Virus record (IMG/VR): IMGVR_UViG_3300045988_182204 | Source of the DNA: a virus | Length of the DNA: 52,672 nt | Reading direction: 5' to 3' (one strand) | In this document: positions 1-52,672 of the stretch, in pieces | Layout of the letters: every line of letters starts with the position of its first letter | How positions within the stretch are numbered: position 1 is the first letter of the stretch | Notes under the pieces: generated by a model | Told to the model about the DNA's origin: nothing | The model's database searches: none | The model's input: the letters and a program-made list of their open reading frames with translations, nothing else | Position numbers and translations under genes: made by a program

Positions 1-99
1 ATCCTGTGTGCCCAACTCCAAGCGTTGTAGACCAAATTATGAACGCTGCAAAGGCTGCTCAGGAAAATGCAGAAAAGGCAGCAGGCAGTGCAAAAAAAG
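1..99. repeat. Terminal duplication (contig closure): identical to 52574-52672
   Basis: Direct comparison of the first 99 nt with the last 99 nt shows an exact match. This implies a circular or terminally redundant molecule of 52,573 bp. Confidence 0.95.
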
Positions 100-2195
100 C
101 TGAAGATGCAGCAGCTAGTGTACGGAATGATGCTGATGAAGGGAAATTCAATGGTGAGGATGGGTACAGTCCTAGCGCTAATGTAACTCAGATAGAGAAT
201 GGTGCTATCATCAGCATCAGGGATAAGAGTGGTGAAAGTACTGCAACTGTATACAATGGTAAAGATGGTGCCAAAGGCGACAAGGGCGATACTGGTGATA
301 AAGGAGATACAGGAGCAAAGGGAGACAAAGGGGACAAAGGTTTCAGTCCAACAGCTACAGTCACTCAGCTTGAAAATGGTGCCGAAATCACAATTACAGA
401 TGAAGAAGGAACCACAAAAGCCACTGTGAAGAACGGCACTAAAGGTGATAAAGGTGATCGTGGGTCAGATGGTGTCAGTCCTACAATTTCAGTAGAAGAT
501 ATTGAAAACGGACATCGTGTAACAATTGTTGATGCTACTGGTACAACATCAGTAGACATCTACAATGGTGAAGATGGTACAGACGGAAAGGACGGAGCAC
601 AGGTTGATGACAGCGCCATTGGCGACAAGCCGTGGAGCAGTAAGCACATCATTGATATGCTCTGCCCGCCTCTGGAAGAAAGCGGCAACCCTGTTGTGTG
701 CTACCCTGTGGCGGGATACGCGCTGGGCGTAAAGGCCAGCTGGGAACCCGTGCAGGAAGGCAGCGGAACGCCGTATCCGGCAGGTGGCGGGAAGAACCTC
801 TGGGGTGACCTGATTCAAAACACTTTTGTATCACAACAGGGGTTTTCTTCTGGATATTCCGGTGCAAAGACGACTGGAAAAATCCCATGCTCTGAAGGTG
901 ATGGTTACACACTTTCATGTGCGACTTCTTTTGCCCTTGCGCCTGGAAACATCGGTGTGCTTGCGTACTTTGATGCATCGGATACAATTCTTACGAGAGT
1001 GGCCAACACATATCAGCGCGCATTTACATTGAAGGCTCCGGCTAATGCAGCATATTTGCGGGCAAGCTGTTACAAAGAGACGGATGTGGATAATGTGCAG
1101 CTCGAAAAGGGCTCCACTGCAACAGCCTATGCACCCTACGCAAACATCCGGCCTATCCACGGCAGGGACAGCGTGACGGTTGAACGGTGCGGGGAGAATC
1201 TGCTGCCATTCGGAGAACGTATTGAAAACATTTATACACAGCAGCTTATGACATCCGATGATTTGCTGCTCCTATCAAAGGCTTGCGCTGGGCAGAAATT
1301 AACATTAACTTTTTCCGTAGAAACGAAAAATATTGTTTTTGAGGATGTTGTTGAAGATGAATGGCGAAAAAGGATAGGCTTTGAATGCCACGGAACACTT
1401 GCCGACGGCACAGAAGTATACACGCTGCAGTGCTGGCTTGATAATGCAAACAATGAGCTAACGAAGAATGGGAAAAAGACAAAAACGCTTACTGTAACCA
1501 TGCCAAAGCTAGCAAGCGGGAATCTTACGTTTTATGCGCAAAACATCAAATCTGGCAGTTTTGTGGCATACGACTTTGGAATTTATGCTGGCACCACCGC
1601 CCCGACCACCTACACACCATACAACGGCCAAACCAACACCCTGACCCTGCCTGAAACCGTTTATGGCGGTGAGGTGGACGCGGTGACGGGAGATGGAAAA
1701 GAGACGTGGAAAACGCTGACGCTGGACGGGACGGAAAAGTGGGGCATAGAACAAACCGGAACTCCTGGCAAATTTGGTTTCACATTTCAAGTGCCCGAAA
1801 TAGCAACTCCCGAGAGTCCCGCAATTAAGGGTGATATTGTATGCAGTCAATATCCGGCAGTTACAGCAAATGATACATACCGATGCAAAAACGGAATATC
1901 AGTTGAATCAGACAACCACCACTATTTCAGAATTTACAATGATACATACGCGGGAGGAACAACAGACGAGTGGAAGTCTTATCTTGCCGCCCAGCACGAA
2001 GCAGGAACGCCTGTGCAAGTCTGCTACAAGCTGGCAAAGCCTGTGCCCTTCACTGCGACAGGCGCACAGGCGTTGCCCGCGCTTGCAGGACTGAATACCA
2101 TCCTGACCGATGCCGACAGCGCGACTGTGACGGGAAGAGCAGACCCAATTAAGCGGATTACCGATTTGGAAGATGCAGTAGCATCGCAAACCTGA
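1..2195 (+). CDS. Tail fibre protein with collagen-like repeats (3' part of the junction-spanning gene)
   Basis: G-X-Y runs (GDKGDTGDKGDTGAKGDKGDKG, GTKGDKGDRGSDG, GEDGTDGKDG) alternate with three ~33-aa repeats (SP-x-x-x-V-x-x-IENG...NG-x-DG). A large C-terminal globular part follows. Confidence 0.8.
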   Translation, partial: PVCPTPSVVDQIMNAAKAAQENAEKAAGSAKKAEDAAASVRNDADEGKFNGEDGYSPSANVTQIENGAIISIRDKSGESTATVYNGKDGAKGDKGDTGDKGDTGAKGDKGDKGFSPTATVTQLENGAEITITDEEGTTKATVKNGTKGDKGDRGSDGVSPTISVEDIENGHRVTIVDATGTTSVDIYNGEDGTDGKDGAQVDDSAIGDKPWSSKHIIDMLCPPLEESGNPVVCYPVAGYALGVKASWEPVQEGSGTPYPAGGGKNLWGDLIQNTFVSQQGFSSGYSGAKTTGKIPCSEGDGYTLSCATSFALAPGNIGVLAYFDASDTILTRVANTYQRAFTLKAPANAAYLRASCYKETDVDNVQLEKGSTATAYAPYANIRPIHGRDSVTVERCGENLLPFGERIENIYTQQLMTSDDLLLLSKACAGQKLTLTFSVETKNIVFEDVVEDEWRKRIGFECHGTLADGTEVYTLQCWLDNANNELTKNGKKTKTLTVTMPKLASGNLTFYAQNIKSGSFVAYDFGIYAGTTAPTTYTPYNGQTNTLTLPETVYGGEVDAVTGDGKETWKTLTLDGTEKWGIEQTGTPGKFGFTFQVPEIATPESPAIKGDIVCSQYPAVTANDTYRCKNGISVESDNHHYFRIYNDTYAGGTTDEWKSYLAAQHEAGTPVQVCYKLAKPVPFTATGAQALPALAGLNTILTDADSATVTGRADPIKRITDLEDAVASQT

Positions 2196-2208
2196 AAGGA
2201 GTAATAAA

Positions 2209-2454
2209 ATGGCTATCAAGAGTAAAGCGCGGCACGATTTGACGCTGCGCAGTATCAAGCGGGAAATCGGCGCGGGACGGGACGTTGCGTTCTGGCTGGA
2301 CAAGGCGTACACGCATCTGGACAATGGATTACTGACAGAAGATGACATTGCCGAGGTGGAAGCACTGGCGCAGGAATACTACGATGCGCTGGACGCTGAA
2401 ACGGTGCAGGACGGCAACGCAACAGAAGCAGGTGAACCACATGAAAGTGTATGA
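2209..2454 (+). CDS. Hypothetical protein (81 aa), tail-fibre-associated position
   Basis: ORF with SD AAGGAG upstream; acidic C-terminus; no recognisable motif. Confidence 0.6.
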   Translation: MAIKSKARHDLTLRSIKREIGAGRDVAFWLDKAYTHLDNGLLTEDDIAEVEALAQEYYDALDAETVQDGNATEAGEPHESV

Positions 2455-2881
2455 TGACAAGCTCATGATGGAGCTCAAAGACTATGATCTGACAAAAGGC
2501 CACCTCGAGGATGCACAGATTGTTTCCAAGCATCATCCAGCAACTCCACGAAAATTTCATCTTGAAGTGATGCAGCACGATTCTATCTCTGGTCTTCGGC
2601 ATGAAGTAGAAGATTCTCCTGCTCGGCCAGCTTGGGATGAATATGAGGCAGTGAAAAGATATGTTCCCTATACAGATGAAGAGCTTGCTGCTATTGCAGA
2701 ACGCAAGAAGCAGGAGGAAGAGAATGCCAAAGCTGCTGAGGAAGAACTGAAGAAAGCTCAGGAAGAATATGAGAAGCAAAGCAAGGAAGAGGAAGCTCGT
2801 AGAGAGTTGCTCGATAAGATTGACGCTCAAGTTACCTATACTGCACTGCAGACAAATACATTGTTGCCAAGTGAGGAGTGA
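2443..2881 (+). CDS. Hypothetical coiled-coil protein (145 aa)
   Basis: ATG at 2443 after AGGTGA; Glu/Lys-rich coiled-coil segment (ERKKQEEENAKAAEEELKKAQEEYEKQSKEEEARR). The start is chosen inside track ORF 2342..2881. Confidence 0.55.
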
Positions 2882-2886
2882 TTGCT

Positions 2887-3021
2887 ATGAAAGAGAAAAT
2901 TGCTCGTTGGTATGACAGAGGCTGGTGGTCTGACGAGGCAGTGAAAGATGCTGTCGGAAAGCTCATCACTGCTCAGGACTATGAAGACATCACTGGCAAC
3001 AAGTACAAAGAGGTGAAGTGA
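2887..3021 (+). CDS. XkdX-family small phage protein (44 aa)
   Basis: MKEKIARWYDRGWWSDEAVKDAVGKLITAQDYEDITG matches the XkdX pattern (Y..G.W....V...V..G.IT..DY..ITG) as I remember it. It is below the ORF-track length cutoff. Confidence 0.6.
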   Translation: MKEKIARWYDRGWWSDEAVKDAVGKLITAQDYEDITGNKYKEVK

Positions 3022-3022
3022 C

Positions 3023-3463
3023 ATGGCTGATACAATGATATCTGCAGGTGGTGGGCTGTCAAAAACGAAGTTGGCACTTGCCAATGCTGCAGAATCCGAT
3101 GTGTTATCCGGAAAAAGATTCTATGCAGGAGACAAAATCATCAAAGAAGGGAGGATGCCAAATCGAGGCAGCTGGGAGGCATCGCTCTCCCCTGGAGGCG
3201 TGGTGACCATTCCCTCCGGATTCCACGATGGGAGCGGGAAGGTCACCGCTGTAAGTCTAAAAACAACGACAATTACCCTGGCTGCAAGCTCGATGTACTG
3301 GAGTTACACTTTTACGGGTGGCACGCTGGTCGGCATCTGCGACATCGCAGAAACTGCTTACAACAAGGAAATTGAGTACCTGCATATCAGTGGAAACACC
3401 ATTACCATGAAATGGAGTGGAAATGGTAGCATGTATCGCCAGATAACACTAATTTATTACTGA
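3023..3463 (+). CDS. Hypothetical tail-fibre-associated protein (146 aa)
   Basis: N-terminal ...AAESDVLSGKRFYAGDKIIKEGRMPNRG... resembles small structural proteins that accompany fibres in Firmicute phages; the call rests on position and memory only. Confidence 0.5.
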   Translation: MADTMISAGGGLSKTKLALANAAESDVLSGKRFYAGDKIIKEGRMPNRGSWEASLSPGGVVTIPSGFHDGSGKVTAVSLKTTTITLAASSMYWSYTFTGGTLVGICDIAETAYNKEIEYLHISGNTITMKWSGNGSMYRQITLIYY

Positions 3464-3583
3464 GAGAAGAGATGAAACCATGAAAGAGCCAATTATAATC
3501 AACACCGAGACAGATAAAGATGACTATTTTGTTTAAACTCTACATGGCATACTCAAAGTCTATACCCATGAAGGAACTGCTCT

Positions 3584-4954
3584 ATGCAAATTATAAAAGC
3601 TGTAAATCCTCGATTTGAAGAATTCCTATACGATTGGGACTATCGAACATATCTACTGGTCGGTGGGTATGGCAGTTCGAAGTCCTACCACATTGCATTA
3701 AAACTCATACTAAAATGCCTGACCGAAGTACGAAAAGTGCTTGTTGTGCGTGAAGTGTATGACACAATTCGTGAGTCTTGTTTTGACCTATTTCTTGAGA
3801 TCCTCGAAGATCTGGACATGCTTGGTGAGAGCCCAAGAGAGAAGAACAAGAAGGTTCTCTACAGAACCAGTCCAATGTCCTTATCTTTCCCCAATGGTTC
3901 CAAGATCATCTTCAAGGGTATGGACAAGCCAGCAAAGCTCAAATCCATCAACAACATCTCCATCATCTGGATCGAAGAGTGCTCTGAGCTGAAATATGAT
4001 GGCTACAAAGAGTTGCTTGGTCGTGCACGTCACCCAACACTGAGTATTCACTTCATCCTGAGCACCAACCCTGTTGGCATGGAGAACTGGGTGTACACTC
4101 ACTTCTTCAAGCGAGTTGACAGCGACGGTCAGCAGATTGTCATTCTTGACGATGAGCGCCTATACAAGATGAGAACCATCGTAAAGAATGGGGTCTACTA
4201 CCATCACAGCACTGTAGACGACAACTATTTCATGCCCAAGAGCTACATCAAGACTCTTGATGACATGCGGTCGTATGACCCAGACTTGTATCGAATTGCA
4301 CGTTGGGGACGATTTGGCTTGAATGGTCTTCGTGTATTGCCTCAGTTTGAGGTTGCTGACACCCATGAGGAAGTCATGAATGTTGTCTATGGCACGCCAC
4401 AGCGCTTTTTGTTCAATGGGTTTGACTTCGGTTTTGAGACTTCCTACAACGCAATTGTGCGTATGGCAGTTGACAATGAGAGGAAATACCTTTACATCTA
4501 CGATGAGTATTACAAGAACAGAATGACCGACCCAGAGACAGCCAAGGAGCTGACTGCTCTTGGGTACAAGCCTGAGTGGACTACAGGCACAAATGGTCGG
4601 ATGATACTCACCTATGAGGGTATTCCTTTGGTTGCCGATTGTGCTGAACCCAAGGCAATTCAATATTACAAGAATGAGGGCTTCCAAATTCGTGCTTGTA
4701 ATAAGTATGCTGGCAGTCGTCTTGAGAACACAAGAAAGGTCAAGCGATTCCGCAAGATCATTTGCTCTCCTCGATGCAAAAATACAATTCGTGAGCTTCA
4801 GACTTTGACCTATGCAAAGGACAACAATGGCAATCTCATTTACGATGAGTTCAACATTGACCCACATACGTTCTCTGCCATTTGGTATGGTCTGGACAAC
4901 TACAACGTGGCAAACATCAAGGAGATCAAGAGAGCTACAGTCAAGGGTGGTTAA
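3584..4954 (+). CDS. terL: Terminase large subunit (PBSX / Terminase_3-like)
   Basis: P-loop-like [13 protein letters not shown], Walker-B-like [11 protein letters not shown], 456 aa with a nuclease-like C-terminal half. Confidence 0.9.
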
Positions 4955-4966
4955 AGAAAATAAACC

Positions 4967-4995
4967 TTTACTTTTCGAACAGATAAGAGTATAAT
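4967..4995 (+). promoter_or_regulatory. Promoter (TTTACT-17-TATAAT)
   Basis: AAACCTTTACT...AAGAGTATAAT, upstream of the DUF4417 gene. Confidence 0.55.
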
Positions 4996-5015
4996 GAGGA
5001 TAGAGGTGATGAAAC

Positions 5016-5678
5016 ATGACCAAAGGTGAACGAGACTTCAACAACTTTCTTCTTACACCACTTGATATGCCAATGGAGGGCAAATATCATATGCCCATGA
5101 TCAAAGGCATGGTGATGAAGAATTTCAAGGCACCAGAAAATTTTGTAGAATTTCACAGTGCTACAAAAGTTCCAATGGAAAAGCGCAAAGACACAGTGGT
5201 GCATTTCTTTACACCTGACTTCCTGTTTGAGCGAGTGTGGTACCACCCAAACAAGAATCTGGAGTTCCTTCGGCAGTTCAAAGCTGTATGCAGCCCAAAC
5301 TTCAGTCAGTACACTGATATGCCCGTGGCTATGCAGATCTGGAACAGCTATCGCAGTAAATGGTTATCTGCTTGGTGGCAGATGAACGGTCTGCGTGTTA
5401 TTCCTACTGTGAATTTCAGTGACTCTGACAGTTTTGAGTACACCTTTGATGGGATTCCTCATCAGAGTCTGGTGATCATTTCTAGCCTGGGTGCTGAGAA
5501 AGAAGTTGCTGCTCGAGAAAACTTCTTCAATGGGTATCATAAAATGCTCGAAGTTCTTGATCCGAAGCAGATCCTGTTCTATGGCAACAAACCCCATTGG
5601 CTCGAGGGGAAGGACGCAAATGTGCTTTTCATTGCTCCGGCATACAAAGAAAGATTCGGAAAACTCAAAGAAAATTGA
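5016..5678 (+). CDS. DUF4417-like protein
   Basis: VHFFTPDFLFERVW...AVCSPNFSQYTDMPVAMQIWNSYRSKWLSAWWQMNGLRVIPTVNF matches the DUF4417 signature as I remember it. Confidence 0.65.
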   Translation: MTKGERDFNNFLLTPLDMPMEGKYHMPMIKGMVMKNFKAPENFVEFHSATKVPMEKRKDTVVHFFTPDFLFERVWYHPNKNLEFLRQFKAVCSPNFSQYTDMPVAMQIWNSYRSKWLSAWWQMNGLRVIPTVNFSDSDSFEYTFDGIPHQSLVIISSLGAEKEVAARENFFNGYHKMLEVLDPKQILFYGNKPHWLEGKDANVLFIAPAYKERFGKLKEN

Positions 5679-5687
5679 GAAAACCTC

Positions 5688-5716
5688 TTTACAATTGTTT
5701 GCAATGAGAGTATGAT
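5688..5716 (+). promoter_or_regulatory. Promoter (CTCTTTACA-17-TATGAT)
   Basis: AAAACCTCTTTACA...GAGAGTATGATA; member of the conserved promoter family. Confidence 0.65.
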
Positions 5717-5749
5717 ATAGTCACAATAAAGAAAGCGAGGTACAAATCA

Positions 5750-6004
5750 ATGGGTGGAAGCGGAAGCTCGAGCGGCAAGGGTGGCTCTTCTGGTGGAGCA
5801 GGAAAAATTGCTCTGTCCCAGATTGAAGTCAACAAGAATGAGTACCTATTCTCCTGGGGCAAAAGACCTTCTGGCCGTGGTGACTGGGCATTTGACATTG
5901 GTGGCAAAACATATTTCTTCAATGGAACTTATCCAGAAGCTGCTAAAAAAGCCAAGAAGAAAGCACAAGAAGAAGGACAAAGGCGAATAAAAGTTCTACA
6001 ATAA
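5750..6004 (+). CDS. Small Gly-rich-leader protein, paralogue 1 (84 aa)
   Basis: Starts MGGSGSSSGKGG, sharing its first 12 aa with the next ORF; SD AAGCGAGG; basic C-terminus. Confidence 0.65.
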   Translation: MGGSGSSSGKGGSSGGAGKIALSQIEVNKNEYLFSWGKRPSGRGDWAFDIGGKTYFFNGTYPEAAKKAKKKAQEEGQRRIKVLQ

Positions 6005-6020
6005 TAAGGAGGATACAATC

Positions 6021-6368
6021 ATGGGTGGTTCTGGTTCTAGTTCCGGCAAGGGTGGCGGAGCAGGTGGTGTATCTGCAATGCGTACACGTGCAGAAATTGA
6101 AAATGAAGTCAATAACATTAAATATCGTACATCTAGAGGAGTTTCTAGTGCGGAGTACGATAATGGCAATACATATGTAGAAAGCAGCATTCGCAAAACC
6201 TCTGATGGATATAGAGCGGATGTGTATGCTGATAGTGGGCAAACTCACTATTATAAGACACTGTCTACTCAAGCGAAAGCAAAAAGTTGGGCAAAAGGCA
6301 CTATTTCGGATATTGCTTATGAAGATGAGCGTAAAACGTATGAGATGACTAAAAAGAGAAGAAGGTGA
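6021..6368 (+). CDS. Small Gly-rich-leader protein, paralogue 2 (115 aa)
   Basis: Starts MGGSGSSSGKGG with different codons from paralogue 1; SD AAGGAGG. Confidence 0.65.
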   Translation: MGGSGSSSGKGGGAGGVSAMRTRAEIENEVNNIKYRTSRGVSSAEYDNGNTYVESSIRKTSDGYRADVYADSGQTHYYKTLSTQAKAKSWAKGTISDIAYEDERKTYEMTKKRRR

Positions 6369-6373
6369 TGCAC

Positions 6374-7984
6374 ATGGCGTTGACCAATTTTATCAAGTTG
6401 TCATCTGAGCAAATTCAGACTCTTCAGCGTCAGACTAGCATTCCATACTTCATCTACAATGATGAAATCTCTGGTATCTATGGATCTACACTCCTTGCTG
6501 AGTTGGGCAGTCTCATCAAATACTATGAGATCTATGAAAAGGGAAGCTCTTTTGCGACTGAGGGCAGCAACGGTGACTATACTCCAAGCCAGCTTCGGTA
6601 CAAGAAGATTCATAGCCTGATTGACAAAGAGGCACGATTCCTGTTTGCAAAAACTCCGGACTTCTGGATTGATACTGAGATAGACACTGAGCTGTCTCAG
6701 ACCCAGAAACAGCAGATCAAGCAGGAGCAGACAATTCTACAGAACCTGGTTGATGCAGTCATCAAGGAGAACAAGGTGTCTTCAAAGCTCATTAAAGCTG
6801 CAAAAGACTGCTTCATCGGCAAACGTGTTGCTCTGTTCATCAATTTCAATGAGAATGGCATCAAGATTACATTCAACCCATCTTTGGAGTTTGTTTTTGA
6901 AACAGACCCAGAAGATATTGATGTGATCACTAAACTTGTGTCCTTCTACACTACTGTGGATTCCGCTGACAAAGCCCAGCAGCGTATCTACAAGAAAAAG
7001 TATTACATTGGCGAGGACAAAATGTGTCACATCATAGAGGAGCTCTATGATGGCATGGGCAATGTCGTAGAAACAATCACTCCTGACACAACTACACGGT
7101 TCTCTTACATTCCCGCTTTTGTCATCATCAATGATGGCTTGAGCGGTGATATTCAGGGTGTATCCGAGGTTGATCAGCTGGATGAGTATGAGCAAGCATA
7201 TTCTCGTTTGGCAAATGCTGATCAGGATGCTGAGCGAAAGGGTATGAACCCTGTGCGCTATGCTATTGACATGAACCCAAAGACAACTCAGGGTCTGTCT
7301 ACAGCAGCTGGTGCATTCTGGGATCTAGCATCTGACGATCAGGGTGCTTCAGAGAGGGTTGGTACAGTCGGCGTTTTGTCTGCGCCTATGGAGTACACAA
7401 ATGCTCTGACAACAACCCTTAACCGAATCGAAAACACCATGTACAGTCAGATGGATATGCCCAATACAAGCCCAGAGGCACTTCAGGGTGTTGTATCCAG
7501 TGGCAAAACCCTGAAAGCCATTTATTGGGGTCTGATCGTTCGTTGTGATGAGAAGATGCTAGCTTGGAGACCTGCCTTGGAATCCATGGTGAGAACTATC
7601 ATCGAGGGTGCCAAGCTCTATCCTGAGTTCTGTTCTCGCTACACAAACGGAGAAGCACTTCCTGATATTGAGTACTCTATTCGTGTTGACAATCAGTATC
7701 CACTTCCTGAGGACGAAGCCGAGGAGAAGCAGGTTGATCTGGCTGAGGTGAATGCTCAGACAATGAGCAAGAAAGCCTATATGGTCAAGTGGCGTGGGCT
7801 GACTGATGATGAAGCTCTGGATGAGCTGAAGCAGATCGCCCTCGAACGTCAGCTCCTGGAGGATAGTTTCATGCCCACAGAGCAGATCCAGCCACAGGGT
7901 AAAGAAACTGGTCAGGAGAAAACAGAGTCCTCCACAGATGAGCCAAGCTCTGCTGAGGATGACAATACTCCAGAGGGTGTATAA
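6374..7984 (+). CDS. Portal protein (SPP1 gp6-like)
   Basis: About 536 aa, located between terL and the MuF-like gene, with an acidic C-terminal tail. ATG 6374 has the best spacing from GAAGGTG; the track ORF starts at 6365. Confidence 0.8.
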   Translation: MALTNFIKLSSEQIQTLQRQTSIPYFIYNDEISGIYGSTLLAELGSLIKYYEIYEKGSSFATEGSNGDYTPSQLRYKKIHSLIDKEARFLFAKTPDFWIDTEIDTELSQTQKQQIKQEQTILQNLVDAVIKENKVSSKLIKAAKDCFIGKRVALFINFNENGIKITFNPSLEFVFETDPEDIDVITKLVSFYTTVDSADKAQQRIYKKKYYIGEDKMCHIIEELYDGMGNVVETITPDTTTRFSYIPAFVIINDGLSGDIQGVSEVDQLDEYEQAYSRLANADQDAERKGMNPVRYAIDMNPKTTQGLSTAAGAFWDLASDDQGASERVGTVGVLSAPMEYTNALTTTLNRIENTMYSQMDMPNTSPEALQGVVSSGKTLKAIYWGLIVRCDEKMLAWRPALESMVRTIIEGAKLYPEFCSRYTNGEALPDIEYSIRVDNQYPLPEDEAEEKQVDLAEVNAQTMSKKAYMVKWRGLTDDEALDELKQIALERQLLEDSFMPTEQIQPQGKETGQEKTESSTDEPSSAEDDNTPEGV

Positions 7985-7999
7985 TAAGGAGCCACGACT

Positions 8000-8956
8000 A
8001 TGTCTACCAACTTTGATGCATCAATGAGGAGGGGCATGACTCGTGGCTCCTCTTCTCTTTTGAATCTTAAGAGCGCAGAAGAAGTGCGCTTGAATGTATC
8101 AATCAAGCAACAACGAGAAATTCGAAGTCTATACAAAAAGCTGGCTCAACAAGCACAAGAACAAGCTGAAAAGCTCAAAAGCAAGGATAACATCAGTTCT
8201 GTTCTTAGACAAGAATACCTTAACAAGCTAGCAAATCAGCTCACAGATGCTAGTGATGAAGTTGGCCAAGAGATTGATCGGGTCATTCGGTCGAGCATGA
8301 AGACAACTGCTCAAGGAGTTGTTGATGCCCAAAGAAAGTTTCTGTCTAAGATTGGCATGTTTGGTATTAAGGGTGCGTTCTCTCATGTACCAAATCAGAT
8401 CGTCACAAGCATTGCTACAGGAAACATCTATGATGACAATTGGACTCTCTCTGCAGCAATCTGGGGCATGTCTAAGAAGACCCATAAAGACATTGACAAG
8501 ATCATCGCTGAGGGTGTTGCATTAAACAAAAGTGCTTATGACATAGCCAAGGATCTTGAACGCTATGTCAATCCACTTGCACGAAAAGAATGGGACTGGA
8601 GCAAAGTCTATCCAGGTACAAACAGAGTCATTGATTATAATGCCCAACGATTAGCACGAACACTTGTGTCTCATGCATATCAACAGAGTTTAGAAAGAAC
8701 TTGTGAGAAGAATCCATTTGTCACAGGATATAGGTGGGTGTCTGCAAATTCTGATAGAACTTGTGAGCTCTGTAAAGAGCGGGATGGTCAAATCTATGCA
8801 AAAGGGGATCTGCCACTTGATCATCCAAATGGCCTGTGTACATTCATTGCTGTCATCCCAGACAGCATGACTACAATTTCGGACAGATTAGCTGATTGGG
8901 TAAAAGGAAAATCAGATTCTGCTCTGGATGAATTTGCAAAGTCTTTGAGGAAATAA
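8000..8956 (+). CDS. Head morphogenesis protein (SPP1 gp7 / Mu F-like)
   Basis: C-terminal YRWVSANSDRTCELCKERDGQIY...LPLDHPNGLCTF is the typical Phage_Mu_F motif. Confidence 0.85.
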   Translation: MSTNFDASMRRGMTRGSSSLLNLKSAEEVRLNVSIKQQREIRSLYKKLAQQAQEQAEKLKSKDNISSVLRQEYLNKLANQLTDASDEVGQEIDRVIRSSMKTTAQGVVDAQRKFLSKIGMFGIKGAFSHVPNQIVTSIATGNIYDDNWTLSAAIWGMSKKTHKDIDKIIAEGVALNKSAYDIAKDLERYVNPLARKEWDWSKVYPGTNRVIDYNAQRLARTLVSHAYQQSLERTCEKNPFVTGYRWVSANSDRTCELCKERDGQIYAKGDLPLDHPNGLCTFIAVIPDSMTTISDRLADWVKGKSDSALDEFAKSLRK

Positions 8957-8969
8957 TTTCAAAATACTC

Positions 8970-8998
8970 TTTACATTTCTGTGCAGATGGAGTATAAT
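8970..8998 (+). promoter_or_regulatory. Promoter (CTCTTTACA-17-TATAAT)
   Basis: ATACTCTTTACA...GGAGTATAAT, upstream of the small Cys-rich ORF and scaffold gene. Confidence 0.65.
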
Positions 8999-9026
8999 AA
9001 AATAGAGTCTATTTGGAGGGTGTATT

Positions 9027-9212
9027 ATGAATCAAAGTCGTTGCAAACACGATGACTGCTTCACTTGTCCATATCCTGATTGTATTGCTGGAGTCACTCA
9101 TTTGAAAGGCGAAATGACTCCAAGAGATTATGACGGGAAGAAAGGTGGTTACACTCCAAAGCAAGGCTACAGACAGCCATACTGCTATATGGGACTCAGG
9201 GAAGATCACTGA
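9027..9212 (+). CDS. Small Cys-rich protein (61 aa)
   Basis: CKHDDCFTCPYPDCIAG; SD GGAGGG; lies directly downstream of promoter 8970-8998. Confidence 0.55.
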   Translation: MNQSRCKHDDCFTCPYPDCIAGVTHLKGEMTPRDYDGKKGGYTPKQGYRQPYCYMGLREDH

Positions 9213-9320
9213 TTTCATGCCTTGGCATGTTTTGATGGTTCGGTTCACCAGCTGGGCGAACAGAAATTCAAGCTGGAATTATGCACACCGGATGCACTTT
9301 TCCGGAGATAGGAGATCACA

Positions 9321-10007
9321 ATGCGAAAACTGACAATGTTTGGGAAGCCTATTTTGGTTATGCTGGCTCCTGATGGGGCTGGTGCACCTGCTGGTGGTGA
9401 GGGTTCTGGTGACGCTGGCGCAAACGGCACTGGTGCAAATTCCAGCACTGGCGATGGCTCTGGACAGGAAGGAAACAAAACCTTTACACAGGAAGACATC
9501 AATCGGATCGCTGCCAAAGAGAAAGCTGAGGGTCGTCGCGCTCTTCTCAAAGAGCTGGGCATCGAGGACACTGAGGATTCTCGAAATGCCATCAAGGCTT
9601 ATCTCACTCAGCAGGAGAACCAGAAGTCTGATCTGCAGAAAGCCAACGAACGAGCAAGCAAAGCTGAAAAGGCTCAGGCTGACGCAGAAGCCAATGCTCT
9701 GGCTATCCAGCGAAAGTATGATGCCCTGGCAGCTGGTGCAAAGGCAGACACCATCGATGACCTGATGGCTCTGGCAAGCACCAAGGTCAATGACAAGACG
9801 GACTTCAAAGCTGCTCTTGAGCAGGTGAAGAAAGCATATCCTGTCTTCTTCAATGAGGCTTCTCAGACAAGTACAGTTGGAACAGGGCGATCTACGAACC
9901 CTGCGAGAAACACCAATGGTCACCAGATGTCTATGGGTGAGCGACTGGCCAAGTCTCGTATGGGTAATACCCAAGCAGAAAATCCGTTCTTCAAGAAATC
10001 ATTTTAA
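9321..10007 (+). CDS. Scaffolding protein (DUF4355-like)
   Basis: Gly/Ala-rich N-terminus, then FTQEDINRIAAKEKAEGRRALLKELG and a long coiled coil; lies directly upstream of the capsid genes. Confidence 0.75.
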   Translation: MRKLTMFGKPILVMLAPDGAGAPAGGEGSGDAGANGTGANSSTGDGSGQEGNKTFTQEDINRIAAKEKAEGRRALLKELGIEDTEDSRNAIKAYLTQQENQKSDLQKANERASKAEKAQADAEANALAIQRKYDALAAGAKADTIDDLMALASTKVNDKTDFKAALEQVKKAYPVFFNEASQTSTVGTGRSTNPARNTNGHQMSMGERLAKSRMGNTQAENPFFKKSF

Positions 10008-10020
10008 GGAGGAATAAAAC

Positions 10021-10383
10021 ATGCTGAATCAGTCTGGCATCACAACCAAAACAGCAGTCACTCCAAAGAGTATTCTTTGGGCTCCGGAAAATGCCATTGC
10101 CTTCTCTTGTGTCATCGCAAAGAGCAAGAAACTGCTGGCTGGCACTCCAATCGCTGGTGATCTGACTGCCCGAAACACTGGCTTCACAGCTGCACAGACA
10201 ACTTCTGGTGCTTCCGATGCTGTGGGTCTGCTGCTGCACGAGGTCGATGCTTCTGGAGCAAAGCAGAATGGCACTGTTCTGGTCGCTGGCGTGGTAGACC
10301 TTAACAAGCTGGATTCTACCACTCAGGCACTGATCACCACAGAAGTCAAAGCTGCTCTGAAGCACATCATTTTTGTGAAGTAA
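10021..10383 (+). CDS. Putative head decoration / capsid accessory protein (120 aa)
   Basis: Small Ala/Gly/Thr-rich ORF between scaffold and major capsid genes; the call rests mainly on position. Confidence 0.45.
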   Translation: MLNQSGITTKTAVTPKSILWAPENAIAFSCVIAKSKKLLAGTPIAGDLTARNTGFTAAQTTSGASDAVGLLLHEVDASGAKQNGTVLVAGVVDLNKLDSTTQALITTEVKAALKHIIFVK

Positions 10384-10429
10384 AGTCTTTACAATAGTGT
10401 GACCAACAACCACAAGGAGGAATACACAT

Positions 10430-11482
10430 ATGACAATTTTTGAACTTGTCACTGCCAGTGAGCTGGTGGCGTATTGGAATACTATGGCCAATCAGCGTGG
10501 TCCATATCTGGGTGAGTCTCTGTTCCCCGCTCGCAAGAAGCGTGGCCTGAATCTGAAGTGGATCAAGGGTTCCAAGGGTCTTCCCGTCGTACTGAATCCC
10601 AGTGCCTATGATGCCAAGGTCAAGATCCGTGATCGCATCGGCTTCAGCACCGTTTCTACCAACATGCCATTCTTCAAAGAGGGTGTCCTGATCGATGAAG
10701 AGACTCGTCAGGAGCTGAACATGGTTCTGGAGACCAACAATCCCGCTTATGTGGATTCGGTCATGAACAATGTTTTCGACGACGAGACTCGACTGCTGGA
10801 TGGTGCTCGTGCCCAGCGTGAGCGCATGCGTATGCAGCTGCTGACCACTGGTTTGATTGCAATCAGTGCCAATGGCCAGGACTACAACTATGACTATGGC
10901 ATCCCCAGCACTCACAAGGTTCAGACTACCACTCCTTGGTCCAACCCTGCTGCCGACATCATGGGTGACATCAGGACCTGGCAGGATCTGATCGAGGACG
11001 AGACTGGTGTTCGTCCTACTCGTGCCATCTGTGATCGTGCCACTTTCAACTACTTCCTGAAGAACGATGCTATCATCAAGAGCAATTTCGTTCTGTCCAA
11101 CGGTCAGGCTGCTCTGAATGAGCCCATGGTTCGTCGCTATCTGCAGGAGAACCTGGGTCTGACTATTGAGGTCAACACCAAGAAGTTCGTTGATGAGGCT
11201 GGCGCCACCAAACCATTCATTCCTGCAAACACCTTTACCATGATCCCTGAGGGTGATCTGGGTAGCACTTGGTTTGGCACCACTCCTGAGGAATCTGACC
11301 TGATGGCTGGTCAGATCGGCAACAGCACTCAGGTTGCTATCACCGACACTGGTGTTGCCGTTGCTACACACGGTCAGTTCGACCCAGTCAATGTTGAGAC
11401 CAAAGTTTCCATGATCTGTCTGCCCAGCTTTGAAGCTGCTGACCAGATTATCATCGCCGATGTTTCTCACTCCGGTGAGTGA
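10430..11482 (+). CDS. Major capsid protein (capsid protein E-like family)
   Basis: 350 aa; N-terminal ELVAYWN...YLGESLFPARKKRGLNLKWIKG pattern; position after the scaffold gene. Confidence 0.85.
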   Translation: MTIFELVTASELVAYWNTMANQRGPYLGESLFPARKKRGLNLKWIKGSKGLPVVLNPSAYDAKVKIRDRIGFSTVSTNMPFFKEGVLIDEETRQELNMVLETNNPAYVDSVMNNVFDDETRLLDGARAQRERMRMQLLTTGLIAISANGQDYNYDYGIPSTHKVQTTTPWSNPAADIMGDIRTWQDLIEDETGVRPTRAICDRATFNYFLKNDAIIKSNFVLSNGQAALNEPMVRRYLQENLGLTIEVNTKKFVDEAGATKPFIPANTFTMIPEGDLGSTWFGTTPEESDLMAGQIGNSTQVAITDTGVAVATHGQFDPVNVETKVSMICLPSFEAADQIIIADVSHSGE

Positions 11483-11497
11483 TCGGAGGTGACCTGA

Positions 11498-11821
11498 ATG
11501 ATCACTATTCACAAAGGCGATCTTACCGCGAAAGTTTCTGCTGGTGCATTTGAAACCATCTTCAAAGACCAGGGCTGGTCTATGGACGACCACAAGGATC
11601 CCATCATCTCTGGTATGAACCTGCCTGACCCAGATCATGAAGACGTCCTGGAGGACGAAATTACCAATGAAGGTGAGGATCTCTCCGAGCGCCCACTCAG
11701 CTCTTTGTCTCTGGGTGAACTTCGCCAGTTGGCCACGCAGTATGGTATCGATGCCGAGAGCATGCGTTCCAAGCGCGAGATCAGAAACGCAATTCGTGAG
11801 ACAATGAACGAGGAGGACTGA
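11498..11821 (+). CDS. Acidic protein with Rho-N/SAP-like C-terminal motif (107 aa)
   Basis: LSLGELRQLATQYGIDAESMRSKREIRNAI resembles the Rho N-terminal/SAP helix-extended-helix motif. Confidence 0.5.
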   Translation: MITIHKGDLTAKVSAGAFETIFKDQGWSMDDHKDPIISGMNLPDPDHEDVLEDEITNEGEDLSERPLSSLSLGELRQLATQYGIDAESMRSKREIRNAIRETMNEED

Positions 11822-11822
11822 A

Positions 11823-12083
11823 ATGGCTGCAGGCATTGAAGAGCTGAAGATGATCTGTCGTGAAGAAGATGTTCCGTTCTTCAGTGATGCAGAGCTTCAG
11901 TACCATCTAGATCGTGCTGGCGGAAATATCGACCTGGCTGCATACACCTGTCTTTGCATAAAAGCAGAAGACACAACCTTAACCATAAGTGGGTTGACTA
12001 CTGCGGACAGCAGCAAGTATTTTCGTCGCATGGCTTCTAGATATAGACCCACGAACAGTGGGATCCTTATGGGTGATAACTGA
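11823..12083 (+). CDS. Head-tail connector/adaptor protein (86 aa)
   Basis: Size and position directly after the capsid genes; translationally coupled to its neighbours. Confidence 0.5.
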   Translation: MAAGIEELKMICREEDVPFFSDAELQYHLDRAGGNIDLAAYTCLCIKAEDTTLTISGLTTADSSKYFRRMASRYRPTNSGILMGDN

Positions 12084-12454
12084 TGAAGACCCAGAAATTT
12101 CAACCTCACAAGGTCAAACGCATGATTGATACTCTTGGGGTTGTATATCAGTTCAATCGTGACATGCTGAGCAAGTACAAAGAACCTACTGGCAAACAAG
12201 AGCTTGTTGCTGAGCTCAAAGGTGTAATGCACTCTACTGCCAGTTATGTCACAAAAACAGCTACAGATGGTTCCACAATTACTGCAAAGCAATCTCCCCA
12301 GATCTTGACAAATGACCCAAAAGCAAAGCTCCTGCACATCGATGACAAAGTCATCATTGATAATTGTACTTACAAAGTCACGGGTGTCCTTGACATCAAT
12401 ATGCTTGGGCTGGCTTTTGATATCTCACTGGAAGTGGTTCTATGGCAGGTATAA
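12083..12454 (+). CDS. Head closure / head-tail joining protein (123 aa)
   Basis: Position and size in the connector block; ATGA overlap with the previous gene. Confidence 0.5.
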   Translation: MKTQKFQPHKVKRMIDTLGVVYQFNRDMLSKYKEPTGKQELVAELKGVMHSTASYVTKTATDGSTITAKQSPQILTNDPKAKLLHIDDKVIIDNCTYKVTGVLDINMLGLAFDISLEVVLWQV

Positions 12455-12798
12455 AGTTTGATGCTGAATCATTGTTAAACGGTCTTCAGGGAGCTCCGGA
12501 CAAAGCTGACAATGCAATCCGAATGTATGCCGAGACTGGAGCGCTTAAACTTCAAAATTATGCCAAGGAACACAGACCGTGGACTGATCGCACCGGAGCA
12601 GCTCGGCAGCGTCTGAAGGGTGATGTCCTTACAGTGGCAACTGGTTACAAACTGCGACTGGCGCACGGTGTTGATTATGGTATTTGGCTGGAGCTGGCTC
12701 ATGAAAAAAGATTTGCAATAATTCAAGACACCATCCGTGAAGTTGGACAAAATGAAATTCTGCCAGGGTTTGAAAACCTTTTGGACAGATTGAAATAA
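12442..12798 (+). CDS. HK97 gp10-like tail-completion/neck protein (118 aa)
   Basis: ...HRPWTDRTGAARQRLKGDV...YGIWLELAH... resembles the HK97 gp10 family pattern; position supports it. Confidence 0.5.
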   Translation: MAGIKFDAESLLNGLQGAPDKADNAIRMYAETGALKLQNYAKEHRPWTDRTGAARQRLKGDVLTVATGYKLRLAHGVDYGIWLELAHEKRFAIIQDTIREVGQNEILPGFENLLDRLK

Positions 12799-12812
12799 AG
12801 GAGTGACACACT

Positions 12813-13172
12813 ATGCCTGGTGAAACCCGATATATGGATATCTATGATCACTTGGTTGCCAAGGGTTTTGATGTCTATACTCCGGCACAGCACAAAGGGG
12901 AGTGTGTCACTCCTTATATTGTTGTTAAAGGAGCCGGAATGAATCAAGCTGGGAACTATTCGTCTAACCAGCATTTGTATGACATTCTTTGCTATGTACC
13001 CAAAGGCCAATACACTTATCTTGAAAAGTATGTAGAAATGATGGAAGATGCAATGAGGGAACTTGAGCCAATGATTCGCCCAATGCACTACCAGACCGCT
13101 CCATATTATGATGACTCTGTCAAGGGTCACATGGCATCCGAACAATATTGTAACTATCGACGAATGAAATAG
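12813..13172 (+). CDS. Tail terminator-like protein (119 aa)
   Basis: Lies directly upstream of the major tail gene; no motif recognised. Confidence 0.4.
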   Translation: MPGETRYMDIYDHLVAKGFDVYTPAQHKGECVTPYIVVKGAGMNQAGNYSSNQHLYDILCYVPKGQYTYLEKYVEMMEDAMRELEPMIRPMHYQTAPYYDDSVKGHMASEQYCNYRRMK

Positions 13173-13194
13173 TCTATACAAGGAGGAAATCATT

Positions 13195-13794
13195 ATGGCT
13201 ACAAAAAAGGGCAACGAAGTTGCAACCATTGATGTGGCAATGGTCACATGCAAGCCAAAAGGCAAGACTGATGAAATCGCCCTCACAACTGCTACAGAAG
13301 TTGGTCTGTCGGTTCAGTCTGAAACTACTGATGCTGTAAAGCTGATTGTCAAGGGTGTTCTGATTGCTCAGAAGCGTGAGCAGGTCACTATCACTGGCAA
13401 TACTATCACTCTGACCGACAATGTGTTCAATGCCGAGCTGGTGAAGATCCTTCAGGGTGGCATCATCAAATACTGGACCACTGCTGAGCAGACCGCGGAG
13501 GGTGATTCTGATGCTGGCTTTGGTGTCAGCAGTTATACACCACCTGTCGCTGGCTCCAAAGAAGAGGTCGACGAGTTTGAATGCAATATCTACACTGCCA
13601 TCTATGATGCTGCTGGCCTGATCACTGGTTATGAGAAGTGCACTTATCCGCACTGCAAGGGTGTTCCAGTTTCTTTCAGTGCCAAAGATGATGAGTTCCG
13701 CGCACCACAGTACACAATCAACAGCGCTCCAGCAAATGGTGAGCCACCGTACAAGATCACCTATGTCAAACAGTTGCCAACAGTGGGGGAATAA
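13195..13794 (+). CDS. Major tail protein (199 aa)
   Basis: Strong SD (AAGGAGG); size and position upstream of the chaperone pair and tape measure gene. Confidence 0.7.
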   Translation: MATKKGNEVATIDVAMVTCKPKGKTDEIALTTATEVGLSVQSETTDAVKLIVKGVLIAQKREQVTITGNTITLTDNVFNAELVKILQGGIIKYWTTAEQTAEGDSDAGFGVSSYTPPVAGSKEEVDEFECNIYTAIYDAAGLITGYEKCTYPHCKGVPVSFSAKDDEFRAPQYTINSAPANGEPPYKITYVKQLPTVGE

Positions 13795-13797
13795 ACA

Positions 13798-14220
13798 ATG
13801 GAAGTAACAAGTCTCGAAGCTCTGAAGAGCTATTCTATGGGTCAGCTGGTGGAGCTTCCACCTTTTGCCGAGGGTCAGACCTTTGTGGCTCGTCTGAAGC
13901 GTCCCTCTATGCTTGCTTTGGTTAAGGCAGGTCGAATTCCCAATTCTCTCCTGCAGTCTGCCAACACACTTTTCATCAATGGTACAATGGATGAGAAGAA
14001 CAAAGGTGCAATGAGTGATGTCATGGAGATTCTCGATACTGTCTGTGATGCATGTTTCGTTGAGCCAACCTATCAGCAGATCAAGGATGCAGGCATTCAG
14101 CTGACTGATGATCAGATGATGTTTGTATTCTCCTACTCCCAGAGAGGTGTTAAGGCACTCGATCCATTTCGTCAGGAGCCCAAGGATATTGCAGCTGCTG
14201 GGAGTGGCACAGAGGTATAA
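13798..14220 (+). CDS. Tail assembly chaperone (G-like)
   Basis: 140-aa ORF between the major tail and tape measure genes. Confidence 0.7.
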   Translation: MEVTSLEALKSYSMGQLVELPPFAEGQTFVARLKRPSMLALVKAGRIPNSLLQSANTLFINGTMDEKNKGAMSDVMEILDTVCDACFVEPTYQQIKDAGIQLTDDQMMFVFSYSQRGVKALDPFRQEPKDIAAAGSGTEV

Positions 14221-14380
14221 AGTCAGGCCATCCCAGTTGTTGGGTGATCTTGATGAATACACTTCGTATTGTTTCGATGAGGCATGTGTTTTGATCATGT
14301 CTCATCTTGACAATAAAGAAGAGCCAAAGTTTATTACACATGTGAAGACTTTGAGCAGTTTGTATGCAAAATATGAGTGA
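14123..14380 (+). CDS. Tail assembly chaperone extension (T-like), probably made by frameshifting from 13798..14220
   Basis: Overlapping ORF open in the +1 frame relative to the G-like ORF. It has no SD of its own and ends inside the tape-measure start region. Confidence 0.45.
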   Translation: MYSPTPREVLRHSIHFVRSPRILQLLGVAQRYKVRPSQLLGDLDEYTSYCFDEACVLIMSHLDNKEEPKFITHVKTLSSLYAKYE

Positions 14381-14394
14381 TTGGAGGTGGTTCT

Positions 14395-16716
14395 TTGGCT
14401 CTTGATTTGGGTTCTGCAGTCGGGTATTTGCTGCTTGATACAAGTAGCTTCAAAAAGGGTCTGGCAACTGCTTCACAAGACATGCAGACGTTTTTCGACA
14501 AAAGCACAAAAGCTGGGGACAAAATGACTGCCCTCTCCTCTGCGATGGGAAAGACGGGATCTACCTTAACAAAGACCGTGACACTACCTCTTGTCGGTCT
14601 TGGCACGGTCTCTGTAAAAACAGCTGCAACCTTTGAATCTGCTATGTCTCAGGTCCAGGCAACAATGGGTCTGACTGCTGACAGTACATCTGAATTGAAA
14701 GGTCAGACTGTAAACACCATGGACTCCTTGAGCTCCCTGGCAAAACAGATGGGTGCTGAAACAAAGTTTTCCGCAACAGAAGCAGCTGAAGCTCTCAATA
14801 ATATGGCCATGGCTGGCTATAATGTCAATGAAATCTATGATGCCTTGCCTGAAGTCTTAAATCTGGCTTCCGCTGGTGCACTTGATCTGGACTATGCTAC
14901 TCAGCTTGCAGCCAACGGTCTGAATGTCATGGGTTATGGCACAGATCACTTGTCTGAGTTGTCTAATAAACTGGCTGTCACAGCATCTAGTGCTTATGGT
15001 TCCGTCTCTGACTTTGGTGAAGGGCTTCTGGTCGCAGGTGGTGCAGCAAAATCTGCAAATCTTAATTTTACAGATATTTTCACTGCCTTGGGCATCCTTG
15101 GTGATGCAGGTATTTCCGCATCAGAGGGTGGTACAAAACTTAGAAATGTGATCCTGAGTTTGTATGCACCCACAGATATAGCTGCAGAAGAGCTTAAAAC
15201 ACTGGGCATCCAAACCAAAGATGCAGATGGAAATGTCCGAAACTTTCAAGATGTCCTCAAAGACTTGAGTGGCGCTCTTGATGGGTTGTCTGAGTCTGAC
15301 CGACTCAATGCTATCAACACTATCTTCAACAAAGCAGATATTGCGGGTGTTAACGCACTTCTTTCCAACTGCACAGACCGTTGGGATGAGTTGAGTTCTA
15401 CAATTGACAACGCTGGTGATGCTGCTGAACAAATGTCGGACACCCAATTGGACAACCTTAACGGTCAGTTGACTATTCTTATGTCTGGTCTAGAGGGATT
15501 GGCGATTGCGTTTGGTGAAGCACTTTTGCCTCTTGTCAAAGATGTTACAGCATTCATTCAAAGTGTTGTGACATGGTTGAATAGCCTTAACGACGAGCAA
15601 GTTCAAACGATTACAAAAGTTCTAGAGTTCGCAGCAGCACTTGGACCAATTCTGTTGATTGGCAGTAAAGTCGTCGCAGGATTGAACAGTATTGCTACTC
15701 TCATCACAAATTTTGCACCATTGGTGTCAGCTTTTGGCTCGACAATCGCAGGTCTTGCAGTGCCAATCCTTGCTGTCATCGGAATCATTGCTGCGTTGAA
15801 GCTTGCTTGGGATAACAACTTCGGCGGCATGCGAGATAAACTTACAGAATTTGTTGACACAGTGACTGACAGAGTAACTGTCATTGCGAACTTTCTACAG
15901 ACCGTGTTCACAGCTTTTATGGGTGTTATAACAGAGCTGTGGAACAGCAACTGGATGAACATTCGTCTGATCTTTGAAGATGTTTGGAACGCAATCGAAA
16001 CAATCTTCAGTTCCGTGATTGCAATACTGACAAATGCAATCTCTCTGTTCTTAAACGTCATCACTGGAAACTGGTCTGGTGCATGGGAAAACATCAAAGC
16101 CATCTTTGGTGCAGTATGGGATGCAATTGTCTCTTTGCTGAATCTTGGGCTTGATTCCATCCTGAACCTTTTCGGTGTGATTTTGCCTTCGATTGGACAG
16201 GCTGCAACAAATGCATGGAACGCAATAAAAACTGCGTTCGTAAATGTGTGGAACAGCATTATAGGGTGGTTTAAAACAGCAATCAATGACCCAGAAGAAA
16301 TCTTGCTGACGCTGGTTCCAAAAATGCTCGCTGCAGGTGCACAGATATTCAATTCCCTTTGGGATGGATTGAAAGGTGTCTGGGAGAGCATCACTTCTTG
16401 GGTCTCTGATTGTGTGGATTGGATTACTGAAAAAGTCACTTTCTGGCAGAAGCAGAGCGACAAGGTCTCTCAATCCTCTGGGTCTACAAATGGTTCTCAC
16501 GCAAGCGGTCTTGACTATGTACCGTTTGATGGCTACAGAGCAACACTTCATCAGGGTGAACGAGTGCTCACCCAGGAGGAGAACAAATACTACAACAATG
16601 GCTATAGATCTGGTGGGGACACGTTCAACTTCTACAGCCCAGAAGCTATTGATGCGGTCACTGCTGCTCGTGAGTTTAAGAAAGTTCAGCGTCAACTCGC
16701 TGAGGGTGTTTCGTGA
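14395..16716 (+). CDS. Tail tape measure protein
   Basis: About 773 aa, helical and Ala/Leu/Gly-rich with hydrophobic central segments. TTG at 14395 follows GGAGGTGG; the track ORF starts at GTG 14377. Confidence 0.85.
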   Translation: MALDLGSAVGYLLLDTSSFKKGLATASQDMQTFFDKSTKAGDKMTALSSAMGKTGSTLTKTVTLPLVGLGTVSVKTAATFESAMSQVQATMGLTADSTSELKGQTVNTMDSLSSLAKQMGAETKFSATEAAEALNNMAMAGYNVNEIYDALPEVLNLASAGALDLDYATQLAANGLNVMGYGTDHLSELSNKLAVTASSAYGSVSDFGEGLLVAGGAAKSANLNFTDIFTALGILGDAGISASEGGTKLRNVILSLYAPTDIAAEELKTLGIQTKDADGNVRNFQDVLKDLSGALDGLSESDRLNAINTIFNKADIAGVNALLSNCTDRWDELSSTIDNAGDAAEQMSDTQLDNLNGQLTILMSGLEGLAIAFGEALLPLVKDVTAFIQSVVTWLNSLNDEQVQTITKVLEFAAALGPILLIGSKVVAGLNSIATLITNFAPLVSAFGSTIAGLAVPILAVIGIIAALKLAWDNNFGGMRDKLTEFVDTVTDRVTVIANFLQTVFTAFMGVITELWNSNWMNIRLIFEDVWNAIETIFSSVIAILTNAISLFLNVITGNWSGAWENIKAIFGAVWDAIVSLLNLGLDSILNLFGVILPSIGQAATNAWNAIKTAFVNVWNSIIGWFKTAINDPEEILLTLVPKMLAAGAQIFNSLWDGLKGVWESITSWVSDCVDWITEKVTFWQKQSDKVSQSSGSTNGSHASGLDYVPFDGYRATLHQGERVLTQEENKYYNNGYRSGGDTFNFYSPEAIDAVTAAREFKKVQRQLAEGVS

Positions 16717-16727
16717 GGTGATTATCT

Positions 16728-17627
16728 ATGGTTGATTCTATTGTGCTCATCAACAAGAGCTTCAACAACCAGAACATGGTCACGGAGCTCCCAATAAATC
16801 AGAACAACAGAAAATATGTACTGGACTACATTGATTGGGGTGCCATCCAAAGCACTCGAAAAACCTACAAATTCATAAACCAAATTGGTGTCTATGTGAC
16901 TGGCACAACCCTTGAATCCCGTGACATTGCAATCACAGGGTGGGTTGTGGCAGATACATATACACAAATGAAAGAAAGAAAAAGATTCCTTAACAACTTT
17001 GTCAATCCATTGCAGCAACTCACTCTTGTCTACAACAGCTATTCTATAGATGGCATTCCTGACACGACTATAAAATATGGATCTGACTATAAAGACAACA
17101 ATGAGGTCCTCTGCAAATTTGTTATAGATCTCTTCTGTCCTGATCCATTGTTCTATACATCTCAGTCAAAACAAGCAAGCATCGCAGACTGGTTGCCAAA
17201 ATTTCGTTTCCCGTTGATAATACCCAAAAACAAGGGTATTATCATGGGTCTTCGTTCCCCATCGGTTATTATCACAGTGAACAACCCTGGTACAATAGAA
17301 ACAGGTATGACTGTGATATTCCATGCACGAGGTACAGTTGTTGATCCATATCTCATCAATATCAATACCCAAAAACAAATCAAGTTTGATCACACCATGG
17401 AGCCTGGTGAGACACTTCAAGTTATAACATATGTCAATAGGAAATCTGTAAAGAAAACCAGCGGTGGTGTAACAACAAATGCATTTAATTACTTGGACTT
17501 TGAAAACAATGAGTTCATTCAACTTGCTCCTGGTGACAATTATCTTCGCTATAGTGCATCTGATGGCATGAGTAACCTGGAAATCCAGATCGAGTACAGA
17601 CCACAATATCAGGAGGTGCAGGAATAA
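16728..17627 (+). CDS. Distal tail protein (Dit-like)
   Basis: 299 aa, immediately after the tape measure gene. Confidence 0.65.
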   Translation: MVDSIVLINKSFNNQNMVTELPINQNNRKYVLDYIDWGAIQSTRKTYKFINQIGVYVTGTTLESRDIAITGWVVADTYTQMKERKRFLNNFVNPLQQLTLVYNSYSIDGIPDTTIKYGSDYKDNNEVLCKFVIDLFCPDPLFYTSQSKQASIADWLPKFRFPLIIPKNKGIIMGLRSPSVIITVNNPGTIETGMTVIFHARGTVVDPYLININTQKQIKFDHTMEPGETLQVITYVNRKSVKKTSGGVTTNAFNYLDFENNEFIQLAPGDNYLRYSASDGMSNLEIQIEYRPQYQEVQE

Positions 17628-18727
17628 TGGACTTCTATGTCTTTGACCAAGACTACACTCTTCTGGGTATTCTAGCAAGTCCAATCTCTGTAACATATAC
17701 AGAGAAATACAACGATCTCGGTGATTTTCAAGTGAATCTGCCAGTAGATGAAATCAATCGAGAGCTCATAAAGTCGGATAATGTTATTCTCTTTGACAAG
17801 GAAAAAGGCATCGCAGGAATCATTGGTATTATCTCATCTGATGGTGAGTCCGATGATTCACCTCAGATTGTTGCCAAAGGCAAACTCATTGAAGAATACA
17901 TCTATCGCAGAATCTGTTGGGGATTATTTTCAATGACAGAGACACCTGAGAACATCATCTACAGTATGCTAACGCAGCAAGTGATTTCCCCAACTGATCC
18001 TGATAGAGCAATCACTGATATTGTGCTTAAAGAATCCACTCTTGCAGAGACACAAAAGATTTCCTATCAGAATACAGGTGGCAAAGTCGGTGACAATATT
18101 GCCAGTATCTGTGCATCGAGTGGCCTTGGGTTCCGGCTCTCTTACAATCCTGGGAACAAGCAAATGCTGTTTGAACTTTATGAGGGTGATGATCGAACAA
18201 TTGAGCAGCGAGTATTTCCTCAGGCTCTATTCAGCACAGAGTATGAAAACATTCTATCAACCAGTTACAACCTTAACACCCAGGACATGAAAAATGTTGC
18301 CTTGGTTGCTGGTGAAGATTCTGGTACAGATAGAAAAACAACTTCTGTTGGTGTTGCTTCTGGAAAATCCCGCAGAGAATACTTTGTTGACGCAAGAGAC
18401 ATTCAAAGTACAAACTCGGATGGAATGACAATTTCAACAGAAGACTATATTGCTCTGCTGAAGCAAAGAGGAACAGAAAAACTTGCTGATGTTAGAGAGT
18501 CTCAAAGTTTTGATTGTACAGTCAATACAGTTGGCAATATTCAGTATGGTCAAGACTACTTTCTGGGTGATATGGTCACTATCTATGATTCCTTGCTGAA
18601 TCTTCAATTGAATGCAAGAATCTCTGAAGTTCAGCATGCATTCACCTCTTTCGGTGAAGAACTTTATATTACATTTGGATTTGGTCCAATGACTCTTGCA
18701 AAAAAACTTCGCTTGAAAGGAGTGTGA
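17627..18727 (+). CDS. Siphovirus Gp37-like tail/baseplate protein
   Basis: N-terminal MDFYVFDQDYTLLGILASPISVTYTEKYNDLGDFQVNLP resembles the ReqiPepy6 Gp37-like family; position after Dit. Confidence 0.6.
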   Translation: MDFYVFDQDYTLLGILASPISVTYTEKYNDLGDFQVNLPVDEINRELIKSDNVILFDKEKGIAGIIGIISSDGESDDSPQIVAKGKLIEEYIYRRICWGLFSMTETPENIIYSMLTQQVISPTDPDRAITDIVLKESTLAETQKISYQNTGGKVGDNIASICASSGLGFRLSYNPGNKQMLFELYEGDDRTIEQRVFPQALFSTEYENILSTSYNLNTQDMKNVALVAGEDSGTDRKTTSVGVASGKSRREYFVDARDIQSTNSDGMTISTEDYIALLKQRGTEKLADVRESQSFDCTVNTVGNIQYGQDYFLGDMVTIYDSLLNLQLNARISEVQHAFTSFGEELYITFGFGPMTLAKKLRLKGV

Positions 18728-18731
18728 GAAT

Positions 18732-19745
18732 ATGTCCGAAAAAAGTGCATTTTTCAATGCCCAGTTAGATGCCAGTACTGGGGAATACGACCGAACATAT
18801 CTTGCAGAAGATTTTGCAGCATATTTCAGCAGATTCATTTCTAATGGTGTATTTCCAAACCCAAGCACAGGTCTACAGGTCGTTGCTGCTTCTGTACCTG
18901 ATATGACAGTGACCATGAACATTGGCTATGCATACATCAATGGCTATACCTATGAAAACACAGAAAATTATATGTTTAATATTGATGTTGCTGACGGTGT
19001 TCTCAGCCGATTGGATGCCATTTTCATTCGGTATGATCTGGCAAAGCGCGAAATTAAAGCATACAAAGCAAAAGGAACACCAAGTGCTGCTCCAGTAGCT
19101 CCTACGCCTTTACGAACTGAAGACTACTGGGATCTCTGTGTTGCAATCATTCATGTTGACGGTGGCATCACAAAGATTGATCAATCCCTCATTGAGGATA
19201 CTCGTATGAATACACCTCTTTGTGGTATCGTACATGGGGTTGTTGAACAGATTGATACAACGACTCTGTATAAACAAGTTCAGCAAGATTTGACAAATTT
19301 CCAGACTGTGAGCCAGACAGAGTTCAATGCTTGGTTCGAATCTATCAAAGACAAACTATCTGGAGATACTGCTGCAAATCTGCAAAATCAGATTGATGCA
19401 CTTGACCCACAAGCAAAACGAACCGATGTTTTTGCTTCTATGACACATCAGTATTCTGCAACATTGCGGCTGGACAGCTGGGTCCGAACCGCTTATGCGT
19501 TCACACAAACAGTAACACTCAGCACCACTACAAATGGTCCAGATGTTACAGCAACAAGTAAAATCATGACTGGACCGATGTGTAAATCTTCTGGTGTTGC
19601 AGCAACAGATGAGATCCTGAGAGAAAACCTTAACCTCATAAATGAGGGATATGGCATACTCGGAAACAATAGCATCACAGTGACCGTTACAGAGAAGCCA
19701 ACCGCAGATATTCCAGTCTATTGGAATATCAAGAAGACAGTTTAA
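18732..19745 (+). CDS. Baseplate / receptor-binding-like structural protein (337 aa)
   Basis: N-terminal SAFFNAQLD..GEYDRTYLAEDFAAYFSRFISNGVF motif, recalled from BppU-like proteins of Firmicute siphophages. Confidence 0.5.
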   Translation: MSEKSAFFNAQLDASTGEYDRTYLAEDFAAYFSRFISNGVFPNPSTGLQVVAASVPDMTVTMNIGYAYINGYTYENTENYMFNIDVADGVLSRLDAIFIRYDLAKREIKAYKAKGTPSAAPVAPTPLRTEDYWDLCVAIIHVDGGITKIDQSLIEDTRMNTPLCGIVHGVVEQIDTTTLYKQVQQDLTNFQTVSQTEFNAWFESIKDKLSGDTAANLQNQIDALDPQAKRTDVFASMTHQYSATLRLDSWVRTAYAFTQTVTLSTTTNGPDVTATSKIMTGPMCKSSGVAATDEILRENLNLINEGYGILGNNSITVTVTEKPTADIPVYWNIKKTV

Positions 19746-19760
19746 TTGGGAGGTATTTAT

Positions 19761-20024
19761 ATGAGATTCAAGCTCAATATTCCAGTTCGATTCCGCAATC
19801 CTTGGTTTTGGGTCAGCCTTGTTGGTGTGATTCTCACAGCAATGGGCATCTCTCCTGAGATGCTCACAAGCTGGGATGCCGTTGGCCAGGCATTCAAAGA
19901 CCTGATCTCTAATCCATTTATGTTGGCCACTGTTGCAGTTTCTATCCTGGGTGTCTTCATGGATCCAACAACAAAGAGCATTGGTGATTCTGATCGTGCC
20001 CTGAGCTATAATTATCCAGAATAA
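19761..20024 (+). CDS. Holin (phi LC3 / Phage_holin_1-like)
   Basis: MRFKLNIPVRFRNPWFWVSLVGVILTAMG...GVFMDPTTKSIGDSDRALSYNYP matches this holin family closely; ATG 19761 follows GGGAGG. Confidence 0.8.
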   Translation: MRFKLNIPVRFRNPWFWVSLVGVILTAMGISPEMLTSWDAVGQAFKDLISNPFMLATVAVSILGVFMDPTTKSIGDSDRALSYNYPE

Positions 20025-20027
20025 CTC

Positions 20028-20056
20028 TTTACAACTATACAATACGAGAGTACAAT
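20028..20056 (+). promoter_or_regulatory. Promoter (CTCTTTACA-17-TACAAT)
   Basis: TAACTCTTTACA...GAGAGTACAAT, directly after the holin stop. Confidence 0.65.
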
Positions 20057-20079
20057 ATAGTTGGAAAGGAGGATGGCCA

Positions 20080-20385
20080 ATGGATTGTAGCAATTGTCCA
20101 ATGGAGCAGCGAATTGCAAGGCTTGAACAAGAGTTTGCTACTGAAAAAGAACATTCAAGCAAAGCCAGACAAGCTATTTATGATAAACTTGAAAGTCATA
20201 AAACACAATTGGCTGTTACAGATGAGCGATACAAACAGATCCTAAATACCCTTAACGAGCTCAAATCTACAGTTGATGAGCTTGCTGACAATCCAGCAAA
20301 ACACTGGGACACACTCATTACAACTGGTATAGCTGCTATGTGCAGTGGAATTGTTGGGTATGTTCTGGCAGCAATGATAAAGTGA
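20080..20385 (+). CDS. xhlA: XhlA-like membrane protein (lysis-associated)
   Basis: Coiled-coil N-terminus (RIARLEQEF...) plus one C-terminal TM helix (LITTGIAAMCSGIVGYVLAAMI); downstream of promoter 20028-20056. Confidence 0.6.
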   Translation: MDCSNCPMEQRIARLEQEFATEKEHSSKARQAIYDKLESHKTQLAVTDERYKQILNTLNELKSTVDELADNPAKHWDTLITTGIAAMCSGIVGYVLAAMIK

Positions 20386-20397
20386 GGAGGCTTTTTC

Positions 20398-20760
20398 TTG
20401 GATCCGAAAATCACAGAGGAAATCAAGAAGCAAGAGGATGCATTGGACCAGAGCATTGCTCTCAATAAAATCACAGTGATGCTTCTTGATGAACGCAAAA
20501 AGGAACTCAAAAAAGTTTGGGTGTTCTTCTTTGCAGTTTGTGTAGCTTTTGTTGCACTTTTCAGTGTCTTTGCATACACAACCCATAAAGAAAAACAAGA
20601 GTTGATGGCTCAGCTCAACGACACCCGTGTAGATTTCATGGAGTACTTGGACAGCATCGAGTACACAGTTACAGATGACTATTCTACAGACAGTCATACA
20701 GAGACTACACAAACTGTAGAGGGTGACAGCGCAACCATTAACAATGTCGATGGCGATTAG
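20398..20760 (+). CDS. Membrane protein (120 aa, TTG start)
   Basis: TTG follows GAGGAGG; one TM helix (VWVFFFAVCVAFVALFSVFAY). Confidence 0.55.
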   Translation: MDPKITEEIKKQEDALDQSIALNKITVMLLDERKKELKKVWVFFFAVCVAFVALFSVFAYTTHKEKQELMAQLNDTRVDFMEYLDSIEYTVTDDYSTDSHTETTQTVEGDSATINNVDGD

Positions 20761-20957
20761 TACAATGATAATGCTGTTCACAACAATGGAGGTGAATAAT
20801 CTTGGCAAGATCACGAGCAACTCAAACAATTCGTACAAGTACTCGAACAAAGGGTACAAGAACTGTTCGAGTCACTTCAGGAAAACCAAGATCCGGCACC
20901 CAAAGTCGTTGCCCAACATGTGGCAAATACATGCGAAGAAAATAGGGGTGACCACCT

Positions 20958-21188
20958 GTGACGGAGCACATACAGACTCGTGCAAAGCTGCAAGAAATTC
21001 CTCGGGTCAGTACATTTAATGAGCTACTCGATGACTGTATGATCTCTCCTGAAGAGAAAACTCTCATGCAGATGCACTATCTACAGAACAAAGACTTCAG
21101 ATACATTGGTGACATGCTTGGATATTCTGAAGTTACAATGAAGCGTTGGCATCACAGAATTCTCAAGAAGATCAATAAACTCCTATAG
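20958..21188 (+). CDS. Sigma-70 region-4-like HTH transcriptional regulator (76 aa, GTG start)
   Basis: ISPEEKTLMQMHYLQNKDFRYIGDMLGYSEVTMKRWHHRILKKI is a region-4 type HTH (ArpU/RinA-like late regulators). A terminator follows. Confidence 0.6.
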   Translation: MTEHIQTRAKLQEIPRVSTFNELLDDCMISPEEKTLMQMHYLQNKDFRYIGDMLGYSEVTMKRWHHRILKKINKLL

Positions 21189-21207
21189 AAATCAGATACT
21201 TTCACGA

Positions 21208-21240
21208 CCGTTCACGGATACTCCGTGGACGGTTTTTTGT
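21208..21240 (+). terminator. Rho-independent terminator
   Basis: ACCGTTCACGG-ATACT-CCGTGGACGGT followed by TTTTTT. Confidence 0.75.
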
Positions 21241-21272
21241 TTTATAATAAAATCAAAGGAAAGGGATCGGCT

Positions 21273-21440
21273 ATGCTATTTGATCGGAAAGACCTGATTC
21301 AGGAGCTAATGTGGGAGTACAACTATGATTATGCCGAGGCAGAGGCCATAGTTGATAGCTACCTTAACAAAGGACAGTATTATACTCTTATTGAAAAGCT
21401 CACAAAGAATCTTGAGAAAATAACAGAATACAAGGAGTGA
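21273..21440 (+). CDS. Hypothetical protein (55 aa)
   Basis: ATG at 21273 follows AAGGAAAGGGA; internal start within track ORF 21225..21440. Confidence 0.45.
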   Translation: MLFDRKDLIQELMWEYNYDYAEAEAIVDSYLNKGQYYTLIEKLTKNLEKITEYKE

Positions 21441-21445
21441 TTCAC

Positions 21446-21997
21446 ATGTTCAGTCCACAGTACTATGCGAATCCAGCTGCCTATGCAAGCCCCATGGGCA
21501 ACCCAAGCACGATGCAGATGCAAAGACTGGCTCAGATGGAACAACAGTACCCACAGTTTGCTCAGCAGCCTATGGGTCAGAATTTTACCCAGCAGCAAGC
21601 TCCGATCTATATGAAATGTAGAGCTGTCACCTCTATAGACGAAGCAAAGGCTGCTATGATTGATCTGGATGGAAGTCTCCATGTCTTTACAGATATCCCA
21701 CACAGAAAAATCTATACCAAACAGATCAACCTCGACGGAACTGCTTCTCTGAACATATACTCTCTGGAGGAAACTCCTACTCCGGTTCAGTCAGGAGCCA
21801 CAGTCCCGAACTCTGCAAAAGAATCTTCTGTTCCAGAGTCTATTTTCACTCAGACGATAAACTCTCTACAGAGTAGGATAAGCGCTCTGGAGGACAAATT
21901 TGAGCAAAGAGGTGATATCAATGTTCAATCCAATGCAAATGTTCAACCCAGGAAACGGTCAAAATCCAATGATGCAAGCAATGCAAATGATGTGTAA
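21446..21997 (+). CDS. Gln/Met/Pro-rich N-terminal protein (183 aa)
   Basis: ATG 21446 follows AAGGAG; low-complexity Q/M/P N-terminus followed by a globular segment. Confidence 0.55.
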   Translation: MFSPQYYANPAAYASPMGNPSTMQMQRLAQMEQQYPQFAQQPMGQNFTQQQAPIYMKCRAVTSIDEAKAAMIDLDGSLHVFTDIPHRKIYTKQINLDGTASLNIYSLEETPTPVQSGATVPNSAKESSVPESIFTQTINSLQSRISALEDKFEQRGDINVQSNANVQPRKRSKSNDASNANDV

Positions 21998-22190
21998 CAT
22001 GCAGAATCCTCAACAGATGATGCAGGGTATGTTTCAAAACAACCCTCTCTTCCAGCGAGCACAGCAGATGGCACAGGGAAAGTCTGAACAGGAGCTTGAG
22101 CAAGTTGCTCGCAATCTCTGCCAGCAGCGCGGAGTTGATTTTGAGGCAATGAAACAACAGTTTCAGGGTATGATGAACAACACAAGGTAA
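21921..22190 (+). CDS. Met/Gln/Asn-rich small protein (89 aa)
   Basis: MFNPMQMFNPGNGQNPMMQAMQMMCNMQNPQQMMQGMF...; ATG follows AGAGGTGA; overlaps the 3' end of the previous ORF. Confidence 0.5.
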   Translation: MFNPMQMFNPGNGQNPMMQAMQMMCNMQNPQQMMQGMFQNNPLFQRAQQMAQGKSEQELEQVARNLCQQRGVDFEAMKQQFQGMMNNTR

Positions 22191-22241
22191 ACGCACAATC
22201 GGTGCTTTACAAATACACAATTCTATAAAGGAGGTATTCTC

Positions 22242-22892
22242 ATGGGTATGGAAGGTTCTGGCGGCATGAGTCCCGCCGACGTGGTCGCTCTTCAGGGTCG
22301 TAACAATGACGGCATGTTCAGTGGCAATGGCACTTGGATCTGGGTGTTCTTCCTGTTCTTCTTGCTGGCTTGGGGTGGCAATGGCTTCGGCTTCGGCGGT
22401 GGCAATGGCCTTACTCAGGCTGAGCTTCAGGCAGGCCTTTACAACCAGACCACAGATGCAATGCTGCGTGATCTGTCTACCGGTCAGTGCACTCTTCGTC
22501 AGGAAGTTGCACAGAGTCGTTATGACAATGCTCTGCAGATGCAGACACTGGGTTCTCAGATGCAGAATTGCTGCTGCGAAACAAATCGCAACATCGATGC
22601 TGTTCGTGCTGAGAACTACAAGAACACCTGTGAAATCACTACTGCAATCCATGCAGAAGGTGAAGCCACTCGTGCCCTGATCAACGCAAACACCATGCAG
22701 GATCTGCGTGACAAGCTTGCCGATCGGGATCGCGAGCTGCAGACCGCGAATTTCCATCTGTCTCAGCAGGCACAGAATGCAACTCTGATCGGCACTCTGC
22801 GTCCGTTCCCGCAGCCAGCATACATCACCTGCAGTCCCTACACTGCGATGAATGGTTATGGTGCTTGCAACGGCTGTGGTTGCAACTGCTGA
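22242..22892 (+). CDS. Gly-rich single-pass membrane protein with Cys-rich C-terminus (216 aa)
   Basis: TM WIWVFFLFFLLAW flanked by GGNGFGFGGGNG; internal CCC; C-terminal CNGCGCNC; SD AAGGAGG. Confidence 0.6.
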   Translation: MGMEGSGGMSPADVVALQGRNNDGMFSGNGTWIWVFFLFFLLAWGGNGFGFGGGNGLTQAELQAGLYNQTTDAMLRDLSTGQCTLRQEVAQSRYDNALQMQTLGSQMQNCCCETNRNIDAVRAENYKNTCEITTAIHAEGEATRALINANTMQDLRDKLADRDRELQTANFHLSQQAQNATLIGTLRPFPQPAYITCSPYTAMNGYGACNGCGCNC

Positions 22893-22941
22893 AACACATC
22901 AAGAATAGGACAGTTCGGCTCTGACCGTTCCCTATTGATTC

Positions 22942-22972
22942 GAGGGTGGGCGAGAGCTCACCCTCTTTGTTT
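22942..22972 (+). terminator. Rho-independent terminator
   Basis: GAGGGTG-loop-CACCCTC followed by TTTGTTT. Confidence 0.6.
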
Positions 22973-22989
22973 ATGGAAGGAGAATTATC

Positions 22990-23385
22990 ATGATTGATTC
23001 TGTAAATGTTGCTTCTCAAACAGTCAATGTCAACTCCCCAGTTCTTTTTGGGTCTACTCGAATCAAGACTGGCTGTGCAATTCGCCATGAAGAGGGTTCT
23101 GGTCGTTTTGTTCTGCTGAAGCCTGGTGTATATGAGATCAGCTTCAGCGCAAACATGACCTCTGCTGCTGCAGCCACAGCTACATTTAACATCACTCAGG
23201 ATGGTGAACAGATTGCTGGTGCAAAGATTGTCAGTACCATTGCTGCCGCTGGTGTGAACAATGTGTCCTGCACAACCCTTGCAAGAGTCTATTGCAGCGA
23301 TGTCAGCTCCATCTCTGTCACCAATATCGGTGCTACAGCAATCGATGTGTCTGATGCCAATATGACCATCACTCGTCTCTGCTGA
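22990..23385 (+). CDS. BclA-C-terminal / C1q-TNF-like beta-sandwich protein (131 aa)
   Basis: The pattern VLFGS....G.AI.....G.F.L.KPGVYEISFSAN...F.I.QDGE.IAG......VTNIG...I....ANMTITRL parallels the BclA C-terminal domain as I remember it. Confidence 0.5.
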   Translation: MIDSVNVASQTVNVNSPVLFGSTRIKTGCAIRHEEGSGRFVLLKPGVYEISFSANMTSAAAATATFNITQDGEQIAGAKIVSTIAAAGVNNVSCTTLARVYCSDVSSISVTNIGATAIDVSDANMTITRLC

Positions 23386-23564
23386 TGAATCCAGATCAAT
23401 ATGGGTCTTTTGACAGCATAGCACTGTTCAATACTATGCTTGGTCTAATCAACATGGAAAAGAACAGTGCTCAGCAAAAGCACCAAGAAGTTCTGGATGC
23501 AAAGCTCGATGAAATACTGTCTCGTTTGACTGAGATAGAAAGGAGATTAGATCATGGCATATGA
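23385..23564 (+). CDS. Hypothetical small protein (59 aa)
   Basis: ATG overlaps the upstream stop (TGATG); MNPDQYGSFDSIALFNTMLGLINMEKNSAQQKHQEVLDAKLDEILSRLTEIERRLDHGI. It is below the ORF-track cutoff. Confidence 0.45.
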   Translation: MNPDQYGSFDSIALFNTMLGLINMEKNSAQQKHQEVLDAKLDEILSRLTEIERRLDHGI

Positions 23565-24168
23565 TACAATGAAGACTTCTGAGTCTGAACGTGATTGGAA
23601 TATTTGCAAAGAAGCCTACGAAGAAATCAATGGTCGTCAGGTCACAGCACTTATGTTTCATGACCAGATGGCCGACTTCTTTGACTTCCTTGGGTTGATG
23701 GGGTTTAAGCGGATGCATGAATATCAGTATGTTGCAGAATCCGCAGAGCACAGAGCAACAAAAAGATATTTCCTCAATCATCACAATAGACTATTAAGCG
23801 AAGAGCACATTGAAGACCCAGAAGTAATTCCTGACAGCTGGTACAAATACACCCGATTTGATGTCAGCACACAAGTTCGTAAACAGGCTGTGGAGACTGC
23901 ATTTGACAAGTACAAGGAATGGGAGACACAGACAAAAGAGTGCTATGAAAAACATGCAAAAGCACTCATGGAAGCTGGCTATGTCGCAGACTTCATGCGT
24001 GTAGAAGAGCTGATCTGCGATGTTGATAAAGAACTCAAGCATCTCGAGCGCTTGACCATCACCCTGAAGTCTGTTGCATACGATGAAGTCTATATTGCAG
24101 AGCTTCAACATAGCATGCATGAGAAGTACAAAAAGAAAATAAAGAAAATTGGTGTCAGCATTTGCTGA
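23554..24168 (+). CDS. Hypothetical helical protein (204 aa)
   Basis: Long helical segments; FLGLMGFKRMHEYQYVAESAEHR and VDKELKHLE faintly recall ferritin-like helices but are not convincing. A terminator follows. Confidence 0.55.
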   Translation: MAYDTMKTSESERDWNICKEAYEEINGRQVTALMFHDQMADFFDFLGLMGFKRMHEYQYVAESAEHRATKRYFLNHHNRLLSEEHIEDPEVIPDSWYKYTRFDVSTQVRKQAVETAFDKYKEWETQTKECYEKHAKALMEAGYVADFMRVEELICDVDKELKHLERLTITLKSVAYDEVYIAELQHSMHEKYKKKIKKIGVSIC

Positions 24169-24177
24169 TACAACAAG

Positions 24178-24205
24178 TTCCCTCCCAATCGGGAGGGAAT
24201 TTTTA
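24178..24205 (+). terminator. Rho-independent terminator
   Basis: TTCCCTCCC-AATC-GGGAGGGAA followed by TTTTTA. Confidence 0.8.
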
Positions 24206-24238
24206 TTGCAAATTTTGAGAAAAAATTGCAAAAACCTC

Positions 24239-24267
24239 TTTACATTTATGCAATAGGAGAGTATGAT
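24239..24267 (+). promoter_or_regulatory. Promoter (CTCTTTACA-17-TATGAT)
   Basis: TTGCAAAAACCTCTTTACA...GGAGAGTATGATA, after terminator 24178-24205. Confidence 0.65.
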
Positions 24268-24308
24268 AATACTTGTAAGGAAGATGTGAATACATGGAGG
24301 ATACAAAT

Positions 24309-24929
24309 ATGACTCTCAATGAAAAGAAGCTCGCAAGCACAGAGAAGAAACTGAATAAACTCTATGAGAGACTCAATAAAAACAATGAGCTCTTGAAGAA
24401 GAAAATAGCAAAGTGCATAGCTCTTGATTGCAACTGGACTGATGAAGAGTGGCGTAACCACAGAGATGCCAATGATATGACTGATTCTCAATACATGGCT
24501 TATTTTTCAATGGGTGTTAAGCAAGATGAGATCACTGGCATACAGTATTCAATCAGTTGTCTTGAGAAGACACTTAAAAAGCAAGAGCAAAAAGTCAAAG
24601 AAGACAATGAAAAGAATGAAGCCTTTCAAGCAGAATACAATCATTTGAGCAGTATAGAAGTCAATCTGAATAGAGTGATGAAGGAAAATGAGTACAAAGA
24701 GTGGTTGGCTCAATTCAAACAGGATTGCTTGAAAGATGGTATCATTGTTGAAGATGCTTGCTCTTCCTTCATACATGGTACAACACCTTCTGGAAAATCT
24801 TTTATGATCAGCTCTAATGATGGTTATACAGAAAGAAGTTGGCATTGTTATAGTGTAAGAATCAATGGTAACACCATCTTCACTTCTGGTGAGTTCTGGA
24901 GAGCATACAACGCTGTAAAATTTAATTGA
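24309..24929 (+). CDS. Hypothetical coiled-coil protein (206 aa)
   Basis: ATG 24309 follows GGAGG (alternative start at 24294); has its own promoter at 24239-24267; last gene of the rightward arm. Confidence 0.6.
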   Translation: MTLNEKKLASTEKKLNKLYERLNKNNELLKKKIAKCIALDCNWTDEEWRNHRDANDMTDSQYMAYFSMGVKQDEITGIQYSISCLEKTLKKQEQKVKEDNEKNEAFQAEYNHLSSIEVNLNRVMKENEYKEWLAQFKQDCLKDGIIVEDACSSFIHGTTPSGKSFMISSNDGYTERSWHCYSVRINGNTIFTSGEFWRAYNAVKFN

Positions 24930-24942
24930 TGAGTGTAAAACA

Positions 24943-24975
24943 AAGGACGGGATCAATTCCCGTCCTTATTTTTTG
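24943..24975. terminator. Bidirectional terminator at the convergence point of the two arms
   Basis: AAGGACGGGA-TCAA-TTCCCGTCCTT is flanked by an A-run upstream and a T-run downstream. It overlaps the last codons of the SNF2 gene. Confidence 0.75.
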
Positions 24976-26389
24976 TTATGTACTCAATCACATCTTGCTT
25001 TGATTTTAATGCAGCCAAAATCTGCCGATCTTTGCTGGGCTTCTTTGGCATATCTGCAATGATGTGATAATATACAACAGGTCTTGTTTGTCCTGGGCGA
25101 TGAATACGCTTCTTGCTCTGTAGATACATAGCCAGACTTATGTTAAGGCTGTAGTATACACAGTATCTTGCACGAGTTAGATCAATACTCTCACTGCCAG
25201 ATCTGTACTGCACGGCAATGATCTCAGCATTTCCAGACTTCCATTTTGCCATTGTGTCCATGACACCAGAGACTTCAGTATATCTTCTATTGAGCTTTTT
25301 GCAGACAGCTTGGATCTCATCAAAGTCATGTCGAAAAGTGGCAAAGACAACGACAGGCTCGTCCTGTTTGAACCCTGAGAGAATATCCTCAAGAACCTCC
25401 GCTCTATCATGATCAATGACCTCGACAGCCTTGAATCCCTCTGGATCTTCTACAGGGATGAACCCTGAGCAGACTTGCTGAAGCCGAAGAGTCTTGCTGA
25501 TGACTGCCTTGATCTCTGTTGCGCCAGATTTGCCCAAGTACAGCCCATCGTCTTCGAGGTCATGATAGACTTTCTGTGCCGCACGAGACATGGTGAAGCT
25601 GCGAATTATATTCAACCTCTTTGGCAATTCTATAGAGGATTCAATTGTGAACGCACAAGAAAACATCTTTTCTTTCAGGTCATCCAGATTCTTGTAGGGT
25701 TGCTTCTTGTTAAGGCAAGTGTAACCAACTTTTGCAGTTCTAACGATGTCTACATTTTGATATTTCTCTTTGAAGTCTGAGAAGCTCGTCCCAAAGATTT
25801 CTGGGTCCAAGAATCTGTACTGAGCATATATGTCCATGGGATTCTCTGCCAAAGGAGTTCCTGTTACAAGAAACCTGTGAGGAACGATCTTAGACAATCT
25901 TCGCAAGCACATAGAGCATCTGCTCGATGGAGTTTTGATTCGGTGACTTTCATCACAAATCACAAACTCAAGACCAACACTTTTCCGGAACAGGGTCTTC
26001 TCAAATTCTGGTCGCCAGATACTTTCATAGTTCACAATGATTATCATGGGCTCATTCTGGATCACCCTGGATCCTCGTGGAGCGAGCGTATTCAACAGCT
26101 GAACCTTTCCCCGGGTAGACAGGAAACGCACGTTGTGGATGAAATTTGGGCATATGTCTGTGTGTATTTTGAACTGCTGTTCCCAGACTTCACAGGCTTT
26201 TGGTGGTGCCACAATAATTCCACGCTTCCACCCTTTGTTTACAATAAGATCCATCATCACTTTCGTTTTGCCTGTCCCTGGGTCTGTGTAAAGGGCACCA
26301 CAATCTCGACCCATGAGATAAGACAGAGCCTTGAGCTGATGTGCCCAAGGCTTGGTCTTAAAGATGAATCCTTTGTATTTCCTCAGCAT
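24953..26389 (-). CDS. SNF2-family DNA helicase
   Basis: Motif I DPGTGKT, motif II DESH, motif III TGTP, with a C-terminal helicase lobe; paired with an upstream VRR-NUC gene. Confidence 0.85.
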   Translation of the reverse strand: MLRKYKGFIFKTKPWAHQLKALSYLMGRDCGALYTDPGTGKTKVMMDLIVNKGWKRGIIVAPPKACEVWEQQFKIHTDICPNFIHNVRFLSTRGKVQLLNTLAPRGSRVIQNEPMIIIVNYESIWRPEFEKTLFRKSVGLEFVICDESHRIKTPSSRCSMCLRRLSKIVPHRFLVTGTPLAENPMDIYAQYRFLDPEIFGTSFSDFKEKYQNVDIVRTAKVGYTCLNKKQPYKNLDDLKEKMFSCAFTIESSIELPKRLNIIRSFTMSRAAQKVYHDLEDDGLYLGKSGATEIKAVISKTLRLQQVCSGFIPVEDPEGFKAVEVIDHDRAEVLEDILSGFKQDEPVVVFATFRHDFDEIQAVCKKLNRRYTEVSGVMDTMAKWKSGNAEIIAVQYRSGSESIDLTRARYCVYYSLNISLAMYLQSKKRIHRPGQTRPVVYYHIIADMPKKPSKDRQILAALKSKQDVIEYITKNKDGN

Positions 26390-26676
26390 TCCTGGAACCG
26401 ATTACGAAGTCGGCTCTCAATAGCATTCATCTTGGTGAGGATTGCTTCTCGTTGTTCAGGTGGCAGTGCCTTTCCCTCTTTACTGTTAAGGCGCTGACGC
26501 AACTTGCGAGATTCAATGTTGCTGTAGAATATTGGGTATTCTCGACGACAATATGGGCATTTCAACATGTGCTCGATTACACCGTCGCCCAGCTTTTTCT
26601 CCTGTGGCTTGGAGCAGACAAAAGATTTTCCACAACCTTTGTCACAGATCACCTTGACAGATTCTTGTCGTTTCAT
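26383..26676 (-). CDS. Zinc-ribbon protein (97 aa)
   Basis: CDKGCGKSFVC ... CPYC cysteine pairs. Confidence 0.55.
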   Translation of the reverse strand: MKRQESVKVICDKGCGKSFVCSKPQEKKLGDGVIEHMLKCPYCRREYPIFYSNIESRKLRQRLNSKEGKALPPEQREAILTKMNAIESRLRNRFQEC

Positions 26677-27074
26677 TCATATTCCTCCAGCATGGATTCA
26701 ATAGTTGTATTGTTTTTCGATGACGCGACAAAAGCAATCATCTTGTCACTGTATTCATGAAGAAAGTGAGGAAGAATTGAACCATCCCTCCGAAAGACAA
26801 TCTTAATGTCATCTATGGTATATGCAACCATTACAAGGGCACCAGCTTTTTGCCAGCGCAAAAGATCATACAGTTGCTTCTTGCTGGGTACATTCCCATG
26901 ATCAGGAACTTTCAGCTCAATGCGGAAAGACCTGCCATTGATACACCCATTGATGTCTGCTCTGCCAGACTGAGCACTATTCCCCGACACATTCTCAGCA
27001 ACACATCCATTGATGCTGTTAAGGTACACAAGAGCCTGTGACTGAAAAGATGATTCCTTTGGCATGTAGATCAA
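26673..27074 (-). CDS. VRR-NUC domain nuclease
   Basis: GRADINGCINGRSFRIELKVP...SKKQ (D...ExK...Q) matches the VRR-NUC pattern. Confidence 0.7.
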   Translation of the reverse strand: MIYMPKESSFQSQALVYLNSINGCVAENVSGNSAQSGRADINGCINGRSFRIELKVPDHGNVPSKKQLYDLLRWQKAGALVMVAYTIDDIKIVFRRDGSILPHFLHEYSDKMIAFVASSKNNTTIESMLEEYE

Positions 27075-27499
27075 ACTCCTTTCTTCAAGAACTCTCCATA
27101 GGATTTGTGAATGGCAATATTCAGATCCTTGTGATTGACATCAAGTCTATGACACCAATAGAGAAAGTCTTGTTCTACTGGAATTGCCTTGTCATCAATG
27201 TAAAGGTCAGCGAAAACTTTCCTTGTGTCATTGTTGTAGAGTGCAATCACCTCAGGAATATTTGTATTGATTGCATCAAATACAATTCCTTTCTGGTGAC
27301 AATAGGAGACAGCATCAATGAGATTTTTACCATCTCTGGATGTCCAAAGAATCACTCGTATGTCCTGTGCCTGAAGAGCTTTTACAAGACTGAACATTCC
27401 CATATTGGGCTCCCCAATCTCGGGGAATTTGTCTTCTACCAAAGTACCATCAAAGTCGATAGCAACAATCTTCGGCAGATCATTGTTTGTTTTGTTCAT
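27071..27499 (-). CDS. HAD-superfamily phosphatase (nucleotidase-like)
   Basis: Motif I VAIDFDGTL, then ILWTSR and YIDDKA; 142 aa. Confidence 0.65.
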   Translation of the reverse strand: MNKTNNDLPKIVAIDFDGTLVEDKFPEIGEPNMGMFSLVKALQAQDIRVILWTSRDGKNLIDAVSYCHQKGIVFDAINTNIPEVIALYNNDTRKVFADLYIDDKAIPVEQDFLYWCHRLDVNHKDLNIAIHKSYGEFLKKGV

Positions 27500-27872
27500 A
27501 TTTGATAGTCTCCTCTTTCATGTGGAGTGAAGTCCAATTTTTTATGACCCCATCCATAGGAAGTGCTGCATGTCCAAGAGTTGGACTGAATAACTCAAAG
27601 TATCTATCTTGATATGCGATGTATATGGCTTTCTTTACATATTCTACATCGCTCTTCCGAGCCATTTTGAATGTAAGATCGAAATCTTCTTTGCACCATT
27701 TTCGGATCCAAACACTGATGTCAAACCCATCAGTGTTGGTTGCTTTTGAGAATGCATCCCAGACTTCTACTGGAACATAGCAAAAATGAATCCAAATGAT
27801 CCCTTGATCACTTATGACTTTGGACAGGACTTTCCTGTACACCGCTTTCGAGTTTGGGCTTCTGTGTCTCAT
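27480..27872 (-). CDS. Hypothetical protein (130 aa)
   Basis: ATG 27872 follows GGAGGG; overlaps the 3' end of the upstream gene; no motif recognised. Confidence 0.5.
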   Translation of the reverse strand: MRHRSPNSKAVYRKVLSKVISDQGIIWIHFCYVPVEVWDAFSKATNTDGFDISVWIRKWCKEDFDLTFKMARKSDVEYVKKAIYIAYQDRYFELFSPTLGHAALPMDGVIKNWTSLHMKEETIKYEQNKQ

Positions 27873-28674
27873 TTCCACCCTCCAGAGTCTTCTCGCCGTC
27901 TGGCAAGTTGCGCTCGTAGATATGTAGCGAACCTGCCTGATGAGTGTATGTACCAACTCCAACACCCAAGGTCATTGCCATCATCACCTGCATGGAGCAG
28001 AAGCTAAACATGTCATAGGGTACACCAGTCCAGACATCATTGGAGCGCATTGTTGTTGTCAGGTTAAGGCGACCGTCACGGAGCAAGAACTGGAGTGACA
28101 AGGTACACGGAGTATCTTTGGTTGCATCACTCATGGGTCGAGGATTTTTGATATGAATGACTGCTTGGCGACTATTTGGGTCAGCCTTGAGACGATTGAT
28201 CACATCCTGCCACTGATCAAACCCATAGAACTGCTTAATCTTGTGACCATAGCAGCTGTTGACCGTCTCTCCATCGTCACTCATGCGATCCCAAGCAGAG
28301 CTGAAGAGGCTAATGTCTTTGAGTCTGTTAGACCCAGAAAGATACCACAACAACTCTCCGACAGCATATCGCATGGGCATCTTGCGAGCTTCACTCTTGA
28401 CAATCATGCGAGTTGGGTCTTTGACAACGGTGATGGCGTTGATAACCTCAGCAGCCACAGCTCCGTCTCGAGAAGCAGAAGTTCTCTTGTTCATACGATG
28501 CTGAGCCAACAGAACAGCAAACCAATACTCCCATGCGCTGTTGACATCACTCACAACTACATAATTGTCAATGTCAGCATCGCCACACATACGACTGCTC
28601 TTGTTGTAAAGGGATGCGAGTTTGTACTCTTTTACAACATTATTGAAGTCTTCCACATTAAACAGCAAGCTCAT
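27808..28674 (-). CDS. ThyA-superfamily enzyme, deoxycytidylate 5-hydroxymethyltransferase-like (T4 gp42-like)
   Basis: AVGELLWYLSGSN, NSCYGHKI, DQWQDVINRLKADPNSRQAVI, catalytic Cys in TPCTLSLQF, MRSNDVWTGVPYDMF and GSLHIYERN. The Asn of ThyA PFNI aligns with Asp, as at T4 gp42 D179 (alignment by eye). Confidence 0.7.
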   Translation of the reverse strand: MSLLFNVEDFNNVVKEYKLASLYNKSSRMCGDADIDNYVVVSDVNSAWEYWFAVLLAQHRMNKRTSASRDGAVAAEVINAITVVKDPTRMIVKSEARKMPMRYAVGELLWYLSGSNRLKDISLFSSAWDRMSDDGETVNSCYGHKIKQFYGFDQWQDVINRLKADPNSRQAVIHIKNPRPMSDATKDTPCTLSLQFLLRDGRLNLTTTMRSNDVWTGVPYDMFSFCSMQVMMAMTLGVGVGTYTHQAGSLHIYERNLPDGEKTLEGGNETQKPKLESGVQESPVQSHK

Positions 28675-28675
28675 T

Positions 28676-29101
28676 TCAGGTCCTCCAAATTTCAATCTGC
28701 AAAGTTGAGTTTCCCATGACTTCGTCAAATCTCTTCATCAGTTCTTTGACAGGATACATGGGAGTTTCGTTGCGCTTGTTAAGGCGCTCTTCGATAGTCT
28801 TTTCTTGAGCGGTGACATAGATCACCTTTGCACCACGAGCAAGCATAGCAATCTCCAGATGATAGAGATCTTCTTTGCTCAGTTTCCGATCCTCTGGGGC
28901 TTGATAAACGAACTGACCATAGCAGAACCGATCGGCAATCACATTCTCACTTGTGGCTGCATCGAGAATATGATGGAAATAGCGATAGTCATTTGGAGTG
29001 TCCTTTGTACAATGGATAATACGTGCGTTGAGAATTCTTGCGAGCTTTCTGGCGATGGTACTTTTGCCAACGCCATCAACTCCTTCCAATACAATGAGCA
29101 T
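28676..29101 (-). CDS. Small thymidylate-kinase-like dNMP kinase (141 aa)
   Basis: P-loop LIVLEGVDGVGKST and a DR motif (ADRFCYGQFVY); shorter than cellular Tmk. Confidence 0.7.
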   Translation of the reverse strand: MLIVLEGVDGVGKSTIARKLARILNARIIHCTKDTPNDYRYFHHILDAATSENVIADRFCYGQFVYQAPEDRKLSKEDLYHLEIAMLARGAKVIYVTAQEKTIEERLNKRNETPMYPVKELMKRFDEVMGNSTLQIEIWRT

Positions 29102-29250
29102 TATTTGCTCCTTTCTGCTGCCTTGCAGACAGCTGCAATGATTTGATCTTGTCTCTTCTTGGGCAATCTATAGAACATGTTTGTATTCAGCAGCATGTAT
29201 CCTGAACCCCAAGAGAAACACATTTGGTCTTTGCCTTTGATTGGCTCCAT
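29101..29250 (-). CDS. Hypothetical small protein (49 aa)
   Basis: MEPIKGKDQMCFSWGSGYMLLNTNMFYRLPKKRQDQIIAAVCKAAERSK; its stop overlaps the kinase ATG (TAATG). It is below the ORF-track cutoff. Confidence 0.4.
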   Translation of the reverse strand: MEPIKGKDQMCFSWGSGYMLLNTNMFYRLPKKRQDQIIAAVCKAAERSK

Positions 29251-29257
29251 TTATATC

Positions 29258-30247
29258 TTACTCCTCCCAAGGACGTTTGTAAAGAGTTTTGCACAAATGT
29301 TTATTGTTTTTCGAAATGCTTCGAGCATAGTTCAGGATCTTGTCATTGGGCTCTGGTACTTCCTCTTCTGCAGGAATATGACCACCTCTAGGCAACAACC
29401 CAACGCGATGACTCATAGCATTGCATCCATAGCAGGGCTTGAAACTTCGCTCACCTGCATACAGAAGAATCCGAGCAGCTTCAAACCGTTTGCTGTACCA
29501 AATGTCCTCAATATTTTGCTCCATGATATTGCCAATTGGGTATTCACCACGGAAGTCATTACAGCAGATCGCCACAGAACCATCGTAGCGGATCGCCAGC
29601 TCTCTGAAAGGACGAGCGCACCGTTTACCTTGATAAGACATATCAAGGGGTCCAGCTGCTCCACAGTGGTTGCACAGATGACGATTGATAGCTTTCTCTT
29701 TCTGAATCGGGGGGTTGAACAACACTCGGAACCCATTTGGATTTGTACTGTACAAAGGAACCTTTCGTGCCAGATGCTCAATCTTCAGATCAGGTACATC
29801 TTGAATAGCATCTTCAATCGTTCGAGCATCGCCTTTGTCGGAATAGTAGTCAATGATCAAATCGTTAAGGCCAGCATCTCTCAGAGCATATACTCGCTCA
29901 ATGATGGTTTTCTGGTCTGCAACCATGCCAAACCCATTGACAATGCCGTAACCATTGCTCATCATGGACATAACGGTGTTGGGAAAAGTCTTTCTGAACA
30001 GCTTGATTATTCTAACTGCATTTGGGTTAAGGGTTGGTTCCCCATGCATAGAAAAAATGATTCTACTGTGCCAGTGCACACGCTTGATCTCAGCAATAAT
30101 TCGCTCTGCAGTTTCCTTCTTCATACGATACCAAGGTTGAGTGCCTTTCTCTCGCATACCACGAAGACCACAGAATTTGCATCCCAGATTGCAACCCTCA
30201 TTCAGCTCAATCTGAATAGAATACGGTGGACTCTGTTTTCTTGACAT
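29258..30247 (-). CDS. Radical SAM enzyme with SPASM/twitch-type C-terminal Cys cluster
   Basis: CX3CX2C (CNLGCKFC); C-terminal CNHC, C-x12-G-x4-C-C (CARPFRELAIRYDGSVAICC) and CYGC. ATG 30247 follows GGGAGGAG. Confidence 0.8.
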   Translation of the reverse strand: MSRKQSPPYSIQIELNEGCNLGCKFCGLRGMREKGTQPWYRMKKETAERIIAEIKRVHWHSRIIFSMHGEPTLNPNAVRIIKLFRKTFPNTVMSMMSNGYGIVNGFGMVADQKTIIERVYALRDAGLNDLIIDYYSDKGDARTIEDAIQDVPDLKIEHLARKVPLYSTNPNGFRVLFNPPIQKEKAINRHLCNHCGAAGPLDMSYQGKRCARPFRELAIRYDGSVAICCNDFRGEYPIGNIMEQNIEDIWYSKRFEAARILLYAGERSFKPCYGCNAMSHRVGLLPRGGHIPAEEEVPEPNDKILNYARSISKNNKHLCKTLYKRPWEE

Positions 30248-30248
30248 G

Positions 30249-30440
30249 TTACTCCTCCCATTCGCAGTTAAATATTGTTTTGTTGATTTTGCATTCAATA
30301 TTGACTTCAAACACATTAAGCGGGAGTTCGATCTTACCCACAAATGCATATTTGCAAATTTCTTTCAGTTCGCAGGCTGTACATGGCATGAGTTCGTGAT
30401 GCCGTTCCACAAGATCTGTCCTATGTTTATTTGATGCCAT
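30249..30440 (-). CDS. Small Cys-containing protein (63 aa)
   Basis: MASNKHRTDLVERHHELMPCTACELKEICKY...IECK...NCEWEE; lies immediately upstream of the radical SAM gene. Confidence 0.5.
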   Translation of the reverse strand: MASNKHRTDLVERHHELMPCTACELKEICKYAFVGKIELPLNVFEVNIECKINKTIFNCEWEE

Positions 30441-30441
30441 A

Positions 30442-30612
30442 TCATTCATCCTCATAAACTTTTATGTCCAAACGAATAGTGTATTTTTTCGGGTTGTTGC
30501 TGGGGACTTTGTAGATCAGCATTCCGTGACCGAGATCAATTCTATTGCAAGAGCCATCTTTTATCATAGCTATGGCTCTATTAAGAACTTGTATGTCATG
30601 TTTGTCAAACAT
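30442..30612 (-). CDS. Hypothetical small protein (56 aa)
   Basis: ATG 30612 follows GGGAGGAA; internal start of track ORF 30442..30651. Confidence 0.45.
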   Translation of the reverse strand: MFDKHDIQVLNRAIAMIKDGSCNRIDLGHGMLIYKVPSNNPKKYTIRLDIKVYEDE

Positions 30613-30613
30613 A

Positions 30614-31561
30614 CTATTCCTCCCAGAAACATTTAATTCGTTTGCTGCCATGGATTTTATGATAAGCTGTCCAATTTATGTCTCCCCACATATAGTCGCC
30701 ATCAGCATCCCTGAAGCTGGTTCGCAGATAATCCTTGATTGGGTATTTCTGCAACATATTGTACTCATATTGATGAAGTTCTTTTTCTGTCTCCGGAGTA
30801 CGAATAACACTGTCACATTTCTCACTCACATAGTCATAGGTCAGGCAAGGAATGTTGAAGCAGTGACCACCATTGGCAAGAATAACAGCGCAGAACCCAA
30901 TGTCATCACCGTGACGATCAAAGATCATATCACGATCAATTTTTGCTTTATAAAGACCCTTTACATTTATCAATGTAACCTGGCGAGGGGTTGGACCAGA
31001 GTCAATGATGTATTTCAGCTTGGAATTTTCAACATGCTGGGACATACGTTGACGACGAATGTTACCCAAATAGACCTTTGGATATGTCTTGAAAACTTCT
31101 TTGCCAATGACACCAGCCATTGTAAGAACCTTTTGCTCCAGCAGAGGATCTGCTTCTCTGTCAGCATTGATTGCATGCTTTGAGCAAGGATTCCCTGTTC
31201 CAGAACACCCATCATACATGTATGCAAGGTTTCGAATGTCATCGTCCATGTCGATGATCATTGAATATTTGTGCTCAGCGGCATACTCATAGATGAACTG
31301 ACGAGTACTGGCCAACCCATTGATTGGCAGGTGAAAGTCTTTTGCGATAGGTAGAATATGAAGATTTGGATTTGCCTTTCGATAAGCTTTTGCTTGCTCC
31401 GGACGAACAACAATATGAATCTTTTCAAGTGCTTCTGGCTCAAAGTTTTTGAACATTTCAGCAGTTACAAAATGAGGTCTGTTGTACGACGGAACAAAAA
31501 TGTGAGGAAGTTGATTCACAGACAAACTGTTAAGGTGTCTGTACATTTCTTGTTTTTTCAT
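30614..31561 (-). CDS. GT-A-fold glycosyltransferase-like protein (possible DNA-base glycosyltransferase)
   Basis: N-terminal IFVPSYNRP (GT2-like) and the DXD-type acidic motif MIIDMDDDI; 315 aa. Confidence 0.55.
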   Translation of the reverse strand: MKKQEMYRHLNSLSVNQLPHIFVPSYNRPHFVTAEMFKNFEPEALEKIHIVVRPEQAKAYRKANPNLHILPIAKDFHLPINGLASTRQFIYEYAAEHKYSMIIDMDDDIRNLAYMYDGCSGTGNPCSKHAINADREADPLLEQKVLTMAGVIGKEVFKTYPKVYLGNIRRQRMSQHVENSKLKYIIDSGPTPRQVTLINVKGLYKAKIDRDMIFDRHGDDIGFCAVILANGGHCFNIPCLTYDYVSEKCDSVIRTPETEKELHQYEYNMLQKYPIKDYLRTSFRDADGDYMWGDINWTAYHKIHGSKRIKCFWEE

Positions 31562-31576
31562 GACTGGTTCACCTCA

Positions 31577-31608
31577 TAAAAAGTGCCCTCCCATGGGCTG
31601 AGAGGGCA
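31577..31608 (-). terminator. Terminator/attenuator between the recombination module and the modification operon
   Basis: Minus-strand TGCCCTC-11 nt loop-GAGGGCA followed by CTTTTTA; lies 16 nt upstream of the GT-like gene ATG. Confidence 0.5.
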
Positions 31609-31627
31609 TTTCAGTGATCAGGGTAGA

Positions 31628-32320
31628 TTATTCCTCTTCCCAATCGTCATCGTCGTCCTCGTCATCTTCTTCGACGGGTTCCGGCTTCTTCTTTGCTTTC
31701 TTGGCAGGAGCTTTCTTTGCAGGGGATTTCTTGGGAGCAGGTTTTTCCTCTTCTTCAGAGTCATCGTCGTCCTCGTCCCAATCACTGTCCTCGTCTTCCT
31801 CAGGATCAGGCTTCTTCTTTGCTGCAGCTTTCTTTGCTACAGGCTTCTTCTTGGGCTTCGGAGCTTCCTCTTCGACTTCCTCCTCGTCCTCGGAAACATC
31901 TTCCTCGTCGAAGCTGTCCTCATCCTCATCGTCATCATCCGACTTGGCTGCACCAGGCTTCAGATAGTCACTCACTCGAGCACGGATCTGACCATTGTAC
32001 TCTTCATGGGTGACATTGATATTCAGAGACTTACCGATCATATTGTCCAGATCAACAGCAACCTTTCCGTCACACTTCATGCCGATGATCTGCAGCAGAG
32101 ACTTGAACTTCCACAGAGCCTTGTCGGTGAGAACCAGATTGTCAAATACCTTGACACCCTTGTCATCACCGGAAAGGATCTCAAAGGCAACCTGCAGCAT
32201 GGGGTCACCACCCTGAGTATTCTTCTCCTGGATGTCAGAGATCTTGACATGATGAACACCCTCGCTTGCGCGCTGGAATGCCTCAACATTGGTAAAATCG
32301 ATTTTAACTTTGCGTGCCAT
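31628..32320 (-). CDS. DUF669-like ssDNA-binding-type protein with a long Lys/Ala + polyacidic tail
   Basis: The N-terminal ~120 aa fit DUF669 and sit next to an AAA_24 ATPase. The C-terminal ~110 aa alternate KKPVAKKAAAKKKP-type and DEDDE-type blocks. Confidence 0.6.
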   Translation of the reverse strand: MARKVKIDFTNVEAFQRASEGVHHVKISDIQEKNTQGGDPMLQVAFEILSGDDKGVKVFDNLVLTDKALWKFKSLLQIIGMKCDGKVAVDLDNMIGKSLNINVTHEEYNGQIRARVSDYLKPGAAKSDDDDEDEDSFDEEDVSEDEEEVEEEAPKPKKKPVAKKAAAKKKPDPEEDEDSDWDEDDDDSEEEEKPAPKKSPAKKAPAKKAKKKPEPVEEDDEDDDDDWEEE

Positions 32321-32359
32321 AATAGATACCTCCAAAATAGTGTTATATTTCCAAAGGCA

Positions 32360-33130
32360 TTATGCCTGTTGGTCAGTAGATTCTTCTTGGTTAAGGCCAA
32401 GAATTTTGATGAGCTTCTGATATGTGAGATCACGAACTTGAGCAGGAACTTTCAGATCCTTTGGCTTCTGAAGCTTGGTCCAATAGTATGGGTTCGGACC
32501 GATCTGACAGATGTAAGTTGCAATTGTTTTATCAACCCCGTCAACAGTGACTTCTTTCTTCTTGATCAAGGTGTGCAATCCATAATTAGACATTCCTTCG
32601 AGGTATGTCCGAGCACCCTTTGTTGTGCTTGGGTGAATATCTGGAAGAATTTCATCTTCCATGCCCTCAAAAGAATCACTGACTTCATGGCAGCTGGCCA
32701 ACACCCAAGAGTACTCAGCCAAGCGATGACAAAGACGAATGAGCTCTTCTGTTTCGGTTTTCAGATCGCCCCACATCTGCTGGGTCATCTTTTTGTTCTT
32801 GTCAAGGGCATTTTCCTTGATCCAGATATTCGTGACCATAGAAAATGTATCAGCGAATACTGTCTTATATTTGAGTTTCCCATGTTCTGCCGAATCGATT
32901 AACTCCTTCAATACTGCAGAGAGCTCTGCAAGATTTTTAATCCGTAAAGCCTTGATACCTTTTTTGGATTTGATGGTATTGCTACCATCGTCACCGACTT
33001 GAAGATACAACATAGGCTTTGGGAAAGTAGAACCCAACTCTGTTTTGCCAGAGCCGGACTTGCCATAGATCGTGACAAATTTATGCTGACCCAAATCAGC
33101 AATGTCAACGACCTGAGAAAGATATCCCAT
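32360..33130 (-). CDS. AAA_24 / Sak4-like RecA-fold ATPase
   Basis: Walker A FVTIYGKSGSGKTELG; size and neighbourhood (DUF669, PD-(D/E)XK nuclease). Confidence 0.7.
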   Translation of the reverse strand: MGYLSQVVDIADLGQHKFVTIYGKSGSGKTELGSTFPKPMLYLQVGDDGSNTIKSKKGIKALRIKNLAELSAVLKELIDSAEHGKLKYKTVFADTFSMVTNIWIKENALDKNKKMTQQMWGDLKTETEELIRLCHRLAEYSWVLASCHEVSDSFEGMEDEILPDIHPSTTKGARTYLEGMSNYGLHTLIKKKEVTVDGVDKTIATYICQIGPNPYYWTKLQKPKDLKVPAQVRDLTYQKLIKILGLNQEESTDQQA

Positions 33131-33133
33131 GTG

Positions 33134-34117
33134 TCACACTCCTTCAATGAACTTTGAATCCTCACGCTCATGAATTTCATATTCACGAGCAATTAGATTA
33201 TCAACATCTCCTTCAGTCAACTCTGTGAAGCAGATGTCTCTATATTCACAGAACTTGCAATCAGGAGTCATGTTTTTTGTCTTGTTCTTATGACCCTGTC
33301 GTACAATATCCCGACATGTATATTTGAACCCATCGAAGATATTATCCACCATGGAGGGTACAATATCAAGTTCACAACGGAAGAAGAAATTGCTGACATT
33401 ATTGGCATACATATTGCCTTGCCGCAAGATCTCAATATCCGTGATGCCTTTGAGCTCACAAGCTCGTCTCCAAGAGAAAGGTGTGATATTGTTGCTTTTT
33501 GCCTGGGAGAATTTCCCTGACTTGGGCAACCAAATTGGCATAGAAGCAGGAGTCGAATGAATATAATCCCAGATGAAAGATTTTGGCATGACTCCTGTCA
33601 TGATATACATGGCCTTTGCGTAAAGGTTCTTCTGAGTATTCATGACCAAGACATTTTGATCAGGTTTGCGATTAAATGTCTTATGATCACCCAACTTGCA
33701 CATCTTTTCACCGTTTCGTCTATACTTGTAGACTTCATCGATGATGCCATTGAAGACTATCGGCTCATCCTTGTAAGACCCAATCTCAATCTCAAATGGG
33801 CGTTCTGTTTGTGTTGGCTGAGGGGAGTCTTTGTAGATCTCTATGTAGTCAGAAAAGATTGACTGTAGATTGAAGAGATAGTCATCTCCAAGTTCCTCCT
33901 GCCATTTGGCTGGAAGATCATAATATGCATCCCCAATGGCTTTTTGAGCTTGAGCAAGCTCTTCTGGCTTGTTGCGTAGCTCCAGAAGCTTGTGAAAGTC
34001 TGTACCGAAATACAAGGGTTTCACAGGAGCATTTTTGCGGAGACCCACATAATACCCAAGATAGTGCTTATATGGGCATCGCAGATAGGATGCAAATCGT
34101 GAATAGGAAAATTTCAT
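33134..34117 (-). CDS. PD-(D/E)XK (Cas4/RecB-like) exonuclease
   Basis: N-terminal SRFASYLRCPYKHYL, core IIDEV...LGDHKT, and C-terminal CKFCEYRDIC cysteine cluster. Confidence 0.75.
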   Translation of the reverse strand: MKFSYSRFASYLRCPYKHYLGYYVGLRKNAPVKPLYFGTDFHKLLELRNKPEELAQAQKAIGDAYYDLPAKWQEELGDDYLFNLQSIFSDYIEIYKDSPQPTQTERPFEIEIGSYKDEPIVFNGIIDEVYKYRRNGEKMCKLGDHKTFNRKPDQNVLVMNTQKNLYAKAMYIMTGVMPKSFIWDYIHSTPASMPIWLPKSGKFSQAKSNNITPFSWRRACELKGITDIEILRQGNMYANNVSNFFFRCELDIVPSMVDNIFDGFKYTCRDIVRQGHKNKTKNMTPDCKFCEYRDICFTELTEGDVDNLIAREYEIHEREDSKFIEGV

Positions 34118-34137
34118 ATTGACCTCTCAAACAGTTA

Positions 34138-34214
34138 TGGTCGAGATGACAGGACTCGAACCTGCGACATCTTGGTCCCAAACCAAGCATTCTACCAATC
34201 TGAATTACATCTCG
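34138..34214 (-). tRNA. tRNA-Pro (anticodon TGG), CCA encoded
   Basis: Hand-folded cloverleaf: acceptor CGAGATG/CATCTCG, anticodon arm CTTGG-TTTGGGA-CCAAG, T arm GCAGG-TTCGAGT-CCTGT, 3' ACCA. Confidence 0.8.
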
Positions 34215-34509
34215 ATATGATCCATAGAAGCATTGGGGGATGCTCCTATGGAACTCAGTCAGAAAGTGCAGGGACTGGGGAAGCACCCTGCTGTAGCAGC
34301 TTCTCTGCCTTGTAGATACGCGGCCGATCTACTTGACCCTGTTGTTTTTGCTTACCATTAGAATTGGCCAGATTCAATGGAGGTACAACAGTTACCTTGC
34401 CATGTATATCAACGAGATGTAAACTCGTGATACCTTTGAAGACCCTCTATGGGAATAACAAGCCCATAGAGGGAAGAATAGGAAGAGGCTCAGGCTTTGG
34501 CAAGCCTGA

Positions 34510-34586
34510 TGGTGCTAGAGACAGGGTTCGAACCTGCAACCTCTTGATTACAAATCAACTGCTCTACCCATTAGAGCTACTCTAGC
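34510..34586 (-). tRNA. tRNA-Thr (anticodon TGT), CCA encoded
   Basis: Hand-folded: acceptor GCTAGAG/CTCTAGC, D arm GCTC-TAATGGGTA-GAGC, anticodon loop TTTGTAA, T arm GCAGG-TTCGAAC-CCTGT. There is one mismatch at the top of the anticodon stem. Confidence 0.75.
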
Positions 34587-34803
34587 ATAGAATGCTTGGG
34601 ACAGTAGGATCCCAAGCAGACTGTAAAGAAGCATACTGTGAAAAACGGAGAATTTTATGACTGTCCTGAACACCCAAAATATGGAGGTATTGATGATCCC
34701 TACTGATCATGGCTCTGTGTTTATACGGACTTGCCACCGTTGCCACATAGGCTGCTTGCTTCCTACATGACAGTCACATTACAGGGGAAAGTTCCCCTGG
34801 GGA

Positions 34804-35157
34804 TCAGGCATCCTCGTACTCATCGTCGTCGACATCTTCCTCGTCTTCAACGACCTCAGGCTCCGGAGCTTTCTTGGTTTTCTTGGCTGCAGGCTTGGCA
34901 GCGGTTTTCTTGGCAGCAGGAGCTTTCTTCGCGGACTTCTTCTTTTCAGGCTCCTTTTCCTCTGTCACGCGAGATGCACAGCGAGGAGTCTTGGCATCGA
35001 TCTGCTTGCCAGTCTCACGATCGAATGTAGTGGTGCGACCGTTCTTCTGAACGATGGAGATCGTCTTCTTGTCGGCAGCAGTGATCTCGAACTCGCCGAG
35101 ATACATGCCAGTGAATGCATACATGTGAATTTTTTCGCCCTTTTTACGTGTGATCAT
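34804..35157 (-). CDS. Small protein with histone-H1-like Lys/Ala tail and acidic C-terminus (117 aa)
   Basis: C-terminal EKKKSAKKAPAAKKTAAKPAAKKTKKAPEPEVVEDEEDVDDDEYEDA; own promoter at 35210-35238. Confidence 0.65.
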   Translation of the reverse strand: MITRKKGEKIHMYAFTGMYLGEFEITAADKKTISIVQKNGRTTTFDRETGKQIDAKTPRCASRVTEEKEPEKKKSAKKAPAAKKTAAKPAAKKTKKAPEPEVVEDEEDVDDDEYEDA

Positions 35158-35209
35158 AATTTCGTCCTCCTACAGACATCTAGATTTGTTAAGGTTCAAC
35201 CTTGAATAT

Positions 35210-35238
35210 ATTGTACTCCTTTTGGAGTAACTTGTAAA
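35210..35238 (-). promoter_or_regulatory. Promoter (GCTTTACA-17-TACAAT)
   Basis: Minus-strand AAGTGCTTTACA...GGAGTACAAT, upstream of the H1-like gene and tRNA locus. Confidence 0.6.
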
Positions 35239-35264
35239 GCACTTTTGGGAAATTTTCTGAAATT

Positions 35265-35585
35265 TTATTCAACCACATTGACTTCACCGTTGACCATGCA
35301 GTTTCTGAGAGCAATCAGCTCATTCTGAGCAAAAGATTTGCAAGCTCTGAATGCGATGGTCTTTTCGGTTTTGCTGAACTTGTTGAAAAACATGCGCTTA
35401 GCATCCTTGACATAGAACGGATCGAAGAAGTTGAAGTCACCAGTGAGATCATAGAGCTGCTGAAACAGCTTTTCAAGAGCAAGAATGCCCTCGCCACAGT
35501 TAAGCTCTTTGTAGCTCCAATTGAATTGTTTGACCAGCTTGGCAGCTTCATTGACCTTGCTTACAGAATATGTTGCCTTTTCCAT
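35265..35585 (-). CDS. Hypothetical protein (106 aa)
   Basis: ATG 35585 follows GGAGGTA; own promoter at 35624-35652. Confidence 0.55.
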   Translation of the reverse strand: MEKATYSVSKVNEAAKLVKQFNWSYKELNCGEGILALEKLFQQLYDLTGDFNFFDPFYVKDAKRMFFNKFSKTEKTIAFRACKSFAQNELIALRNCMVNGEVNVVE

Positions 35586-35623
35586 TTTGAGTACCTCCAT
35601 TACATATCTTCCTTACAAGTAAC

Positions 35624-35652
35624 ATTGTACTCTCATTGCCGACAATTGTAAA
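35624..35652 (-). promoter_or_regulatory. Promoter (CTCTTTACA-17-TACAAT) with upstream palindrome CAAAATATTTTG
   Basis: Minus-strand GCAAAACCTCTTTACA...GAGAGTACAAT; palindrome at 35662-35673. Confidence 0.65.
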
Positions 35653-35679
35653 GAGGTTTTGCAAAATATTTTGAAAATT

Positions 35680-37374
35680 TTAATGTGTGCCCCATGGACC
35701 CCAACCAATGTCAATGTCCAAAGGAACTCGGAGTTCAACCCCGAAGTCATCAAGCACTTTTGGATGCAACATTACACGACGAATAACAGAGTCTACATAG
35801 TCCTTGTCTTCGATCCGACATTCTCCGATGATTGAGTCATGAACCGTTGCACCAATCCAGGCAACACCTTTCAGTTCCTTGTTGATCTGGGTTGCAGCAG
35901 AGATCAATAGATCAGATCCAGAACCCTGTACTGGTGTATTGATAGATCGCCTTGCAGCACTGGCTCTCTCCCACTTGTTTTGTGAGTAGATCAAAGGCAA
36001 TTTTCTGAACCGGCCGAACAGATTGTATACACCACCCTGTGCTTCGCACAGCTGCTCCTGCTCTTGGTGCCAAGGAAGTAGCCTTGAATACTTGGCAAAG
36101 AACAGTTCACGGACATGCTCTGCTTCCTGCTGGGTGAATGTCTGACCATAGCTGTTGAGTGCATATGCAACGAATTTCTTTGCCATCATTCCGTAAAGGA
36201 ACCCGAAATTGACAGCTTTGGCCTTGCCACGCTCTTCTTTCGTGGGTTCACGACCACCTGTAAACAACTTGGCAGTCTCGGTGTGAATGTCACCTTTCTC
36301 ATGATAAATCCGGAGCATGGTTTTCTCATTGGCATAATGAGCTGCAATGCGAAGCTCCAGCTGTGAATAGTCAGCTTCGAATAGAATCATTCCTGGAGCG
36401 CCACTGAACAATCCTCGAATATCTTTCGTGCGAGGAACTTGCTGAAGATTTGGGTTGCTTGAGCTTGTTCGGCCAGAAACAACATTTGTGAGATTGAAAC
36501 TAGCATGAATTCGGCTCTTATAAGAATCATCTTCCCATCGGTTAAGGAACATCTTGTTTCTTGTGGCAGCATCTTTGTACTGCATTAAGATAGTGGGAAT
36601 TTCATAACCTTTGCGAGCCAGCTTCTTCAGAGCAGAAGCCGAAGTAGATGGAGCGCCTTTTGGTGTCTGCTCAAACACAGGCATCTTCTCAAGGTCATAA
36701 AAGACATGTGCCACCTGAGCTGAACTTGCCCAGTTGATATCATAATGACTCTTGAGCTTGCCAAGAAGAGAGTTCTCTTCGTTTCTGTACTTCTCTCGAA
36801 CCACCTTCAATTGGTTAAGGTCTATGTACAATCCATTGCGCTCAATATCCTTGTATGCGCAGTATGCTGGGCGAAGAAGCTGGGTGTAGATCTTCAGCTG
36901 CTGAGGATTCACTCGCTCCATGAAGAAGTTGAATAGTTCCCAAGTGTACTTTACATCTTTCTTAAGATATGGAACAATACTTTGAGCACCAGAGGTCTTT
37001 TCTTTTTTGGCAATATCCCAATCTGGAACACCCAAATACTCTTGCGCCATATGCTTCAAACCATGCTCAGCAGAAAGGTCATACGCTGTGGCGATCAGCA
37101 TGACATCTTCGTGAATTGGCAGCTTGATCCCATAGGCTTGCTCAAGAAACAGTGTATCAAACTTGCCATTTTGAAATACTGTACGAGCCTTGTGCTGTTT
37201 GAGTTTCTTCACAAGAGCTCTGAACCGATCTACTTGACCAGGCTTCTGTACATTGAAGATGTATCCTTTGAAGATGGGTTCACCAACGTTTTTGGAAAGA
37301 CCAACACCAATGAATGTGACCTTGTCTTTGTATCGGTTAAGGCCTGTTGTTTCAATATCAATTGTAGCATACAA
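35680..37374 (-). CDS. Family A DNA polymerase with 3'-5' exonuclease domain (TTG start)
   Basis: Exo I ATIDIETTG; polymerase motifs EADYSQLELRIAAH, KAVNFGFLYGM, VHDSIIGE and RRSINTPVQGSGSD. Confidence 0.9.
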   Translation of the reverse strand: MYATIDIETTGLNRYKDKVTFIGVGLSKNVGEPIFKGYIFNVQKPGQVDRFRALVKKLKQHKARTVFQNGKFDTLFLEQAYGIKLPIHEDVMLIATAYDLSAEHGLKHMAQEYLGVPDWDIAKKEKTSGAQSIVPYLKKDVKYTWELFNFFMERVNPQQLKIYTQLLRPAYCAYKDIERNGLYIDLNQLKVVREKYRNEENSLLGKLKSHYDINWASSAQVAHVFYDLEKMPVFEQTPKGAPSTSASALKKLARKGYEIPTILMQYKDAATRNKMFLNRWEDDSYKSRIHASFNLTNVVSGRTSSSNPNLQQVPRTKDIRGLFSGAPGMILFEADYSQLELRIAAHYANEKTMLRIYHEKGDIHTETAKLFTGGREPTKEERGKAKAVNFGFLYGMMAKKFVAYALNSYGQTFTQQEAEHVRELFFAKYSRLLPWHQEQEQLCEAQGGVYNLFGRFRKLPLIYSQNKWERASAARRSINTPVQGSGSDLLISAATQINKELKGVAWIGATVHDSIIGECRIEDKDYVDSVIRRVMLHPKVLDDFGVELRVPLDIDIGWGPWGTH

Positions 37375-37380
37375 AATAGC

Positions 37381-37611
37381 TCACCTCTTTTCTATACGAG
37401 TGATTTTGAAAACCTTGCCAGGAATCATGACCTTGACAGTGAATTCTTTTGCATCAGGGTACATCAATCCAGAAATTGCTTCAAGTTGATTGGCAACATC
37501 AAGAAGAGAAACTTCCTTTGTGTCATCATCTTTGAATCGTACATCAGGATAGAGCTTGTATTGCTTCTTGAGAGCTCTGACACTGAGCTTCATGATTCTC
37601 TTCATATTCAT
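37381..37611 (-). CDS. Hypothetical protein (76 aa)
   Basis: Internal ATG of track ORF 37381..37659, following GGGTG. Confidence 0.45.
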   Translation of the reverse strand: MNMKRIMKLSVRALKKQYKLYPDVRFKDDDTKEVSLLDVANQLEAISGLMYPDAKEFTVKVMIPGKVFKITRIEKR

Positions 37612-37615
37612 TATA

Positions 37616-37789
37616 CTACACCCGCAAGATATTGGAAAGAGTATAAATGGCATTTTCATACTCTACTGAGGAAAGACTGAGATCAGAGATGAGCTTTTTG
37701 TACCATTCATAAACATAGATGTTATGTTTTGGCTCTTCTTTTGCTCTGTGCATCAAACGACGAAGCTGACTACTCTTTTGCTGAATCAT
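37616..37789 (-). CDS. Hypothetical protein (57 aa)
   Basis: MIQQKSSQLRRLMHRAKEEPKHNIYVYEWYKKLISDLSLSSVEYENAIYTLSNILRV; start chosen after GAAAGGA. Confidence 0.4.
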   Translation of the reverse strand: MIQQKSSQLRRLMHRAKEEPKHNIYVYEWYKKLISDLSLSSVEYENAIYTLSNILRV

Positions 37790-38129
37790 CTTTGTCAATC
37801 CTTTCTCTTCCCTTTGGACAATACCAGTTTTCTGGCTTTTCCGTTTTATCAAGACTACAAAGCATCTTGAATACTCGTTTTGGTGCATTCTTCTTGTGAA
37901 ATTTCTTGTAGAATTCACAATTCTTACAACGACATACTTTCTCAAGAGAATTGAGATCAAATGGATCATAACACCAATGGTAAAGGTTCTCTATTTGAGC
38001 AATAGCTGCATCAATTGAGATTTTTTGAGTCCCAAGCTCTGTTGGAAATTCTACCTCTGCATTCGGAGTCTTCTTTCTTCTACTCTTCAGGGTGTCTATT
38101 GCAATAGACAATACTTGTCGTGTAGTCAT
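37770..38129 (-). CDS. Hypothetical Cys-containing protein (119 aa)
   Basis: CRCKNCEFY...WYCPKG; ATG 38129 lies just after the HD gene stop. Confidence 0.5.
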   Translation of the reverse strand: MTTRQVLSIAIDTLKSRRKKTPNAEVEFPTELGTQKISIDAAIAQIENLYHWCYDPFDLNSLEKVCRCKNCEFYKKFHKKNAPKRVFKMLCSLDKTEKPENWYCPKGRERIDKDDSAKE

Positions 38130-38131
38130 AT

Positions 38132-38689
38132 TCAAACACCCATGCATTGAGAGGCATACATATCAGCAGTATGCGTGTAGAGCACATTAGGATAAGCACA
38201 ACAAGCAGCAGAATATCCTTTCCAATACTTTTCACCCTCAAAGGCACCCATGTGCCAGCGAATGCACATCAGTTCTTCAAAAGTGAGCTCAAGGAACTGC
38301 TGAATCAAAGCTACACTGGCACTGCCATGCCCAGGGAGAATCACATTTTCGGTATGTGTAAAGGTCCCGTCTTCTTGCTTGGTATACAATTTTGTCTTAC
38401 AATAGTCATGCAGCATACCAACAATATATGGGGATTCTTTTCGCTCCCAGTGAAGCCTCAGGCTCTGTGTGTAATCTACAAGTTGACGTGTTACAGCAAA
38501 TGAATGATCAAAAAGACCACCCTCATAATTGCCATGATGAGAAGCTGCTGCTGGAGCAGTGAAGAACCCATCTTTTTCAAGCTGCTGAAGAACCCCTGTA
38601 TTGTATGGACGAGGCATATAACCTGTGAATAGAGCAATGCGTTCTTCTTTGGTTCTGTCAAACACCATATTCTTTTTTGCTGAAGTCAT
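38132..38689 (-). CDS. HD-domain phosphohydrolase
   Basis: HHGNYEGGLFDHSFAV and MLHDYCK (H...HD...D pattern). Confidence 0.7.
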   Translation of the reverse strand: MTSAKKNMVFDRTKEERIALFTGYMPRPYNTGVLQQLEKDGFFTAPAAASHHGNYEGGLFDHSFAVTRQLVDYTQSLRLHWERKESPYIVGMLHDYCKTKLYTKQEDGTFTHTENVILPGHGSASVALIQQFLELTFEELMCIRWHMGAFEGEKYWKGYSAACCAYPNVLYTHTADMYASQCMGV

Positions 38690-38693
38690 AATA

Positions 38694-40628
38694 TCACCTC
38701 TTGAATTGTTTGAGAGTTACACCTTTCCAGCTTGCCTCTCGTGTCTTTGGATTCCTGTATTCAAGAAATCCAAGAGACCTCATGTTTCGAATGAATCCGT
38801 GCTTTTTGTGGCATTCGCGACCACTGCTCACACAGAATTGAGCATATGCTTCATAGAGAGCATCCTTGCCAATATATGCTTCTGGGTCTTTCTTGCACTT
38901 CTTCACAAGAAAGGCATGAATACTATCAGAGTCCTGGCGAAGACCCTCCACCATTCGATTGGAGCGCTCTGTACGAGGAATCGCTTCTACTGGCAGGAGA
39001 CTGAGTAGATACGGAATAATCTCTTCGACACTTTCTTCGCTGCAAAGGTCATTGACATATGCGTCGTTAAGGAATAGCTCGTGATTCATGTACAGAATTC
39101 GCATTCGTTTGTAGAATGCATTTGACTTCTCTTCAAGCTGAAGTGGGAGCTGGTTGAAAGAGAAGATCAGCTTGCAGAAAGGAACAAAGAAGAAAGGCTC
39201 TTTGCCTTTCTTTTCATGCATGATCTGGTCACCACCAGTGATCTTTTTTAAGTTCTCAATACTGCTCAATGGCAATGAACCATTATCACCACAAGAGTTC
39301 AGAAGTGTGTTATATAACTGAGCTGGATAGAATCGAGCACTGAGTTCATGCATACTCAAAGATGAGACATTTTCTCGCCCAACCATATTCTCAATGAATC
39401 GAAGCAAAACGGATTTGCCTGTATTGGACTGACCACAGAGGATCATGAAAGTTTTCAAGCCATAATTCAAGGTCAAACAATATGCCATGTACTTCAGAGC
39501 CATCTTGATATCTTCCTTGTTAAGGCAAGTCTTTTTGAAGAATTGATATAGTCTTGTATTCACAAAAGGAACGTATTCACCTACTTCGTGGGGGATTTGC
39601 AATGTCTGCAAATATTTGCTATCATGAGGAAGAAGCTTCCCTTGCTCAATATCCCAAACACCATTCTTAAAATTGATGAGATTATGATCCTTGTTAAGGT
39701 CTTTTGTCTCTTTTTGAAGTCGTGTATCATCAATGATCAAGCGGAAGCACTCCATGATTCTTGCCTGGGTGATCAAGCTATCCACCATAATCATATCACG
39801 AATTGTATTGCGAACATAACTGCTGGCTTCCTTGTATACACCTTCTTGGTAAAGGTATGCCTCTCCGCCCAAAACGAATATGTCGCCACGGTTTACAAAA
39901 TAATCACATATTGCTCGACTATTAACATTCACAGGGTGACCTTTGGTGTTGTAGATCAGATATGGATTGTCACCCTGCTCTTGGGCTTCATAGTTCTTTG
40001 TATTGCGAATTATCTTTTCGAGCTCTTCTTCTTCCATCGGCTGATCAAAAATGATGGTGTTGATGATATGAGCCATCTTGTCAATTTGATCATCGTTGGC
40101 ACCTCTGTTTTTATAGGCCATAAGGTGTGCAAAGAGAGTTGCGTTTCTGCCATCACCCTCCTTAAGACCGAGAAGAGATTCTCTTCTATTTGCCATTGGA
40201 GTGAATTCAAGAGGAAGATCCTCAATCACTCTGCAATTATTGAACTTTCGGTTTTCTGTACCCCAAGGAAGAATGACATAACCTTTGTTGGCACAGCGAA
40301 AATCACATTTAAGACCGCAAGGCAGTATCATGCCAATGCGCTGAGGAAAATCCTTGTTGGTCTTAAAGTAAAGGTGTAGACCCTTCGGGGTCTTACACAT
40401 TAGAGTTTTGAGGTGCATTTTGCGAACGACTTTGAGGGCTTCTTCTTTGCCCTCATCGATATCTACAATGATGTATCCTGTTCGCACCCACCAACCAATC
40501 TGCCCACCATTTTCAACATGAGCAGCTGCAGCTCTCTCGGGCACGATGGCAGTGTCAATACGCTTCTTTTCCATACAGCGCACATAACTATCCTGCCCGA
40601 TCAAGCTGTTAAACTCAGATAATTTCAT
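38694..40628 (-). CDS. Primase-polymerase / SF3 (D5/P4-type) helicase fusion
   Basis: N-terminal prim-pol-like GWWVRTGYIIVDIDEG; C-terminal P-loop FMILCGQSNTGKSVLL followed by a P4-family C-terminal region; 644 aa. Confidence 0.8.
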   Translation of the reverse strand: MKLSEFNSLIGQDSYVRCMEKKRIDTAIVPERAAAAHVENGGQIGWWVRTGYIIVDIDEGKEEALKVVRKMHLKTLMCKTPKGLHLYFKTNKDFPQRIGMILPCGLKCDFRCANKGYVILPWGTENRKFNNCRVIEDLPLEFTPMANRRESLLGLKEGDGRNATLFAHLMAYKNRGANDDQIDKMAHIINTIIFDQPMEEEELEKIIRNTKNYEAQEQGDNPYLIYNTKGHPVNVNSRAICDYFVNRGDIFVLGGEAYLYQEGVYKEASSYVRNTIRDMIMVDSLITQARIMECFRLIIDDTRLQKETKDLNKDHNLINFKNGVWDIEQGKLLPHDSKYLQTLQIPHEVGEYVPFVNTRLYQFFKKTCLNKEDIKMALKYMAYCLTLNYGLKTFMILCGQSNTGKSVLLRFIENMVGRENVSSLSMHELSARFYPAQLYNTLLNSCGDNGSLPLSSIENLKKITGGDQIMHEKKGKEPFFFVPFCKLIFSFNQLPLQLEEKSNAFYKRMRILYMNHELFLNDAYVNDLCSEESVEEIIPYLLSLLPVEAIPRTERSNRMVEGLRQDSDSIHAFLVKKCKKDPEAYIGKDALYEAYAQFCVSSGRECHKKHGFIRNMRSLGFLEYRNPKTREASWKGVTLKQFKR

Positions 40629-40642
40629 AGACTGTCATCCTA

Positions 40643-40999
40643 CTATTTCATTGTTACTGTGCGATCCTCAATCGTGCGCTGCATGCTTGTACTGCTGTCA
40701 AGCCAACGCTGTACTCGTTCTGTCTTTGCCAGCTTTCTAGCATCAACCTCCTCTTGGTTAAGGTTGAAGATGGCTTTGACATGATGAAGAATAATCTCCA
40801 CATCAGCAACCTCATCAATTGCTTTCTGATGCAGGTTGAGCTGAGCTTCATATTCAGAATCATATCGAGGAAACTTTGCCAACACACATGCTAGCTCATT
40901 AAGCTCTTCAATGGCAACCAAAATCTGATTTTTGTTACCATACACATCACGAGCTTTGGCAAGTGTTGTGACAATGTAATCCGCCTGTTCTTGGGTCAT
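40643..40999 (-). CDS. MazG-like all-alpha NTP pyrophosphohydrolase
   Basis: EExxE / ExxD metal motifs (VAIEELNELACVL and IDEVADVEIIL); 118 aa. Confidence 0.65.
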   Translation of the reverse strand: MTQEQADYIVTTLAKARDVYGNKNQILVAIEELNELACVLAKFPRYDSEYEAQLNLHQKAIDEVADVEIILHHVKAIFNLNQEEVDARKLAKTERVQRWLDSSTSMQRTIEDRTVTMK

Positions 41000-41010
41000 G
41001 TAAGATCACC

Positions 41011-41487
41011 TCAATTCGTTGCGTCTGGAGCATCCCAGTTGGCCACTTGAACACTTTTTACACCATTATATGCAAAGATTTGTTCAGTTTCTTCACTGAT
41101 ATATTGCTTGCGTCCATAATAGACCTCTGTGATTCCTGCAGCAACAATAGCACGCGCACAGGCTTCACAAGGATACCGTGTTACATAGATTCGTCCACCT
41201 CGTGCAGGTCTCTCCAAATGAGCGATGGCGTCGATCTCGCTATGAACAGCACGACAATCTGCAGGTCCACGATGGGTCTTATCGTTGTTGCCATACTTCT
41301 TGATACGCAAGCAGCCCTCGAACTGACAAAGATTTGGGATTGTTGCATTTGCTCCAAAAGAGAGAATTCTTCCATGCTTATCTGTGATACAAGATCCAAC
41401 AGACACTTTCAAGCAACCAGATCTTGCCTCTGCATAAGTCTGAGCCATGTCAAGATATCTTTTGACAGGCATCTGCTCATTTGCCAT
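41011..41487 (-). CDS. dCMP (deoxycytidylate) deaminase
   Basis: Zinc motifs VHSEIDAI and PCEACARAI; ATG 41487 follows AGAGGAA. Confidence 0.8.
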   Translation of the reverse strand: MANEQMPVKRYLDMAQTYAEARSGCLKVSVGSCITDKHGRILSFGANATIPNLCQFEGCLRIKKYGNNDKTHRGPADCRAVHSEIDAIAHLERPARGGRIYVTRYPCEACARAIVAAGITEVYYGRKQYISEETEQIFAYNGVKSVQVANWDAPDATN

Positions 41488-41674
41488 TATTGTTCCTCTT
41501 TTCTTGTTCCTTTTGTTCACGACGAGCTTTCTCACGACGAGCTGCTCGGCACTCACTGCAATGGGTAAAAGGCTTCAGCCCACGAGTTTCGAGCCAAGCC
41601 AGCTCGTTGTCAGAGATAGAAAAAGGACGATTGCAGGTCTTACAGATCCGCTGCTGACGATTGTTTTCTGCCAT
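41477..41674 (-). CDS. Zinc-ribbon protein (65 aa)
   Basis: CKTCNRPF...CSECR followed by a basic tail (RREKARREQKEQEKR). Confidence 0.55.
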   Translation of the reverse strand: MAENNRQQRICKTCNRPFSISDNELAWLETRGLKPFTHCSECRAARREKARREQKEQEKRNNNGK

Positions 41675-41688
41675 GATAAATACCTCCA

Positions 41689-42699
41689 TTATTTGTAAAT
41701 GTATTTGACACGAGGACGACCAGTGCCCTCGATTGTCCGAATGTATTTGCAGAATTCACACATACAGTTCTCCAAACACATAACACTGAAGAACCGATCT
41801 TCTTGAGGCAAATCTACAAAGAGTCTACCAGCCCAAAAAGGTGGATGAACTTCGTTGAAGATTTCATCTATGTTGTCCGCGAGCCAGAACAGAGCTTCTT
41901 CATGAGTGAGCCCATTGTAGTCGTCAAACAACTTGTTAAGGCCTTTTTTGCATCCTGGTCCAGCTACAACGAACTCATTCTCACTAAATGGAAACTCTTC
42001 TATATAGGTTAAATCAACAAAGATTTGATATGCCAAAAAATCTGCAAAGCCTTGGATCTCTTTTATGGCTTCAAATGCAACCTTTTGGTCACTGGCACTT
42101 AAGAGTTTTTCAACGGTGTTGTGCTCCTTGAGCCATGGACCGATATGGAATACTCGTAAAGGTATATCTTGCTCCACACAGTCACTGAAATGATCAATGT
42201 CTGCATATCTCCAGGCCTGTTTTGTGCCACCCTGATTGTATGCCGAAGACCACCACTTGCGGTCAGAATCTTCTGTAACTAACTGCTTGTAGATTGGTCG
42301 AACCTGTTCTTTCATCTGCGAGGAGTAAAGGCTCTTTGCTGGCCATGGTCCACCAAGATCCTTCATTGTATCCCAGTTGTTCCATGCTCGGAAGTAGAAG
42401 CTATTGACAATCTTATCCTCTATAGATAGACATGGATTGGTACTGATATTTTTGATGAGATATTGGCTCTGACGATCATGCTCACGACGAATGTTGCAGA
42501 ACTTGTACTGTAACAGGATCGGGTTGTTTGTCCATGGTGCTTTTTGCTTCAAGAAGTCTTTGCGAATATGAATCTTGTAGCGCTCTGTTACAAAGTCATA
42601 GAAGTGTTTGACTGCAACGGCATTCAATTTGGGTTTGGCTTCCAGAATCTTTTGCTGATTCACACCGCAGTATTTTACATCTGCTCTTTTATTTTTCAT
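41689..42699 (-). CDS. Putative DNA base hypermodification protein (aGPT-pyrophosphorylase-like family)
   Basis: PWTNNPILLQYKFCNIRREHDRQSQYL and VVAGPGCKKGLNKLF resemble the PWT.DpIL..yrFcNvyRe.DR.T and GPGa.RGL motifs I recall for this family. This needs HMM confirmation. Confidence 0.45.
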   Translation of the reverse strand: MKNKRADVKYCGVNQQKILEAKPKLNAVAVKHFYDFVTERYKIHIRKDFLKQKAPWTNNPILLQYKFCNIRREHDRQSQYLIKNISTNPCLSIEDKIVNSFYFRAWNNWDTMKDLGGPWPAKSLYSSQMKEQVRPIYKQLVTEDSDRKWWSSAYNQGGTKQAWRYADIDHFSDCVEQDIPLRVFHIGPWLKEHNTVEKLLSASDQKVAFEAIKEIQGFADFLAYQIFVDLTYIEEFPFSENEFVVAGPGCKKGLNKLFDDYNGLTHEEALFWLADNIDEIFNEVHPPFWAGRLFVDLPQEDRFFSVMCLENCMCEFCKYIRTIEGTGRPRVKYIYK

Positions 42700-42901
42700 T
42701 GGCTTTTCTCCTACAATACTGCTCTAAATGGGCCAATATGGATAATCCCATGAAACATGCCATAGGAATAAGATCTTCACCACCAATTGCTTTATATCCT
42801 CGCTGAAGCAGTGCAGCCTCAGCAGCCACCATAGATATATATGGGGTTATAATGAACAACAGAGTGAACAATATTCCAAACAGCTTCTCAAGTACCTTCA
42901 T
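42689..42901 (-). CDS. Small membrane protein (70 aa, two TM helices)
   Basis: FGILFTLLFIITPYISMVAA and LIPMACFMGLSILA. Confidence 0.55.
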   Translation of the reverse strand: MKVLEKLFGILFTLLFIITPYISMVAAEAALLQRGYKAIGGEDLIPMACFMGLSILAHLEQYCRRKANEK

Positions 42902-42902
42902 T

Positions 42903-42931
42903 ATTATACCTCCAAATAGGGCTATTGTAAA
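42903..42931 (-). promoter_or_regulatory. Promoter-like motif (CTCTTTACA-17-TATAAT), function doubtful
   Basis: The motif fits the family, but the -10 ends 1 nt before ATG 42901 and overlaps its SD. Confidence 0.3.
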
Positions 42932-43512
42932 GAGATTTTTTCGTCCTTGTAGCAGTACTTGATGACATCTTTTCTGGCTGTCATCAGCTTTTCCGTTCCT
43001 CTTGGCTTCTTACCATACCCATGAACGGCTCCGCCACGACCGATAATCAGCTTGCGATATCGTGTAGTCTTTGTATTGAGGTTGTACCTGATCTTCACAG
43101 TCATCAGCCCATTGACATCAACACACCAAGTTGTTTTAATAGAGTTATAGTCCACACTATCATAATCTGCTATCTCATGTTCTAGTTGTGCCCAAGCAAC
43201 CATCTGTTTGGCATTTGGCTGACCCTCACTTTTGGAAGACTTAGAGAAATCAACGATCACCTGTCTCTTTGGGCTGGTGTCTCCTGTGGAGCGTCCTTTC
43301 TCATCACGAGTAGTTTTCTCCTCAGACCTTCTGAGGGACTCCACAGGAGCTGCTGCTTCGCTGGCAGGGACACGCTTCGTACTCAGAGATTCCGGAGCCA
43401 CACCCAGGATATTAGCAGCAATGTTCTTGGCCTGAGCTGATGTTTCACACTTCACGGATCCAAAGACATTTCCGTCCTTGATCATATTATAATAGTATAC
43501 TCGAATTCTCAT
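42922..43512 (-). CDS. Hypothetical protein (196 aa)
   Basis: Long ORF with SD; no motif recognised. Confidence 0.55.
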   Translation of the reverse strand: MRIRVYYYNMIKDGNVFGSVKCETSAQAKNIAANILGVAPESLSTKRVPASEAAAPVESLRRSEEKTTRDEKGRSTGDTSPKRQVIVDFSKSSKSEGQPNAKQMVAWAQLEHEIADYDSVDYNSIKTTWCVDVNGLMTVKIRYNLNTKTTRYRKLIIGRGGAVHGYGKKPRGTEKLMTARKDVIKYCYKDEKISLQ

Positions 43513-43513
43513 C

Positions 43514-43741
43514 TCAAGACCTCCACAATTTTCTGAGTCTGTAATTTATGTGAACGATATCCATCACATCAGAGTGTAGCTCGGAATCAATACTCTTCAA
43601 ACGAACTTTCATGTGCCAACCCACTGTGCTCAGTGGCATATTGAATCGCTCAGCTGTCTCCCTATATGTTGCTAAACTCTTGTTGATGATATATGATGCT
43701 TCATCTAGCACCTGCTGATCAGTGTATCTTCTTTTCTTCAT
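43514..43741 (-). CDS. SpoIIID-like HTH transcriptional regulator (75 aa)
   Basis: ...ETAERFNMPLSTVGWHMKVRLKSIDSELHSDVMDIVHINY parallels B. subtilis SpoIIID (...FGVSKSTVHKDLTERLPEINPDLANEVKEIL...) as I remember it. Confidence 0.5.
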   Translation of the reverse strand: MKKRRYTDQQVLDEASYIINKSLATYRETAERFNMPLSTVGWHMKVRLKSIDSELHSDVMDIVHINYRLRKLWRS

Positions 43742-43751
43742 CTTAAACACC

Positions 43752-44411
43752 TCACTTCTTCAGAGAGCGCGCATCCATGCAAGCACGACCATCGTAGATG
43801 CCCTTGTTGTATGCATCAAAGTTGACGGAGCCGGAGCTAGTCAAACCGCCCTTATGGGTGTGGAGCTGAGGAAACTTGTCATGGAATTCATCATTGACAT
43901 CCTGAGGAACGATCAGCACAAGAGCCTGGCACTGCTTGTCTAGCTTCTCACGAAGACCACCAAGAAATCCCATCACATAGCTGTTAAACACATTCTTGGT
44001 GTCACAGCAATCGCGACGAGCCTGACCAACGCAAGCGTCACCATGCTTCTTTGCGAAGTGATAAGCATACTCAAAAGCAGATTTGGCAATCTTTGCATCT
44101 TCAGCATGTCCAAAGAATGCAACCTGCTTGTTGCCGAGGAGAATAGTCTTGCAACGGAAGTTGCGGGCAATGATCACTGCAAGCTGGCAGCGGAAGCCTT
44201 TGTTGCCTTTGTGCTCACAGGCTTCCAACCCATAAGACACAGGCTCATCAACATTGACTTCTACATCGCTCATCTGAACCCCGTGTTCAGCCATGAGCTG
44301 CTGAGCCTTGAGAAGCGCTGCCTGAGCTTCAGCATCGCTGTCATTGCGCTTGCTATCAGCAAGAGCGAGCAGTTTCTGAATTTTCTTTACAATTGCATTA
44401 TTTTCAGCCAT
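43752..44411 (-). CDS. DUF2786-domain protein
   Basis: N-terminal IVKKIQKLLALADSKRNDSDAEAQAALLKAQQLMAEHGV is the DUF2786 signature. Confidence 0.65.
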   Translation of the reverse strand: MAENNAIVKKIQKLLALADSKRNDSDAEAQAALLKAQQLMAEHGVQMSDVEVNVDEPVSYGLEACEHKGNKGFRCQLAVIIARNFRCKTILLGNKQVAFFGHAEDAKIAKSAFEYAYHFAKKHGDACVGQARRDCCDTKNVFNSYVMGFLGGLREKLDKQCQALVLIVPQDVNDEFHDKFPQLHTHKGGLTSSGSVNFDAYNKGIYDGRACMDARSLKK

Positions 44412-44527
44412 AATAATTCTCCTTGTGATGTCATTTTAAGAGCCATCCGCTCTGGGAGGGTTGCAATATACAACTCCGACACCCTTTCGGGTGTTTCGTC
44501 GCAATTCTCAGCGACTCATCGGGGAGT

Positions 44528-44704
44528 CTAGATTTGTACACCCAGCTTCTCAGCTGCAGCAGAAACGACTTTCTCAACTTCCTCAGGATTTGCTTCGTTC
44601 CACTCATCCTGCATATCAGCTGCCATACAAAGCTCAGCACAAAGGTTGTAGTCCCAAAAATCAAGCTGTCGGATGTCAGCAGCAATTTCATGGGGATCAC
44701 GCAT
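44528..44704 (-). CDS. Hypothetical acidic small protein (58 aa)
   Basis: MRDPHEIAADIRQLDFWDYNLCAELCMAADMQDEWNEANPEEVEKVVSAAAEKLGVQI; follows GAGGTGA. Preferred over the overlapping track ORF 44431..44802, which reads as low-quality sequence. Confidence 0.5.
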   Translation of the reverse strand: MRDPHEIAADIRQLDFWDYNLCAELCMAADMQDEWNEANPEEVEKVVSAAAEKLGVQI

Positions 44705-44713
44705 TTAATCACC

Positions 44714-44851
44714 TCAAATTGGTCCAGAGTATTTAAAATGCGTGAGCAAATAGCCATCTGCATAATACTTTCGAAGTGTTTTGATGAGATCTTCCGGTTC
44801 ACAAGAAATCACTGAAAGTGCATCTTTCTTTGCAAAAACCAAGTGACACAT
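44714..44851 (-). CDS. Hypothetical small protein (45 aa)
   Basis: ATG 44851 follows GGAGG and is the first ORF after promoter 44899-44927. Confidence 0.4.
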   Translation of the reverse strand: MCHLVFAKKDALSVISCEPEDLIKTLRKYYADGYLLTHFKYSGPI

Positions 44852-44898
44852 AGTTGCCTCCAATTGTTTGAGTGTTTATTGCTTTTTCTTACAAGTAC

Positions 44899-44927
44899 AT
44901 CATACTCCTATTGGCAATAAATGTAAA
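44899..44927 (-). promoter_or_regulatory. Early promoter (CTCTTTACA-17-TATGAT) with a 20-bp upstream palindrome
   Basis: Minus-strand AAAACCTCTTTACA...GGAGTATGAT. The perfect palindrome TTTTCAAAATATTTTGAAAA lies at 44944-44963. Confidence 0.65.
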
Positions 44928-44965
44928 GAGGTTTTTGCGAAATTTTTCAAAATATTTTGAAAAAC

Positions 44966-45223
44966 TTAAAAAGTGTCCCGCAAGATGTATCCATAGATGA
45001 CTGTTCCAATGATCAAGCCAATTGTGAGATACAGTGGTGTGCATCCACCAAACACCCATTCCGCGACTCTGTAGACCAACAGAATCACAAAGGCGCTGAC
45101 AAATGCAGAAAGGAGACATGACCATATATATTTGATGAATCTCTTGATGAAGCTCCATAGGTCACTCAGGGAATCACGCTTATGTCTCAACAGCTGAACA
45201 AATATACTGTCGTTGTTCTTCAT
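44966..45223 (-). CDS. Small membrane protein (85 aa)
   Basis: Two hydrophobic helices (IWSCLLSAFVSAFVILLVY and LYLTIGLIIGTVIYGYI). Confidence 0.5.
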   Translation of the reverse strand: MKNNDSIFVQLLRHKRDSLSDLWSFIKRFIKYIWSCLLSAFVSAFVILLVYRVAEWVFGGCTPLYLTIGLIIGTVIYGYILRDTF

Positions 45224-45224
45224 T

Positions 45225-45440
45225 TTACAGCTCCATTTCTGTTCTTCTATTCCATTTTTCAACCACACTTTTCACAGCATTTCCGTATGGTTTTTCATTC
45301 GGAGACTTTGCGTCTCTGTATGTCGGAGTCTCACACCCGCAAGATGAGCAGTAGACTCTCACTCCAGAATCAACAAAGAGATATGCTTTGCCGCCACAAA
45401 AGGGGCAATTCTTAAGAATTGGTGCATTGATCTGTTCCAT
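45225..45440 (-). CDS. Lar-family restriction-alleviation-like Zn-ribbon protein (71 aa)
   Basis: CPFCGGKAYLF...VYCSSCGC...VEKWNRR fits the Lar pattern (CPFCGG...C..C...WN.R). Confidence 0.55.
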   Translation of the reverse strand: MEQINAPILKNCPFCGGKAYLFVDSGVRVYCSSCGCETPTYRDAKSPNEKPYGNAVKSVVEKWNRRTEMEL

Positions 45441-45544
45441 GGTCAGCATCCTTTCTAGGAAATTCACACTCAATACAGTCTCTGTCAAGGTGTGTCTTGA
45501 GTGGACACACCACATCTTTGGGCATGTTATATTTTGGGCACATG

Positions 45545-45760
45545 TTAGTAGTATTCATTACTATTCTCTCCAAGTCTTAGATGTTCTCTCCAGAAATATC
45601 CTGGAATCAGCTCAACAACTGCCAGTTTGTCATCTATTGGCTGTATCTGTAGGATGATGGGTGTATCATCCTTGGCTTCAGGATTGGACGTGTTGCATAA
45701 CTGCAAAATGGCTTGCCGATTGAGGCATCGGAAATAACTGTGAACGAATGTTTTCTTCAT
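45545..45760 (-). CDS. Hypothetical protein (71 aa)
   Basis: Internal ATG (MKKTFVHSYF...) following GGAGAG in track ORF 45545..45892. Confidence 0.4.
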   Translation of the reverse strand: MKKTFVHSYFRCLNRQAILQLCNTSNPEAKDDTPIILQIQPIDDKLAVVELIPGYFWREHLRLGENSNEYY

Positions 45761-45761
45761 C

Positions 45762-45953
45762 TCAATACTCTCCGTGATGATGCTCCTGAACGATTGGTAG
45801 ATAATAGTTGTAGCTGTTGTTATTGTGCATGCGGCGAAGTTTGTTGACAACATCGTCATGGCCTTTCTCGTAGCCATAGGCATAGCCAACATAGCAAGTG
45901 AATGCCAAGATGAGAAAGATAGTCAAAATAGAAATTGCTTCCTGAATTAGCAT
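45762..45953 (-). CDS. Small membrane protein (63 aa)
   Basis: N-terminal TM helix AISILTIFLILAFTCYVGYAYGY. Confidence 0.5.
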   Translation of the reverse strand: MLIQEAISILTIFLILAFTCYVGYAYGYEKGHDDVVNKLRRMHNNNSYNYYLPIVQEHHHGEY

Positions 45954-45956
45954 ATG

Positions 45957-46319
45957 CTATTCCTCACTTTCATTGATAGGTGCAAGCCAGTATTTTTCTA
46001 AGCACTTTTGGCATGTTGTTTCACAACACCTCTTGGGATCATCCAATGCTTTGTCGATTGCCATCGGGCAAATAATCAACACTCCATCAATAGTATTAGC
46101 ATTCGGGAACATCTTCAAAAACTCGCTCTGGCGGGTCTTGACGGGGTGGTCTTTTGCCCATTGCTCGACTTTTGAAACTGTTTCCTCCATACTTTTAATT
46201 GAATCGTCGTCGGCTTTAACCATGCAGCTCACGCCATTTTTACAAATAGGGCATTCTGTGCAGTGTCTTTGATTTTTACATAATCTGTTTACCGTCTTGA
46301 AAAATTCAACTGCGTCCAT
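45957..46319 (-). CDS. Cys-rich hypothetical protein (120 aa)
   Basis: CKNQRHCTECPICKNGVSC ... ICP ... CCETTCQKC. Confidence 0.55.
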   Translation of the reverse strand: MDAVEFFKTVNRLCKNQRHCTECPICKNGVSCMVKADDDSIKSMEETVSKVEQWAKDHPVKTRQSEFLKMFPNANTIDGVLIICPMAIDKALDDPKRCCETTCQKCLEKYWLAPINESEE

Positions 46320-46411
46320 TATATCACCTCAATTTCACTTTCAAAGCATACAGGCGGGCAAACTCTTTTACAAAATTTTATAATTTCATCATTTTGTGAT
46401 TTCATCTGGCA

Positions 46412-46624
46412 TCATTCCTCCTCAGGATCTATGAGGACAACCTGTTTGTTGTCCTTATCAAGCTCTCCAGCAAATACGGTGCATCTGCCATAGAGTTGGC
46501 TGTCCACAATATAGTAATGTGACTTCGGTGCTACTTTGCCAACAACGATGGCAGGTGAATTGTCAATCATGCGGACATGATCACCAGGATTGAACTTGGG
46601 TAAAAATGCACATCTTTGAATCAT
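46412..46624 (-). CDS. Hypothetical protein (70 aa)
   Basis: ATG follows AAGGAGGTGA. Confidence 0.55.
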   Translation of the reverse strand: MIQRCAFLPKFNPGDHVRMIDNSPAIVVGKVAPKSHYYIVDSQLYGRCTVFAGELDKDNKQVVLIDPEEE

Positions 46625-46854
46625 AGAGCTGTCACCTCCTTTTCTGCGAGTAGATCATAGATAGAAGTAATGTCAGCATTGACTTGGGTGATCCAGAACA
46701 ATTGGTTGTTGCGTGCAATAACATATGTCCTGTAGATCCTTGAGTGAGAACTGAAGTATTCATCAGCCTTGTGTCCAATGATTTTGTCTGACCTGATGAT
46801 GTGCCCCTCAGAGAGGAGCTTTTCTGCGAGTTTCTGAGTGTCAGTAATATTCAT
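46621..46854 (-). CDS. Hypothetical protein, paralogue B of a tandem pair (77 aa)
   Basis: Shares ...L.....I..D..IGH.......S...Y..Y.......F.I..VN....SI..L. with 46851..47120. Confidence 0.55.
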   Translation of the reverse strand: MNITDTQKLAEKLLSEGHIIRSDKIIGHKADEYFSSHSRIYRTYVIARNNQLFWITQVNADITSIYDLLAEKEVTAL

Positions 46855-47120
46855 CTATAGCACACCTCCGAATTGGTGATTAGATTAAAAATTGATGTAC
46901 AAGTAGTGTTGACAAAACGGATATAAAACATATCCATCCCAACAGCTACAATATAGAATTTATAGCTATGATCTAAGTGCTCAATGGGTTGATGACCAAT
47001 AACAACATCTTCCAAAAGAATCTCTCCAGAAGCAATCAATTTTTGAGCCAACTCAGTTTTCTCCTCCACAGACATGCTATGAAGTGGTACTGTGTCCAGT
47101 ATTTGCTCGAAAATTGTCAT
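46851..47120 (-). CDS. Hypothetical protein, paralogue A of a tandem pair (89 aa)
   Basis: See 46621..46854; ATG follows GGAGGTA. Confidence 0.55.
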   Translation of the reverse strand: MTIFEQILDTVPLHSMSVEEKTELAQKLIASGEILLEDVVIGHQPIEHLDHSYKFYIVAVGMDMFYIRFVNTTCTSIFNLITNSEVCYR

Positions 47121-47287
47121 TTGTCTGATACCTCCGTGTATAGTGCTTTGTGGAGCTCATACATTGCCTCGTCCTGAGACATGACTTTGAGCATGACATT
47201 GTTGAAGATCTTGGTGTATGCCACCAGAACTGTGTACTTCACAGGCAATGGAGACTGACGGATTTTCTCAACAAGTTTCATAGTCAT
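47117..47287 (-). CDS. Hypothetical protein (56 aa)
   Basis: ATG 47287 follows GAGGAGG; internal start of track ORF 47117..47380. Confidence 0.45.
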   Translation of the reverse strand: MTMKLVEKIRQSPLPVKYTVLVAYTKIFNNVMLKVMSQDEAMYELHKALYTEVSDK

Positions 47288-47645
47288 CTTCCTCCTCTTC
47301 AGTGGAATTGATGCAGAACACCTGAGTGAGGAACTTGGCGAGCTCAAGACCTTTCTGCTGATCTTCGATGAACTTCTCAAATTCGTCAGGAGTCATGTTA
47401 CCATGAGAGTAGCAGCAGACGGTGAAGCAGTTTTTTCTTCTGTTGTAGTTGATCTCGGGAAGATCAGAGTTCTGATAGTTGGAAGTCACAGTGTAGTTGA
47501 CAAAGAATGTTTTGTTGTCTTCACGAGTGATATCCTCGATGACCTGATACTCTTTGTTGTCACCAAAAAGAAGAATGTTGCGAAAGAAAGTGAAGTTACC
47601 ACCAGTTTTGCGCTCGGTGTTGACCAGTTTGTAATCCGTAATCAT
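47268..47645 (-). CDS. Hypothetical protein (125 aa)
   Basis: ATG follows GGAGGTA; acidic C-terminus. Confidence 0.55.
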   Translation of the reverse strand: MITDYKLVNTERKTGGNFTFFRNILLFGDNKEYQVIEDITREDNKTFFVNYTVTSNYQNSDLPEINYNRRKNCFTVCCYSHGNMTPDEFEKFIEDQQKGLELAKFLTQVFCINSTEEEEDDYETC

Positions 47646-47658
47646 AATAGAATACCTC

Positions 47659-47682
47659 CATGTACATTTACATGTACATTTA
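47659..47682. repeat. Perfect 12-bp tandem duplication (CATGTACATTTA x2) in a 37-nt intergenic gap
   Basis: On the mRNA it forms the hairpin UGUACAU-GUAA-AUGUACA, immediately 5' of the SD of gene 47268..47645. Confidence 0.6.
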
Positions 47683-47910
47683 TCAGTTATACTTGCGAAT
47701 AAGAATATTCAGTGCTTCGACAGTAGCAGCATCAACAGGCTCAATATCAGGCTCACGATCATAATTGTAAACAAATTTGTTGCCACGCTTGATAGTAAGT
47801 TTGGAGATCTTGCCACCATTGAGACCAAACTCTTCACTGGGCTCCTCATACGCCTTGATGGAGTATTCGAAAGTGGTGTTGTTGATTTTGATAGTGCTAT
47901 GTTCAATCAT
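47683..47910 (-). CDS. Hypothetical protein (75 aa)
   Basis: ATG follows ACGGAGG; first gene after promoter 47954-47982. Confidence 0.55.
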   Translation of the reverse strand: MIEHSTIKINNTTFEYSIKAYEEPSEEFGLNGGKISKLTIKRGNKFVYNYDREPDIEPVDAATVEALNILIRKYN

Positions 47911-47953
47911 TTTAGTTGCCTCCGTTTGTTTTCTTGCTTCTTATTGTGATTAC

Positions 47954-47982
47954 ATTGTACTCCTTCTGCAAGAAATTGTAAA
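47954..47982 (-). promoter_or_regulatory. Early promoter (CTCTTTACA-17-TACAAT) with upstream A/T palindromes
   Basis: Minus-strand AAAACCTCTTTACA...GGAGTACAAT. The upstream sequence AAAATATTTT / TGAAAATTTTCA lies at 47994-48014. Confidence 0.65.
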
Positions 47983-48011
47983 GAGGTTTTTGTAAAATAT
48001 TTTGAAAATTT

Positions 48012-48536
48012 TCAAAATTTTTGCAGCTCCTGTCTCAGCTTCTTGATCTTGCGCCTGACATTGCACGCTGGAACGCCAATCATGCGAGATATAGCGCTGG
48101 CAGAATATCCTTTGATATGGAGCTTGGCAACTTTGAAAAAGACTGTATCACTTTTACATATATAGTGTATCTGGGTGTAGATGTCAGATATGGCATAGTC
48201 GTCCTGTGGGTCAGGGATGGTGCATTCGATAGGAATTGGAACTGGTTCTTCGTTGCAGATTGTGCTGTTAAGGCTGACCGTCGTTTGGACTTGTCGCTGT
48301 ACCTTGCGCCACTCCATACTGATTACATTAGACATGCATAAAAATGCAAATGAAGAGAACTTTCCTCTCTTGGGTTCATAGAAATGTGCTGCACGGCATA
48401 ATCCAATAGCACAGAGATCGTAATAGTCGTCAGACAGATTGTATTTGTTAAGGTATGAATAGATGAGATTATGGTTATTGGTGACAAGATCTCGCTCTTC
48501 ATCTGTGAGAGTGAATGGTTTCGCTGGTGAGTGCAT
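48012..48536 (-). CDS. Sigma-70-family RNA polymerase sigma factor (regions 2 and 4)
   Basis: Region 2-like DLCAIGLCRAAHFYEPKRGKFSSFAFLCMSNVISMEWRK; region 4 HTH IKGYSASAISRMIGVPACNVRRKIKKLRQEL. It is the first gene of the leftward arm. Confidence 0.8.
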   Translation of the reverse strand: MHSPAKPFTLTDEERDLVTNNHNLIYSYLNKYNLSDDYYDLCAIGLCRAAHFYEPKRGKFSSFAFLCMSNVISMEWRKVQRQVQTTVSLNSTICNEEPVPIPIECTIPDPQDDYAISDIYTQIHYICKSDTVFFKVAKLHIKGYSASAISRMIGVPACNVRRKIKKLRQELQKF

Positions 48537-48576
48537 AGACGGTTCCTCCGGTGTAAATGATATGAGTTTTGAGATA

Positions 48577-48605
48577 ATTATACTCGCAATATCGAAAAAA
48601 GTAAA
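48577..48605 (-). promoter_or_regulatory. Promoter of the sigma-factor gene (TTTACT-17-TATAAT)
   Basis: Minus-strand CACTTTACT...GCGAGTATAAT, about 40 nt upstream of ATG 48536. Confidence 0.6.
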
Positions 48606-48668
48606 GTGAAAAGAACAGAGAATGAATAAAAAATGGACTGAAAAATAAAAATCGGTAAAAATCGGTCT

Positions 48669-48797
48669 AAAAATCGGCGTAAAATTGCAGAAAATTTTCT
48701 AAAAATCGGTAATTTATTGCAGAGAATTCTTCAAAAATCGGCGGAAATTTTGACGGTGCATCGTTATCCTTATGCACAAAAAGTACGCCGATTTTTT
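48669..48797. repeat. ~130-bp composite repeat unit A (direct repeat of 48878-49006, 209-bp period)
   Basis: AAAAATCGGCGTAAAATTGCA...AAAAATCGGTA.TTTATTG...AAAAATCGGCGGA...TCGTTATCCT...TACGCCGATTTTT. The unit ends are inverted repeats of each other. Confidence 0.75.
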
Positions 48798-48877
48798 TCT
48801 TTTCCTCGCGTCTATAAACGGATCATGAAAAAAGTGAGAGCGTGTGCGAAAAGAGAAAATCCCGTGAAAACGAGTAT

Positions 48878-49006
48878 AAAAATCGGCGTAAAATTGCACT
48901 TGAAGTACTCAAAAATCGGTATTTTATTGGAAGAAAAGTTCAAAAAATCGGCGGACTTTTTTACGATATATCGTTATCCTATTGTAGAAAATTTACGCCG
49001 TTTTTT
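48878..49006. repeat. ~130-bp composite repeat unit B
   Basis: Aligns by eye with unit A over most of its length. Confidence 0.75.
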
Positions 49007-49078
49007 TATTTTAATATAAATAGAATTAGATAATATATAAAATAAAAATAAAAATAAAAATTTAATAATAAAAGGGTA
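49003..49078. other. Extremely AT-rich tract (candidate DNA unwinding element)
   Basis: TTTTTTATTTTAATATAAATAGAATTAGATAATATATAAAATAAAAATAAAAATAAAAATTTAATAATAAAA, lying between oppositely oriented iteron groups. Confidence 0.55.
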
Positions 49079-49547
49079 GAGAAGAAAAAAATCGGCCGGA
49101 TTTTTCTGCAATAAATTCACGAACTGTGCAATAAATTTTACGCCGATTTTTCAACTTTTCGGTCCAATTTTACGCCGATTTTTGAGTCATTTTTTCGGAT
49201 TTTATTGCACACAAAAATCGGTATTTCGCCGATTTTTCATAAAATTCTGAAAGTGAATTATTGCAAACTCATTTCAAAAGTTTTCGGAAGAGTAAAGAAA
49301 AAGTTTACTTGGGTGGAAAAAACGGAGTTTTTTATTGCAAAATTCTGTAACGATTTTTTACAATAAACTGAAAACTTTTGAATCTGCAATAACGAAGTAA
49401 AATAGACTGAAATTTCTGAAAATTTCTGCGTCGGTGTGAAAAGGTGGCGGAGCCATTTTTCGGGTATGCACCCTGGGCTTTTCCGTCAGAGACGGAGAGA
49501 GCTGGTAGAAATGGGTGTGGTGTAGTGTGCTTGGGTAACTGAAAAAA

Positions 49548-49576
49548 TTTACAATAGGAGATGATCGTATTATAAT
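49548..49576 (+). promoter_or_regulatory. Promoter of the rightward arm (TTTACA-17-TATAAT)
   Basis: Consensus-like -35/-10 with 17-nt spacing, 29 nt upstream of the terS ATG. Confidence 0.7.
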
Positions 49577-49599
49577 ATCTCTAAAGAGATATTATAATA
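49568..49599. promoter_or_regulatory. Perfect 15-bp inverted repeat (2-nt spacer) overlapping the -10 and 5' UTR of terS: candidate operator
   Basis: TATTATAATATCTCT-AA-AGAGATATTATAATA. Confidence 0.6.
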
Positions 49600-49604
49600 T
49601 TACA

Positions 49605-50351
49605 ATGACTGGTGGTGATATAGTGGGTGCTTTTAAGAAAATTGAGGGAAGAAAAGTCTATATTGACTTCACTTTCATCGTTGCTGAAAAAGACTCCTAT
49701 GAGCGCACAATGCGCGAGAACATGCGCAAGGTTCATGCCCGCAACAAGGCATTGAATTTGTTGTTTCCATATCAGCATCTCTTGGGCAAGCGCAGAATTG
49801 TTGAAACTCCTGAAGAAATGCAAGAGTTGTGTGACAAATACTTCGAGTCCTGTAATGGACCTTTACGAGACAAATGGGGCAATGCAGTCACTGACAAGGA
49901 AGGTCATGCAATTATTGTACAGATCAAGCCATACACTATTTCGGGTCTTGCAGCTGCCATTGGCATGAGTACAACAACGCTCAAAAACTATACTTATAAA
50001 AGTTTGGCAGGAACTGTGCATCCCGAGTTTTCCAATGTGATTATGACTGCTCGACAAAAAATCGAGCAATACAGTGAGGAGCAACTCTTCAATCGTGAGG
50101 GTGTGACTGGTGCTGAATTCATGCTGAGAGCTGGATTTCGATGGTCTACGAAGCAAGAGGAGATCGAGATGGCTCGCAATCTTGCAACGATCAAGAAGAT
50201 GCAGCAGGACTATGAATTGCAAAAGAGACAGCTCAAGATCAAGGAACGCCTCATTGAGGGTGAAGATGTTGGCGACAATCAGGTCGTGATCAACATTGTC
50301 CGTGCAAAGCCGAAGAGTAAGAGTAGTGAGGTGATCGATGATGACGAATAA
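49605..50351 (+). CDS. terS: Terminase small subunit (Terminase_4-like)
   Basis: ...ELCDKYFESC...KPYTISGLAAAIGMSTTTLKNY...IMTARQKIEQYSEEQLF...GAEFMLRAGFRW fits the HTH-containing small terminase pattern. The start is uncertain because no ATG has an SD. Confidence 0.7.
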   Translation: MTGGDIVGAFKKIEGRKVYIDFTFIVAEKDSYERTMRENMRKVHARNKALNLLFPYQHLLGKRRIVETPEEMQELCDKYFESCNGPLRDKWGNAVTDKEGHAIIVQIKPYTISGLAAAIGMSTTTLKNYTYKSLAGTVHPEFSNVIMTARQKIEQYSEEQLFNREGVTGAEFMLRAGFRWSTKQEEIEMARNLATIKKMQQDYELQKRQLKIKERLIEGEDVGDNQVVINIVRAKPKSKSSEVIDDDE

Positions 50352-50841
50352 CTGTTCATGTGGCTGCAATAATAATTACAATATCAATTATGAAAAAATT
50401 GCAACGTCAATGCAAACGAAAATCAGCCTTGCTGATCCAAAGGCAATTGTTCCAAAATATGCGACTTCTTGTTCTGCTGGAGCTGATATTTTTGCAAGGA
50501 TCGATGAGGAGATTACTGTTTGGCCAGGGACAAGAGCTTTGATTCCAACAAAGATCAAGATTGCAATTCCCGATGGTTGTTGTGGATTGCTCCTGGGTAG
50601 AAGTGGTCTTGCTCTGAAGTATGGAATCTGTTTGGCAAATGGTGTCGGGCTGATCGACTCTGACTATCGAGGAGAACTCGGTGTCATCTTGCAAAACAAT
50701 GGTGGTGAGCCATTCAAGGTCAAAGATGGCATGAGAATTGCCCAGCTTGTAATTGTGCAATATCAGCAAACGAGATTCAAACAGGATTCTCTCGATGATA
50801 CAATTCGTGGCCAAGGTGGCTTTGGCTCTACAGGTGTTTGA
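50338..50841 (+). CDS. dut: dUTP diphosphatase (trimeric dUTPase)
   Basis: All five motifs are present: SAGADI, GRSGLALKYG, GLIDSDYRGE, RIAQLV, RGQGGFGSTG. There is an unusual 24-aa Asn/Cys-rich N-terminal extension if the start is 50338/50341. Confidence 0.9.
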   Translation: MMTNNCSCGCNNNYNINYEKIATSMQTKISLADPKAIVPKYATSCSAGADIFARIDEEITVWPGTRALIPTKIKIAIPDGCCGLLLGRSGLALKYGICLANGVGLIDSDYRGELGVILQNNGGEPFKVKDGMRIAQLVIVQYQQTRFKQDSLDDTIRGQGGFGSTGV

Positions 50842-50850
50842 GGAGGCAAT

Positions 50851-52221
50851 ATGAAAGGTCTTTTCACAGGCAGAAATGCAATTCCATACAGGTATGGCTG
50901 TTATGGGTACACTCGCGGCGGTGGTAAAGTTTGGCACGGTGGTCAGGATGTTGTTGGTGAGGACAATGATGTCATTCATTTCCCCTACTATACATTTAAG
51001 GATGGCTCACAGAAAGCAATCACAGGCATTGTTCGTCAGGCTCGCATTGTAAAAGACAAGAGCAATAGGACATGGGAATGGGGATATTATGTGAGTGTGC
51101 AGCTTGATGCTAGCCAAACTCCTGATGCTGTTAACTGGCTGTACTTCTGTCACTGCTCCTCTCTGTTGGTTAAGGCTGGTCAGAAAGTCAAGAGCGGTGA
51201 TGCTCTGGCCATCATGGGCAATACAGGCAACGCTGCCCTCAATAATCCCCCATACAAACATTGTCATCTCGAAGTGCGTGCAACTGCTACGAGCAAAGGT
51301 TTGGATCCTACAGCATACTCTGGTCTGCCCAATAGTGTATGCTCTGTGAATATGCTGGGTGAAAGCAATAGCAACTATCTGGAAACACTGATTGATGTGA
51401 GCAAACATCAGGGCAAGATCGATTGGGCAAAGGTTCCATATAAAGCAATTGTGCGCGTTGGATATCGTGGCTATGGCAATGGACAGCTGATGAGAGATGA
51501 ACGATTTGAGGAGAATGTCAGAGGTGCTCTGCAGAACAACAAGCTCTTCGGATTCTATTTCTTCTCTCAGGCAATCACAACTGCGGAAGCAACGCTTGAA
51601 GCCGAATACGCTGTTGGGCTGATCAACACAATGACCTCTGGGCGTGGATATCCATTGTTCTTTGATGCCGAATGGAGTCATAGTGTACATGATGGCCGTG
51701 CCGACAAAATCAGTAAAGCCCAGCGAACTGCCTGTGCAAGAGCATTTTGTAAGAGAGCAACGGAGCTCGGCATGATCGCTGGTGTGTATACATTCACATC
51801 TTTCGTAGGTACAAATATTGATTATGAAGATCTGTGCAAAGACTATGTTGGGTGGCTTGCTGACTATCGTGCAAACTATGACAGGACACTTCCAAGGTAC
51901 ATTCATCAGTACACGAGCTCCGGTGTGGTTGCGGGCATCACAGGACATGTTGACATGAATCATCTGTTGAAAGCTCTGCCTGGTGCAAAAGACGAAGAAA
52001 AAGAAGAGGAAAAGCCTGTGAATGGGAAGTTACAGAAGCCAGTCATCTCTGGAGCGTCTGTGGAGAACGTGGAAGCGTTCCGAGAGCTGGCTGATAAATT
52101 ATCTATCTCGTTCGAAACGACCTCCACAGTGTCCTTCCAGGCGGTCTCACAGGGAGACGCAGACAAGATCCTGGCTCTTTCTAAAAAGTTGGGACTGAAA
52201 TATACAAGTTCTTGGGTGTGA
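50851..52221 (+). CDS. Endolysin: M23 peptidase + GH25 muramidase + C-terminal domain
   Basis: M23 motifs WHGGQDVVG and KHCHLEV. GH25-like IDVSKHQGKIDWAKV...VRVGYRGYGNG...FFDAEW. A Glu/Lys linker precedes a ~70-aa C-terminal domain. Confidence 0.85.
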   Translation: MKGLFTGRNAIPYRYGCYGYTRGGGKVWHGGQDVVGEDNDVIHFPYYTFKDGSQKAITGIVRQARIVKDKSNRTWEWGYYVSVQLDASQTPDAVNWLYFCHCSSLLVKAGQKVKSGDALAIMGNTGNAALNNPPYKHCHLEVRATATSKGLDPTAYSGLPNSVCSVNMLGESNSNYLETLIDVSKHQGKIDWAKVPYKAIVRVGYRGYGNGQLMRDERFEENVRGALQNNKLFGFYFFSQAITTAEATLEAEYAVGLINTMTSGRGYPLFFDAEWSHSVHDGRADKISKAQRTACARAFCKRATELGMIAGVYTFTSFVGTNIDYEDLCKDYVGWLADYRANYDRTLPRYIHQYTSSGVVAGITGHVDMNHLLKALPGAKDEEKEEEKPVNGKLQKPVISGASVENVEAFRELADKLSISFETTSTVSFQAVSQGDADKILALSKKLGLKYTSSWV

Positions 52222-52233
52222 GGTGATAAATAC

Positions 52234-52672
52234 ATGCAAACAATTACATTGAAAGGTTATGGGACAAATATTCCTCCCTATGAGGCCATAGAGCTTGGCA
52301 CTTATGACAGTTATGGAGTTGAACAACTACAAATCGTGCCATCTCATGGATGGGAGAATCTTTCGATCATTGCCTCTTTCTTTCCACCTTCTGGTGCTGA
52401 GCCTATCAAAGTTGCAGTATTATCTAGTGGAATTATCGATGTTCCTCCAGGAGCAACTGCAAAGCAATCAGGAAAAGGCATTATTGTATTTGCTGGCTAT
52501 AAAGCAAATACTCAACTGATCTCTACAAATGTTGCCTATAACATCAGGGATCACAAAGATATTGCGTCTGGTGATCCTGTGTGCCCAACTCCAAGCGTTG
52601 TAGACCAAATTATGAACGCTGCAAAGGCTGCTCAGGAAAATGCAGAAAAGGCAGCAGGCAGTGCAAAAAAAG
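52234..52672 (+). CDS. Tail fibre protein, 5' part (gene continues across the junction to 2195)
   Basis: ATG at 52234 follows GGTGA. The ORF is open to the window end and in the same frame as ORF 6..2195 once the 99-nt overlap is collapsed. The full gene is 52234..52573 plus 1..2195, about 844 aa. Confidence 0.8.
   Translation, partial: MQTITLKGYGTNIPPYEAIELGTYDSYGVEQLQIVPSHGWENLSIIASFFPPSGAEPIKVAVLSSGIIDVPPGATAKQSGKGIIVFAGYKANTQLISTNVAYNIRDHKDIASGDPVCPTPSVVDQIMNAAKAAQENAEKAAGSAKK
52574..52672. repeat. Terminal duplication (copy of 1-99)
   Basis: Exact 99-nt repeat of the window start. Confidence 0.95.

What the first reader, a model, noticed from the sequence alone, without database searches (positions are those of the whole stretch)
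7417..48453. Strongly over-represented, strictly polar heptamer CCTTAAC (33 sense versus 3 antisense) whose orientation flips at the iteron region and at the convergent terminator
Counts from a manual scan:
- CCTTAAC occurs on the plus strand at 7417, 8218, 10299, 11977, 14564, 15456, 15585, 16988, 18271, 19628, 20250 and 21362. All lie in plus-strand genes.
- Its complement GTTAAGG occurs on the plus strand at 25142, 25709, 26485, 27018, 28063, 28778, 29864, 30026, 31529, 32389 and 35188.
- Further GTTAAGG copies are at 36541, 36814, 37336, 39066, 39519, 39693, 40757, 41935, 48267 and 48447. All 21 GTTAAGG copies lie in the minus-strand arm.
- That gives 33 copies co-oriented with transcription. 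If replication starts at 48.5-49.6 kb, they also lie on the strand with leading-strand sequence.
- Only 3 copies are in the opposite sense (13921, 14149, 51169). My rough base-composition estimate predicts about 3 per strand for a random 7-mer in 52.6 kb.

Codon context:
- 30 of the 32 coding copies sit in the phase NNC-CTT-AAC (x-Leu-Asn) and two in NCC-TTA-ACN. One copy (35188) is in a 5' UTR.
- Many other Leu-Asn pairs in the same genes use TTG-AAT, CTG-AAT or CTC-AAT.
- The base before CTTAAC is C in 33 of the 34 sense CTTAAC I found. The constraint therefore appears to act at the nucleotide level.
- The flanks suggest R-CCTTAAC-V, and T never follows the motif.

Distribution: the motif is absent from 42.0-48.2 kb (small early ORFs), from 21.4-24.9 kb (late cargo), and from 49.6 kb across the junction to 7.4 kb.

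Inference, candidate roles:
- A Chi-like signal for the host AddAB/RecBCD-type nuclease.
- A priming or helicase-loading site spaced at roughly Okazaki-fragment length (about 0.9-1.2 kb in the dense regions).
- A target or landmark for site-specific nicking or for the predicted DNA modification.
- An RNA-level signal.

The motif-free blocks may be recently acquired modules.
Basis: seen in the sequence. Interest (0 to 1): 0.82.

Follow-up and report, generated by a model that had tools for sequence, protein, structure and literature searches.

The report
Oriented 7-bp motif array in phage
A gut phage genome carries about fifty same-direction copies of the word CCTT(A/T)AC, written into its core genes by recent, selected substitutions; the signal is real and lineage-specific, but what reads it is unknown, and the best candidate is a phage-encoded SpoIIID-like DNA-binding protein.

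Summary
CCTTAAC occurs 33 times in the sense direction and 3 times antisense. About 1-5 are expected under Markov, synonymous and dinucleotide-preserving codon shuffles. It is the most over-represented 7-mer in the window.

- **Full signal:** it is CCTTWAC (51 sense, 5 antisense), because CCTTTAC is the only enriched one-letter variant.
- **Level of action:** enrichment is the same in every reading phase, so the signal is at nucleotide level. The NNC-CTT-AAC phase bias only reflects rare TTA and the in-frame stop.
- **Origin:** it is lineage-specific. Three related clades have it; relatives with primase at most 77% identical keep the same Leu-Asn/Leu-Tyr residues with other codons.
- **How sites arose:** by synonymous and some non-synonymous changes. 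They are conserved above same-phase controls and absent from the hypervariable blocks.
- **Gene association:** all three motif-bearing clades, and no others, carry a sigma gene and a cassette (SpoIIID-family HTH, a 196-aa gene, a small ORF) upstream of the 5-hmdU DNA kinase gene.

Best guess (about 0.3): oriented duplex binding sites for that monomeric HTH protein. Chi, priming, promoter and RNA readings found no positive support. Transcription and replication polarity remain confounded.

The parts
4489..4495 (+). CCTTTAC, sense, in TerL
7417..7423 (+). CCTTAAC, sense, in portal gene
8218..8224 (+). CCTTAAC, sense
9481..9487 (+). CCTTTAC, sense (phase 1)
10299..10305 (+). CCTTAAC, sense
11232..11238 (+). 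CCTTTAC, sense, in major head gene (phase 1)
11977..11983 (+). CCTTAAC, sense (phase NCC-TTA-ACN)
14564..14570 (+). CCTTAAC, sense, tape measure gene (phase NCC-TTA-ACN)
15456..15462 (+). CCTTAAC, sense, tape measure gene
15585..15591 (+). CCTTAAC, sense, tape measure gene
16988..16994 (+). CCTTAAC, sense
18271..18277 (+). CCTTAAC, sense
19107..19113 (+). CCTTTAC, sense (phase 0)
19628..19634 (+). CCTTAAC, sense
20250..20256 (+). CCTTAAC, sense
21362..21368 (+). CCTTAAC, sense
22436..22442 (+). CCTTTAC, sense
25142..25148 (-). CCTTAAC, sense, SNF2-like helicase gene
25709..25715 (-). CCTTAAC, sense
26288..26294 (-). CCTTTAC, sense
26485..26491 (-). CCTTAAC, sense (197 bp from 26288)
27018..27024 (-). 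CCTTAAC, sense
27200..27206 (-). CCTTTAC, sense (182 bp from 27018)
28063..28069 (-). CCTTAAC, sense, thymidylate-synthase-like gene
28606..28612 (-). CCTTTAC, sense
28778..28784 (-). CCTTAAC, sense (172 bp from 28606); shared with the 87% clade
29864..29870 (-). CCTTAAC, sense, radical SAM gene
30026..30032 (-). CCTTAAC, sense (162 bp from 29864)
31529..31535 (-). CCTTAAC, sense, glycosyltransferase gene
32390..32396 (-). CCTTAAC, sense (reader wrote 32389)
33620..33626 (-). CCTTTAC, sense, exonuclease gene
35188..35194 (-). CCTTAAC, sense, intergenic, about 35 nt downstream of a promoter -35 box
36193..36199 (-). CCTTTAC, sense, DNA polymerase gene
36541..36547 (-). CCTTAAC, sense, DNA polymerase gene
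36814..36820 (-). CCTTAAC, sense, DNA polymerase gene (created with an amino-acid change)
37336..37342 (-). CCTTAAC, sense, DNA polymerase gene
37980..37986 (-). CCTTTAC, sense
38358..38364 (-). CCTTTAC, sense (phase 1)
39066..39072 (-). CCTTAAC, sense, primase-helicase gene
39519..39525 (-). CCTTAAC, sense, primase-helicase gene
39693..39699 (-). CCTTAAC, sense, primase-helicase gene; shared by all three motif-bearing clades
39849..39855 (-). CCTTTAC, sense; TAC-CAA-TAC (Y-Q-Y) in all outgroups became TAC-CTT-TAC
40368..40374 (-). CCTTTAC, sense, primase-helicase gene
40757..40763 (-). CCTTAAC, sense (created with amino-acid changes)
41935..41941 (-). CCTTAAC, sense, 5-hmdU DNA kinase gene
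42156..42162 (-). CCTTTAC, sense (phase 0), 5-hmdU DNA kinase gene; shared by all three clades
42325..42331 (-). CCTTTAC, sense, 5-hmdU DNA kinase gene
48267..48273 (-). CCTTAAC, sense, sigma-factor gene
48447..48453 (-). CCTTAAC, sense, sigma-factor gene (180 bp from 48267)
49860..49866 (+). CCTTTAC, sense (phase 0) in TerS; absent from most close relatives, probably background
4965..4971 (+). CCTTTAC that is the -35 box of a promoter-like element, probably not part of the array
43514..43750 (-). SpoIIID-family HTH gene, candidate reader; found only in motif-bearing clades
42922..43512 (-). 196-aa gene of unknown fold in the same clade-specific cassette
42689..42901 (-). 70-aa gene, third member of the cassette, directly upstream of the 5-hmdU DNA kinase gene
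48012..48536 (-). sigma-70-family gene (region 2 hit; weak SigK/SigH-like), found only in motif-bearing clades
24943..24967 (.). bidirectional terminator hairpin where the two arms and the motif orientation converge
48650..49250 (.). AAAAATCGGCG iteron field between the divergent arms; unrelated in sequence to the motif

Best explanation
CCTTWAC is a cis-acting signal in duplex DNA. It has been written about fifty times into the core genes of this phage lineage. It is most likely read by a factor the lineage acquired at the same time. The best candidate is the 75-aa SpoIIID-family helix-turn-helix protein at 43514-43750. This family binds as a monomer to one asymmetric site of about 10 bp.

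Proposed working: the protein occupies a dispersed, roughly evenly spaced array over the replication and virion modules of the hmU-modified genome. Each bound monomer is asymmetric, so only the orientation that RNA polymerase and the replisome can pass is tolerated. Both machines travel the same way in each arm. This would produce the flip between the arms.

What the bound protein then does is not known. It could organise or mark DNA, direct the neighbouring 196-aa protein or the hypermodification enzymes, or act with the phage sigma factor.

Shown: the motif, its selection, its recent origin and its co-occurrence with the cassette.
For: - **Real and nucleotide-level:** 33 (51 with the T variant) sense copies against 1-5 expected. 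Enrichment is equal in all reading phases.
- **Selected:**
  - The 7-mer is kept in 93% of comparisons against 57% for same-phase control 7-mers at 90-95% local identity, and 82% against 36% at 80-90%.
  - Some sites were created by amino-acid changes in conserved enzymes.
  - Leu-Asn dipeptides number 93 against 65 expected.
- **Recent and still accumulating:**
  - The motif is absent from relatives with primase at most 77% identical.
  - Sites are shared and private in a nested pattern among three clades.
- **Co-occurrence:**
  - All three motif-bearing clades carry the SpoIIID-like gene, the 196-aa gene and a small ORF directly upstream of the 5-hmdU DNA kinase gene, plus a sigma gene. These are the window clade, the 92% clade L101/L103 and the 87% clade L003/L033.
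  - No motif-free clade carries them.
- **Family assignment:** the protein passes the Pfam SpoIIID threshold, 34.5 bits against a cut-off of 27. SpoIIID binds with high affinity as a monomer to the asymmetric site TAGGACAAGC (PMC11180830).
- **Recognition helix:** STVGWH[MI]K.RL is invariant across clades whose proteins are otherwise only 45-50% identical and which share the same motif.
- **Recognition pattern:** all positions are strict except one, which is A or T. A/T equivalence is typical of duplex minor-groove reading (general knowledge of protein-DNA recognition).
- **Spacing in the minus arm:** no interval is under 150 bp (6.3 expected, P = 2e-4), and intervals of 156-197 bp are in excess (7 against 1.8).
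Against: - The co-occurrence reflects a single evolutionary event. It holds equally for the sigma gene, the 196-aa gene and the small ORF.
- No binding data exist.
- Similarity to the B. subtilis SpoIIID box is only 4 of 7 at best offset, which is no better than chance.
- The protein misses the NCBIfam equivalog cut-off (29 bits against 111.5), so it is not an orthologue.
- Transcription factors are not known to have oriented intragenic arrays.
- The roadblock argument predicts depletion of reverse copies. Depletion is seen with plain synonymous shuffles (1 against about 12) but not with dinucleotide-preserving ones (3 against 6.2, P = 0.14).
- A host factor cannot be excluded, because the host is unknown.
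Confidence: 0.3

Rival explanations
1. The motif is a landmark for a site- and strand-specific chemical event on the DNA. This could be a particular thymidine hypermodification or a nick, installed by the cassette next to the 5-hmdU DNA kinase gene, possibly with the SpoIIID-like protein as specificity subunit.
For: - The phage has a full 5-hmdU pathway: a TS-like gene, dCMP deaminase, MazG-like and HD genes, the 5-HMUDK domain PF18723, a radical SAM-SPASM gene and a glycosyltransferase.
- Hypermodification is known to be sequence-specific, with motifs still unknown (PMC5889632, PMC8989533).
- The clade-specific cassette abuts the kinase gene.
- The motif contains TT or TTT.
- Arrays of nick-site consensus sequences exist in phages tf, T5 and phiKMV (PMC3517423).
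Against: - The 196-aa protein has no recognisable enzyme fold (best Foldseek E-value 0.19).
- No nickase was identified.
- In tf, T5 and phiKMV all sites lie on one physical strand even with convergent gene arms. Here the strand flips.
- The radical SAM and glycosyltransferase genes also occur in the motif-free relative L011.
- About 100 modified T would be a tiny share of the genome's T.
Confidence: 0.15
2. The motif is a Chi-like sequence that tames a host AddAB/RecBCD-type helicase-nuclease. It is oriented for enzymes entering at broken forks or genome ends.
For: - It is polar and over-represented, with the sense strand equal to the presumed leading strand if the origin lies at the iterons.
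- Each added copy would help incrementally.
- Copies are rather evenly spaced.
- Clade restriction could reflect a host switch.
Against: - There is no enrichment in 33 candidate-host or MAG loci totalling 470 kb: CCTTAAC 7 observed against 12 expected, complement 20 against 13. It is virtually absent from Subdoligranulum/Gemmiger DNA. Host assignment is weak, however.
- Related phages on other hosts show no comparable polar word.
- The T positions are very likely hmU derivatives in phage DNA, which a host protein tuned to T need not recognise.
- Known Chi sequences are G-rich and read as single strands, where A/T equivalence is unexpected (general knowledge).
- About 6-7 kb on each side of the divergent region lack copies.
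Confidence: 0.1
3. The motif marks preferred start sites for lagging-strand priming, or helicase loading, by the phage PriCT/D5-type primase-helicase. The sites lie on the lagging-strand template of both arms.
For: - The motif strand is the lagging-strand template if forks leave the iteron region.
- Spacing of 0.6-1.1 kb is more even than random (CV 0.62 and 0.68, P = 0.03 and 0.02).
- Reverse copies would be neutral, as observed.
Against: - The primase is shared at 64-77% identity by clades without the motif.
- Only 10 residues are diagnostic of motif-bearing clades. Just one lies in the AEP-like N-terminal domain and one in the PriCT region.
- A 7-nt requirement could not have preceded the sites.
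- Two origin-proximal stretches of about 6-7 kb have none.
- Pairs 156-197 bp apart make little sense as Okazaki starts.
Confidence: 0.1
4. The signal acts in the mRNA as CCUUWAC. It would be a binding or processing site for a phage or host RNA-binding factor.
For: - All selected copies are in the transcribed sense, including the one 5'-UTR copy.
- RNA carries ordinary U whatever the DNA modification.
- Motif positions are predicted to be somewhat more unpaired than control positions (0.57 against 0.43; composition not controlled).
- Reverse copies are neutral.
Against: - A purine/pyrimidine (A or U) equivalence at one strict position is unusual for single-strand reading.
- No flanking structure or sequence is conserved.
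- No Rfam family matched other than two tRNAs.
- No RNA-binding protein was identified among the clade-specific genes.
- The spacing exclusion below 150 bp has no obvious RNA rationale.
Confidence: 0.1
5. The motif copies are single-element intragenic promoters or pause sites for RNA polymerase carrying the clade-specific phage sigma factor, in the manner of the T4 late TATAAATA box.
For: - The sigma gene is restricted to the motif-bearing clades.
- Copies are in the sense orientation.
- The motif is absent from the block of small early ORFs, which has sigma-A-type promoters.
Against: - No second promoter element lies at any spacing; flank information is below 0.3 bit.
- Positions within genes are uniform (relative position 0.02-0.96) rather than ahead of gene starts.
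- The phage has its own well-conserved TTTACA-N17-TAYAAT promoters.
- The sigma proteins of the three clades are only 31-41% identical, yet the motif is the same.
Confidence: 0.07
6. The motif is a translocase guide of the KOPS/SRS kind, steering host FtsK or SpoIIIE along the phage genome. One use could be carrying the phage genome into the forespore of a sporulating host.
For: - It is a duplex-type, strictly polar, evenly dispersed word whose orientation converges at one point.
- The complement GTWAAGG shares AAGG with the B. subtilis SRS GAGAAGGG (from memory).
- The phage carries sporulation-type regulators, a sigma factor and a SpoIIID-like protein.
Against: - There is no enrichment in candidate-host DNA.
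- hmU replaces T in the motif.
- No robust depletion of reverse copies is seen.
- The idea rests on resemblance only.
Confidence: 0.04
7. The pattern is chance, or a codon-pair or translational preference (Leu-CTT followed by Asn/Tyr NAC).
For: 30 of 32 coding CCTTAAC copies share one reading phase.
Against: - Shuffles give 3-5 copies.
- The phase ratio equals the neutral opportunity ratio (about 12:1) computed from codon usage.
- Out-of-phase copies are enriched as much: 8 against about 1.
- CTT before AAC or TAC is preceded by C in 41 of 43 cases, against 31 of 284 for other CTT codons.
- Relatives with the same proteins use other codons.
Confidence: 0.01

Closest known systems
Chi sites (RecBCD/AddAB) and their enrichment in some phage genomes
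   Same: A short, polar, over-represented word, co-oriented with genes and the leading strand. Many dispersed copies each add benefit.
   Different: The sequence is not G-rich. It was not found enriched in candidate-host DNA. It contains T, which this phage modifies. Skew is near 100% rather than about 75%. It is restricted to one phage lineage that gained its own DNA-binding genes.
KOPS / SRS and other architecture-imparting sequences of bacterial chromosomes
   Same: A duplex-read, strongly skewed 7-8-mer whose orientation switches at two points of a circular map.
   Different: It sits in a 52-kb phage, at a density of 1 per 0.6-1.1 kb. It arose within a few per cent of sequence divergence. 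No translocase link and no host skew have been shown.
Nick-site consensus arrays of phages tf (TACT/RTGMC), T5 and phiKMV (PMC3517423)
   Same: About a dozen to tens of copies of a strict 7-9-bp asymmetric word in a lytic phage. One-letter variants are rare. Co-evolution of the sites with a phage-encoded reader has been suspected.
   Different: In those phages all sites lie on one physical strand even where gene arms converge. Here the strand follows the arm. No nicks or nickase are known here.
SpoIIID boxes of Bacillus subtilis (TAGGACAAGC; monomeric HTH)
   Same: An asymmetric duplex site of similar length, read by a single small HTH protein of the same Pfam family as the clade-specific phage gene.
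   Different: The sequence is different and the recognition helix is different. SpoIIID boxes sit at promoters and are not oriented genome-wide arrays.
Single-orientation CAGCAG (EcoP15I) sites of phage T7
   Same: Dozens of copies of an asymmetric word, all in one orientation relative to transcription.
   Different: The T7 bias is a by-product of one-directional coding and gives immunity to a type III enzyme. Here both orientations coexist in the two arms, so head-to-head pairs exist. The word is also actively enriched, not merely oriented.
SPO1 TF1 sites on hmU DNA
   Same: A phage with hmU-type DNA encodes a small DNA-binding protein with preferred sites on its own modified genome (from memory).
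   Different: TF1 is an HU-type dimer, and its sites cluster near early promoters. Here the sites avoid the early region and are oriented.

Membership tests
Chi (AddAB/RecBCD regulatory sequence) | Over-represented and skewed in the host chromosome | tested here: inconclusive
   No enrichment in 470 kb of candidate-host or MAG loci. The host is not securely identified.
Chi (AddAB/RecBCD regulatory sequence) | Attenuates the host nuclease when met from the 3' side | not testable with these tools
   Needs AddAB assays on T- and hmU-containing substrates.
KOPS/SRS translocase guides | Strong skew, with reverse copies counter-selected | tested here: inconclusive
   Sense to antisense is 51:5. Reverse copies number 1 against about 12 expected (plain shuffle) but 3 against 6.2 (dinucleotide-preserving shuffle, P = 0.14).
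KOPS/SRS translocase guides | Bound by the FtsK/SpoIIIE gamma domain of the host | not testable with these tools
   Host unknown.
Phage nick-site arrays (T5, tf, phiKMV) | All sites on one physical DNA strand | tested here: not met
   Orientation flips between the arms, unlike tf.
Phage nick-site arrays (T5, tf, phiKMV) | Ligatable nicks at the sites in virion DNA | not testable with these tools
   Needs virion DNA.
Primase recognition sites | Specificity resides in the primase, so a change of sites should be mirrored in its template-recognition domain | tested here: not met
   Only 1 diagnostic substitution in the AEP-like domain and 1 in the PriCT region between motif-bearing and motif-free clades.
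Two-element sigma-dependent promoters | A second conserved element at fixed spacing, and position ahead of genes | tested here: not met
   Flank information is below 0.3 bit from -45 to +45. Positions within genes are uniform.
SpoIIID-family protein (candidate reader) | Matches the family model | tested here: met
   Pfam PF12116, 34.5 bits against a cut-off of 27. NCBIfam equivalog TIGR02844 gives only 29 bits against 111.5. It is a family member, not an orthologue.
SpoIIID-family binding site | Sequence-specific binding of the protein to the motif | not testable with these tools
   Only indirect support: co-occurrence in 3 of 3 motif-bearing clades and none of the motif-free clades, and an invariant recognition helix.
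Host codon-pair bias | Reproduced by dicodon- or dinucleotide-preserving shuffles and shared by relatives | tested here: not met
Structured RNA family | Conserved structure or an Rfam match | tested here: not met
   Only two tRNAs in Rfam. No flank conservation.

The most novel reading that the evidence does not exclude
This phage lineage may have evolved its own genome-wide, orientation-coded address system within a short evolutionary time. It would have done so after acquiring a small sporulation-type HTH protein, together with a sigma factor and two unknown genes. About fifty co-oriented copies of a 7-bp site would have been written into essential genes, even at the cost of amino-acid changes. 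The protein would read them on hmU-modified DNA. This would be a phage-encoded counterpart of chromosomal polar sequences such as KOPS or Chi, with sites and reader co-evolving in view.
Probability: 0.3. Interest if true: 0.8.

Novelty: new variant of a known kind. Interest (0 to 1): 0.72.

Why it matters
Polar, over-represented words are known mainly from bacterial chromosomes, where their origin lies far in the past. Here the birth of such a system can be watched.
- Sister clades have 0, about 10 and about 50 copies.
- The substitutions that made each site are visible.
- A short list of candidate reader genes is available.

It would also show that selection on a DNA word can override protein sequence in polymerase and primase genes. 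In practice, the motif is a ready-made handle for experiments on thymidine-hypermodified phages of gut Firmicutes, none of which has been cultured from this group.

Tried and rejected
1. **Reversed-polarity domains.** Pooling sites over relatives suggested that TerS-endolysin-fibre (49.6-2.2 kb) and 12.8-14.2 kb carry the motif antisense. This would have uncoupled polarity from transcription. Per-gene shuffles show those antisense copies are at chance level, and they are mostly not conserved. The idea is rejected. These blocks are simply not under selection.
2. **Depletion of reverse copies in core regions.** It is significant with plain synonymous shuffles but not with dinucleotide-preserving ones. 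It is not claimed.
3. **Promoter reading.** No second element was found.
4. **RNA structure.** There is only a small accessibility difference, and composition was not controlled.
5. **Host test.** The endolysin profile against GTDB genomes gave Subdoligranulum/Gemmiger and unnamed MAGs. None is enriched, but their GC of 58-66% against 44% makes the host call doubtful.
6. **The 196-aa cassette protein.** The AlphaFold model (pLDDT 78) has no PDB fold match and no PDB sequence match.
7. **SpoIIID-like, sigma or 196-aa homologues outside this phage group.** None was found in GenBank phages or IMG/VR, so the association could not be tested in an independent lineage.
8. **Alternative polar words in motif-free relatives.** Nothing comparable was found.
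9. **Literature.** There was no relevant hit for the motif itself and none in a search for strand-specific over-represented heptamers in phage genomes.
10. **Nearest GenBank phage.** The only nucleotide match is a tRNA.

Full report
**What the window is.** The window is a complete or nearly complete genome of a tailed phage with GC 44%.
- A plus-strand arm carries virion and lysis genes: TerS, dUTPase-like, endolysin, TerL, portal, major head, tape measure and tail genes. It runs from about 48.7 kb through the window junction to 24.9 kb.
- A minus-strand arm carries early and replication genes and runs from 48.5 kb down to 24.95 kb.
- The arms diverge at a field of AAAAATCGGCG iterons (48.65-49.25 kb). 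They converge at a bidirectional terminator (24943-24967).
- The phage encodes a pathway for 5-hydroxymethyl-dU DNA and its post-replicative hypermodification. The genes are a thymidylate-synthase-like gene, dCMP deaminase, MazG-like and HD phosphohydrolases, a 5-hmdU DNA kinase domain, a radical SAM-SPASM enzyme and a glycosyltransferase. The pathway is described in PMC5889632 and PMC8989533.
- No cultured phage is close. Protein matches point to gut Firmicutes phages. An identical protein is deposited as DAE68501.1, from a Caudoviricetes sp. MAG.

CCTTAAC is on the plus strand at the twelve positions given. Its complement is at 24 positions, 21 of them in the minus arm. One coordinate should be 32390.
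- Relative to the arms this is 33 sense and 3 antisense copies.
- Expected sense counts are 2.8 from base composition and 1.05 from a third-order Markov model (P = 2e-37). This is the strongest 7-mer in the window.
- Of the 33 sense copies, 32 lie in coding sequence, and this is the count the codon shuffles address.
- Per-gene synonymous codon shuffles give 3.2 (maximum 8). Shuffles that also keep every codon-junction dinucleotide give 4.65 (maximum 11).
- The antisense count is at the neutral expectation.

**The motif is CCTTWAC.** Of the 21 one-letter variants, all have at most 3 sense copies except CCTTTAC. That variant has 18 sense and 2 antisense copies against 1.6 expected.
- One CCTTTAC copy (4965) is the -35 box of a promoter and should be set aside.
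- Flanks add little: a purine before the motif, not T after it, then often A. There is nothing else between -45 and +45.
- CTT followed by AAC or TAC is preceded by C in 41 of 43 cases. Other CTT codons are preceded by C in 31 of 284.

**The signal is at nucleotide level, not codon level.** The striking phase bias (30 of 32 as NNC-CTT-AAC) is what codon usage predicts.
- The frame CCT-TAA-C contains a stop.
- NCC-TTA-ACN needs the rare TTA codon (59 uses).
- From the codon table, the neutral expectations are about 1.7 and 0.14, a ratio of 12:1. The observed ratio is 30:2.
- For CCTTTAC the three phases hold 11, 3 and 3 copies against about 1.2, 0.7 and 0.1.
- Enrichment is therefore about 10-25-fold in every phase. 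This excludes a translational or codon-pair cause.

**The motif is recent and lineage-specific.** Thirty-seven related contigs were fetched with the primase-helicase.
- Contigs with 98-100% identical primase have 11-21 CCTTAAC copies and none reversed per 10-22 kb.
- A clade at 87% (L003/L033) has 6-8 copies and none reversed.
- Every relative at 77% or less (GC 32-49%) is at background and has no comparable polar word of its own.
- A third clade at 92% (L101/L103) has 6-7 CCTTAAC and 7 CCTTTAC in 20 kb, with one reversed.
- At orthologous codons the outgroups mostly keep x-Leu-Asn or x-Leu-Tyr but spell them CTG-AAT, TTG-AAC and so on.
- Several sites needed amino-acid changes. One example is Tyr-Gln-Tyr, conserved in every outgroup primase, which became Tyr-Leu-Tyr (TAC-CTT-TAC).
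- Leu-Asn is the most over-represented dipeptide tested, at 93 against 65 expected.
- Sites are shared in a nested way. Some are in all three clades, some in two, and some are private to each. Accumulation has therefore continued independently.

**The motif is under purifying selection.** Among close relatives the 7-mer was compared with control 7-mers in the same codon phase.
- At 90-95% local identity it is intact in 93% of comparisons, against 57% for controls.
- At 80-90% the figures are 82% against 36%.
- Below 80% they are 29% against 12%.

**Where the motif is absent.** In 4.4-22.5 kb and 24.9-42.7 kb, 28 of 62 suitable x-Leu-Asn positions carry the motif. In the remaining blocks, 0 of 13 do (P about 4e-4). 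Those blocks are TerS to the gene before TerL, 22.5-24.9 kb, and the small early ORFs at 42.7-48.0 kb.
- These blocks are the hypervariable, mosaic parts of the genome. They are often missing or only 60-90% identical even in otherwise 95-99% identical relatives.

**Spacing.** Spacing is somewhat more even than random in both arms. In the minus arm no interval is shorter than 150 bp, where 6.3 would be expected (P = 2e-4). Seven intervals fall at 156-197 bp against 1.8 expected. The two copies in the sigma gene are 180 bp apart.

**What co-occurs with the motif.** Five genes are present in the motif-bearing clades and in no motif-free relative within the regions fetched.
- One is a sigma-70-family gene at the head of the minus arm. 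It has a region 2 match and weak SigK/SigH resemblance.
- One is a 125-aa gene between the polymerase and primase genes (37770-38147). This one was checked only in the window clade and the 87% clade.
- Three form a contiguous cassette immediately upstream of the 5-hmdU DNA kinase gene: a 75-aa SpoIIID-family HTH protein (Pfam 34.5 bits against a cut-off of 27), a 196-aa protein and a 70-86-aa protein.
- SpoIIID binds with high affinity as a monomer to a single asymmetric 10-bp site (PMC11180830). This is the kind of protein that could read an asymmetric 7-bp duplex word.
- Its recognition helix (STVGWH[MI]K.RL) is invariant across the three clades, although the proteins are otherwise only 45-50% identical.
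- The one degenerate position of the motif is A or T. That equivalence is natural for minor-groove reading of duplex DNA and unnatural for single-strand or RNA reading (general knowledge).
- The 196-aa protein models as two domains joined by a disordered linker and matches no solved fold.

**Interpretation.** I think the most likely reading, at roughly 0.3, is that CCTTWAC is the duplex binding site of a lineage-specific factor, most plausibly the SpoIIID-like protein.
- The array was built under selection after that factor was acquired.
- Orientation follows the arms because an asymmetric, tightly bound monomer is passed more easily from one side by RNA polymerase and the replisome. Both travel in the same direction within each arm.
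- The steps from 'co-occurs' to 'binds', and from 'binds' to 'why oriented', are inference.
- The co-occurrence is one evolutionary event and applies equally to the sigma gene and the unknown genes.
- A close variant (0.15) is that the site is a landmark for a strand-specific modification or nick made by the cassette next to the kinase gene.

- *Chi-like signal.*
  - Candidate-host and MAG loci, found through the endolysin, show no enrichment in 470 kb, but the host call is weak.
  - Relatives on other hosts have no analogous word.
  - The motif contains T, which this phage very likely replaces.
- *Priming.* The primase is shared with motif-free clades. Only ten residues are diagnostic of the motif-bearing clades, with one in the AEP-like domain. 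Two stretches of about 6-7 kb next to the putative origin have no sites.
- *Nick arrays as in tf, T5 or phiKMV.* These lie on one physical strand even where gene arms converge, unlike here.
- *RNA-level signal.* It is not excluded, but nothing supports it beyond orientation.
- *Intragenic promoters for the phage sigma.* These are unlikely. There is no second element, and positions within genes are uniform.

**What could not be resolved.** Transcription and replication polarity are fully confounded in this genome. GC skew follows the gene arms as well.
- An apparent reversal of motif orientation in the TerS-endolysin block and around 13-14 kb, seen when sites were pooled over relatives, dissolved on proper testing. 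Those reversed copies are at chance level and not conserved.
- Depletion of reversed copies in core regions depends on the null model.
- The host is unknown. No independent phage lineage with a homologous cassette was found in which to test the association.

**Verdict.** This is a genuine, strongly selected, recently evolved polar DNA word, CCTTWAC.
- It is not a codon artefact and not a member of the known nick-site or promoter families.
- It resembles chromosomal polar sequences in form, but its reader and function are unknown.
- The candidate reader and the graded series of relatives make the question directly testable.

Noticed in passing
window 5687, 8969, 10387, 20027, 24238 (+ strand); 29278, 35233, 35647, 42926, 44922, 47977 (- strand); also 4965: A family of highly similar promoter-like elements, A-rich tract + CCT-CTTTACA - N17 - TAYAAT. 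They lie in intergenic gaps of both arms. Their -35 region resembles but is not the CCTTTAC variant of the motif.
   Followed up: partly
window 48650-49250: About 14 copies of AAAAATCGGCG in both orientations, with longer 41-nt and 102-nt repeats, between the divergent arms. They are conserved in all three motif-bearing clades (top 8-mers CCGATTTT and CGCCGATT). They could be an origin, a pac/TerS recognition field or operators. The core resembles the -10 box GCCGATAA of sigma-D/sigma-28 promoters (from memory). ORFs called at 48717-49019 and 49205-49366 are probably spurious.
   Followed up: partly
window 27808-31561, 38132-42699, 50338-50841: A full gene set for 5-hmdU DNA and thymidine hypermodification: a TS-like gene, a kinase-like gene, radical SAM-SPASM, glycosyltransferase, HD, MazG-like, dCMP deaminase, 5-HMUDK and a dUTPase/dCTP-deaminase-like gene. 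The combination of radical SAM-SPASM with a glycosyltransferase suggests a modification not yet described.
   Followed up: partly
window 41689-42699: The 5-hmdU DNA kinase gene is only about 71% identical between genomes whose neighbouring genes are 95-99% identical. This suggests allelic replacement of the modification kinase within the clade.
   Followed up: no
window 43514-43750 and 48012-48536: The phage carries sporulation-type regulators, a SpoIIID-family protein and a sigma factor with weak SigK/SigH resemblance. This suggests a spore-forming Firmicutes host and possible interference with sporulation.
   Followed up: partly
window 49605-50351 versus 3584-4954: The P22 gp3-type small terminase gene lies 6.6 kb upstream of the large terminase gene. 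A dUTPase-like gene, the endolysin, a variable 729-aa fibre/lipase/collagen-like gene and an XkdX-like gene sit between them, which is an unusual order.
   Followed up: no
window 25142-42325 (minus arm) and 48267/48447: Motif copies avoid spacings below 150 bp and often come as pairs 156-197 bp apart: 26288/26485, 27018/27200, 28606/28778, 29864/30026, 39519/39693/39849, 42156/42325 and 48267/48447.
   Followed up: partly
window 34138-34214 and 34510-34586 (- strand): Two phage tRNA genes, tRNA-Pro(TGG) and tRNA-Thr(TGT). The tRNA-Pro is 88-89% identical to tRNAs of cluster-C-type mycobacteriophages, which was the only nucleotide match to GenBank phages.
   Followed up: no
window 45225-45515 (- strand): A Lar-like restriction-alleviation gene lies among the small early ORFs. 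In relatives this block also holds YopX, AAA_33 kinase and pyrimidine-dimer glycosylase (Pyr_excise) genes.
   Followed up: no
window 9279-9974, 10367-11836, 13174-14298, 20242-20859, 21918-22757 (- strand); 31583-32902 (+ strand): Long open reading frames run antisense to well-supported genes, up to 489 aa opposite the major head gene. They are probably a by-product of the purine-rich coding strand, and naive longest-ORF gene calling picks them.
   Followed up: partly
L005 (IMGVR_UViG_3300035507_000073): In one motif-free relative, AGCGGTT (which contains the B. subtilis Chi pentamer AGCGG) is among the top skewed 7-mers, with 8 observed, 1.2 expected and 2 reversed. Significance is weak.
   Followed up: no

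Follow-up and report, generated by a model that had tools for sequence, protein, structure and literature searches.

A conserved and occasionally fused radical SAM-glycosyltransferase pair in a predicted cytosine hypermodification operon of an uncultured phage

The window analyzed here, the whole 52,672-nucleotide stretch of IMG/VR record IMGVR_UViG_3300045988_182204, encodes a terminase, portal, major head protein, tape measure, PolA, primase and dCMP deaminase, and is a near-complete siphovirus-type genome of a gut-type phage. A translationally coupled gene string runs along its minus strand from 31561 to 27808, as a sequence-only reading of this DNA had described, with a GGAGG-type Shine-Dalgarno (SD) sequence within or just 3' of the upstream stop for most of the genes. 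That reading counted eight genes in this interval; the ORF listing and a read-out of the junctions place seven of them fully inside, whereas the eighth, a 130-aa ORF (27480..27872, minus strand), overruns 27808 and overlaps the stop of the ThyA-like gene. Terminator-like hairpins are found at 31608-31584 and 24943-24967. The former (31584..31608, minus strand; a 10-bp stem with six GC pairs, followed by a T-run) marks the upstream edge of the unit and separates an SSB-like gene from the glycosyltransferase (GT) gene, and the operon probably extends beyond 27808 to an SNF2 helicase at 24953. The family assignments of the four recognizable genes are not chance matches, given their Pfam E values (Thymidylat_synt 1.9e-34, Radical_SAM 1.7e-11, SPASM 1.4e-13, TAGT 1.9e-10 and Thymidylate_kin 6.8e-11), and every motif listed previously was recovered: TPCTLSLQF, MRSNDVWTGVPYDMF, NSCYG, DPNSRQ and GSLHIYERN in the ThyA-like protein, LEGVDGVGKST in the kinase, CNLGCKFC, C-x12-G-x4-CC and PCYGC in the radical SAM enzyme, and VPSYNRP and IIDMDDDI in the GT.

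The ThyA-superfamily gene (27808..28674, minus strand) encodes a 288-aa pyrimidine hydroxymethylase of the cytosine type, predicted from its sequence to act on dCMP. Its closest solved relative in a PDB sequence search is the CMP 5-hydroxymethylase MilA (E = 2.6e-36), whereas thymidylate synthases matched at E = 3e-23 or worse. The catalytic Cys is kept, and our alignment places an Asp in the column of E. coli ThyA Asn177. The same Asp occurs in T4 gp42, whose motif the earlier reading had quoted correctly, and in Enterococcus phage VPE25, an Agathobaculum phage and Microbacterium phage Hamlet; in contrast, the dUMP-specific SPO1 gp29, a ViI-like hydroxymethylase and E. coli ThyA itself carry Asn. 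The proposed Asp-for-Asn replacement is thus borne out, and this alignment, set as the test, rules against an ordinary dUMP-specific thymidylate synthase. According to a 2026 paper, a Mosigvirus 5-hydroxy-dCMP synthase is homologous to the hydroxymethylase, and both belong to the thymidylate synthase superfamily; since 5-hydroxy-dCMP synthases are also found there, a 5-hydroxymethyl product is what we infer rather than observe. The superfamily includes dCMP methylases too.

Immediately upstream lies a gene for a mini P-loop nucleotide kinase of the Tmk/YorR type (28676..29101, minus strand; 141 aa), a predicted 5-hm-dCMP kinase. Its nearest solved relative in a PDB search is the uncharacterized SPbeta protein YorR (2axp, E = 8e-12), and PF18748, the family of 5-hmdU DNA kinases, was not matched in the Pfam search. 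The kinase also matches the PADLOC model VakA (7e-12), a resemblance to viperin-associated kinases. Its adjacency to the ThyA-like gene is retained in a syntenic sister phage, L003 (49% identity), and phage VPE25 has a weak kinase match 5' of its own ThyA-like gene.

The first gene of the string (30614..31561, minus strand) encodes a 315-aa glycosyltransferase that scores above the cut-off for Pfam TAGT (PF20691, 41.4 bits versus 27.5) and matches phrog_4519 (glycosyltransferase) and phrog_842 (beta-glucosyl-HMC-alpha-glucosyltransferase). The AlphaFold2 model (pLDDT 94) has GT-A folds as its Foldseek neighbors, namely ppGalNAc-T, SpsA and LH3, and the three residues of the DDD motif (D106, D107 and D108) are invariant, so that the earlier assignment to GT-A stands. 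Membership of a family with an unrelated substrate was rejected, as the cited literature treats TAGT as DNA-base glycosyltransferases and links the family to enzymes that form 5-hydroxymethylpyrimidines. A 2026 paper places the T6-type second glucosyltransferase, which it regards as the likely source of di-glucosylated cytosines, in TAGT. The predicted acceptor for the GT of the window is the hydroxymethyl at position 5 of cytosines in the phage DNA.

Between the GT and the kinase lies a radical SAM gene (29258..30247, minus strand) with matches to Pfam Radical_SAM and SPASM; its product is 329 aa long when counted from the SD-preceded ATG. The radical SAM core and auxiliary Cys residues noted previously are present, but the auxiliary region is a twitch domain with one cluster and not a full SPASM domain. 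The invariant Cys residues are C19, C23 and C26, and C195, C210, C228, C229, C272 and C275. The guess of a BtrN-type twitch enzyme agrees with both sequence and fold: BtrN is the best PDB sequence match (E = 1.2e-11, with four auxiliary Cys aligned, at an identity of just ~20%), and BtrN (4m7t) also ranks first in a Foldseek search (E = 1e-11, runner-up 1e-5) with a model of moderate confidence (pLDDT 77) in which part of the auxiliary-cluster region is of low confidence. Lower matches include AbmM, DesII, SpeY and BlsE, which act on sugars or cyclitols. The family is nearly restricted to phages, with three hits to MAGs in 185,579 species genomes. The enzyme is predicted to be the tailoring partner of the GT.

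The 130-aa ORF and three smaller ORFs had been called unassignable, and profile searches (Pfam and PHROG for orf49) returned no family match for any of them. Two are variable inserts. One, orf69 (30442..30651, minus strand; 69 aa), occurs only in loci L026 and L068 and is not part of the core; translation probably begins at M14 (30612; 56 aa), the codon with an SD sequence 5' of it. The other, the Cys-rich orf68 (30249..30455, minus strand; 68 aa), was found at just one of 80 related loci, L068. Both are missing from relatives whose radical SAM enzyme is 98% identical (L017-L019), and there the TAGT gene directly abuts the radical SAM gene. Thus, orf69 and orf68 are dispensable inserts, and orf68 is unlikely to be a peptide substrate of the radical SAM enzyme. 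The third, orf49 (29101..29250, minus strand; 49 aa), is confined to the closest relatives, being present in L017-L021 and L068 and absent from L023-L027.

The linkage of the radical SAM enzyme to the GT extends well beyond this phage. When radical SAM lineages were defined at 70% identity (n = 29), 19 had a TAGT gene within 1 kb, and Pfam TAGT exceeded its cut-off in all seven loci that were checked. In two diverged lineages the partners form a single TAGT-radical SAM-SPASM ORF (P0219/L088, found on three contigs, and P0356), the fusion proteins being 37% identical to each other. On shared contigs, the GT and radical SAM enzymes diverge together, to ~63% and ~58% identity, respectively. Conserved adjacency and fusion both support the radical SAM-GT link. 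Apart from TAGT, the most frequent neighbors are a ThyA-type hydroxymethylase (18/29 lineages) and a gp160-like protein (17/29). About ten lineages have no recognizable TAGT within 1 kb; some of these are phages of ~55-100 kb with the radical SAM gene between portal and capsid genes. Most of the lineages carry hydroxymethylases with the uracil-type Asn, the cytosine type appearing limited to the clade of the window, and the pair therefore appears general to 5-hydroxymethylpyrimidines and not specific to cytosine. The sister phage L003 lacks the radical SAM gene and keeps an orthologous GT (50% identity), indicating that the radical SAM enzyme is an optional add-on and that the L003 GT can use an ordinary donor.

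Further likely pathway components are encoded outside 31561-27808. A 336-aa HMUDK_hel protein without a P-loop (41689..42699, minus strand; Pfam PF18723, E = 4.4e-58) is 36% identical over its full length to Vi01_130c/orf00160 of Salmonella phage ViI, which appears as aG/PT-PPlase1 in Lee 2018. This gp160 homologue, with a GPG motif and an invariant Cys314, is probably another component of the modification system. A 181-aa dCMP deaminase (41011..41556, minus strand; Pfam dCMP_cyt_deam_1, E = 4.8e-14; phrog_174, E = 2e-31) would balance nucleotide pools. No clear dCTPase was identified in this phage; a speculative candidate for dCTP-pool depletion is a 185-aa HD-domain phosphohydrolase (38132..38689, minus strand; phrog_28876 metal-dependent phosphohydrolase, E = 4.5e-20; Pfam HD, E = 2.5e-4, slightly below the cut-off), which is kept 5' of PolA in L018-L021 and L068. 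No aminotransferase or other obvious keto-sugar follow-up enzyme was seen within the window.

What the sequences show directly is which families the genes belong to, the Asp at the Asn177 column, a twitch-type auxiliary domain, and a TAGT-radical SAM pairing that is conserved and in places fused; from these we infer the substrates, step order and radical chemistry of a pathway. We consider it fairly likely that cytosine hypermodification is encoded on the early/replication strand and runs in two stages, with a sugar added by the GT being tailored by the twitch radical SAM enzyme. By homology, the ThyA-family enzyme would convert dCMP to 5-hydroxymethyl-dCMP before replication, the mini kinase and a host NDP kinase would raise it to the di- and triphosphate, and the family-A polymerase of the phage would incorporate it, with the dCMP deaminase, perhaps together with the HD hydrolase, adjusting the pools. 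After replication, the TAGT enzyme would move a sugar from a nucleotide-sugar onto the 5-CH2OH in DNA, and the radical SAM enzyme would then act on that sugar. If the enzyme works as BtrN does, an H atom would be abstracted at a carbinol carbon of the sugar and the auxiliary cluster would accept an electron, giving a keto, dehydrated or epimerized sugar. The gp160-like protein probably takes part too, and elsewhere the same pair appears to serve 5-hydroxymethyluracil phages. The candidate cytosine pathway proposed earlier is thus supported by the Asp alignment, the relation to MilA, TAGT membership and the radical SAM-GT linkage. As a qualification, clusters of ThyA-family and GT-A genes are already reported to be common in metaviromes. 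The core of hydroxymethylase, kinase and GT-A is of a known kind and only the radical SAM partner looks new. No description of a GT-coupled twitch radical SAM enzyme was found in the literature searched, and a partnership conserved in many uncultured phages points to a DNA modification step that looks undescribed.

The radical SAM enzyme might instead act upstream of the GT. It would dehydrate, deaminate or oxidize a host nucleotide-sugar in the manner of DesII, BlsE or AprD4, and so supply TAGT with an unusual donor for transfer onto 5hmC DNA. Enzymes of nucleotide- or nucleoside-linked sugars (DesII, BlsE and AbmM) are among its structural neighbors, in L090 a cytidylyltransferase-like plus mannose-6-P-isomerase/cupin gene adjoins the radical SAM gene, and the TAGT fusions are compatible with substrate channeling in either order. 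We nevertheless hold this order to be unlikely, as BtrN, the best structural neighbor, uses a free aminocyclitol, the enzyme has no evident nucleotide-binding extension, and L003 keeps its GT without it. It is more doubtful still that the enzyme oxidizes the 5-hydroxymethyl group itself (-CH2OH to -CHO, as in anSME). That reaction would leave 5-formylcytosine or 5-formyluracil, at the DNA or the nucleotide level, and would be an anaerobic equivalent of TET oxidation, with the GT working alongside on 5hm sites left unoxidized. The frequent hydroxymethylase and gp160-like neighbors, the lineages without a detected TAGT and the presence of anSME (Ser/Cys to formylglycine) among the top fold neighbors would fit such chemistry; the anSME fold score, however, is about six orders of magnitude worse than that of BtrN, and the fusions favor cooperation with the GT over competition for one hydroxyl.

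Two further explanations concern single genes. That the ThyA-like enzyme is a dCMP methylase, 5-hydroxy-dCMP synthase or thymidylate synthase, leaving the GT with 5-hydroxycytosine or a non-DNA acceptor, seems to us distinctly improbable. The Mosigvirus synthase shares its superfamily, and hydration and hydride transfer are inseparable by sequence alone; yet the closest characterized relative is a hydroxymethylase, the Asp contradicts ordinary dUMP specificity, and the partner GT belongs to a family linked to 5-hydroxymethylpyrimidines. Least credible is a radical SAM enzyme that has no part in DNA modification and sits in the operon by chance, as a viperin-like enzyme that modifies nucleotides or as a maturase of a peptide from one of the small Cys-rich ORFs nearby. 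PADLOC pVip (E = 2e-5) and NCBIfam viperin (3.9e-5) match weakly, one matched pVip model is described as 'viperins associated with kinases' and the adjacent kinase resembles VakA, orf68 is Cys-rich, and peptide maturation is common among SPASM/twitch enzymes. However, the pVip matches are confined to the generic N-terminal radical SAM core of a protein that has a twitch domain, and viperin scores ~3e-4 in Foldseek against 1e-11 for BtrN. Moreover, orf69 and orf68 are absent beside a nearly identical enzyme and orf49 farther out, L003 keeps the kinase with ThyA and no radical SAM gene, and a chance association would account neither for the conserved pairing with TAGT nor for the fusions.

Downstream of the ThyA-like gene, synteny is also preserved. 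In L003, L015 and L016, a homologue of the 130-aa ORF (26-30% identity) occupies the equivalent position, and the same three loci retain the next gene, which encodes a 142-aa HAD phosphatase of the BT0820 type (27071..27499, minus strand; NCBIfam NF046079, E = 6.6e-30, with a score under the family's curated cut-off). The latter matches PDB 2obb (E = 4e-19) and is possibly a nucleotide or sugar-phosphate phosphatase.

The window is a near-complete tailed-phage genome. Its plus strand encodes a terminase large subunit, portal, head morphogenesis protein, major head protein, tape measure, minor tail protein and endolysin, and its minus strand, from ~48.5 kb to 24.95 kb, encodes a primase/helicase, a family-A DNA polymerase, a Cas4-like exonuclease, a Sak4-like ATPase, a DUF669 SSB-like protein and an SNF2 helicase. 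The sequence-only reading had placed eight tightly coupled minus-strand genes between 31561 and 27808 and taken them for a candidate cytosine hypermodification operon. All the motifs that it quoted are found in the window sequence, and the ORF listing and junctions confirm the coupling for most starts, but the count is seven within this interval: a glycosyltransferase (GT; 30614–31561, 315 aa), orf69 (30442–30651, 69 aa, with the start more likely M14 at 30612), orf68 (30249–30455, 68 aa), a radical SAM enzyme (29258–30247, 329 aa), orf49 (29101–29250, 49 aa), a mini kinase (28676–29101, 141 aa) and a ThyA-like enzyme (27808–28674, 288 aa). The eighth, a 130-aa ORF on the same strand (27480–27872), overlaps the stop of the ThyA-like gene and extends beyond the proposed end. 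In the junction read-out, a GGAGG-type Shine-Dalgarno sequence precedes most starts in the string and lies in or just past the upstream stop. Because this element (TGGGAGGAxTAA) sits at that position, several proteins end in WEE. Ends of the WEE or WEEE type occur at 30614 (GT), 30249 (orf68), 29258 (radical SAM) and 31628 (SSB), all 3′ ends, and the last codons thus double as the next gene's Shine-Dalgarno, an unusually regular form of translational coupling.

Terminator-like hairpins lie between the SSB and GT genes (31608–31584) and after SNF2 (24943–24967), and no intergenic hairpin of comparable strength was found in the span from GT to SNF2; the transcription unit therefore probably runs from the GT through the SNF2 helicase. 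Two small conserved genes downstream of the HAD phosphatase gene belong to the same coupled string: one (26673–27074) encodes a 133-aa protein with weak endonuclease/Holliday-junction-resolvase PHROG matches, and the other (26383–26676) a 97-aa Cys-rich, zinc-ribbon-like protein. The sole match in a nucleotide search of GenBank phages was a 250-bp stretch of the SSB gene in Burkholderia jumbo phages, and the phage therefore has no close cultured relative. The probable host of this siphovirus is a Gram-positive anaerobe. The SSB-like protein itself (31628–32335) carries a low-complexity tail of ~100 residues, in which acidic stretches alternate with lysine/alanine/proline-rich ones, and genes for tRNA-Pro(UGG) (34138–34214) and tRNA-Thr(UGU) (34510–34586) lie on the minus strand between the exonuclease and polymerase genes.

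The ThyA-like protein matches Pfam PF00303 (Thymidylat_synt) with an E-value of 1.9e-34 (119.5 bits, cut-off 24.3) and has 127 ThyA-family matches in the PDB. MilA, a CMP 5-hydroxymethylase, is its best match among solved structures (E 2.6e-36), with thymidylate synthases at 3e-23 or worse, and its closest cultured relative is a protein of Agathobaculum phage AB434P2 (54% identity). We aligned it with T4 gp42, the dUMP hydroxymethylase SPO1 gp29, a ViI-like phage hydroxymethylase and E. coli ThyA. The catalytic Cys (ThyA Cys146 column) is C190 in TPCTLS and is invariant in the alignment and in all related loci. The column of ThyA Asn177 (gp42 Asp179) holds Asp in the window protein, T4 gp42, MilA, the AB434P2 protein and Enterococcus phage VPE25, and Asn in SPO1 gp29, the ViI-like hydroxymethylase and E. 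coli ThyA; this residue splits all related loci cleanly. Asp or Asn at this position sets the preference for cytosine or uracil, and swapping it switches specificity. By this signature, the ThyA-like enzyme is of the cytosine type.

The mini kinase carries the P-loop GVDGVGKST and matches Pfam PF02223 (Thymidylate_kin) at 42.6 bits (cut-off 27) over two short stretches; its 141 aa fall well short of the 185 positions of the Tmk profile. Its closest solved relative is the SPbeta prophage protein YorR, itself uncharacterised. The kinase–ThyA pair is retained in the sister phage L003 (49% identity), and a weak mini-kinase match lies upstream of the ThyA-like gene of VPE25. We infer that the mini kinase phosphorylates 5-hm-dCMP. 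A role as a DNA-base kinase was ruled out, since it gave no match at E≤0.01 to the 5-hmdU DNA kinase (5-HMUDK) family PF18748; by BLAST, it resembles the 5-HMUDK homologues of two related phage loci, L015 and L016, at the level of the P-loop only. Three further enzymes of the window, a dCMP deaminase (41011–41556), an HD phosphohydrolase (38132–38689) and a BT0820-type HAD phosphatase (27071–27499), are encoded outside the 27808–31561 interval, and no gp56-like dCTPase was recognised in this phage.

The GT scores above the gathering threshold of Pfam PF20691, the TET-associated glycosyltransferase (TAGT) family (41.4 bits versus 27.5, E 1.9e-10), with an alignment covering residues 20–116 of its 315, and most of 98 GT homologues carry a precomputed PF20691 assignment. 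The PHROGs names that it draws include “beta-glucosyl-HMC-alpha-glucosyltransferase.” An AlphaFold2 model of high confidence (pLDDT 94) matches GT-A enzymes in Foldseek, among them ppGalNAc-T, SpsA, the LH3 GT domain and TarS; the GT profile found no match among PDB sequences, and the placement comes from fold search only. The acidic DxD metal/nucleotide-sugar motif (D106-D107-D108) is invariant in 30 homologues. Thus, three assignments made from the sequence alone, a gp42-like Asp in place of the ThyA Asn, a Tmk-like kinase and a GT-A-like transferase, all stood up to profile, alignment and fold comparison. A ThyA-like gene lies within 2 kb of the GT in the window and in the related loci L003, L005, L015 and L016, and the GT is predicted to transfer a sugar to 5hmC or 5hmU in DNA. 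A 2026 paper places the T6-type second glucosyltransferase, the likely source of di-glucosylated cytosines, in the TAGT family. In work on metaviromes (Burke et al. 2021, PMC8256090; Pyle et al. 2023, 10.1101/2023.12.21.572611), glycosylation of 5hmC was demonstrated for phage GT-A enzymes linked to TET, and GT-A genes beside ThyA-family genes are reported to be common. The GT and ThyA part of the finding is therefore already of a known kind.

The radical SAM enzyme is the less familiar component. All 36 homologous sequences compared keep its CX3CX2C motif (C19-x3-C23-x2-C26), which serves the SAM-binding [4Fe-4S] cluster, and six further cysteines (C195, C210, C228, C229, C272 and C275) are likewise invariant among them. 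Against Pfam Radical_SAM, the enzyme scores 45 bits. Pfam scores its C-terminal domain as SPASM. The second auxiliary-cluster motif, CX2CX5CX3C, is absent, with no Cys after PCYGC, and the protein is therefore a twitch enzyme, with an abridged SPASM domain and one auxiliary cluster. Hence, the SPASM label of the sequence-only reading agrees with the Pfam score but not with a full SPASM domain, and membership of the full SPASM subclass (anSME, PqqE, sactisynthases) is ruled out. Its guess of a BtrN-type twitch enzyme was well aimed, given the single auxiliary Cys set and the first rank of BtrN both in sequence and in fold. BtrN is the best PDB sequence match (E 1.2e-11), and C210, C228/229, C272 and C275 align, within the matched stretch, with the four Cys that ligate the BtrN auxiliary cluster. 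By Foldseek, BtrN is far the best match to a model of moderate confidence (pLDDT 77), with an E-value of 1e-11 (next 1e-5) and a TM score of 0.69–0.73 on the BtrN length; further fold matches are the sugar- or cyclitol-acting AbmM, DesII, SpeY and BlsE, and also anSME and EpeE. At 17–20% identity, and in a phage DNA-modification context rather than an aminoglycoside one, the enzyme is not a BtrN orthologue, that is, a 2-deoxy-scyllo-inosamine dehydrogenase. Nor did it show homology to M6 gp53, a radical SAM glycinylthymine isomerase, as tblastn against 50,697 phage records (E≤1e-5) gave no M6-like match.

The same tblastn search returned three records at 23% identity, so that no homologue above this value was found among these cultured phages. 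In 185,579 species genomes, homologues were limited to three MAG contigs. An exhaustive profile search (E≤1e-30) gave 275 clusters at 50% identity, and the family is almost exclusively viral.

Whether the radical SAM enzyme is part of the pathway is a question that comparative genomics answers fairly clearly. The comparison covered 87 loci (80 came from an IMG/VR scan), which we grouped into 29 lineages at 70% identity; near-duplicates are frequent among the IMG/VR loci, and counts are therefore given per lineage. In 19 of the 29 lineages, a TAGT homologue is encoded no more than 1 kb from the radical SAM gene, a count that rests partly on an iterated HMM built here. Of the loci checked against Pfam TAGT, seven passed the cut-off, two were marginal and two gave no match. 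The two proteins are also fused. In the related locus L088, a single 579-aa ORF combines TAGT (residues 1–197), Radical_SAM (277–384) and SPASM (467–533); this protein, P0219, was found on three contigs, which come from three sources. The other fusion, P0356 (588 aa), shares just 37% identity with it. In L015 and L016, whose radical SAM is ~60% identical to that of the window, the TAGT and radical SAM genes are joined by a stop/start overlap. A ThyA-type hydroxymethylase is found near the radical SAM in 18 of the 29 lineages, of the Asn type in 15 and of the Asp type only in the window's clade (three lineages), so the radical SAM–GT pair looks like a general module for 5-hydroxymethylpyrimidine DNA, of which the window holds the cytosine version. 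Counter-evidence comes from about 10 of the 29 lineages, in which no recognisable TAGT lies near the radical SAM. These include ~55–100 kb phages with the radical SAM between portal and capsid genes, and some have a weak GT4-like match or a ~220-aa partner that is fused to TAGT in locus L067. The enzyme is also optional, because the syntenic sister phage L003 (GT 50% identical), collinear from primase to SNF2, keeps GT, kinase and ThyA without it. Taken together, the radical SAM enzyme likely belongs to the DNA-modification pathway.

Several observations concern the neighborhoods of these homologues. The L015 and L016 clusters also encode a 5-HMUDK, an AADT-like protein, Nmad1/DUF1599 and an Asp-type ThyA homologue. 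In these regions (L015 5245–8368, L016 7453–9067), a bona fide 5-hmdU DNA kinase homologue (PF18748), 36% identical to the ViI-like kinase, and the AADT-like protein (PF18724) thus accompany a cytosine-type ThyA homologue; kinase or AADT chemistry on 5hmC would, to our knowledge, itself be new. L015 further carries an Fe-ADH+HAD fusion upstream of TAGT–radical SAM. The ~220-aa ORF family, which has no family match, directly follows the radical SAM in L007 (10957–11619) and L009 (10948–11619), both from the ~55–100 kb phages, and BLAST clustering suggests that the 501-aa L067 protein (10933–12438), a TAGT, begins with a member of this family. The radical SAM neighbors in the ~100-kb phages and in L085-type loci (311-aa and 346-aa proteins) were rejected as divergent TAGTs (hhalign probability <1%, no PHROG or Pfam match). 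In L090, a uracil-type locus, a protein combining cytidylyltransferase-like and mannose-6-phosphate isomerase/cupin parts is encoded two genes upstream of the radical SAM (6428–7459), which suggests that this phage supplies its own nucleotide-sugar.

A gene apart from the string recurs in the same company. The 336-aa protein encoded at 41689–42699 matches Pfam PF18723 (HMUDK_hel; 197 bits versus 25, E 4e-58), lacks a P-loop and is 36% identical over its full length (residues 1–335) to gp160 of Salmonella phage ViI (Vi01_130c/orf00160). Homologues of this gp160-like protein lie near the radical SAM in 17 of the 29 lineages, and in L005 the immediate neighbors of the gene are a TAGT and a ThyA homologue of the uracil type. 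In Lee et al. (2018), gp160 goes under the name “aG/PT-PPlase1,” and its predicted fold is that of a DNA glycosylase; the protein table of their 2022 follow-up gives it no function. An invariant Cys and a GPG motif suggest that the gp160-like protein may be an enzyme; its profile gave nothing significant against the PDB or against the AADT-like protein of L015. A split kinase, composed of the mini kinase and this helical protein, was rejected because the gp160-like genes of distant loci have no kinase nearby.

From the assigned genes, the Asp at the discriminating position, the single-cluster twitch domain and the pairing of TAGT with the radical SAM, which is conserved and sometimes a fusion, we propose a two-stage pathway. 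In the first stage, the ThyA-like enzyme would convert dCMP to 5hm-dCMP, the mini kinase would form the diphosphate and host NDK the triphosphate, and PolA would incorporate the modified nucleotide. TAGT would then glycosylate the 5-CH2OH group in DNA, and the radical SAM would act last, by a BtrN-style abstraction of a hydrogen atom from the DNA-borne sugar, to give an oxidised, dehydrated or epimerised product. We regard the first stage together with glycosylation as probable. The competing explanation here is that the ThyA homologue is not a hydroxymethylase: 5-hydroxy-dCMP synthases are homologous members of the ThyA superfamily (PMC13390438), and dCMP methylases likewise fall within it. 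The hydroxymethyl product is therefore predicted from the affinity of the enzyme to MilA and gp42 and from its partner glycosyltransferase. For the two-stage scheme with the radical SAM as a part of it, whatever the order of steps or the chemistry, we lean toward acceptance, with somewhat less assurance.

The other rivals concern what the radical SAM does. It could be an unrelated viperin, and PADLOC and NCBIfam do report matches; these are confined to residues ~11–106 with E-values of ~2e-5, and by fold viperins score ~3e-4 versus 1e-11 for BtrN, so we rejected this identity. It could be a peptide maturase, with the small ORFs of the string as its peptide substrates or essential partners. However, orf69, orf68 and orf49 have no family matches, and orf69 and orf68 are absent from relatives with a 98% identical radical SAM, in which TAGT abuts the radical SAM; a partner role for the small ORFs is rejected on these grounds. 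In addition, orf49 is missing from more distant relatives. Two rivals keep the enzyme within the pathway and change its substrate: it might remodel the donor sugar, or it might oxidise the hydroxymethyl group directly. Against these, we only tentatively prefer action after the GT on the DNA-linked sugar. That the twitch enzyme works directly on a glycosylated 5-hydroxymethylpyrimidine in polymeric DNA, by oxidation, dehydration, epimerisation or C–C bond formation on the sugar, is a similarly tentative proposal, and a BtrN-like dehydrogenation in particular seems unlikely.

The core of this pathway resembles the T-even 5hmC system and the metavirome GT clusters. As in T-even phages, a cytosine-type ThyA homologue with the Asp is accompanied by an adjacent nucleotide kinase and a dCMP deaminase, sugar transfer is expected to be post-replicative, and the window GT and the T6-type second glucosyltransferase are both TAGTs. 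However, the window hydroxymethylase is only 27% identical to gp42 and nearer MilA, the 141-aa kinase is YorR-like rather than a gp1, no gp56 homologue was found, and the primary GT is GT-A/TAGT whereas the T-even alpha- and beta-GTs are GT-B; the window siphovirus also adds the radical SAM and the gp160-like protein. In the metavirome clusters (PMC8256090; 10.1101/2023.12.21.572611), a GT-A lies beside a ThyA-family (ThyS) or TET (5mYOX) enzyme, and experiments demonstrated that such GT-As attach hexose, HexNAc or heptose glycans to 5hmC, but radical SAM is absent from the main text of both papers. The sole neighboring immune genes that the 2023 survey (10.1101/2023.12.21.572611) names near GT/ThyS clusters are “viperins (pVip).” Because the window radical SAM gives weak pVip matches in its N-terminal core only, these “viperins” may be members of the radical SAM tailoring family rather than immune genes.

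Thymidine hypermodification (ViI, M6, PaMx11, SP10, PhiW-14; Lee et al. 2018, 2022) shares the logic of making a hydroxymethylpyrimidine before replication and tailoring it once it is in the DNA polymer. It also shares the gp160 homologue of the window and the 5-HMUDK and AADT homologues of L015 and L016, and M6 gp53, which Lee et al. describe as spore-photoproduct-lyase-like, sets a precedent for radical SAM action on a group attached to DNA. The window differs in its cytosine-type base, in a predicted sugar instead of an amino acid or polyamine, and in having neither 5-HMUDK nor AADT. The butirosin enzyme BtrN (2-deoxy-scyllo-inosamine dehydrogenase, PDB 4M7T), SpeY, DesII and BlsE resemble the window enzyme in combining the CX3CX2C motif with a twitch domain that has one auxiliary cluster of four Cys. 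Compared with BtrN (~20% identity), however, the window enzyme is ~80 residues longer, has two extra invariant Cys (C195 and one of C228/C229), is phage-encoded and is paired or fused with a predicted DNA glycosyltransferase. Mildiomycin and blasticidin S biosynthesis employs the CMP hydroxymethylase MilA, a cytosylglucuronate synthase and the radical SAM enzymes BlsE/MilG. These are the same three enzyme types, a cytosine-specific hydroxymethylase of the ThyA family, a base–sugar glycosyltransferase and a sugar-tailoring radical SAM, and MilA (by sequence) and BlsE (by fold) are both among the window matches; those products, though, are small molecules built by N-glycosidic linkage on a free base or nucleotide, whereas in the window the substrate is presumed to be DNA, with O-linkage through 5-CH2OH. 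Among cultured phages, Microbacterium phage Hamlet (Ilzatvirus) has an Asp-type ThyA-like gp50, a TAGT-like GT (gp48, 26% identity), a gp47 annotated as thymidylate kinase and MazG proteins, and in VPE25 an Asp-type ThyA-like protein is accompanied by a beta-GT, a dUTPase-family protein and, upstream, a small protein with weak similarity to the mini kinase. Unlike the window, neither has a homologue of the radical SAM by tblastn, and literature searches found no reported modification chemistry for Hamlet-type phages or VPE25.

The impression that this combination was undescribed holds in part: the core has counterparts in T-even phages, metavirome clusters and Hamlet, while the GT-linked radical SAM was not found in the literature, where full-text searches returned no paper linking radical SAM to DNA glycosylation. 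Hypermodified DNA lets phages escape restriction and CRISPR nucleases, and its study has been a source of enzymes for epigenomics. The sugar modifications of 5hmC that we know of are plain glycosylations, and the only radical SAM known to us to have been shown in DNA hypermodification is M6 gp53, which is unrelated and acts on an amino-acid adduct. A BtrN-like radical SAM partnered with a DNA glycosyltransferase would add a reaction class, the oxygen-independent radical tailoring of a DNA-borne sugar. If the proposal is true, DNA hypermodification would gain its first radical-SAM step that tailors a sugar, and with it a new family of modified bases, on cytosine and uracil scaffolds, in many uncultured phages including ~100-kb gut phages; the family probably also includes the genes that the earlier survey read as “viperins.” Sister phages that naturally carry or lack the radical SAM should differ by a defined mass in their modified nucleoside, and the natural TAGT–radical SAM fusions are convenient expression constructs.

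Some radical SAM homologues carry additional domains. P0339 (534 aa) has a C-terminal extension of ~215 aa with a PHSDD motif recalling LmbE/PIG-L sugar deacetylases, and P0343 (709 aa) has an N-terminal extension of ~390 aa that opens like a GT-B (GT4) enzyme; neither extension has a Pfam or PDB match, and both guesses are motif-based. P0347 (623 aa) and P0473 (672 aa) are split by inteins, one of them with an HNH endonuclease, and the PolA of L003 (2958–5033) is also intein-bearing.

Follow-up and report, generated by a model that had tools for sequence, protein, structure and literature searches.

A conserved PF18723 gene cassette without DNA kinase or amino-acid:DNA transferase in a complete uncultured phage genome

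What do four consecutive minus-strand genes at positions 40643-42699 contribute to the DNA of the uncultured phage that carries them? The window, meaning here the whole stretch of 52,672 nucleotides that was analysed (IMG/VR record IMGVR_UViG_3300045988_182204), is a complete, circular 52.6-kb genome with a 99-bp terminal overlap, and the host is probably a member of the Clostridia. A sequence-only reading had described the genes as encoding a MazG-like NTPase, a dCMP deaminase, a zinc ribbon and a 336-aa protein of the alpha-glutamyl/putrescinyl-thymine pyrophosphorylase (aGPT-Pplase) family, which would append amino acids or polyamines to phosphorylated 5-hydroxymethyl-pyrimidines in DNA. 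All four open reading frames are present with the motifs described, and the 336-aa protein contains both peptides quoted from it. We put at about 0.5 the probability that the four genes form the core of a pathway that hypermodifies DNA at a 5-hydroxymethyl-pyrimidine, with the 336-aa protein as a kinase-independent base enzyme acting through Cys314.

A conserved four-gene cassette

The 336-aa protein (41689..42699, minus strand) belongs to PF18723, the former aGPT-Pplase clade 1 now named HMUDK_hel, as the earlier family assignment implied. It matches the profile at 197.3 bits (cut-off 25; E 4.4e-58), with residues 29-322 aligned to positions 3-274 of 281, and matches PHROG 2396 at 2.8e-77. 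A relative in nr that is 74% identical bears the name 'Pplase1 ... clade 1', homologs in phage records are labelled 'aGPT-Pplase1 domain', and M6 gp55 is similar at 1e-11. Searches against the hypermodification families matched clade 1 and gave no match to clade 2 (PF18724) or to the P-loop kinases (PF18748). A role as a P-loop 5-hmdU DNA kinase is ruled out: the open reading frame has no Walker A motif and no similarity to M6 gp54, and PF18723 is the only family that Pfam reports for it.

Clustered at 50%, PF18723 has at least 3,000 representatives, and we know of no clade 1 protein with a demonstrated activity. The family occurs in all of the well-studied phages that hypermodify thymidine (PhiW-14, SP10, ViI-like phages, M6 and SH-Ab 15599), where its neighbours are kinases, transferases, decarboxylases and isomerases; association with the PF18748 5-hmdU kinases is the basis of the current family name. 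The 336-aa protein resembles clade 1 proteins of such phages (M6 gp55, the C-terminal domain of SP10 gp186, a PhiW-14 PF18723 protein and the ViI-like homolog PhaxI AEW24318) in a full-length family match at 25-37% identity, and shares their conserved residues and predicted all-alpha fold (TMq 0.6-0.9). In a Foldseek search of BFVD its AF2 model (pLDDT 89.1) matched the SP10 gp186, PhiW-14 and phiRSL1 proteins (E 2.6e-12 to 8.6e-7, TMq 0.61-0.74, probability 1.00), with SP10 gp186 at the upper end of the TMq range (0.74) and PhiW-14 at the lower (0.61). Across 82 diverse PF18723 sequences, R40, D75 and K318 never vary, and conservation is at least 90% at N69, R72, R104, Q225, D229, N311, C314 and E315. 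The 336-aa protein has every one of these residues, and E310 also belongs to its conserved set.

The three partner genes were correctly named. The MazG-like protein (40643..40999, minus strand; 118 aa) is an all-alpha NTP pyrophosphatase that carries IEELNEL and IDEVADV, in which E31-E32-x-x-E35 and D62-E63-x-x-D66 are invariant or at least 90% conserved among homologs. No Pfam model, including those for MazG, matched it, and PHROG 2245 ('NTP pyrophosphohydrolase') did so at 3.8e-14. Its AF2 model (pLDDT 91.6) matches the folds of AF1178, DCTPP1 and iMazG at probabilities of 0.87-1.00, with the AF1178 pyrophosphatase at 1.00 and the human and mouse dCTPase DCTPP1 at 0.94-0.98. The protein is a candidate dCTPase, or dUTP/dTTPase, its likeness to DCTPP1 being at the level of the fold. 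The dCMP deaminase (41011..41487, minus strand), with its HSE (HxE) and PCEAC (PCxxC) motifs, matches PF00383 (4.8e-14), PHROG 174 (2.2e-31) and the solved dCMP deaminases 2w4l (1.6e-9) and 4p9c (4.4e-7). Its longest open reading frame spans 41011-41556, and the likely start is the ATG at 41487 behind AAGAGGA, which gives a protein of 158 aa, as long as its ortholog in locus L003. The zinc-ribbon protein (41477..41674, minus strand; about 65 aa) has the pattern CxxC...CxxC as CKTC...CSEC, and its profile matches are weak only (zf_Tbcl, 1.5e-3); the reading frame spans 41477-41689, with a likely ATG at 41674 behind GGAGG.

The grouping of these genes is conserved and does not reflect chance. 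The order of the four is the same in a relative that is 61% identical, and PF18723, zinc ribbon, deaminase and MazG-like gene, followed by a primase and an HD hydrolase, constitute a core cassette. In 47 of 48 related mid-size IMG/VR loci, PF18723 has a deaminase gene on its own strand no more than 3 kb away, compared with one of 31 ViI-like phages, whose hydroxymethylase is a true dUMP enzyme. A MazG-like gene falls within 3 kb in 43/48, and an HD hydrolase is linked in 22/48 and stands directly upstream in many relatives. Taken over all four linkages that were counted, the mid-size loci give 47/48, 43/48, 14/48 and 22/48, against at most 1/31 in the ViI-like phages. The zinc-ribbon gene between PF18723 and the deaminase is kept only in close relatives, and a gene for a TET/JBP-associated glycosyltransferase (TAGT) directly adjoins PF18723 in many.

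This tendency of PF18723 to adjoin whichever modifying enzyme a lineage has could mean that it is a non-catalytic helical module that recognizes DNA or the base and positions other enzymes, a kinase in some phages and TAGT here. The present Pfam name suggests as much, SP10 gp186 and P0145/L050 are fusions of PF18723 with a P-loop kinase, and clade 1 was dispensable for product formation in vitro. All conserved residues are common to the PF18723 proteins of both kinds of genome, cytosine-type and uracil-type. We nonetheless regard a purely structural role as improbable: the invariant or nearly invariant polar residues of catalytic type (R40, D75, K318, N69, R72, Q225, D229, E310, C314 and E315) exceed what a scaffold usually needs, and part of them aligns with the catalytic residues of a solved enzyme, as described below.

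Comparison of PF18723 with amino-acid:DNA transferases

Transfer of amino acids or polyamines to phosphorylated hydroxymethyl-pyrimidines has been proven only for clade 2, the amino-acid:DNA transferases (AADT, PF18724) M6 gp51, ViI gp247 and PaMx11 gp46. In M6 gp51 and ViI gp247 a Cys and a Glu are essential, and amino-acid transfer in vitro did not need M6 gp55, the clade 1 protein (PMC8989533). The PF18724 profile did not match the 336-aa protein even at E<=10, and a profile search of PDB sequences, including 8z2n, returned no match for it.

The absence extends to the whole window. A six-frame scan of the complete genome found neither PF18748 nor PF18724, and a home-made AADT HMM had no match anywhere in it, in agreement with the earlier observation that a separate 5-hydroxymethylpyrimidine DNA kinase is missing. 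Since the genome has neither the kinase nor an AADT, phosphate displacement in its canonical form cannot operate here. Thymidine-hypermodifying phages combine an Asn-type dUMP hydroxymethylase with one or two PF18748 kinases and a PF18724 transferase. In this genome the hydroxymethylase is of the Asp type, the other two are missing, and the genes linked to PF18723 are those for a deaminase, a MazG-like NTPase and TAGT. The genome would appear to encode a pathway variant without the DNA kinase and amino-acid transferase common to all studied examples.

These results bear directly on the main proposal of the sequence-only reading, that the 336-aa protein is itself an aGPT-pyrophosphorylase or amino-acid:DNA transferase. 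It shares a superfamily with such enzymes by historical naming, retains a Glu...Cys motif and has weak fold similarity to PUGT. With no PF18724 match, no kinase to make the phosphorylated substrate, no need for clade 1 in M6 and no PLP decarboxylase or like partner found, we consider this activity very unlikely.

A more distant relationship is weakly suggested by comparison with AADT. A local profile-profile alignment places D301-R302...E310-N311-x-x-C314 on AADT D234-R235...E243-T244-x-x-C247. It also pairs G217 with G153, at almost the same distance from the motif (93 versus 90 residues), and in it a G-x-G hairpin and a D-R...E-[TN]-x-x-C motif are collinear. The homology signal was weak: the hhalign score was 25.9, versus 12-17 for controls, yet 35.4 was reached by one of 30 column shuffles, and the global probability was 3.7%. 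The top PDB fold match of the 336-aa model is PUGT (8z2n), also weakly (E 0.036, probability 0.77, TM 0.28-0.31), and a protein with an AADT domain in BFVD matched at a probability of 0.99 and a TMq of 0.41. The two groups may share the same sort of predicted HhH-like helical fold; they differ in that PF18723 has no significant sequence-profile match to AADT, a TM-score of about 0.3 and no requirement in amino-acid transfer. In the crystal structure of PaMx11 PUGT the aligned residues bind the metal and provide the nucleophile that attacks C6 (PMC11472151). Because its Glu...Cys motif aligns with the catalytic Glu243 and Cys247 of this solved clade 2 enzyme, the PF18723 protein is probably an enzyme.

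Predicted nucleotide-pool and base-decorating genes elsewhere in the genome

The sequence-only reading had also proposed a T4-like set of enzymes that reroutes the nucleotide pool, and its identifications of an HD-domain phosphohydrolase (38132..38689, minus strand; Pfam and PHROG), a HAD-type phosphatase of the BT0820 family (27071..27499, minus strand) and a trimeric dUTPase (50338..50841, plus strand; profiles) are correct. The set is plausible and is strengthened by a thymidylate synthase (ThyA) homolog at 27808..28674 (minus strand). ThyA-family dCMP 5-hydroxymethylases are recognized by L143D/E, C146, D169 and N177D (PMC13326640). The homolog has D-C-D-D at these positions (L143D/C146/D169/N177D, E. 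coli numbering), the signature of T4 gp42 and MilA, and MilA is its best PDB match (3e-36, versus 3e-23 for thymidylate synthase). D-C-D-D occurs in all 45 ThyA homologs of the lineage, compared with D-C-D-N in the M6, ViI-like and 15599 types. From these residues the protein is predicted to be a dCMP 5-hydroxymethylase. Two other assignments were rejected: a dUMP hydroxymethylase of the Asn177 type, as the homolog has Asp at that position, and a 5-hydroxy-dCMP synthase of the RB69 gp48 type, as it keeps Asp at 169 and has no D169N.

Next to this gene lies one for a Tmk-like P-loop nucleotide kinase (28676..29101, minus strand; 141 aa) that simple ORF calling missed and that is likely an hm-dNMP kinase. 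It gave the sole PF18748 hit of the six-frame scan, a weak P-loop similarity (E 0.004), and was rejected as a DNA kinase of that family. In relatives the HAD phosphatase gene always adjoins the ThyA homolog, and in locus L059 it is fused to the Tmk-like kinase. The TAGT-family DNA glycosyltransferase (30614..31561, minus strand) matches PF20691 (1.9e-10; 41.4 bits, cut-off 27.5) and PHROG 4519 (2.9e-24). It is adjoined by a radical SAM/SPASM enzyme (29258..30349, minus strand), assigned from profiles, which may have a tailoring role and for which we found no specific relationship to M6 gp53.

In its logic this set resembles the glucosyl-hydroxymethylcytosine pathway of T4, which consists of gp56 dCTPase, gp42 dCMP hydroxymethylase, gp1 kinase, cd deaminase and alpha- and beta-glucosyltransferases: both include an all-alpha NTP pyrophosphatase, an L143D/N177D ThyA homolog, a nucleotide kinase, a deaminase and a DNA glycosyltransferase. 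The differences are that the glycosyltransferase here is TAGT and not AGT/BGT, that the kinase is Tmk-like and not gp1-like, and that T4 lacks the PF18723, radical-SAM/SPASM, HAD and HD genes.

Proposed pathway and identity of the base

We infer from these families the following scheme. Before replication, the MazG-like pyrophosphatase, dUTPase and HD and HAD hydrolases would turn over canonical dNTPs and dNMPs, the ThyA homolog would hydroxymethylate dCMP, and the Tmk-like kinase would phosphorylate the product. The deaminase could, like T4 cd, provide the dUMP from which dTMP is made, or it could convert some of the hm-dCMP into hm-dUMP. Once the DNA is replicated, TAGT would decorate its 5-hydroxymethyl groups, and the radical-SAM/SPASM enzyme would perhaps tailor the decorated base. 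PF18723 would be a distant paralog of AADT, more than a 'helical domain', that extrudes the modified pyrimidine from the duplex; Cys314, with Glu310 and Glu315, would attack C6, permitting chemistry on the C5-CH2-X substituent with no need for a DNA kinase. An obvious leaving group is missing from this scheme in the absence of the kinase.

In the preferred scheme the base in DNA is somewhat more likely a glycosylated derivative of 5hmC than of 5hmU. The fold likeness of the MazG-like protein to a dCTPase agrees with this, as does the independent recurrence of the gene combination in Microbacterium phage Carostasia and related SEA-PHAGES genomes. These share PF18723, a D-C-D-D ThyA homolog, TAGT, a Tmk-like kinase and a MazG-type NTPase (labelled 'pyrophosphorylase', thymidylate synthase, glycosyltransferase, thymidylate kinase and MazG), and differ in a PF18723 protein of only 26% identity, a host of an unrelated phylum, and the lack of a dCMP deaminase and a radical SAM enzyme. 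Neither PF18748, PF18724 nor a deaminase was found in the complete Carostasia genome. The 336-aa protein is closer to the ViI-like, uracil-type proteins (37% identity) than to that of Carostasia, which is awkward for a change of base.

An alternative raised in the sequence-only reading, which we hold to be possible but tentative, is that thymine is replaced. The ThyA homolog would make 5hm-dCMP, the deaminase 5hm-dUMP, and the Tmk-like kinase with host NDK 5hm-dUTP; MazG, HD and HAD enzymes would remove dTTP and dTMP, TAGT would glycosylate 5hmU as in base J, and PF18723 would act as in ViI, M6 and SP10. The tight linkage of the deaminase to PF18723, rare where a true dUMP hydroxymethylase is present, and the thymidylate-kinase-like character of the kinase beside the ThyA homolog suit such a route. 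The combination of hydroxymethylase, deaminase, NTPase, nucleotidase and kinase also mirrors that of the classical Bacillus hmU phages, and no residue separates the PF18723 proteins of cytosine and uracil contexts. TAGT may not discriminate between hmC and hmU, as its family also includes the kinetoplastid base-J glucosyltransferase, which acts on hmU. PF18748 kinases and AADT-like domains are encoded by some relatives whose ThyA is likewise of the Asp type, and the tested members of these families are specific for 5hmU; the PF18748 enzyme that has been assayed was active on 5hmU only (PMC6457204). On the other hand, we found no precedent for a biosynthetic route from hm-dCMP to hm-dUMP, the set of PF18723, Asp-type ThyA, TAGT and Tmk genes recurs in the complete Carostasia genome without a deaminase, and T4, which has both a dCMP hydroxymethylase and a dCMP deaminase, makes hmC. 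P-loop kinases and aG/PT-PPlases also occur in TET clusters that generate 5hmC, on which they were inferred to act (Burke et al. 2021).

Returning to the kinase-independent reading, we suggest, as a speculative extension, that PF18723 is a cysteine-dependent DNA-base enzyme that together with TAGT (and radical-SAM/SPASM here) builds an undescribed hypermodified pyrimidine in a large group of uncultured phages with genomes of about 50 kb and, as a separate occurrence, in cultured Microbacterium phages. If so, the product would be either a derivative of 5hmC not described before or a glycosyl-5hmU akin to base J, made along a path without precedent from dCMP through hm-dCMP to hm-dUMP, and the orphan clade 1 family would gain its first function. 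The stripped-down setting, in which PF18723 occurs with a dCMP-type hydroxymethylase and without kinase or transferase, makes the role of clade 1 directly testable, and likewise whether the 'thymidine' toolkit works on cytosine or 5hmU is reached via hm-dCMP. We found no published work on the DNA chemistry of Carostasia-type phages; as these are cultured and have the same gene combination, nucleoside mass spectrometry could settle both questions quickly. New DNA-base chemistries bear on phage resistance to restriction and CRISPR and on enzymatic tools for labelling 5hmC and 5hmU.

A 70-aa hydrophobic reading frame (42689..42901, minus strand) without a Pfam or PHROG family match precedes the PF18723 gene, its stop overlapping the PF18723 start by 11 nt, and its membership in the cassette is uncertain. 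Upstream of it stands the best sigma-70-like promoter match of the region (TTTACA-17-TATAAT, 42903..42931, minus strand; 11/12, a consensus match only), with no minus-strand terminator-like site from there down to 39212. This match is a possible start of the transcription unit.

The 336-aa protein and its conserved cassette

The gene cluster at 40643-42699 is probably a phage hydroxymethyl-pyrimidine hypermodification system built on PF18723, the former aGPT-Pplase clade 1, and it lacks the kinase and transferase pair of all characterised pathways. The sequence-only reading had placed four adjacent minus-strand ORFs here, and our reading of the ORFs agrees. The first (40643-40999, minus strand) encodes a 118-aa MazG-like NTP pyrophosphatase with the motifs IEELNEL and IDEVADV. 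This assignment, previously made from the motifs, is upheld by a match to PHROG 2245 ('nucleoside triphosphate pyrophosphohydrolase', 3.8e-14) and by the predicted fold; a Pfam search gave no match. The top PDB matches of its AF2 model (pLDDT 91.6) are all MazG-family proteins, including the AF1178 pyrophosphatase at probability 1.00, and the model also matches iMazG and the human and mouse dCTP pyrophosphatase DCTPP1 (probability 0.94-0.98). The second gene is a dCMP deaminase, as proposed from its HSE and PCEAC motifs, with matches to PF00383 (4.8e-14), PHROG 174 (2.2e-31) and solved dCMP deaminases. Judging from the DNA, it probably starts at ATG 41487 (minus strand) behind AAGAGGA and is 158 aa long, the same length as its ortholog in the IMG/VR locus L003, and for the zinc-ribbon ORF a start at ATG 41674 (minus strand) behind GGAGG is likely. 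The 336-aa ORF (41689-42699, minus strand) holds both peptides that had been quoted for it. The best promoter-like site in the region (42931-42903) lies just upstream of a 70-aa ORF that precedes this gene.

The 336-aa protein matches PF18723, named 'HMUDK_hel' in Pfam, across residues 29-322 (4.4e-58; 197 bits against a cut-off of 25). Of the aGPT-Pplase and HMUDK profiles suggested for comparison, clade 1 is the one that matched; clade 2 (aGPT-Pplase2/ADDT) and clade 3 were sought in Pfam at E≤10, where PF18723 was the sole match. NCBIfam gave no match, nor did sequence and profile searches of PDB sequences. A metagenomic relative in nr with 74% identity is named 'Pplase1 alpha-glutamyl/putrescinyl thymine pyrophosphorylase clade 1', and phage records call homologs 'aGPT-Pplase1 domain' or 'aGPT-pyrophosphorylase clade 1'. 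The protein is homologous to phage M6 gp55 (blastp, 1e-11), itself a PF18723 member. M6 gp51 matches the adjacent accession PF18724, which was clade 2 before it was renamed 'ADDT, amino acid:DNA transferase'. The Pfam name prompted us to consider the 336-aa protein as a DNA kinase. We rejected this because the kinase is a separate family (PF18748), a Walker A motif is absent, and the protein does not resemble M6 gp54, a P-loop kinase of that family.

SP10 gp186C, ViI gp160 and M6 gp51/gp55 have been described as two paralogous 'aG/PT-PPlases', with M6 numbering reversed relative to Pfam (Lee et al. 2018; PMC5889632). Amino-acid transfer to 5hmdU that a kinase has phosphorylated was shown for clade 2 only (M6 gp51, ViI gp247), and the reactions still proceed when gp55 is left out (Lee et al. 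2021; PMC8989533). A literature search turned up no publication in which clade 1 is given an activity. The sequence-only reading thus had the right family and the wrong clade for function, since the amino-acid or polyamine transfer it attached to the protein belongs to clade 2, the only clade shown to transfer amino acids.

With HMMs built in this analysis, we scanned 79 IMG/VR loci with PF18723 relatives (35-72% identity), covering ±10 kb of each. Within 3 kb of the PF18723 gene and on the same strand, mid-size contigs (n=48) encode a dCMP deaminase in 47 cases and a MazG-like protein in 43, and also an HD hydrolase (22/48) or a TAGT protein (14/48), often directly adjacent. By the same test, ViI-like and other large contigs (n=31) have one deaminase and no MazG-like, HD or TAGT gene. 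The four genes are therefore a conserved cassette. Hundreds of close relatives occur in metagenomes on contigs of ~50 kb.

Conservation and predicted fold of PF18723

At E≤1e-3 the family numbers 3,082 representatives. Among 82 diverse members, no substitution occurs at R40, D75 or K318, and conservation is 90% or higher at N69, R72, R104, Q225, D229, N311, C314 and E315. The AF2 model of the 336-aa protein (pLDDT 89.1, pTM 0.88) is all-alpha and matches viral models of SP10 gp186 (TMq 0.74), a PhiW-14 protein and others, all at probability 1.00, and, weakly, an AADT-domain protein (probability 0.99, TMq 0.41). Its best PDB match, also weak, is the solved clade 2 protein PaMx11 gp46/PUGT (8z2n; E 0.036, probability 0.77, TM ~0.3). 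A PF18723-like fold is also seen in BFVD model Q56ED1, the 795-aa ORF233c of the T4-like Aeromonas phage 31 (E 8.3e-5, TMq 0.59), possibly another member in a cytosine context.

When PF18723 was aligned with the AADT alignment by hhalign, the global probability was low (3.7%) and a single segment aligned, placing D301-R302...E310-N311-x-x-C314 on AADT D234-R235...E243-T244-x-x-C247. The crystal structure of PUGT shows Glu243 and Thr244 as ligands of a metal in contact with thymine O4, and Cys247 as the residue that attacks C6 (PMC11472151); M6 gp51 and ViI gp247 cannot do without the Cys and a nearby Glu (PMC8989533). Under relaxed settings the alignment is collinear, the G-x-G hairpins also pair (G217/G153), and the spacing to the Glu...Cys motif is 93 versus 90 residues. 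The real pair scored 25.9 against 11.5-16.9 for reversed or unrelated profiles, yet one of 30 column shuffles reached 35.4. Because of these shuffle controls the alignment is suggestive only, and clade 1 may retain the covalent-catalysis machinery of clade 2.

The ThyA neighbourhood and the predicted modified base

The best solved relative of the ThyA homolog (27808-28674, minus strand) is the CMP hydroxymethylase MilA (3e-36 among PDB sequences, versus 3e-23 for a true thymidylate synthase). Lee et al. 2026 associate N177D (E. coli numbering) with a dCMP substrate, L143D/E with a non-methyl product, and D169N with 5-hydroxy-dCMP synthase (PMC13326640). At positions 143/146/169/177 the window enzyme has D-C-D-D, as does T4 gp42; the enzymes of M6, ViI-like SS9 and Acinetobacter phage SH-Ab 15599 have D-C-D-N, the dUMP hydroxymethylase type. 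A 5-hydroxy-dCMP synthase was rejected because D169 is retained.

Between the ThyA homolog and a radical-SAM/SPASM enzyme (29258-30349, minus strand) is a gene missed by simple ORF calling (28676-29101, minus strand), which encodes a 141-aa Tmk-like P-loop kinase and overlaps an over-extended TTG start of the ThyA ORF, whose true start is probably ATG 28674. Also nearby are a TAGT glycosyltransferase (30614-31561, minus strand; PF20691, 1.9e-10), for which a PDB sequence search found no relative, and the HAD phosphatase already recognized at 27071-27499 (minus strand). The radical SAM enzyme matches M6 gp53 at the CxxxCxxC motif only, and the HD protein has no significant similarity to M6 gp59. 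The window system combines clade 1 with a predicted dCMP-type hydroxymethylase, a TAGT protein and a radical-SAM enzyme. A six-frame scan of the complete genome, using profiles built in this analysis, found neither PF18748 nor AADT; the sequence-only reading had likewise noted no 5-hydroxymethylpyrimidine DNA kinase. The 141-aa gene was considered for this role and rejected, because it is thymidylate-kinase-like (PF02223, 6.8e-11, with the DRF...YQ nucleotide-kinase motif kept) and adjoins a genuine PF18748 kinase in locus L105.

In a second set of 40 IMG/VR loci with ThyA-homolog relatives, scanned with HMMs built in this analysis, the enzyme is Asp-type (Asp at 177) in all 40. Kinase homologs were collected by single-iteration jackhmmer and the matches verified with Pfam. 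The order TAGT, radical SAM, Tmk-like, ThyA, HAD is found in the window, L089-97 and L116. Other loci have PF18748 kinase, TAGT, ThyA and HAD (L098/99), an AADT-like::PF18748 fusion, ThyA and HAD (L100-102), or PF18748, Tmk-like, ThyA and HAD (L105). The contigs of L100 and L101 also carry PF18723 (as L074 and L073). Thus this lineage joins a fixed core, made up of the Asp-type hydroxymethylase, HAD, PF18723, deaminase and MazG-like genes, to a decoration module that can be exchanged. The fusions (L100:7507-9111, L101:7507-9111, L102:7648-9114; 488-534 aa) lie directly upstream of the dCMP-type ThyA homolog and join an N-terminal domain to the kinase. This domain weakly matches PF18724/ADDT in L102 (3.3e-5) and has no Pfam match in L100. 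The Glu-Thr before the conserved Cys is apparently replaced in L100 and L101 (...AGKLC...), and L102 retains E-S-T-L-C. The PF18748 kinase at L105:1830-2864 is beside a Tmk-like kinase, both upstream of an Asp-type ThyA, and this side-by-side presence indicates that neither kinase type can stand in for the other. Because the Tmk-like kinase and HAD phosphatase are fused in L059 (15132-15971, 279 aa), their positions flanking the window ThyA homolog suggest a functional pair. Separately, the early region of a 61%-identical relative (L003:5243-5689) encodes an additional AAA_33 P-loop kinase of 148 aa, with no counterpart in the window.

The Microbacterium phage Carostasia is an independent example, with PF18723 ('pyrophosphorylase'), a D-C-D-D ThyA, TAGT, thymidylate kinase and MazG. 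Its complete 40.4-kb genome, like the window, lacks PF18748 and AADT, and it also lacks a deaminase. In SH-Ab 15599, a dapT phage, the PF18723 gene (L009:8961-9926) is immediately upstream of the dUMP hydroxymethylase, and term searches of the 2026 paper on its pathway brought up no mention of this gene.

We give about even odds (roughly 0.5) to a DNA base derived from 5hmC. This is consistent with the signature of the hydroxymethylase, a gene set that follows T4-like logic, the resemblance of the MazG fold to dCTPases, and the lack of a deaminase in Carostasia. The TAGT protein may not discriminate between 5hmC and 5hmU, because its family includes the kinetoplastid base-J glucosyltransferase. 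Also on the side of a 5hmC derivative, P-loop kinases and aG/PT-PPlases occur in C5-MT/TET clusters, which make 5hmC (Burke et al.; PMC8256090). A thymine replacement derived from 5hmU through hm-dCMP deamination, the alternative that the sequence-only reading had raised, is possible and less probable. The near-obligatory linkage to a deaminase, absent from phages with true dUMP hydroxymethylases, points in this direction, as do the thymidylate-kinase-like character of the kinase and the fact that relatives encode PF18748 and AADT, families whose members, where tested, act specifically on 5hmU (PMC6457204). Further, the window protein shares more identity with ViI-like proteins (37%) than with its Carostasia counterpart (26%), and a search for residues distinguishing PF18723 proteins of cytosine-type and uracil-type genomes found none. 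Base mixtures, or something else, seem unlikely. The sequence-only reading was correct in its observations and in part of its interpretation. The finding is unsurprising in principle, because these pathways are known to be combinatorially diverse. The cluster offers a clean starting point for learning the function of clade 1, and possibly for a new base, and the existence of a cultured analogue, Carostasia, makes decisive experiments feasible.

Genome and probable host

The window begins and ends with the same 99 bases (1-99 and 52574-52672), an exact direct repeat left where the assembly of a circular or circularly permuted genome overlaps itself; the window is therefore a complete genome, assembled as a circle of 52,573 bp. 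The replication module contains tRNA-Pro(tgg) and tRNA-Thr(tgt) (34138-34214 and 34510-34586, minus strand). The former shares 88% identity with the tRNA-Pro of large mycobacteriophages; megablast, run to look for close relatives in culture, gave no other match. A DUF669 protein (31628-32335, minus strand), probably SSB-like, has a low-complexity Asp/Glu/Lys tail of ~110 residues. Two small paralogous ORFs lie in tandem (5750-6004 and 6021-6368, plus strand) in the structural module, beside the portal and terminase region; both begin with MGGSGSSSGKGG and have Gly/Ser-rich N-termini. Genes for a SpoIIID-like regulator (43514-43750, minus strand) and a sigma-70 region-2-like protein (48012-48536, minus strand) point to a putative Firmicutes (Clostridia) host. 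The closest cultured ThyA homolog is that of Agathobaculum phage AB434P2, at 54% identity.

Follow-up and report, generated by a model that had tools for sequence, protein, structure and literature searches.

The early and late arms of an uncultured gut phage part at a region that contains no gene. The window analysed here is the whole 52,672-nucleotide stretch of DNA; the genome is a 52.6-kb circular assembly with an end overlap of 99 bp. An earlier reading, made from the sequence only, had described a gene-free region at the divergence of the early and late arms. This is borne out: the region lies between the divergent sigma-factor gene and terS, which is of the GP3_package type.

48012-48536, minus strand: sigma-factor gene, left border of the non-coding region
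48537-49604, no strand: non-coding region, with the sigma-factor gene on one side and terS on the other
49605-50351, plus strand: terS, right border of the non-coding region

Rfam gives no match in 48537-49604 in either mode, and a DNA search against cultured phages gives none. Gene calls are recorded for the relatives L005-L008, and none of them places an ORF within the iteron arrays.

The region contains a dense set of short iterons. The core AAAATCGG occurs in 14 exact copies in the window against 1.4 expected, a count reached in none of 100 shuffles; all 14 lie within 48648-49236, ten forward and four reverse. The 9-mer AAAAATCGG is found 14 times inside the region and never outside it. 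With up to one mismatch, it is found 18 times in the 1.07-kb region versus nine times in the other 51.6 kb; these matches include a degenerate copy at 48998. In total, the array comprises 14 exact and about four degenerate iterons, in both orientations, around an AT tract. The sequence-only reading had placed iteron cores in opposed orientations, and the exact copies fall at the positions it gave; the degenerate reverse copy that it saw near 48997 is the one recovered at 48998.

48647-48678, plus strand: left end of the array, with three direct iterons (AAAAATCGG) spaced 10-12 bp
48669-48797, plus strand: composite unit A, with direct iterons at 48669, 48701 and 48733 and 32-bp phasing
48878-49006, plus strand: composite unit B, which repeats unit A at a distance of 209-210 bp downstream
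49007-49078, no strand: AT-rich tract of 72 bp, 93% A+T, the proposed DNA-unwinding element
49087-49183, minus strand: right-hand inverted unit, with minus-strand iterons at 49143 and 49175, 32 bp apart
49213-49237, no strand: tight inverted iteron pair AAAAATCGGTATTTCGCCGATTTTT, 14 bp start to start

Two composite units of about 130 bp had been proposed, and 48701-48802 and 48911-49012 are indeed 75% identical at a spacing of 210 bp. Inside the units, direct iterons are phased at 32-33 bp. In unit A an inverted iteron at 48788 closes the third direct iteron, 53 bp away; unit B has iterons at 48878, 48911 and 48943, with its degenerate inverted copy at 48998. The right-hand unit also has a plus-strand iteron at 49087, which overlaps a degenerate inverted copy at 49097. 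The tight inverted pair is found in L005 too. The DNA between inverted iterons shows no conservation among relatives, and the 'ATCGTTATCC' spacer is restricted to close ones. The AT tract has ten iterons on its left and at least six on its right. Described earlier as a central A/T tract, it exceeds every other site of the genome in AT content: of all 70-bp windows genome-wide, the eight highest in A+T start at 48986-49021.

It is likely that the 48648-49236 array is the phage replication origin, of the iteron/AT-tract/iteron type of self-loading SF3 primase-helicases. An origin at this locus had already been suggested, and the suggestion survived all tests run: iterons in both orientations flank the AT-richest tract, and the layout is conserved in relatives. 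A comparison of iterons across related phages, proposed earlier as a check, finds direct iteron runs closed by an inverted one, then an AT tract and opposed iterons, in 15 of 17 related loci. In 15 of the 17, the iteron array contains the most AT-rich 60-bp window found at that locus. The layout survives changes of the core to AAAAATAGG, AAAAATTGG or AAAAATAGTC.

Cumulative GC skew, another check proposed earlier, has its minimum at about 46-48 kb and its maximum at about 24-25 kb; the profile flips at the locus and fits an origin at the non-coding region, but it is confounded by transcription direction. The polarity of the motif CCTTAAC had been taken as a sign of bidirectional replication. 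It also flips at the locus, but neither this polarity nor the skew is independent of transcription, because all genes are co-oriented with the presumed forks.

At the level of sequence comparison, it is the primase gene that the iterons are shown to accompany, rather than terS or the sigma factor. One related phage (L141/L166/L168) has identical AAAAATCGGCGTAAAA iterons and an AT tract, and its primase, 67% identical, lies in a syntenic replication module. It has a terS of another family (phrog_309 vs phrog_606), and no window-type terL, portal or structural protein is detected in it. This natural module swap, with an identical iteron beside a different terS family, rules out terS as the repeat reader. 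In other relatives the iteron core is kept where the primase is 71-87% identical and terS only 31-48% identical. The sigma-factor homologue is 31-37% identical or undetectable in relatives which keep the iteron core.

Among the initiator candidates named by the sequence-only reading, the primase-helicase is retained, with its C-terminal winged helix, while the sigma factor and the DUF2786 protein are dropped. No sigma-factor homologue is detectable in the iteron-bearing L017, L020-L023 and L009. The DUF2786/DUF7168 protein is rejected as a required reader: it is absent among the genes of the 18-kb early/replication arm of L168. Evidence from sequences and structural models points to the C-terminal winged helix of the primase-helicase as the candidate initiator.

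38694-40628, minus strand: primase-helicase, 644 aa, with PriCT_1, D5_N, DUF5906/SF3 helicase and a C-terminal winged helix
38697-38924, minus strand: RFX-type winged-helix C-terminal domain, residues 569-644, with the wing at 622-639
38733-38735, minus strand: wing residue A632, which co-varies with iteron position 7

Homologues of this protein carry the JGI label 'P4 family phage/plasmid primase-like'. The primase gene itself has no non-coding gap next to it. The best solved relative is 7OLA, PriRep5 of SaPI5 (phmmer E 1.7e-16); the alignment ends at residue 614, short of the wing. An AF2 model of residues 501-644 is a winged helix with block pLDDT of 81-90. The best Foldseek matches to the C-terminal model are RFX 1dp7, the C-terminal domain of ASFV PrimPol, and Orc1/Cdc6. 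For the RFX DNA-binding domain 1dp7, the probability is 1.0 and TMt 0.73, with an rmsd of 2.5 A over 73 columns; Pfam RFX_DNA_binding gives a sub-threshold match at residues 570-619. 7OLA is absent from the top 50 Foldseek matches to the domain model, and 1ka8 is absent among the matches listed. The C-terminal winged helix of PriRep5 binds iterons oppositely disposed around an AT-rich region, and its wing reads the major groove (PMC9371898; bioRxiv 10.64898/2026.10.17.759575). In RFX, both helix 3 and the wing contact DNA (PMC2777425).

Residue 632 of the wing and base 7 of the iteron change together, with at least two to three independent switches seen in the sequences; this relation is correlative only. 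In every locus checked, alanine at 632 is found with iterons AAAAAT-C/T-GG or AAAAGT-C-GG, and tyrosine with AAAAAT-A-G. Put in terms of the wing, all of the about 20 loci where both wing and iteron are known pair ..REA.W with a C or T, and ..R/K-x-Y-x-W with an A, as the seventh iteron base. Predictions made from the residue alone held in three of three cases (L219, L201/G013 and L216/G012). The recognition-helix positions His/Ser and Leu/Gln were also considered as trackers of iteron class; both are broken by L178, and only wing position 632 held. On a tree of the primase body, with the C-terminal domain left out, the trait needs at least two changes, or three counting the later-scored L216. 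A single clade of the TAGG rows is rejected (p-AU 3e-69). A sign test on the switches gives p = 0.5 with two pairs, which are too few for significance. Co-inheritance could mimic a functional link because the array and the primase gene share an 8-kb early arm.

From these observations we infer binding, melting, helicase loading and bidirectional forks at the array. The primase-helicase would use the beta-hairpin wing of the RFX-type winged helix at its C-terminus to bind the AAAAATCGG(CG) iterons. It would assemble on both sides of the 72-bp AT tract and then melt it. The enzyme would load itself and prime synthesis; forks would run outward, co-directional with both transcription arms, to converge near 24.9 kb.

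The region also contains elements that suggest a role in transcription.

48541-48552, minus strand: GGAGG ribosome-binding site on the sigma-factor side
48577-48605, minus strand: leftward-arm (sigma-factor, early) promoter-like site, TTTACT-17-TATAAT, 10/12 matches
49107-49392, no strand: second motif TTATTGCA, six of the region's seven copies; the seventh is at 48714
49442-49480, plus strand: double hairpin, then T runs, just upstream of the terS promoter; conserved
49548-49599, plus strand: terS (rightward-arm) promoter, TTTACA-17-TATAAT

Promoters had been predicted at the two edges of the region, and consensus-like sites are present at both (10/12 on the minus strand; 11/12 on the plus strand, at 49548-49576). 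A perfect 15-bp palindrome at 49568-49599 overlaps the -10 hexamer of terS and is conserved. The window contains 11 copies of the second motif, TTATTGCA; seven lie at 48714-49392 and one at 24203, in keeping with the earlier description of a motif family in the region and upstream of the promoter at about 24.2 kb. It is specific to the lineage of the window. In the double hairpin, three pairs are preserved despite changes on both sides; the structure could be a terminator or insulator, and whether it is part of the origin is uncertain.

These elements allow readings in which the locus does more than, or something other than, start replication. A coupled replication-transcription switch is rather unlikely: here origin firing would gate late (packaging/structural) transcription, and the tandem 130-bp units would act as a P4-crr-like cis enhancer via DNA looping. 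Helicase loading on units A and B and the inverted unit, between the early and late promoters, could be one component of such a switch. The lineage-specific TTTATTGCA, which is also found upstream of the late promoter at about 24.2 kb, the putative double-hairpin insulator and the palindrome at the terS -10 could be others.

It is less probable still that the array is purely a platform for transcription control, where a regulator other than the primase (the sigma factor, a SpoIIID-like, Spo0A_C-like or other protein) switches the divergent promoters. The array does lie between two consensus promoters, TTATTGCA is enriched at the array and also found at 24203, upstream of another promoter, a conserved palindrome covers the -10 hexamer of terS, and the phage encodes both a sigma factor and a SpoIIID-like HTH protein. 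However, the proposed regulators are not kept with the iterons: a sigma-factor homologue is undetectable in several iteron-bearing lineages, a SpoIIID-like homologue is found among relatives only in L016 and, weakly, in L017, DUF2786 is not among the L168 genes seen, and the small early proteins adjoining the array are not conserved. A pure operator array needs no AT tract, whereas in 15 of 17 lineages the AT-richest tract has iterons on both sides. The iteron base also varies in step with a residue in the wing of the primase-helicase.

A packaging recognition site (pac or cos) is a more distant prospect, which we consider very improbable. A terS of the GP3_package type follows the array at about 370-960 bp, and a position before terS is typical of pac or cos and differs from that of SaPI origins. 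The array is directly upstream of terS in most relatives, even beside the unrelated terS of L141, and a ring-shaped oligomer would fit the phasing of 10-12 bp and 32 bp. Several public contigs also break inside the array, among them 171166 and 181833; G007 is without the array. Against this, the same iteron is found beside a terS of a different family: L141 terS matches that of the window by BLASTP with E 0.019 over 50 residues, and the PHROG differs. Among lineages sharing the AAAAATCGG core, terS N-termini fail to align. Two minus-strand genes intervene between the array and terS in L009/L010, and more distant terS relatives of the GP3_package type lack an array of this kind. Contig ends are ambiguous as a proxy for physical genome ends, and the breaks are better explained by repeats or extreme AT content; at least one broken contig, 171166, is a cut circle with overlapping ends. 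A theta origin dependent on the host initiator DnaA, or a plasmid-like partition site, with host or ParB-type proteins as readers, is extremely improbable: there is one perfect DnaA-box match (TTATGCACA, at 48770, in the unit A spacer) and the direct and inverted iteron sets resemble some centromere-like sites, but TTATNCACA is not enriched (four in the window vs 2.4 expected, one in the region), the spacer carrying the box is not conserved in relatives, no ParA or ParB-type match is found among about 30 proteins scanned, and the iteron changes with a phage protein and not a host protein.

With the array read as an origin for the primase-helicase, a likely origin and a likely initiator can be named for a large gut and environmental phage family without a cultured member (698 primase clusters at 90% identity). 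The natural variants offer a testable part of a recognition code, Ala/Tyr versus C/A, for RFX-type winged helices in self-loading helicases; this fits the 2026 structures of PriRep5 with its ori, where the major groove is read by the wing. The array accounts for assembly breaks upstream of terS in phages of this family. Possible uses of the array are ori-cloning, tests of origin-titration resistance in laboratory strains, and metagenome-based estimates of replication rate. The closest named record by protein is Bajarodcaudo virus 5 (38% identical), whose divergent non-coding region, about 9 kb from its terS, contains an AT tract together with different repeats; this parallel is only suggestive because the helicase C-terminus differs.

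Several known systems share parts of this arrangement. In SPP1 pac and lambda cosB, terS-binding repeats lie upstream of the small terminase gene, phased and in more than one orientation. The array shares with them its position directly upstream of terS and its phased repeats; it differs in that its repeats do not track terS, flank the AT-richest tract and co-vary with the primase-helicase. The RFX DNA-binding domain (1dp7) is the closest structural match of the C-terminal model. RFX itself is a eukaryotic transcription factor and the sequence identity is 16%; the likeness is one of fold and DNA-reading mode, not of function.

The alpha protein of P4 shares the combination of primase, SF3 helicase and C-terminal winged helix, but its primase is DnaG-type, in contrast to PriCT_1 and D5_N here. 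P4 has octamer iterons in both orientations, and its crr consists of two direct repeats of about 120 bp, each with several iterons; this layout is similar to that of units A and B. P4 has its ori and crr at separate sites with kilobases in between, whereas the array here is a single block.

The likeness to SaPI5 extends to both protein and DNA. PriRep5 (7OLA/7OM0) also joins a primase, an SF3 helicase and a C-terminal winged helix in one protein; the wing is its base-reading element, and the co-varying residue here is also in the wing. The SaPI5 ori likewise has short iterons in both orientations, inverted pairs and a central AT-rich region (about 100 bp, compared with 72 bp here). SaPI origins span about 300 bp, with 6-12 iterons of 5-7 bp, immediately downstream of rep (PMC9371898; bioRxiv 10.64898/2026.10.17.759575). 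In contrast, the array here spans about 590 bp, has about 18 iterons whose core measures 9-11 bp, and is found where the early and late arms diverge, at 8.0-8.6 kb from the point where the primase gene starts; it also has two tandem units of about 130 bp and 32-bp phasing. A position immediately downstream of rep is not seen here, and is a feature of SaPI layout, not of mechanism. The elements themselves differ: SaPI5 is a satellite, while this is a lytic-looking phage of 52.6 kb. Overall, the array is very probably an origin of a known type, and its mapping is new for this large family of phages.

The two gene arms of the phage genome diverge at 48537-49604, a non-coding gap packed with iterons. 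The assembly is circular at ~52.57 kb (~52,573 bp), with window ends 1-99 and 52574-52672 identical over 99 bp; an ORF open at the 3' end runs on into one open at the 5' end, and the product is a collagen-like repeat protein. The gap has no Rfam match, and no gene is called within the iteron arrays of relatives with recorded gene calls (L005-L008; L and G numbers denote related phage contigs or loci). The features of the gap, its flanks and the proposed initiator are as follows.

38694-40628, minus strand: primase-helicase, 644 aa, with PriCT_1, D5_N and DUF5906/SF3 helicase domains
48012-48536, minus strand: sigma-70-family gene, left flank of the gap
48605-48577, minus strand: consensus-like promoter, left gap edge
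48647-48678: three iterons at 10-12 bp spacing, left edge of the array
48669-48797: composite unit A, direct iterons phased 32-33 bp, with an inverted copy 53 bp off closing the third
48878-49006: composite unit B, with the same phasing and likewise a closing inverted copy 53 bp off
49007-49078: AT tract, 72 bp, 93% A+T
49087-49183: right-hand unit, opposite orientation
49213-49237: tight inverted iteron pair
49442-49480, plus strand: double hairpin, GGTGGCGGAGCCATTTTT then CGGGTATGCACCCTGGGCTTTT, a T run after each, just upstream of the terS promoter
49548-49576, plus strand: consensus-like promoter, right gap edge (terS)
49568-49599: perfect 15-bp palindrome, TATTATAATATCTCT / AGAGATATTATAATA, overlapping the terS promoter's -10 hexamer
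49605-50351, plus strand: small terminase gene terS (GP3_package), right flank of the gap

The sequence-only reading had described an iteron family, two ~130-bp composite units, a central AT tract and a second motif; motif counts and repeat comparison recovered each element in its place. AAAATCGG occurs in 14 exact copies in the window (1.4 expected), 10 forward and 4 reverse, all confined to 48648-49236. The 9-mer AAAAATCGG has 14 copies inside the array region and none outside; with one mismatch allowed, there are 18 inside and nine outside. Ranked by AT content, the top eight 70-bp windows of the entire genome all start at 48986-49021. The second motif, TTATTGCA, has 7 of its 11 window copies inside the region. 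This TTTATTG(C)A family lies at 48714-49392, plus one copy at 24203, and is enriched only in arrays of the window's clade (the window, L005, L007, L008, L016 and L017); among the other arrays checked, those of L141, L213, L229 and L009 show no enrichment.

Comparison of the iterons in related phages had also been proposed. In contigs gathered via terS homologues, the array is found in all closer relatives, and its plan is kept farther out. AAAAATCGGCG is kept where terS is 94-99%, 79% and 60-64% identical; the iterons of more distant relatives are AAAAATCGGT / AAATCGTCG, AAAAATAGGCG, AAAAATAGGTAT, AAAAATTGGCA, CAAAAGTCGG or CAAAAATAGTC. The constant plan is direct iteron runs with a closing inverted iteron, then the AT tract, then opposed iterons. 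Inverted iteron pairs recur at 43-65 bp separation, with no sequence conservation in the spacers. Taking each locus over its full 10-52 kb, the 60-bp window with the highest AT content falls inside the array in 15 of 17 cases.

Several public assemblies of close relatives break in or next to the array: L001/L011 (IMGVR 3300045988_171166), whose contig ends overlap within units A and B, L003/L013 (3300045988_181833), L015 and L019/G007. In G007, at 97% completeness, precisely the array region is missing. The likely reason for these breaks is the array's repeats or its 93%-AT stretch, and not physical genome ends. The nearest named phage, L239 (PQ006096.1, Bajarodcaudo virus 5), has a 905-aa primase-helicase (2339-5053) that is 38% identical, with basic F-[ND]-F-K-G-V-R-K-P-like repeats at the C-terminus in place of the window's winged helix. 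Where its arms diverge, ~9 kb from terS, it has a 1.4-kb repeat-rich gap with an AT tract (8968-10437); the repeats (AATTTCGC.A..., GTATACA) differ from those of the window.

The iterons are linked to the primase, not to terS or the sigma factor. TerS is the obvious rival reader because of its position beside the array. However, in lineages with the common AAAAATCGG core, terS is just 31-48% identical and the N-termini fail to align; more distant GP3_package terS genes are without such an array; and in L009/L010 two genes lie between the array and terS. The strongest evidence on the reader comes from a natural module swap. L141, found by exact 16-mer search, carries the same iteron, AAAAATCGGCGTAAAA, and an AT tract beside a terS of another family (phrog_309 vs the window's phrog_606; BLASTP E 0.019). 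The terL, portal and structural proteins of the window type were looked for in the L141 phage and none was detected. Its longer contig (L166/L168) shares with the window a syntenic block of replication genes for MazG-like protein, primase-helicase, PolA, PD-(D/E)XK nuclease and AAA_24 ATPase; the genes seen in this replication arm do not include DUF2786. The primase-helicase there (643 aa) is 67% identical to the window's over the N-terminal 483 residues.

The sigma factor was set aside as the reader, no homologue being detectable in the iteron-bearing L017, L020-23 and L009/10; among the more remote relatives, L005, L007, L008 and L016 have one with just 31-37% identity. Small early genes adjoining the array are not conserved in relatives.

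The primase-helicase keeps 71-87% identity across lineages with terS at 35-40%. Its C-terminal ~115 residues evolve fastest (55-68% identity vs 68-80% for the remainder), and residues 565-619 give sub-threshold matches to RFX_DNA_binding and Pox_D5. An AF2 model of residues 501-644, built from 38 sequences, has the pattern helix, strand, helix, helix, beta-hairpin (block pLDDT 81-90 over residues 571-640). Its best Foldseek match is the RFX DNA-binding domain 1dp7 (probability 1.0, TMt 0.73), with the ASFV PrimPol C-terminal domain and archaeal Orc1/Cdc6 bound to origin DNA among the other top matches. The closest solved relative of the protein is SaPI5 PriRep5 (7OLA, E 1.7e-16), a self-loading helicase (PMC9371898). 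In the 2026 PriRep5 cryo-EM structure the wing reads bases in the major groove while a helix touches the minor-groove backbone (bioRxiv 10.64898/2026.10.17.759575); the RFX wing likewise contacts DNA (PMC2777425).

Wing and iteron core were tabulated for those of 65 IMG/VR primase loci whose 10-kb flank reached the array. The wing R-E-A-[S/C/A/Q]-W pairs with AAAAAT-C-GG (the window, L174/175, L188, L209, L229, L168 and L201), as does GEAIW in L226; an Ala wing also pairs with AAAAAT-T-GG (REAQW; L212/213/217) and AAAAGT-C-GG (L221). R/K-[E/D/K]-Y-x-W pairs with AAAAAT-A-G (L178, L180, L181, L184, L191, L193, L215, L219, L225, the L020-23 group and L216). There are no exceptions in ~20 loci. 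The covarying residue in the window is A632, first of the second wing strand, between invariant R630 and W634. In three cases the iteron base was predicted from the wing before looking at the DNA: TAGG for L219 (REYCW; five TAGG copies found), TCGG for L201/G013 (REACW; four TCGG copies found) and A at position 7, the base after AAAAAT, for L216/G012 (KEYIW; ten copies of CAAAAATAGTC found, surrounding a 90%-AT tract). On a tree from primase residues 1-560, which omits the C-terminal domain, the TAGG rows are rejected as a single clade (p-AU 3e-69), and residue and base each need two changes, on the same branches (three including L216, scored afterwards). A sign test on independent pairs gives p = 0.5, the pairs being too few to reach significance; the covariation is thus predictive and consistent without being statistically conclusive. 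An earlier candidate, covariation of the recognition helix, broke down once more sequences were added.

Beyond the observed anatomy and conservation of the array, the fold, the iteron-primase linkage and the residue-base covariation, a mechanism can be proposed. Primase-helicase protomers would bind iterons via the wing and, as has been suggested for SaPI Reps, assemble on both flanks of the AT tract; the protein would then melt the tract, self-load and prime. Forks from ~49.0 kb would travel co-directionally with all genes and come together close to where the arms converge, at ~24.9 kb, so that the replichores would measure ~24 and ~28 kb. Cumulative GC skew is lowest at ~46-48 kb and highest at ~24-25 kb; these extremes fit an origin here, and CCTTAAC polarity, previously taken as support for one, also fits the model. 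Because every gene is co-oriented, both signals are inseparable from transcription.

Two further elements on the terS side may insulate or gate late transcription. The double hairpin has equivalents in L004, L005, L007, L008 and L016, with three base pairs kept despite changes on both sides (GGGT/ACCC vs GGAC/GTCC). It could terminate or insulate transcripts that come out of the origin; alternatively, a small RNA begun near 49335-49364 could have its 3' end here. Relatives also keep the palindrome, L016 by way of a compensatory change (TATACT...AGTATA); it resembles an operator at which a dimeric protein would gate the late arm.

Gene content around the gap varies. The terS-to-terL cargo (window 50338-52221 on to 3584) differs among the window, L005, L007 and L008: the window and L005 have dUTPase, M23 and/or GH25 cell-wall hydrolase and a large ORF (collagen-like in the window), L007 just a 50-aa NrdD-like fragment, and L008 a collagen-repeat protein. 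Between sigma-factor gene and array, the plus strand of L005 (4718-5081) and L007 (4443-4994) has one or two small ORFs (49-111 aa) without a Pfam hit; the window lacks them. Spo0A_C-domain (PF08769) proteins are found in the early arm of L005 (890-1252), L006 (188-688) and L007 (2400-2801), with no match among the window early-arm proteins scanned. Together with the sigma factor and a SpoIIID-like HTH protein, they point to a sporulating Firmicute host.

The locus probably belongs to an already known origin type, that of SaPI Rep-ori and P4 alpha-ori/crr, and works alike; the defining features open to testing are found here. It differs in that 8 kb separate the array from the initiator gene, that it sits where the early and late arms diverge, and that its iterons, phased at 32 bp, are grouped in two composite units of ~130 bp in tandem; it is also ~2x as long as the SaPI ori. 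Unlike these satellites, the window is a 52.6-kb lytic-looking phage with hypermodified-DNA genes.
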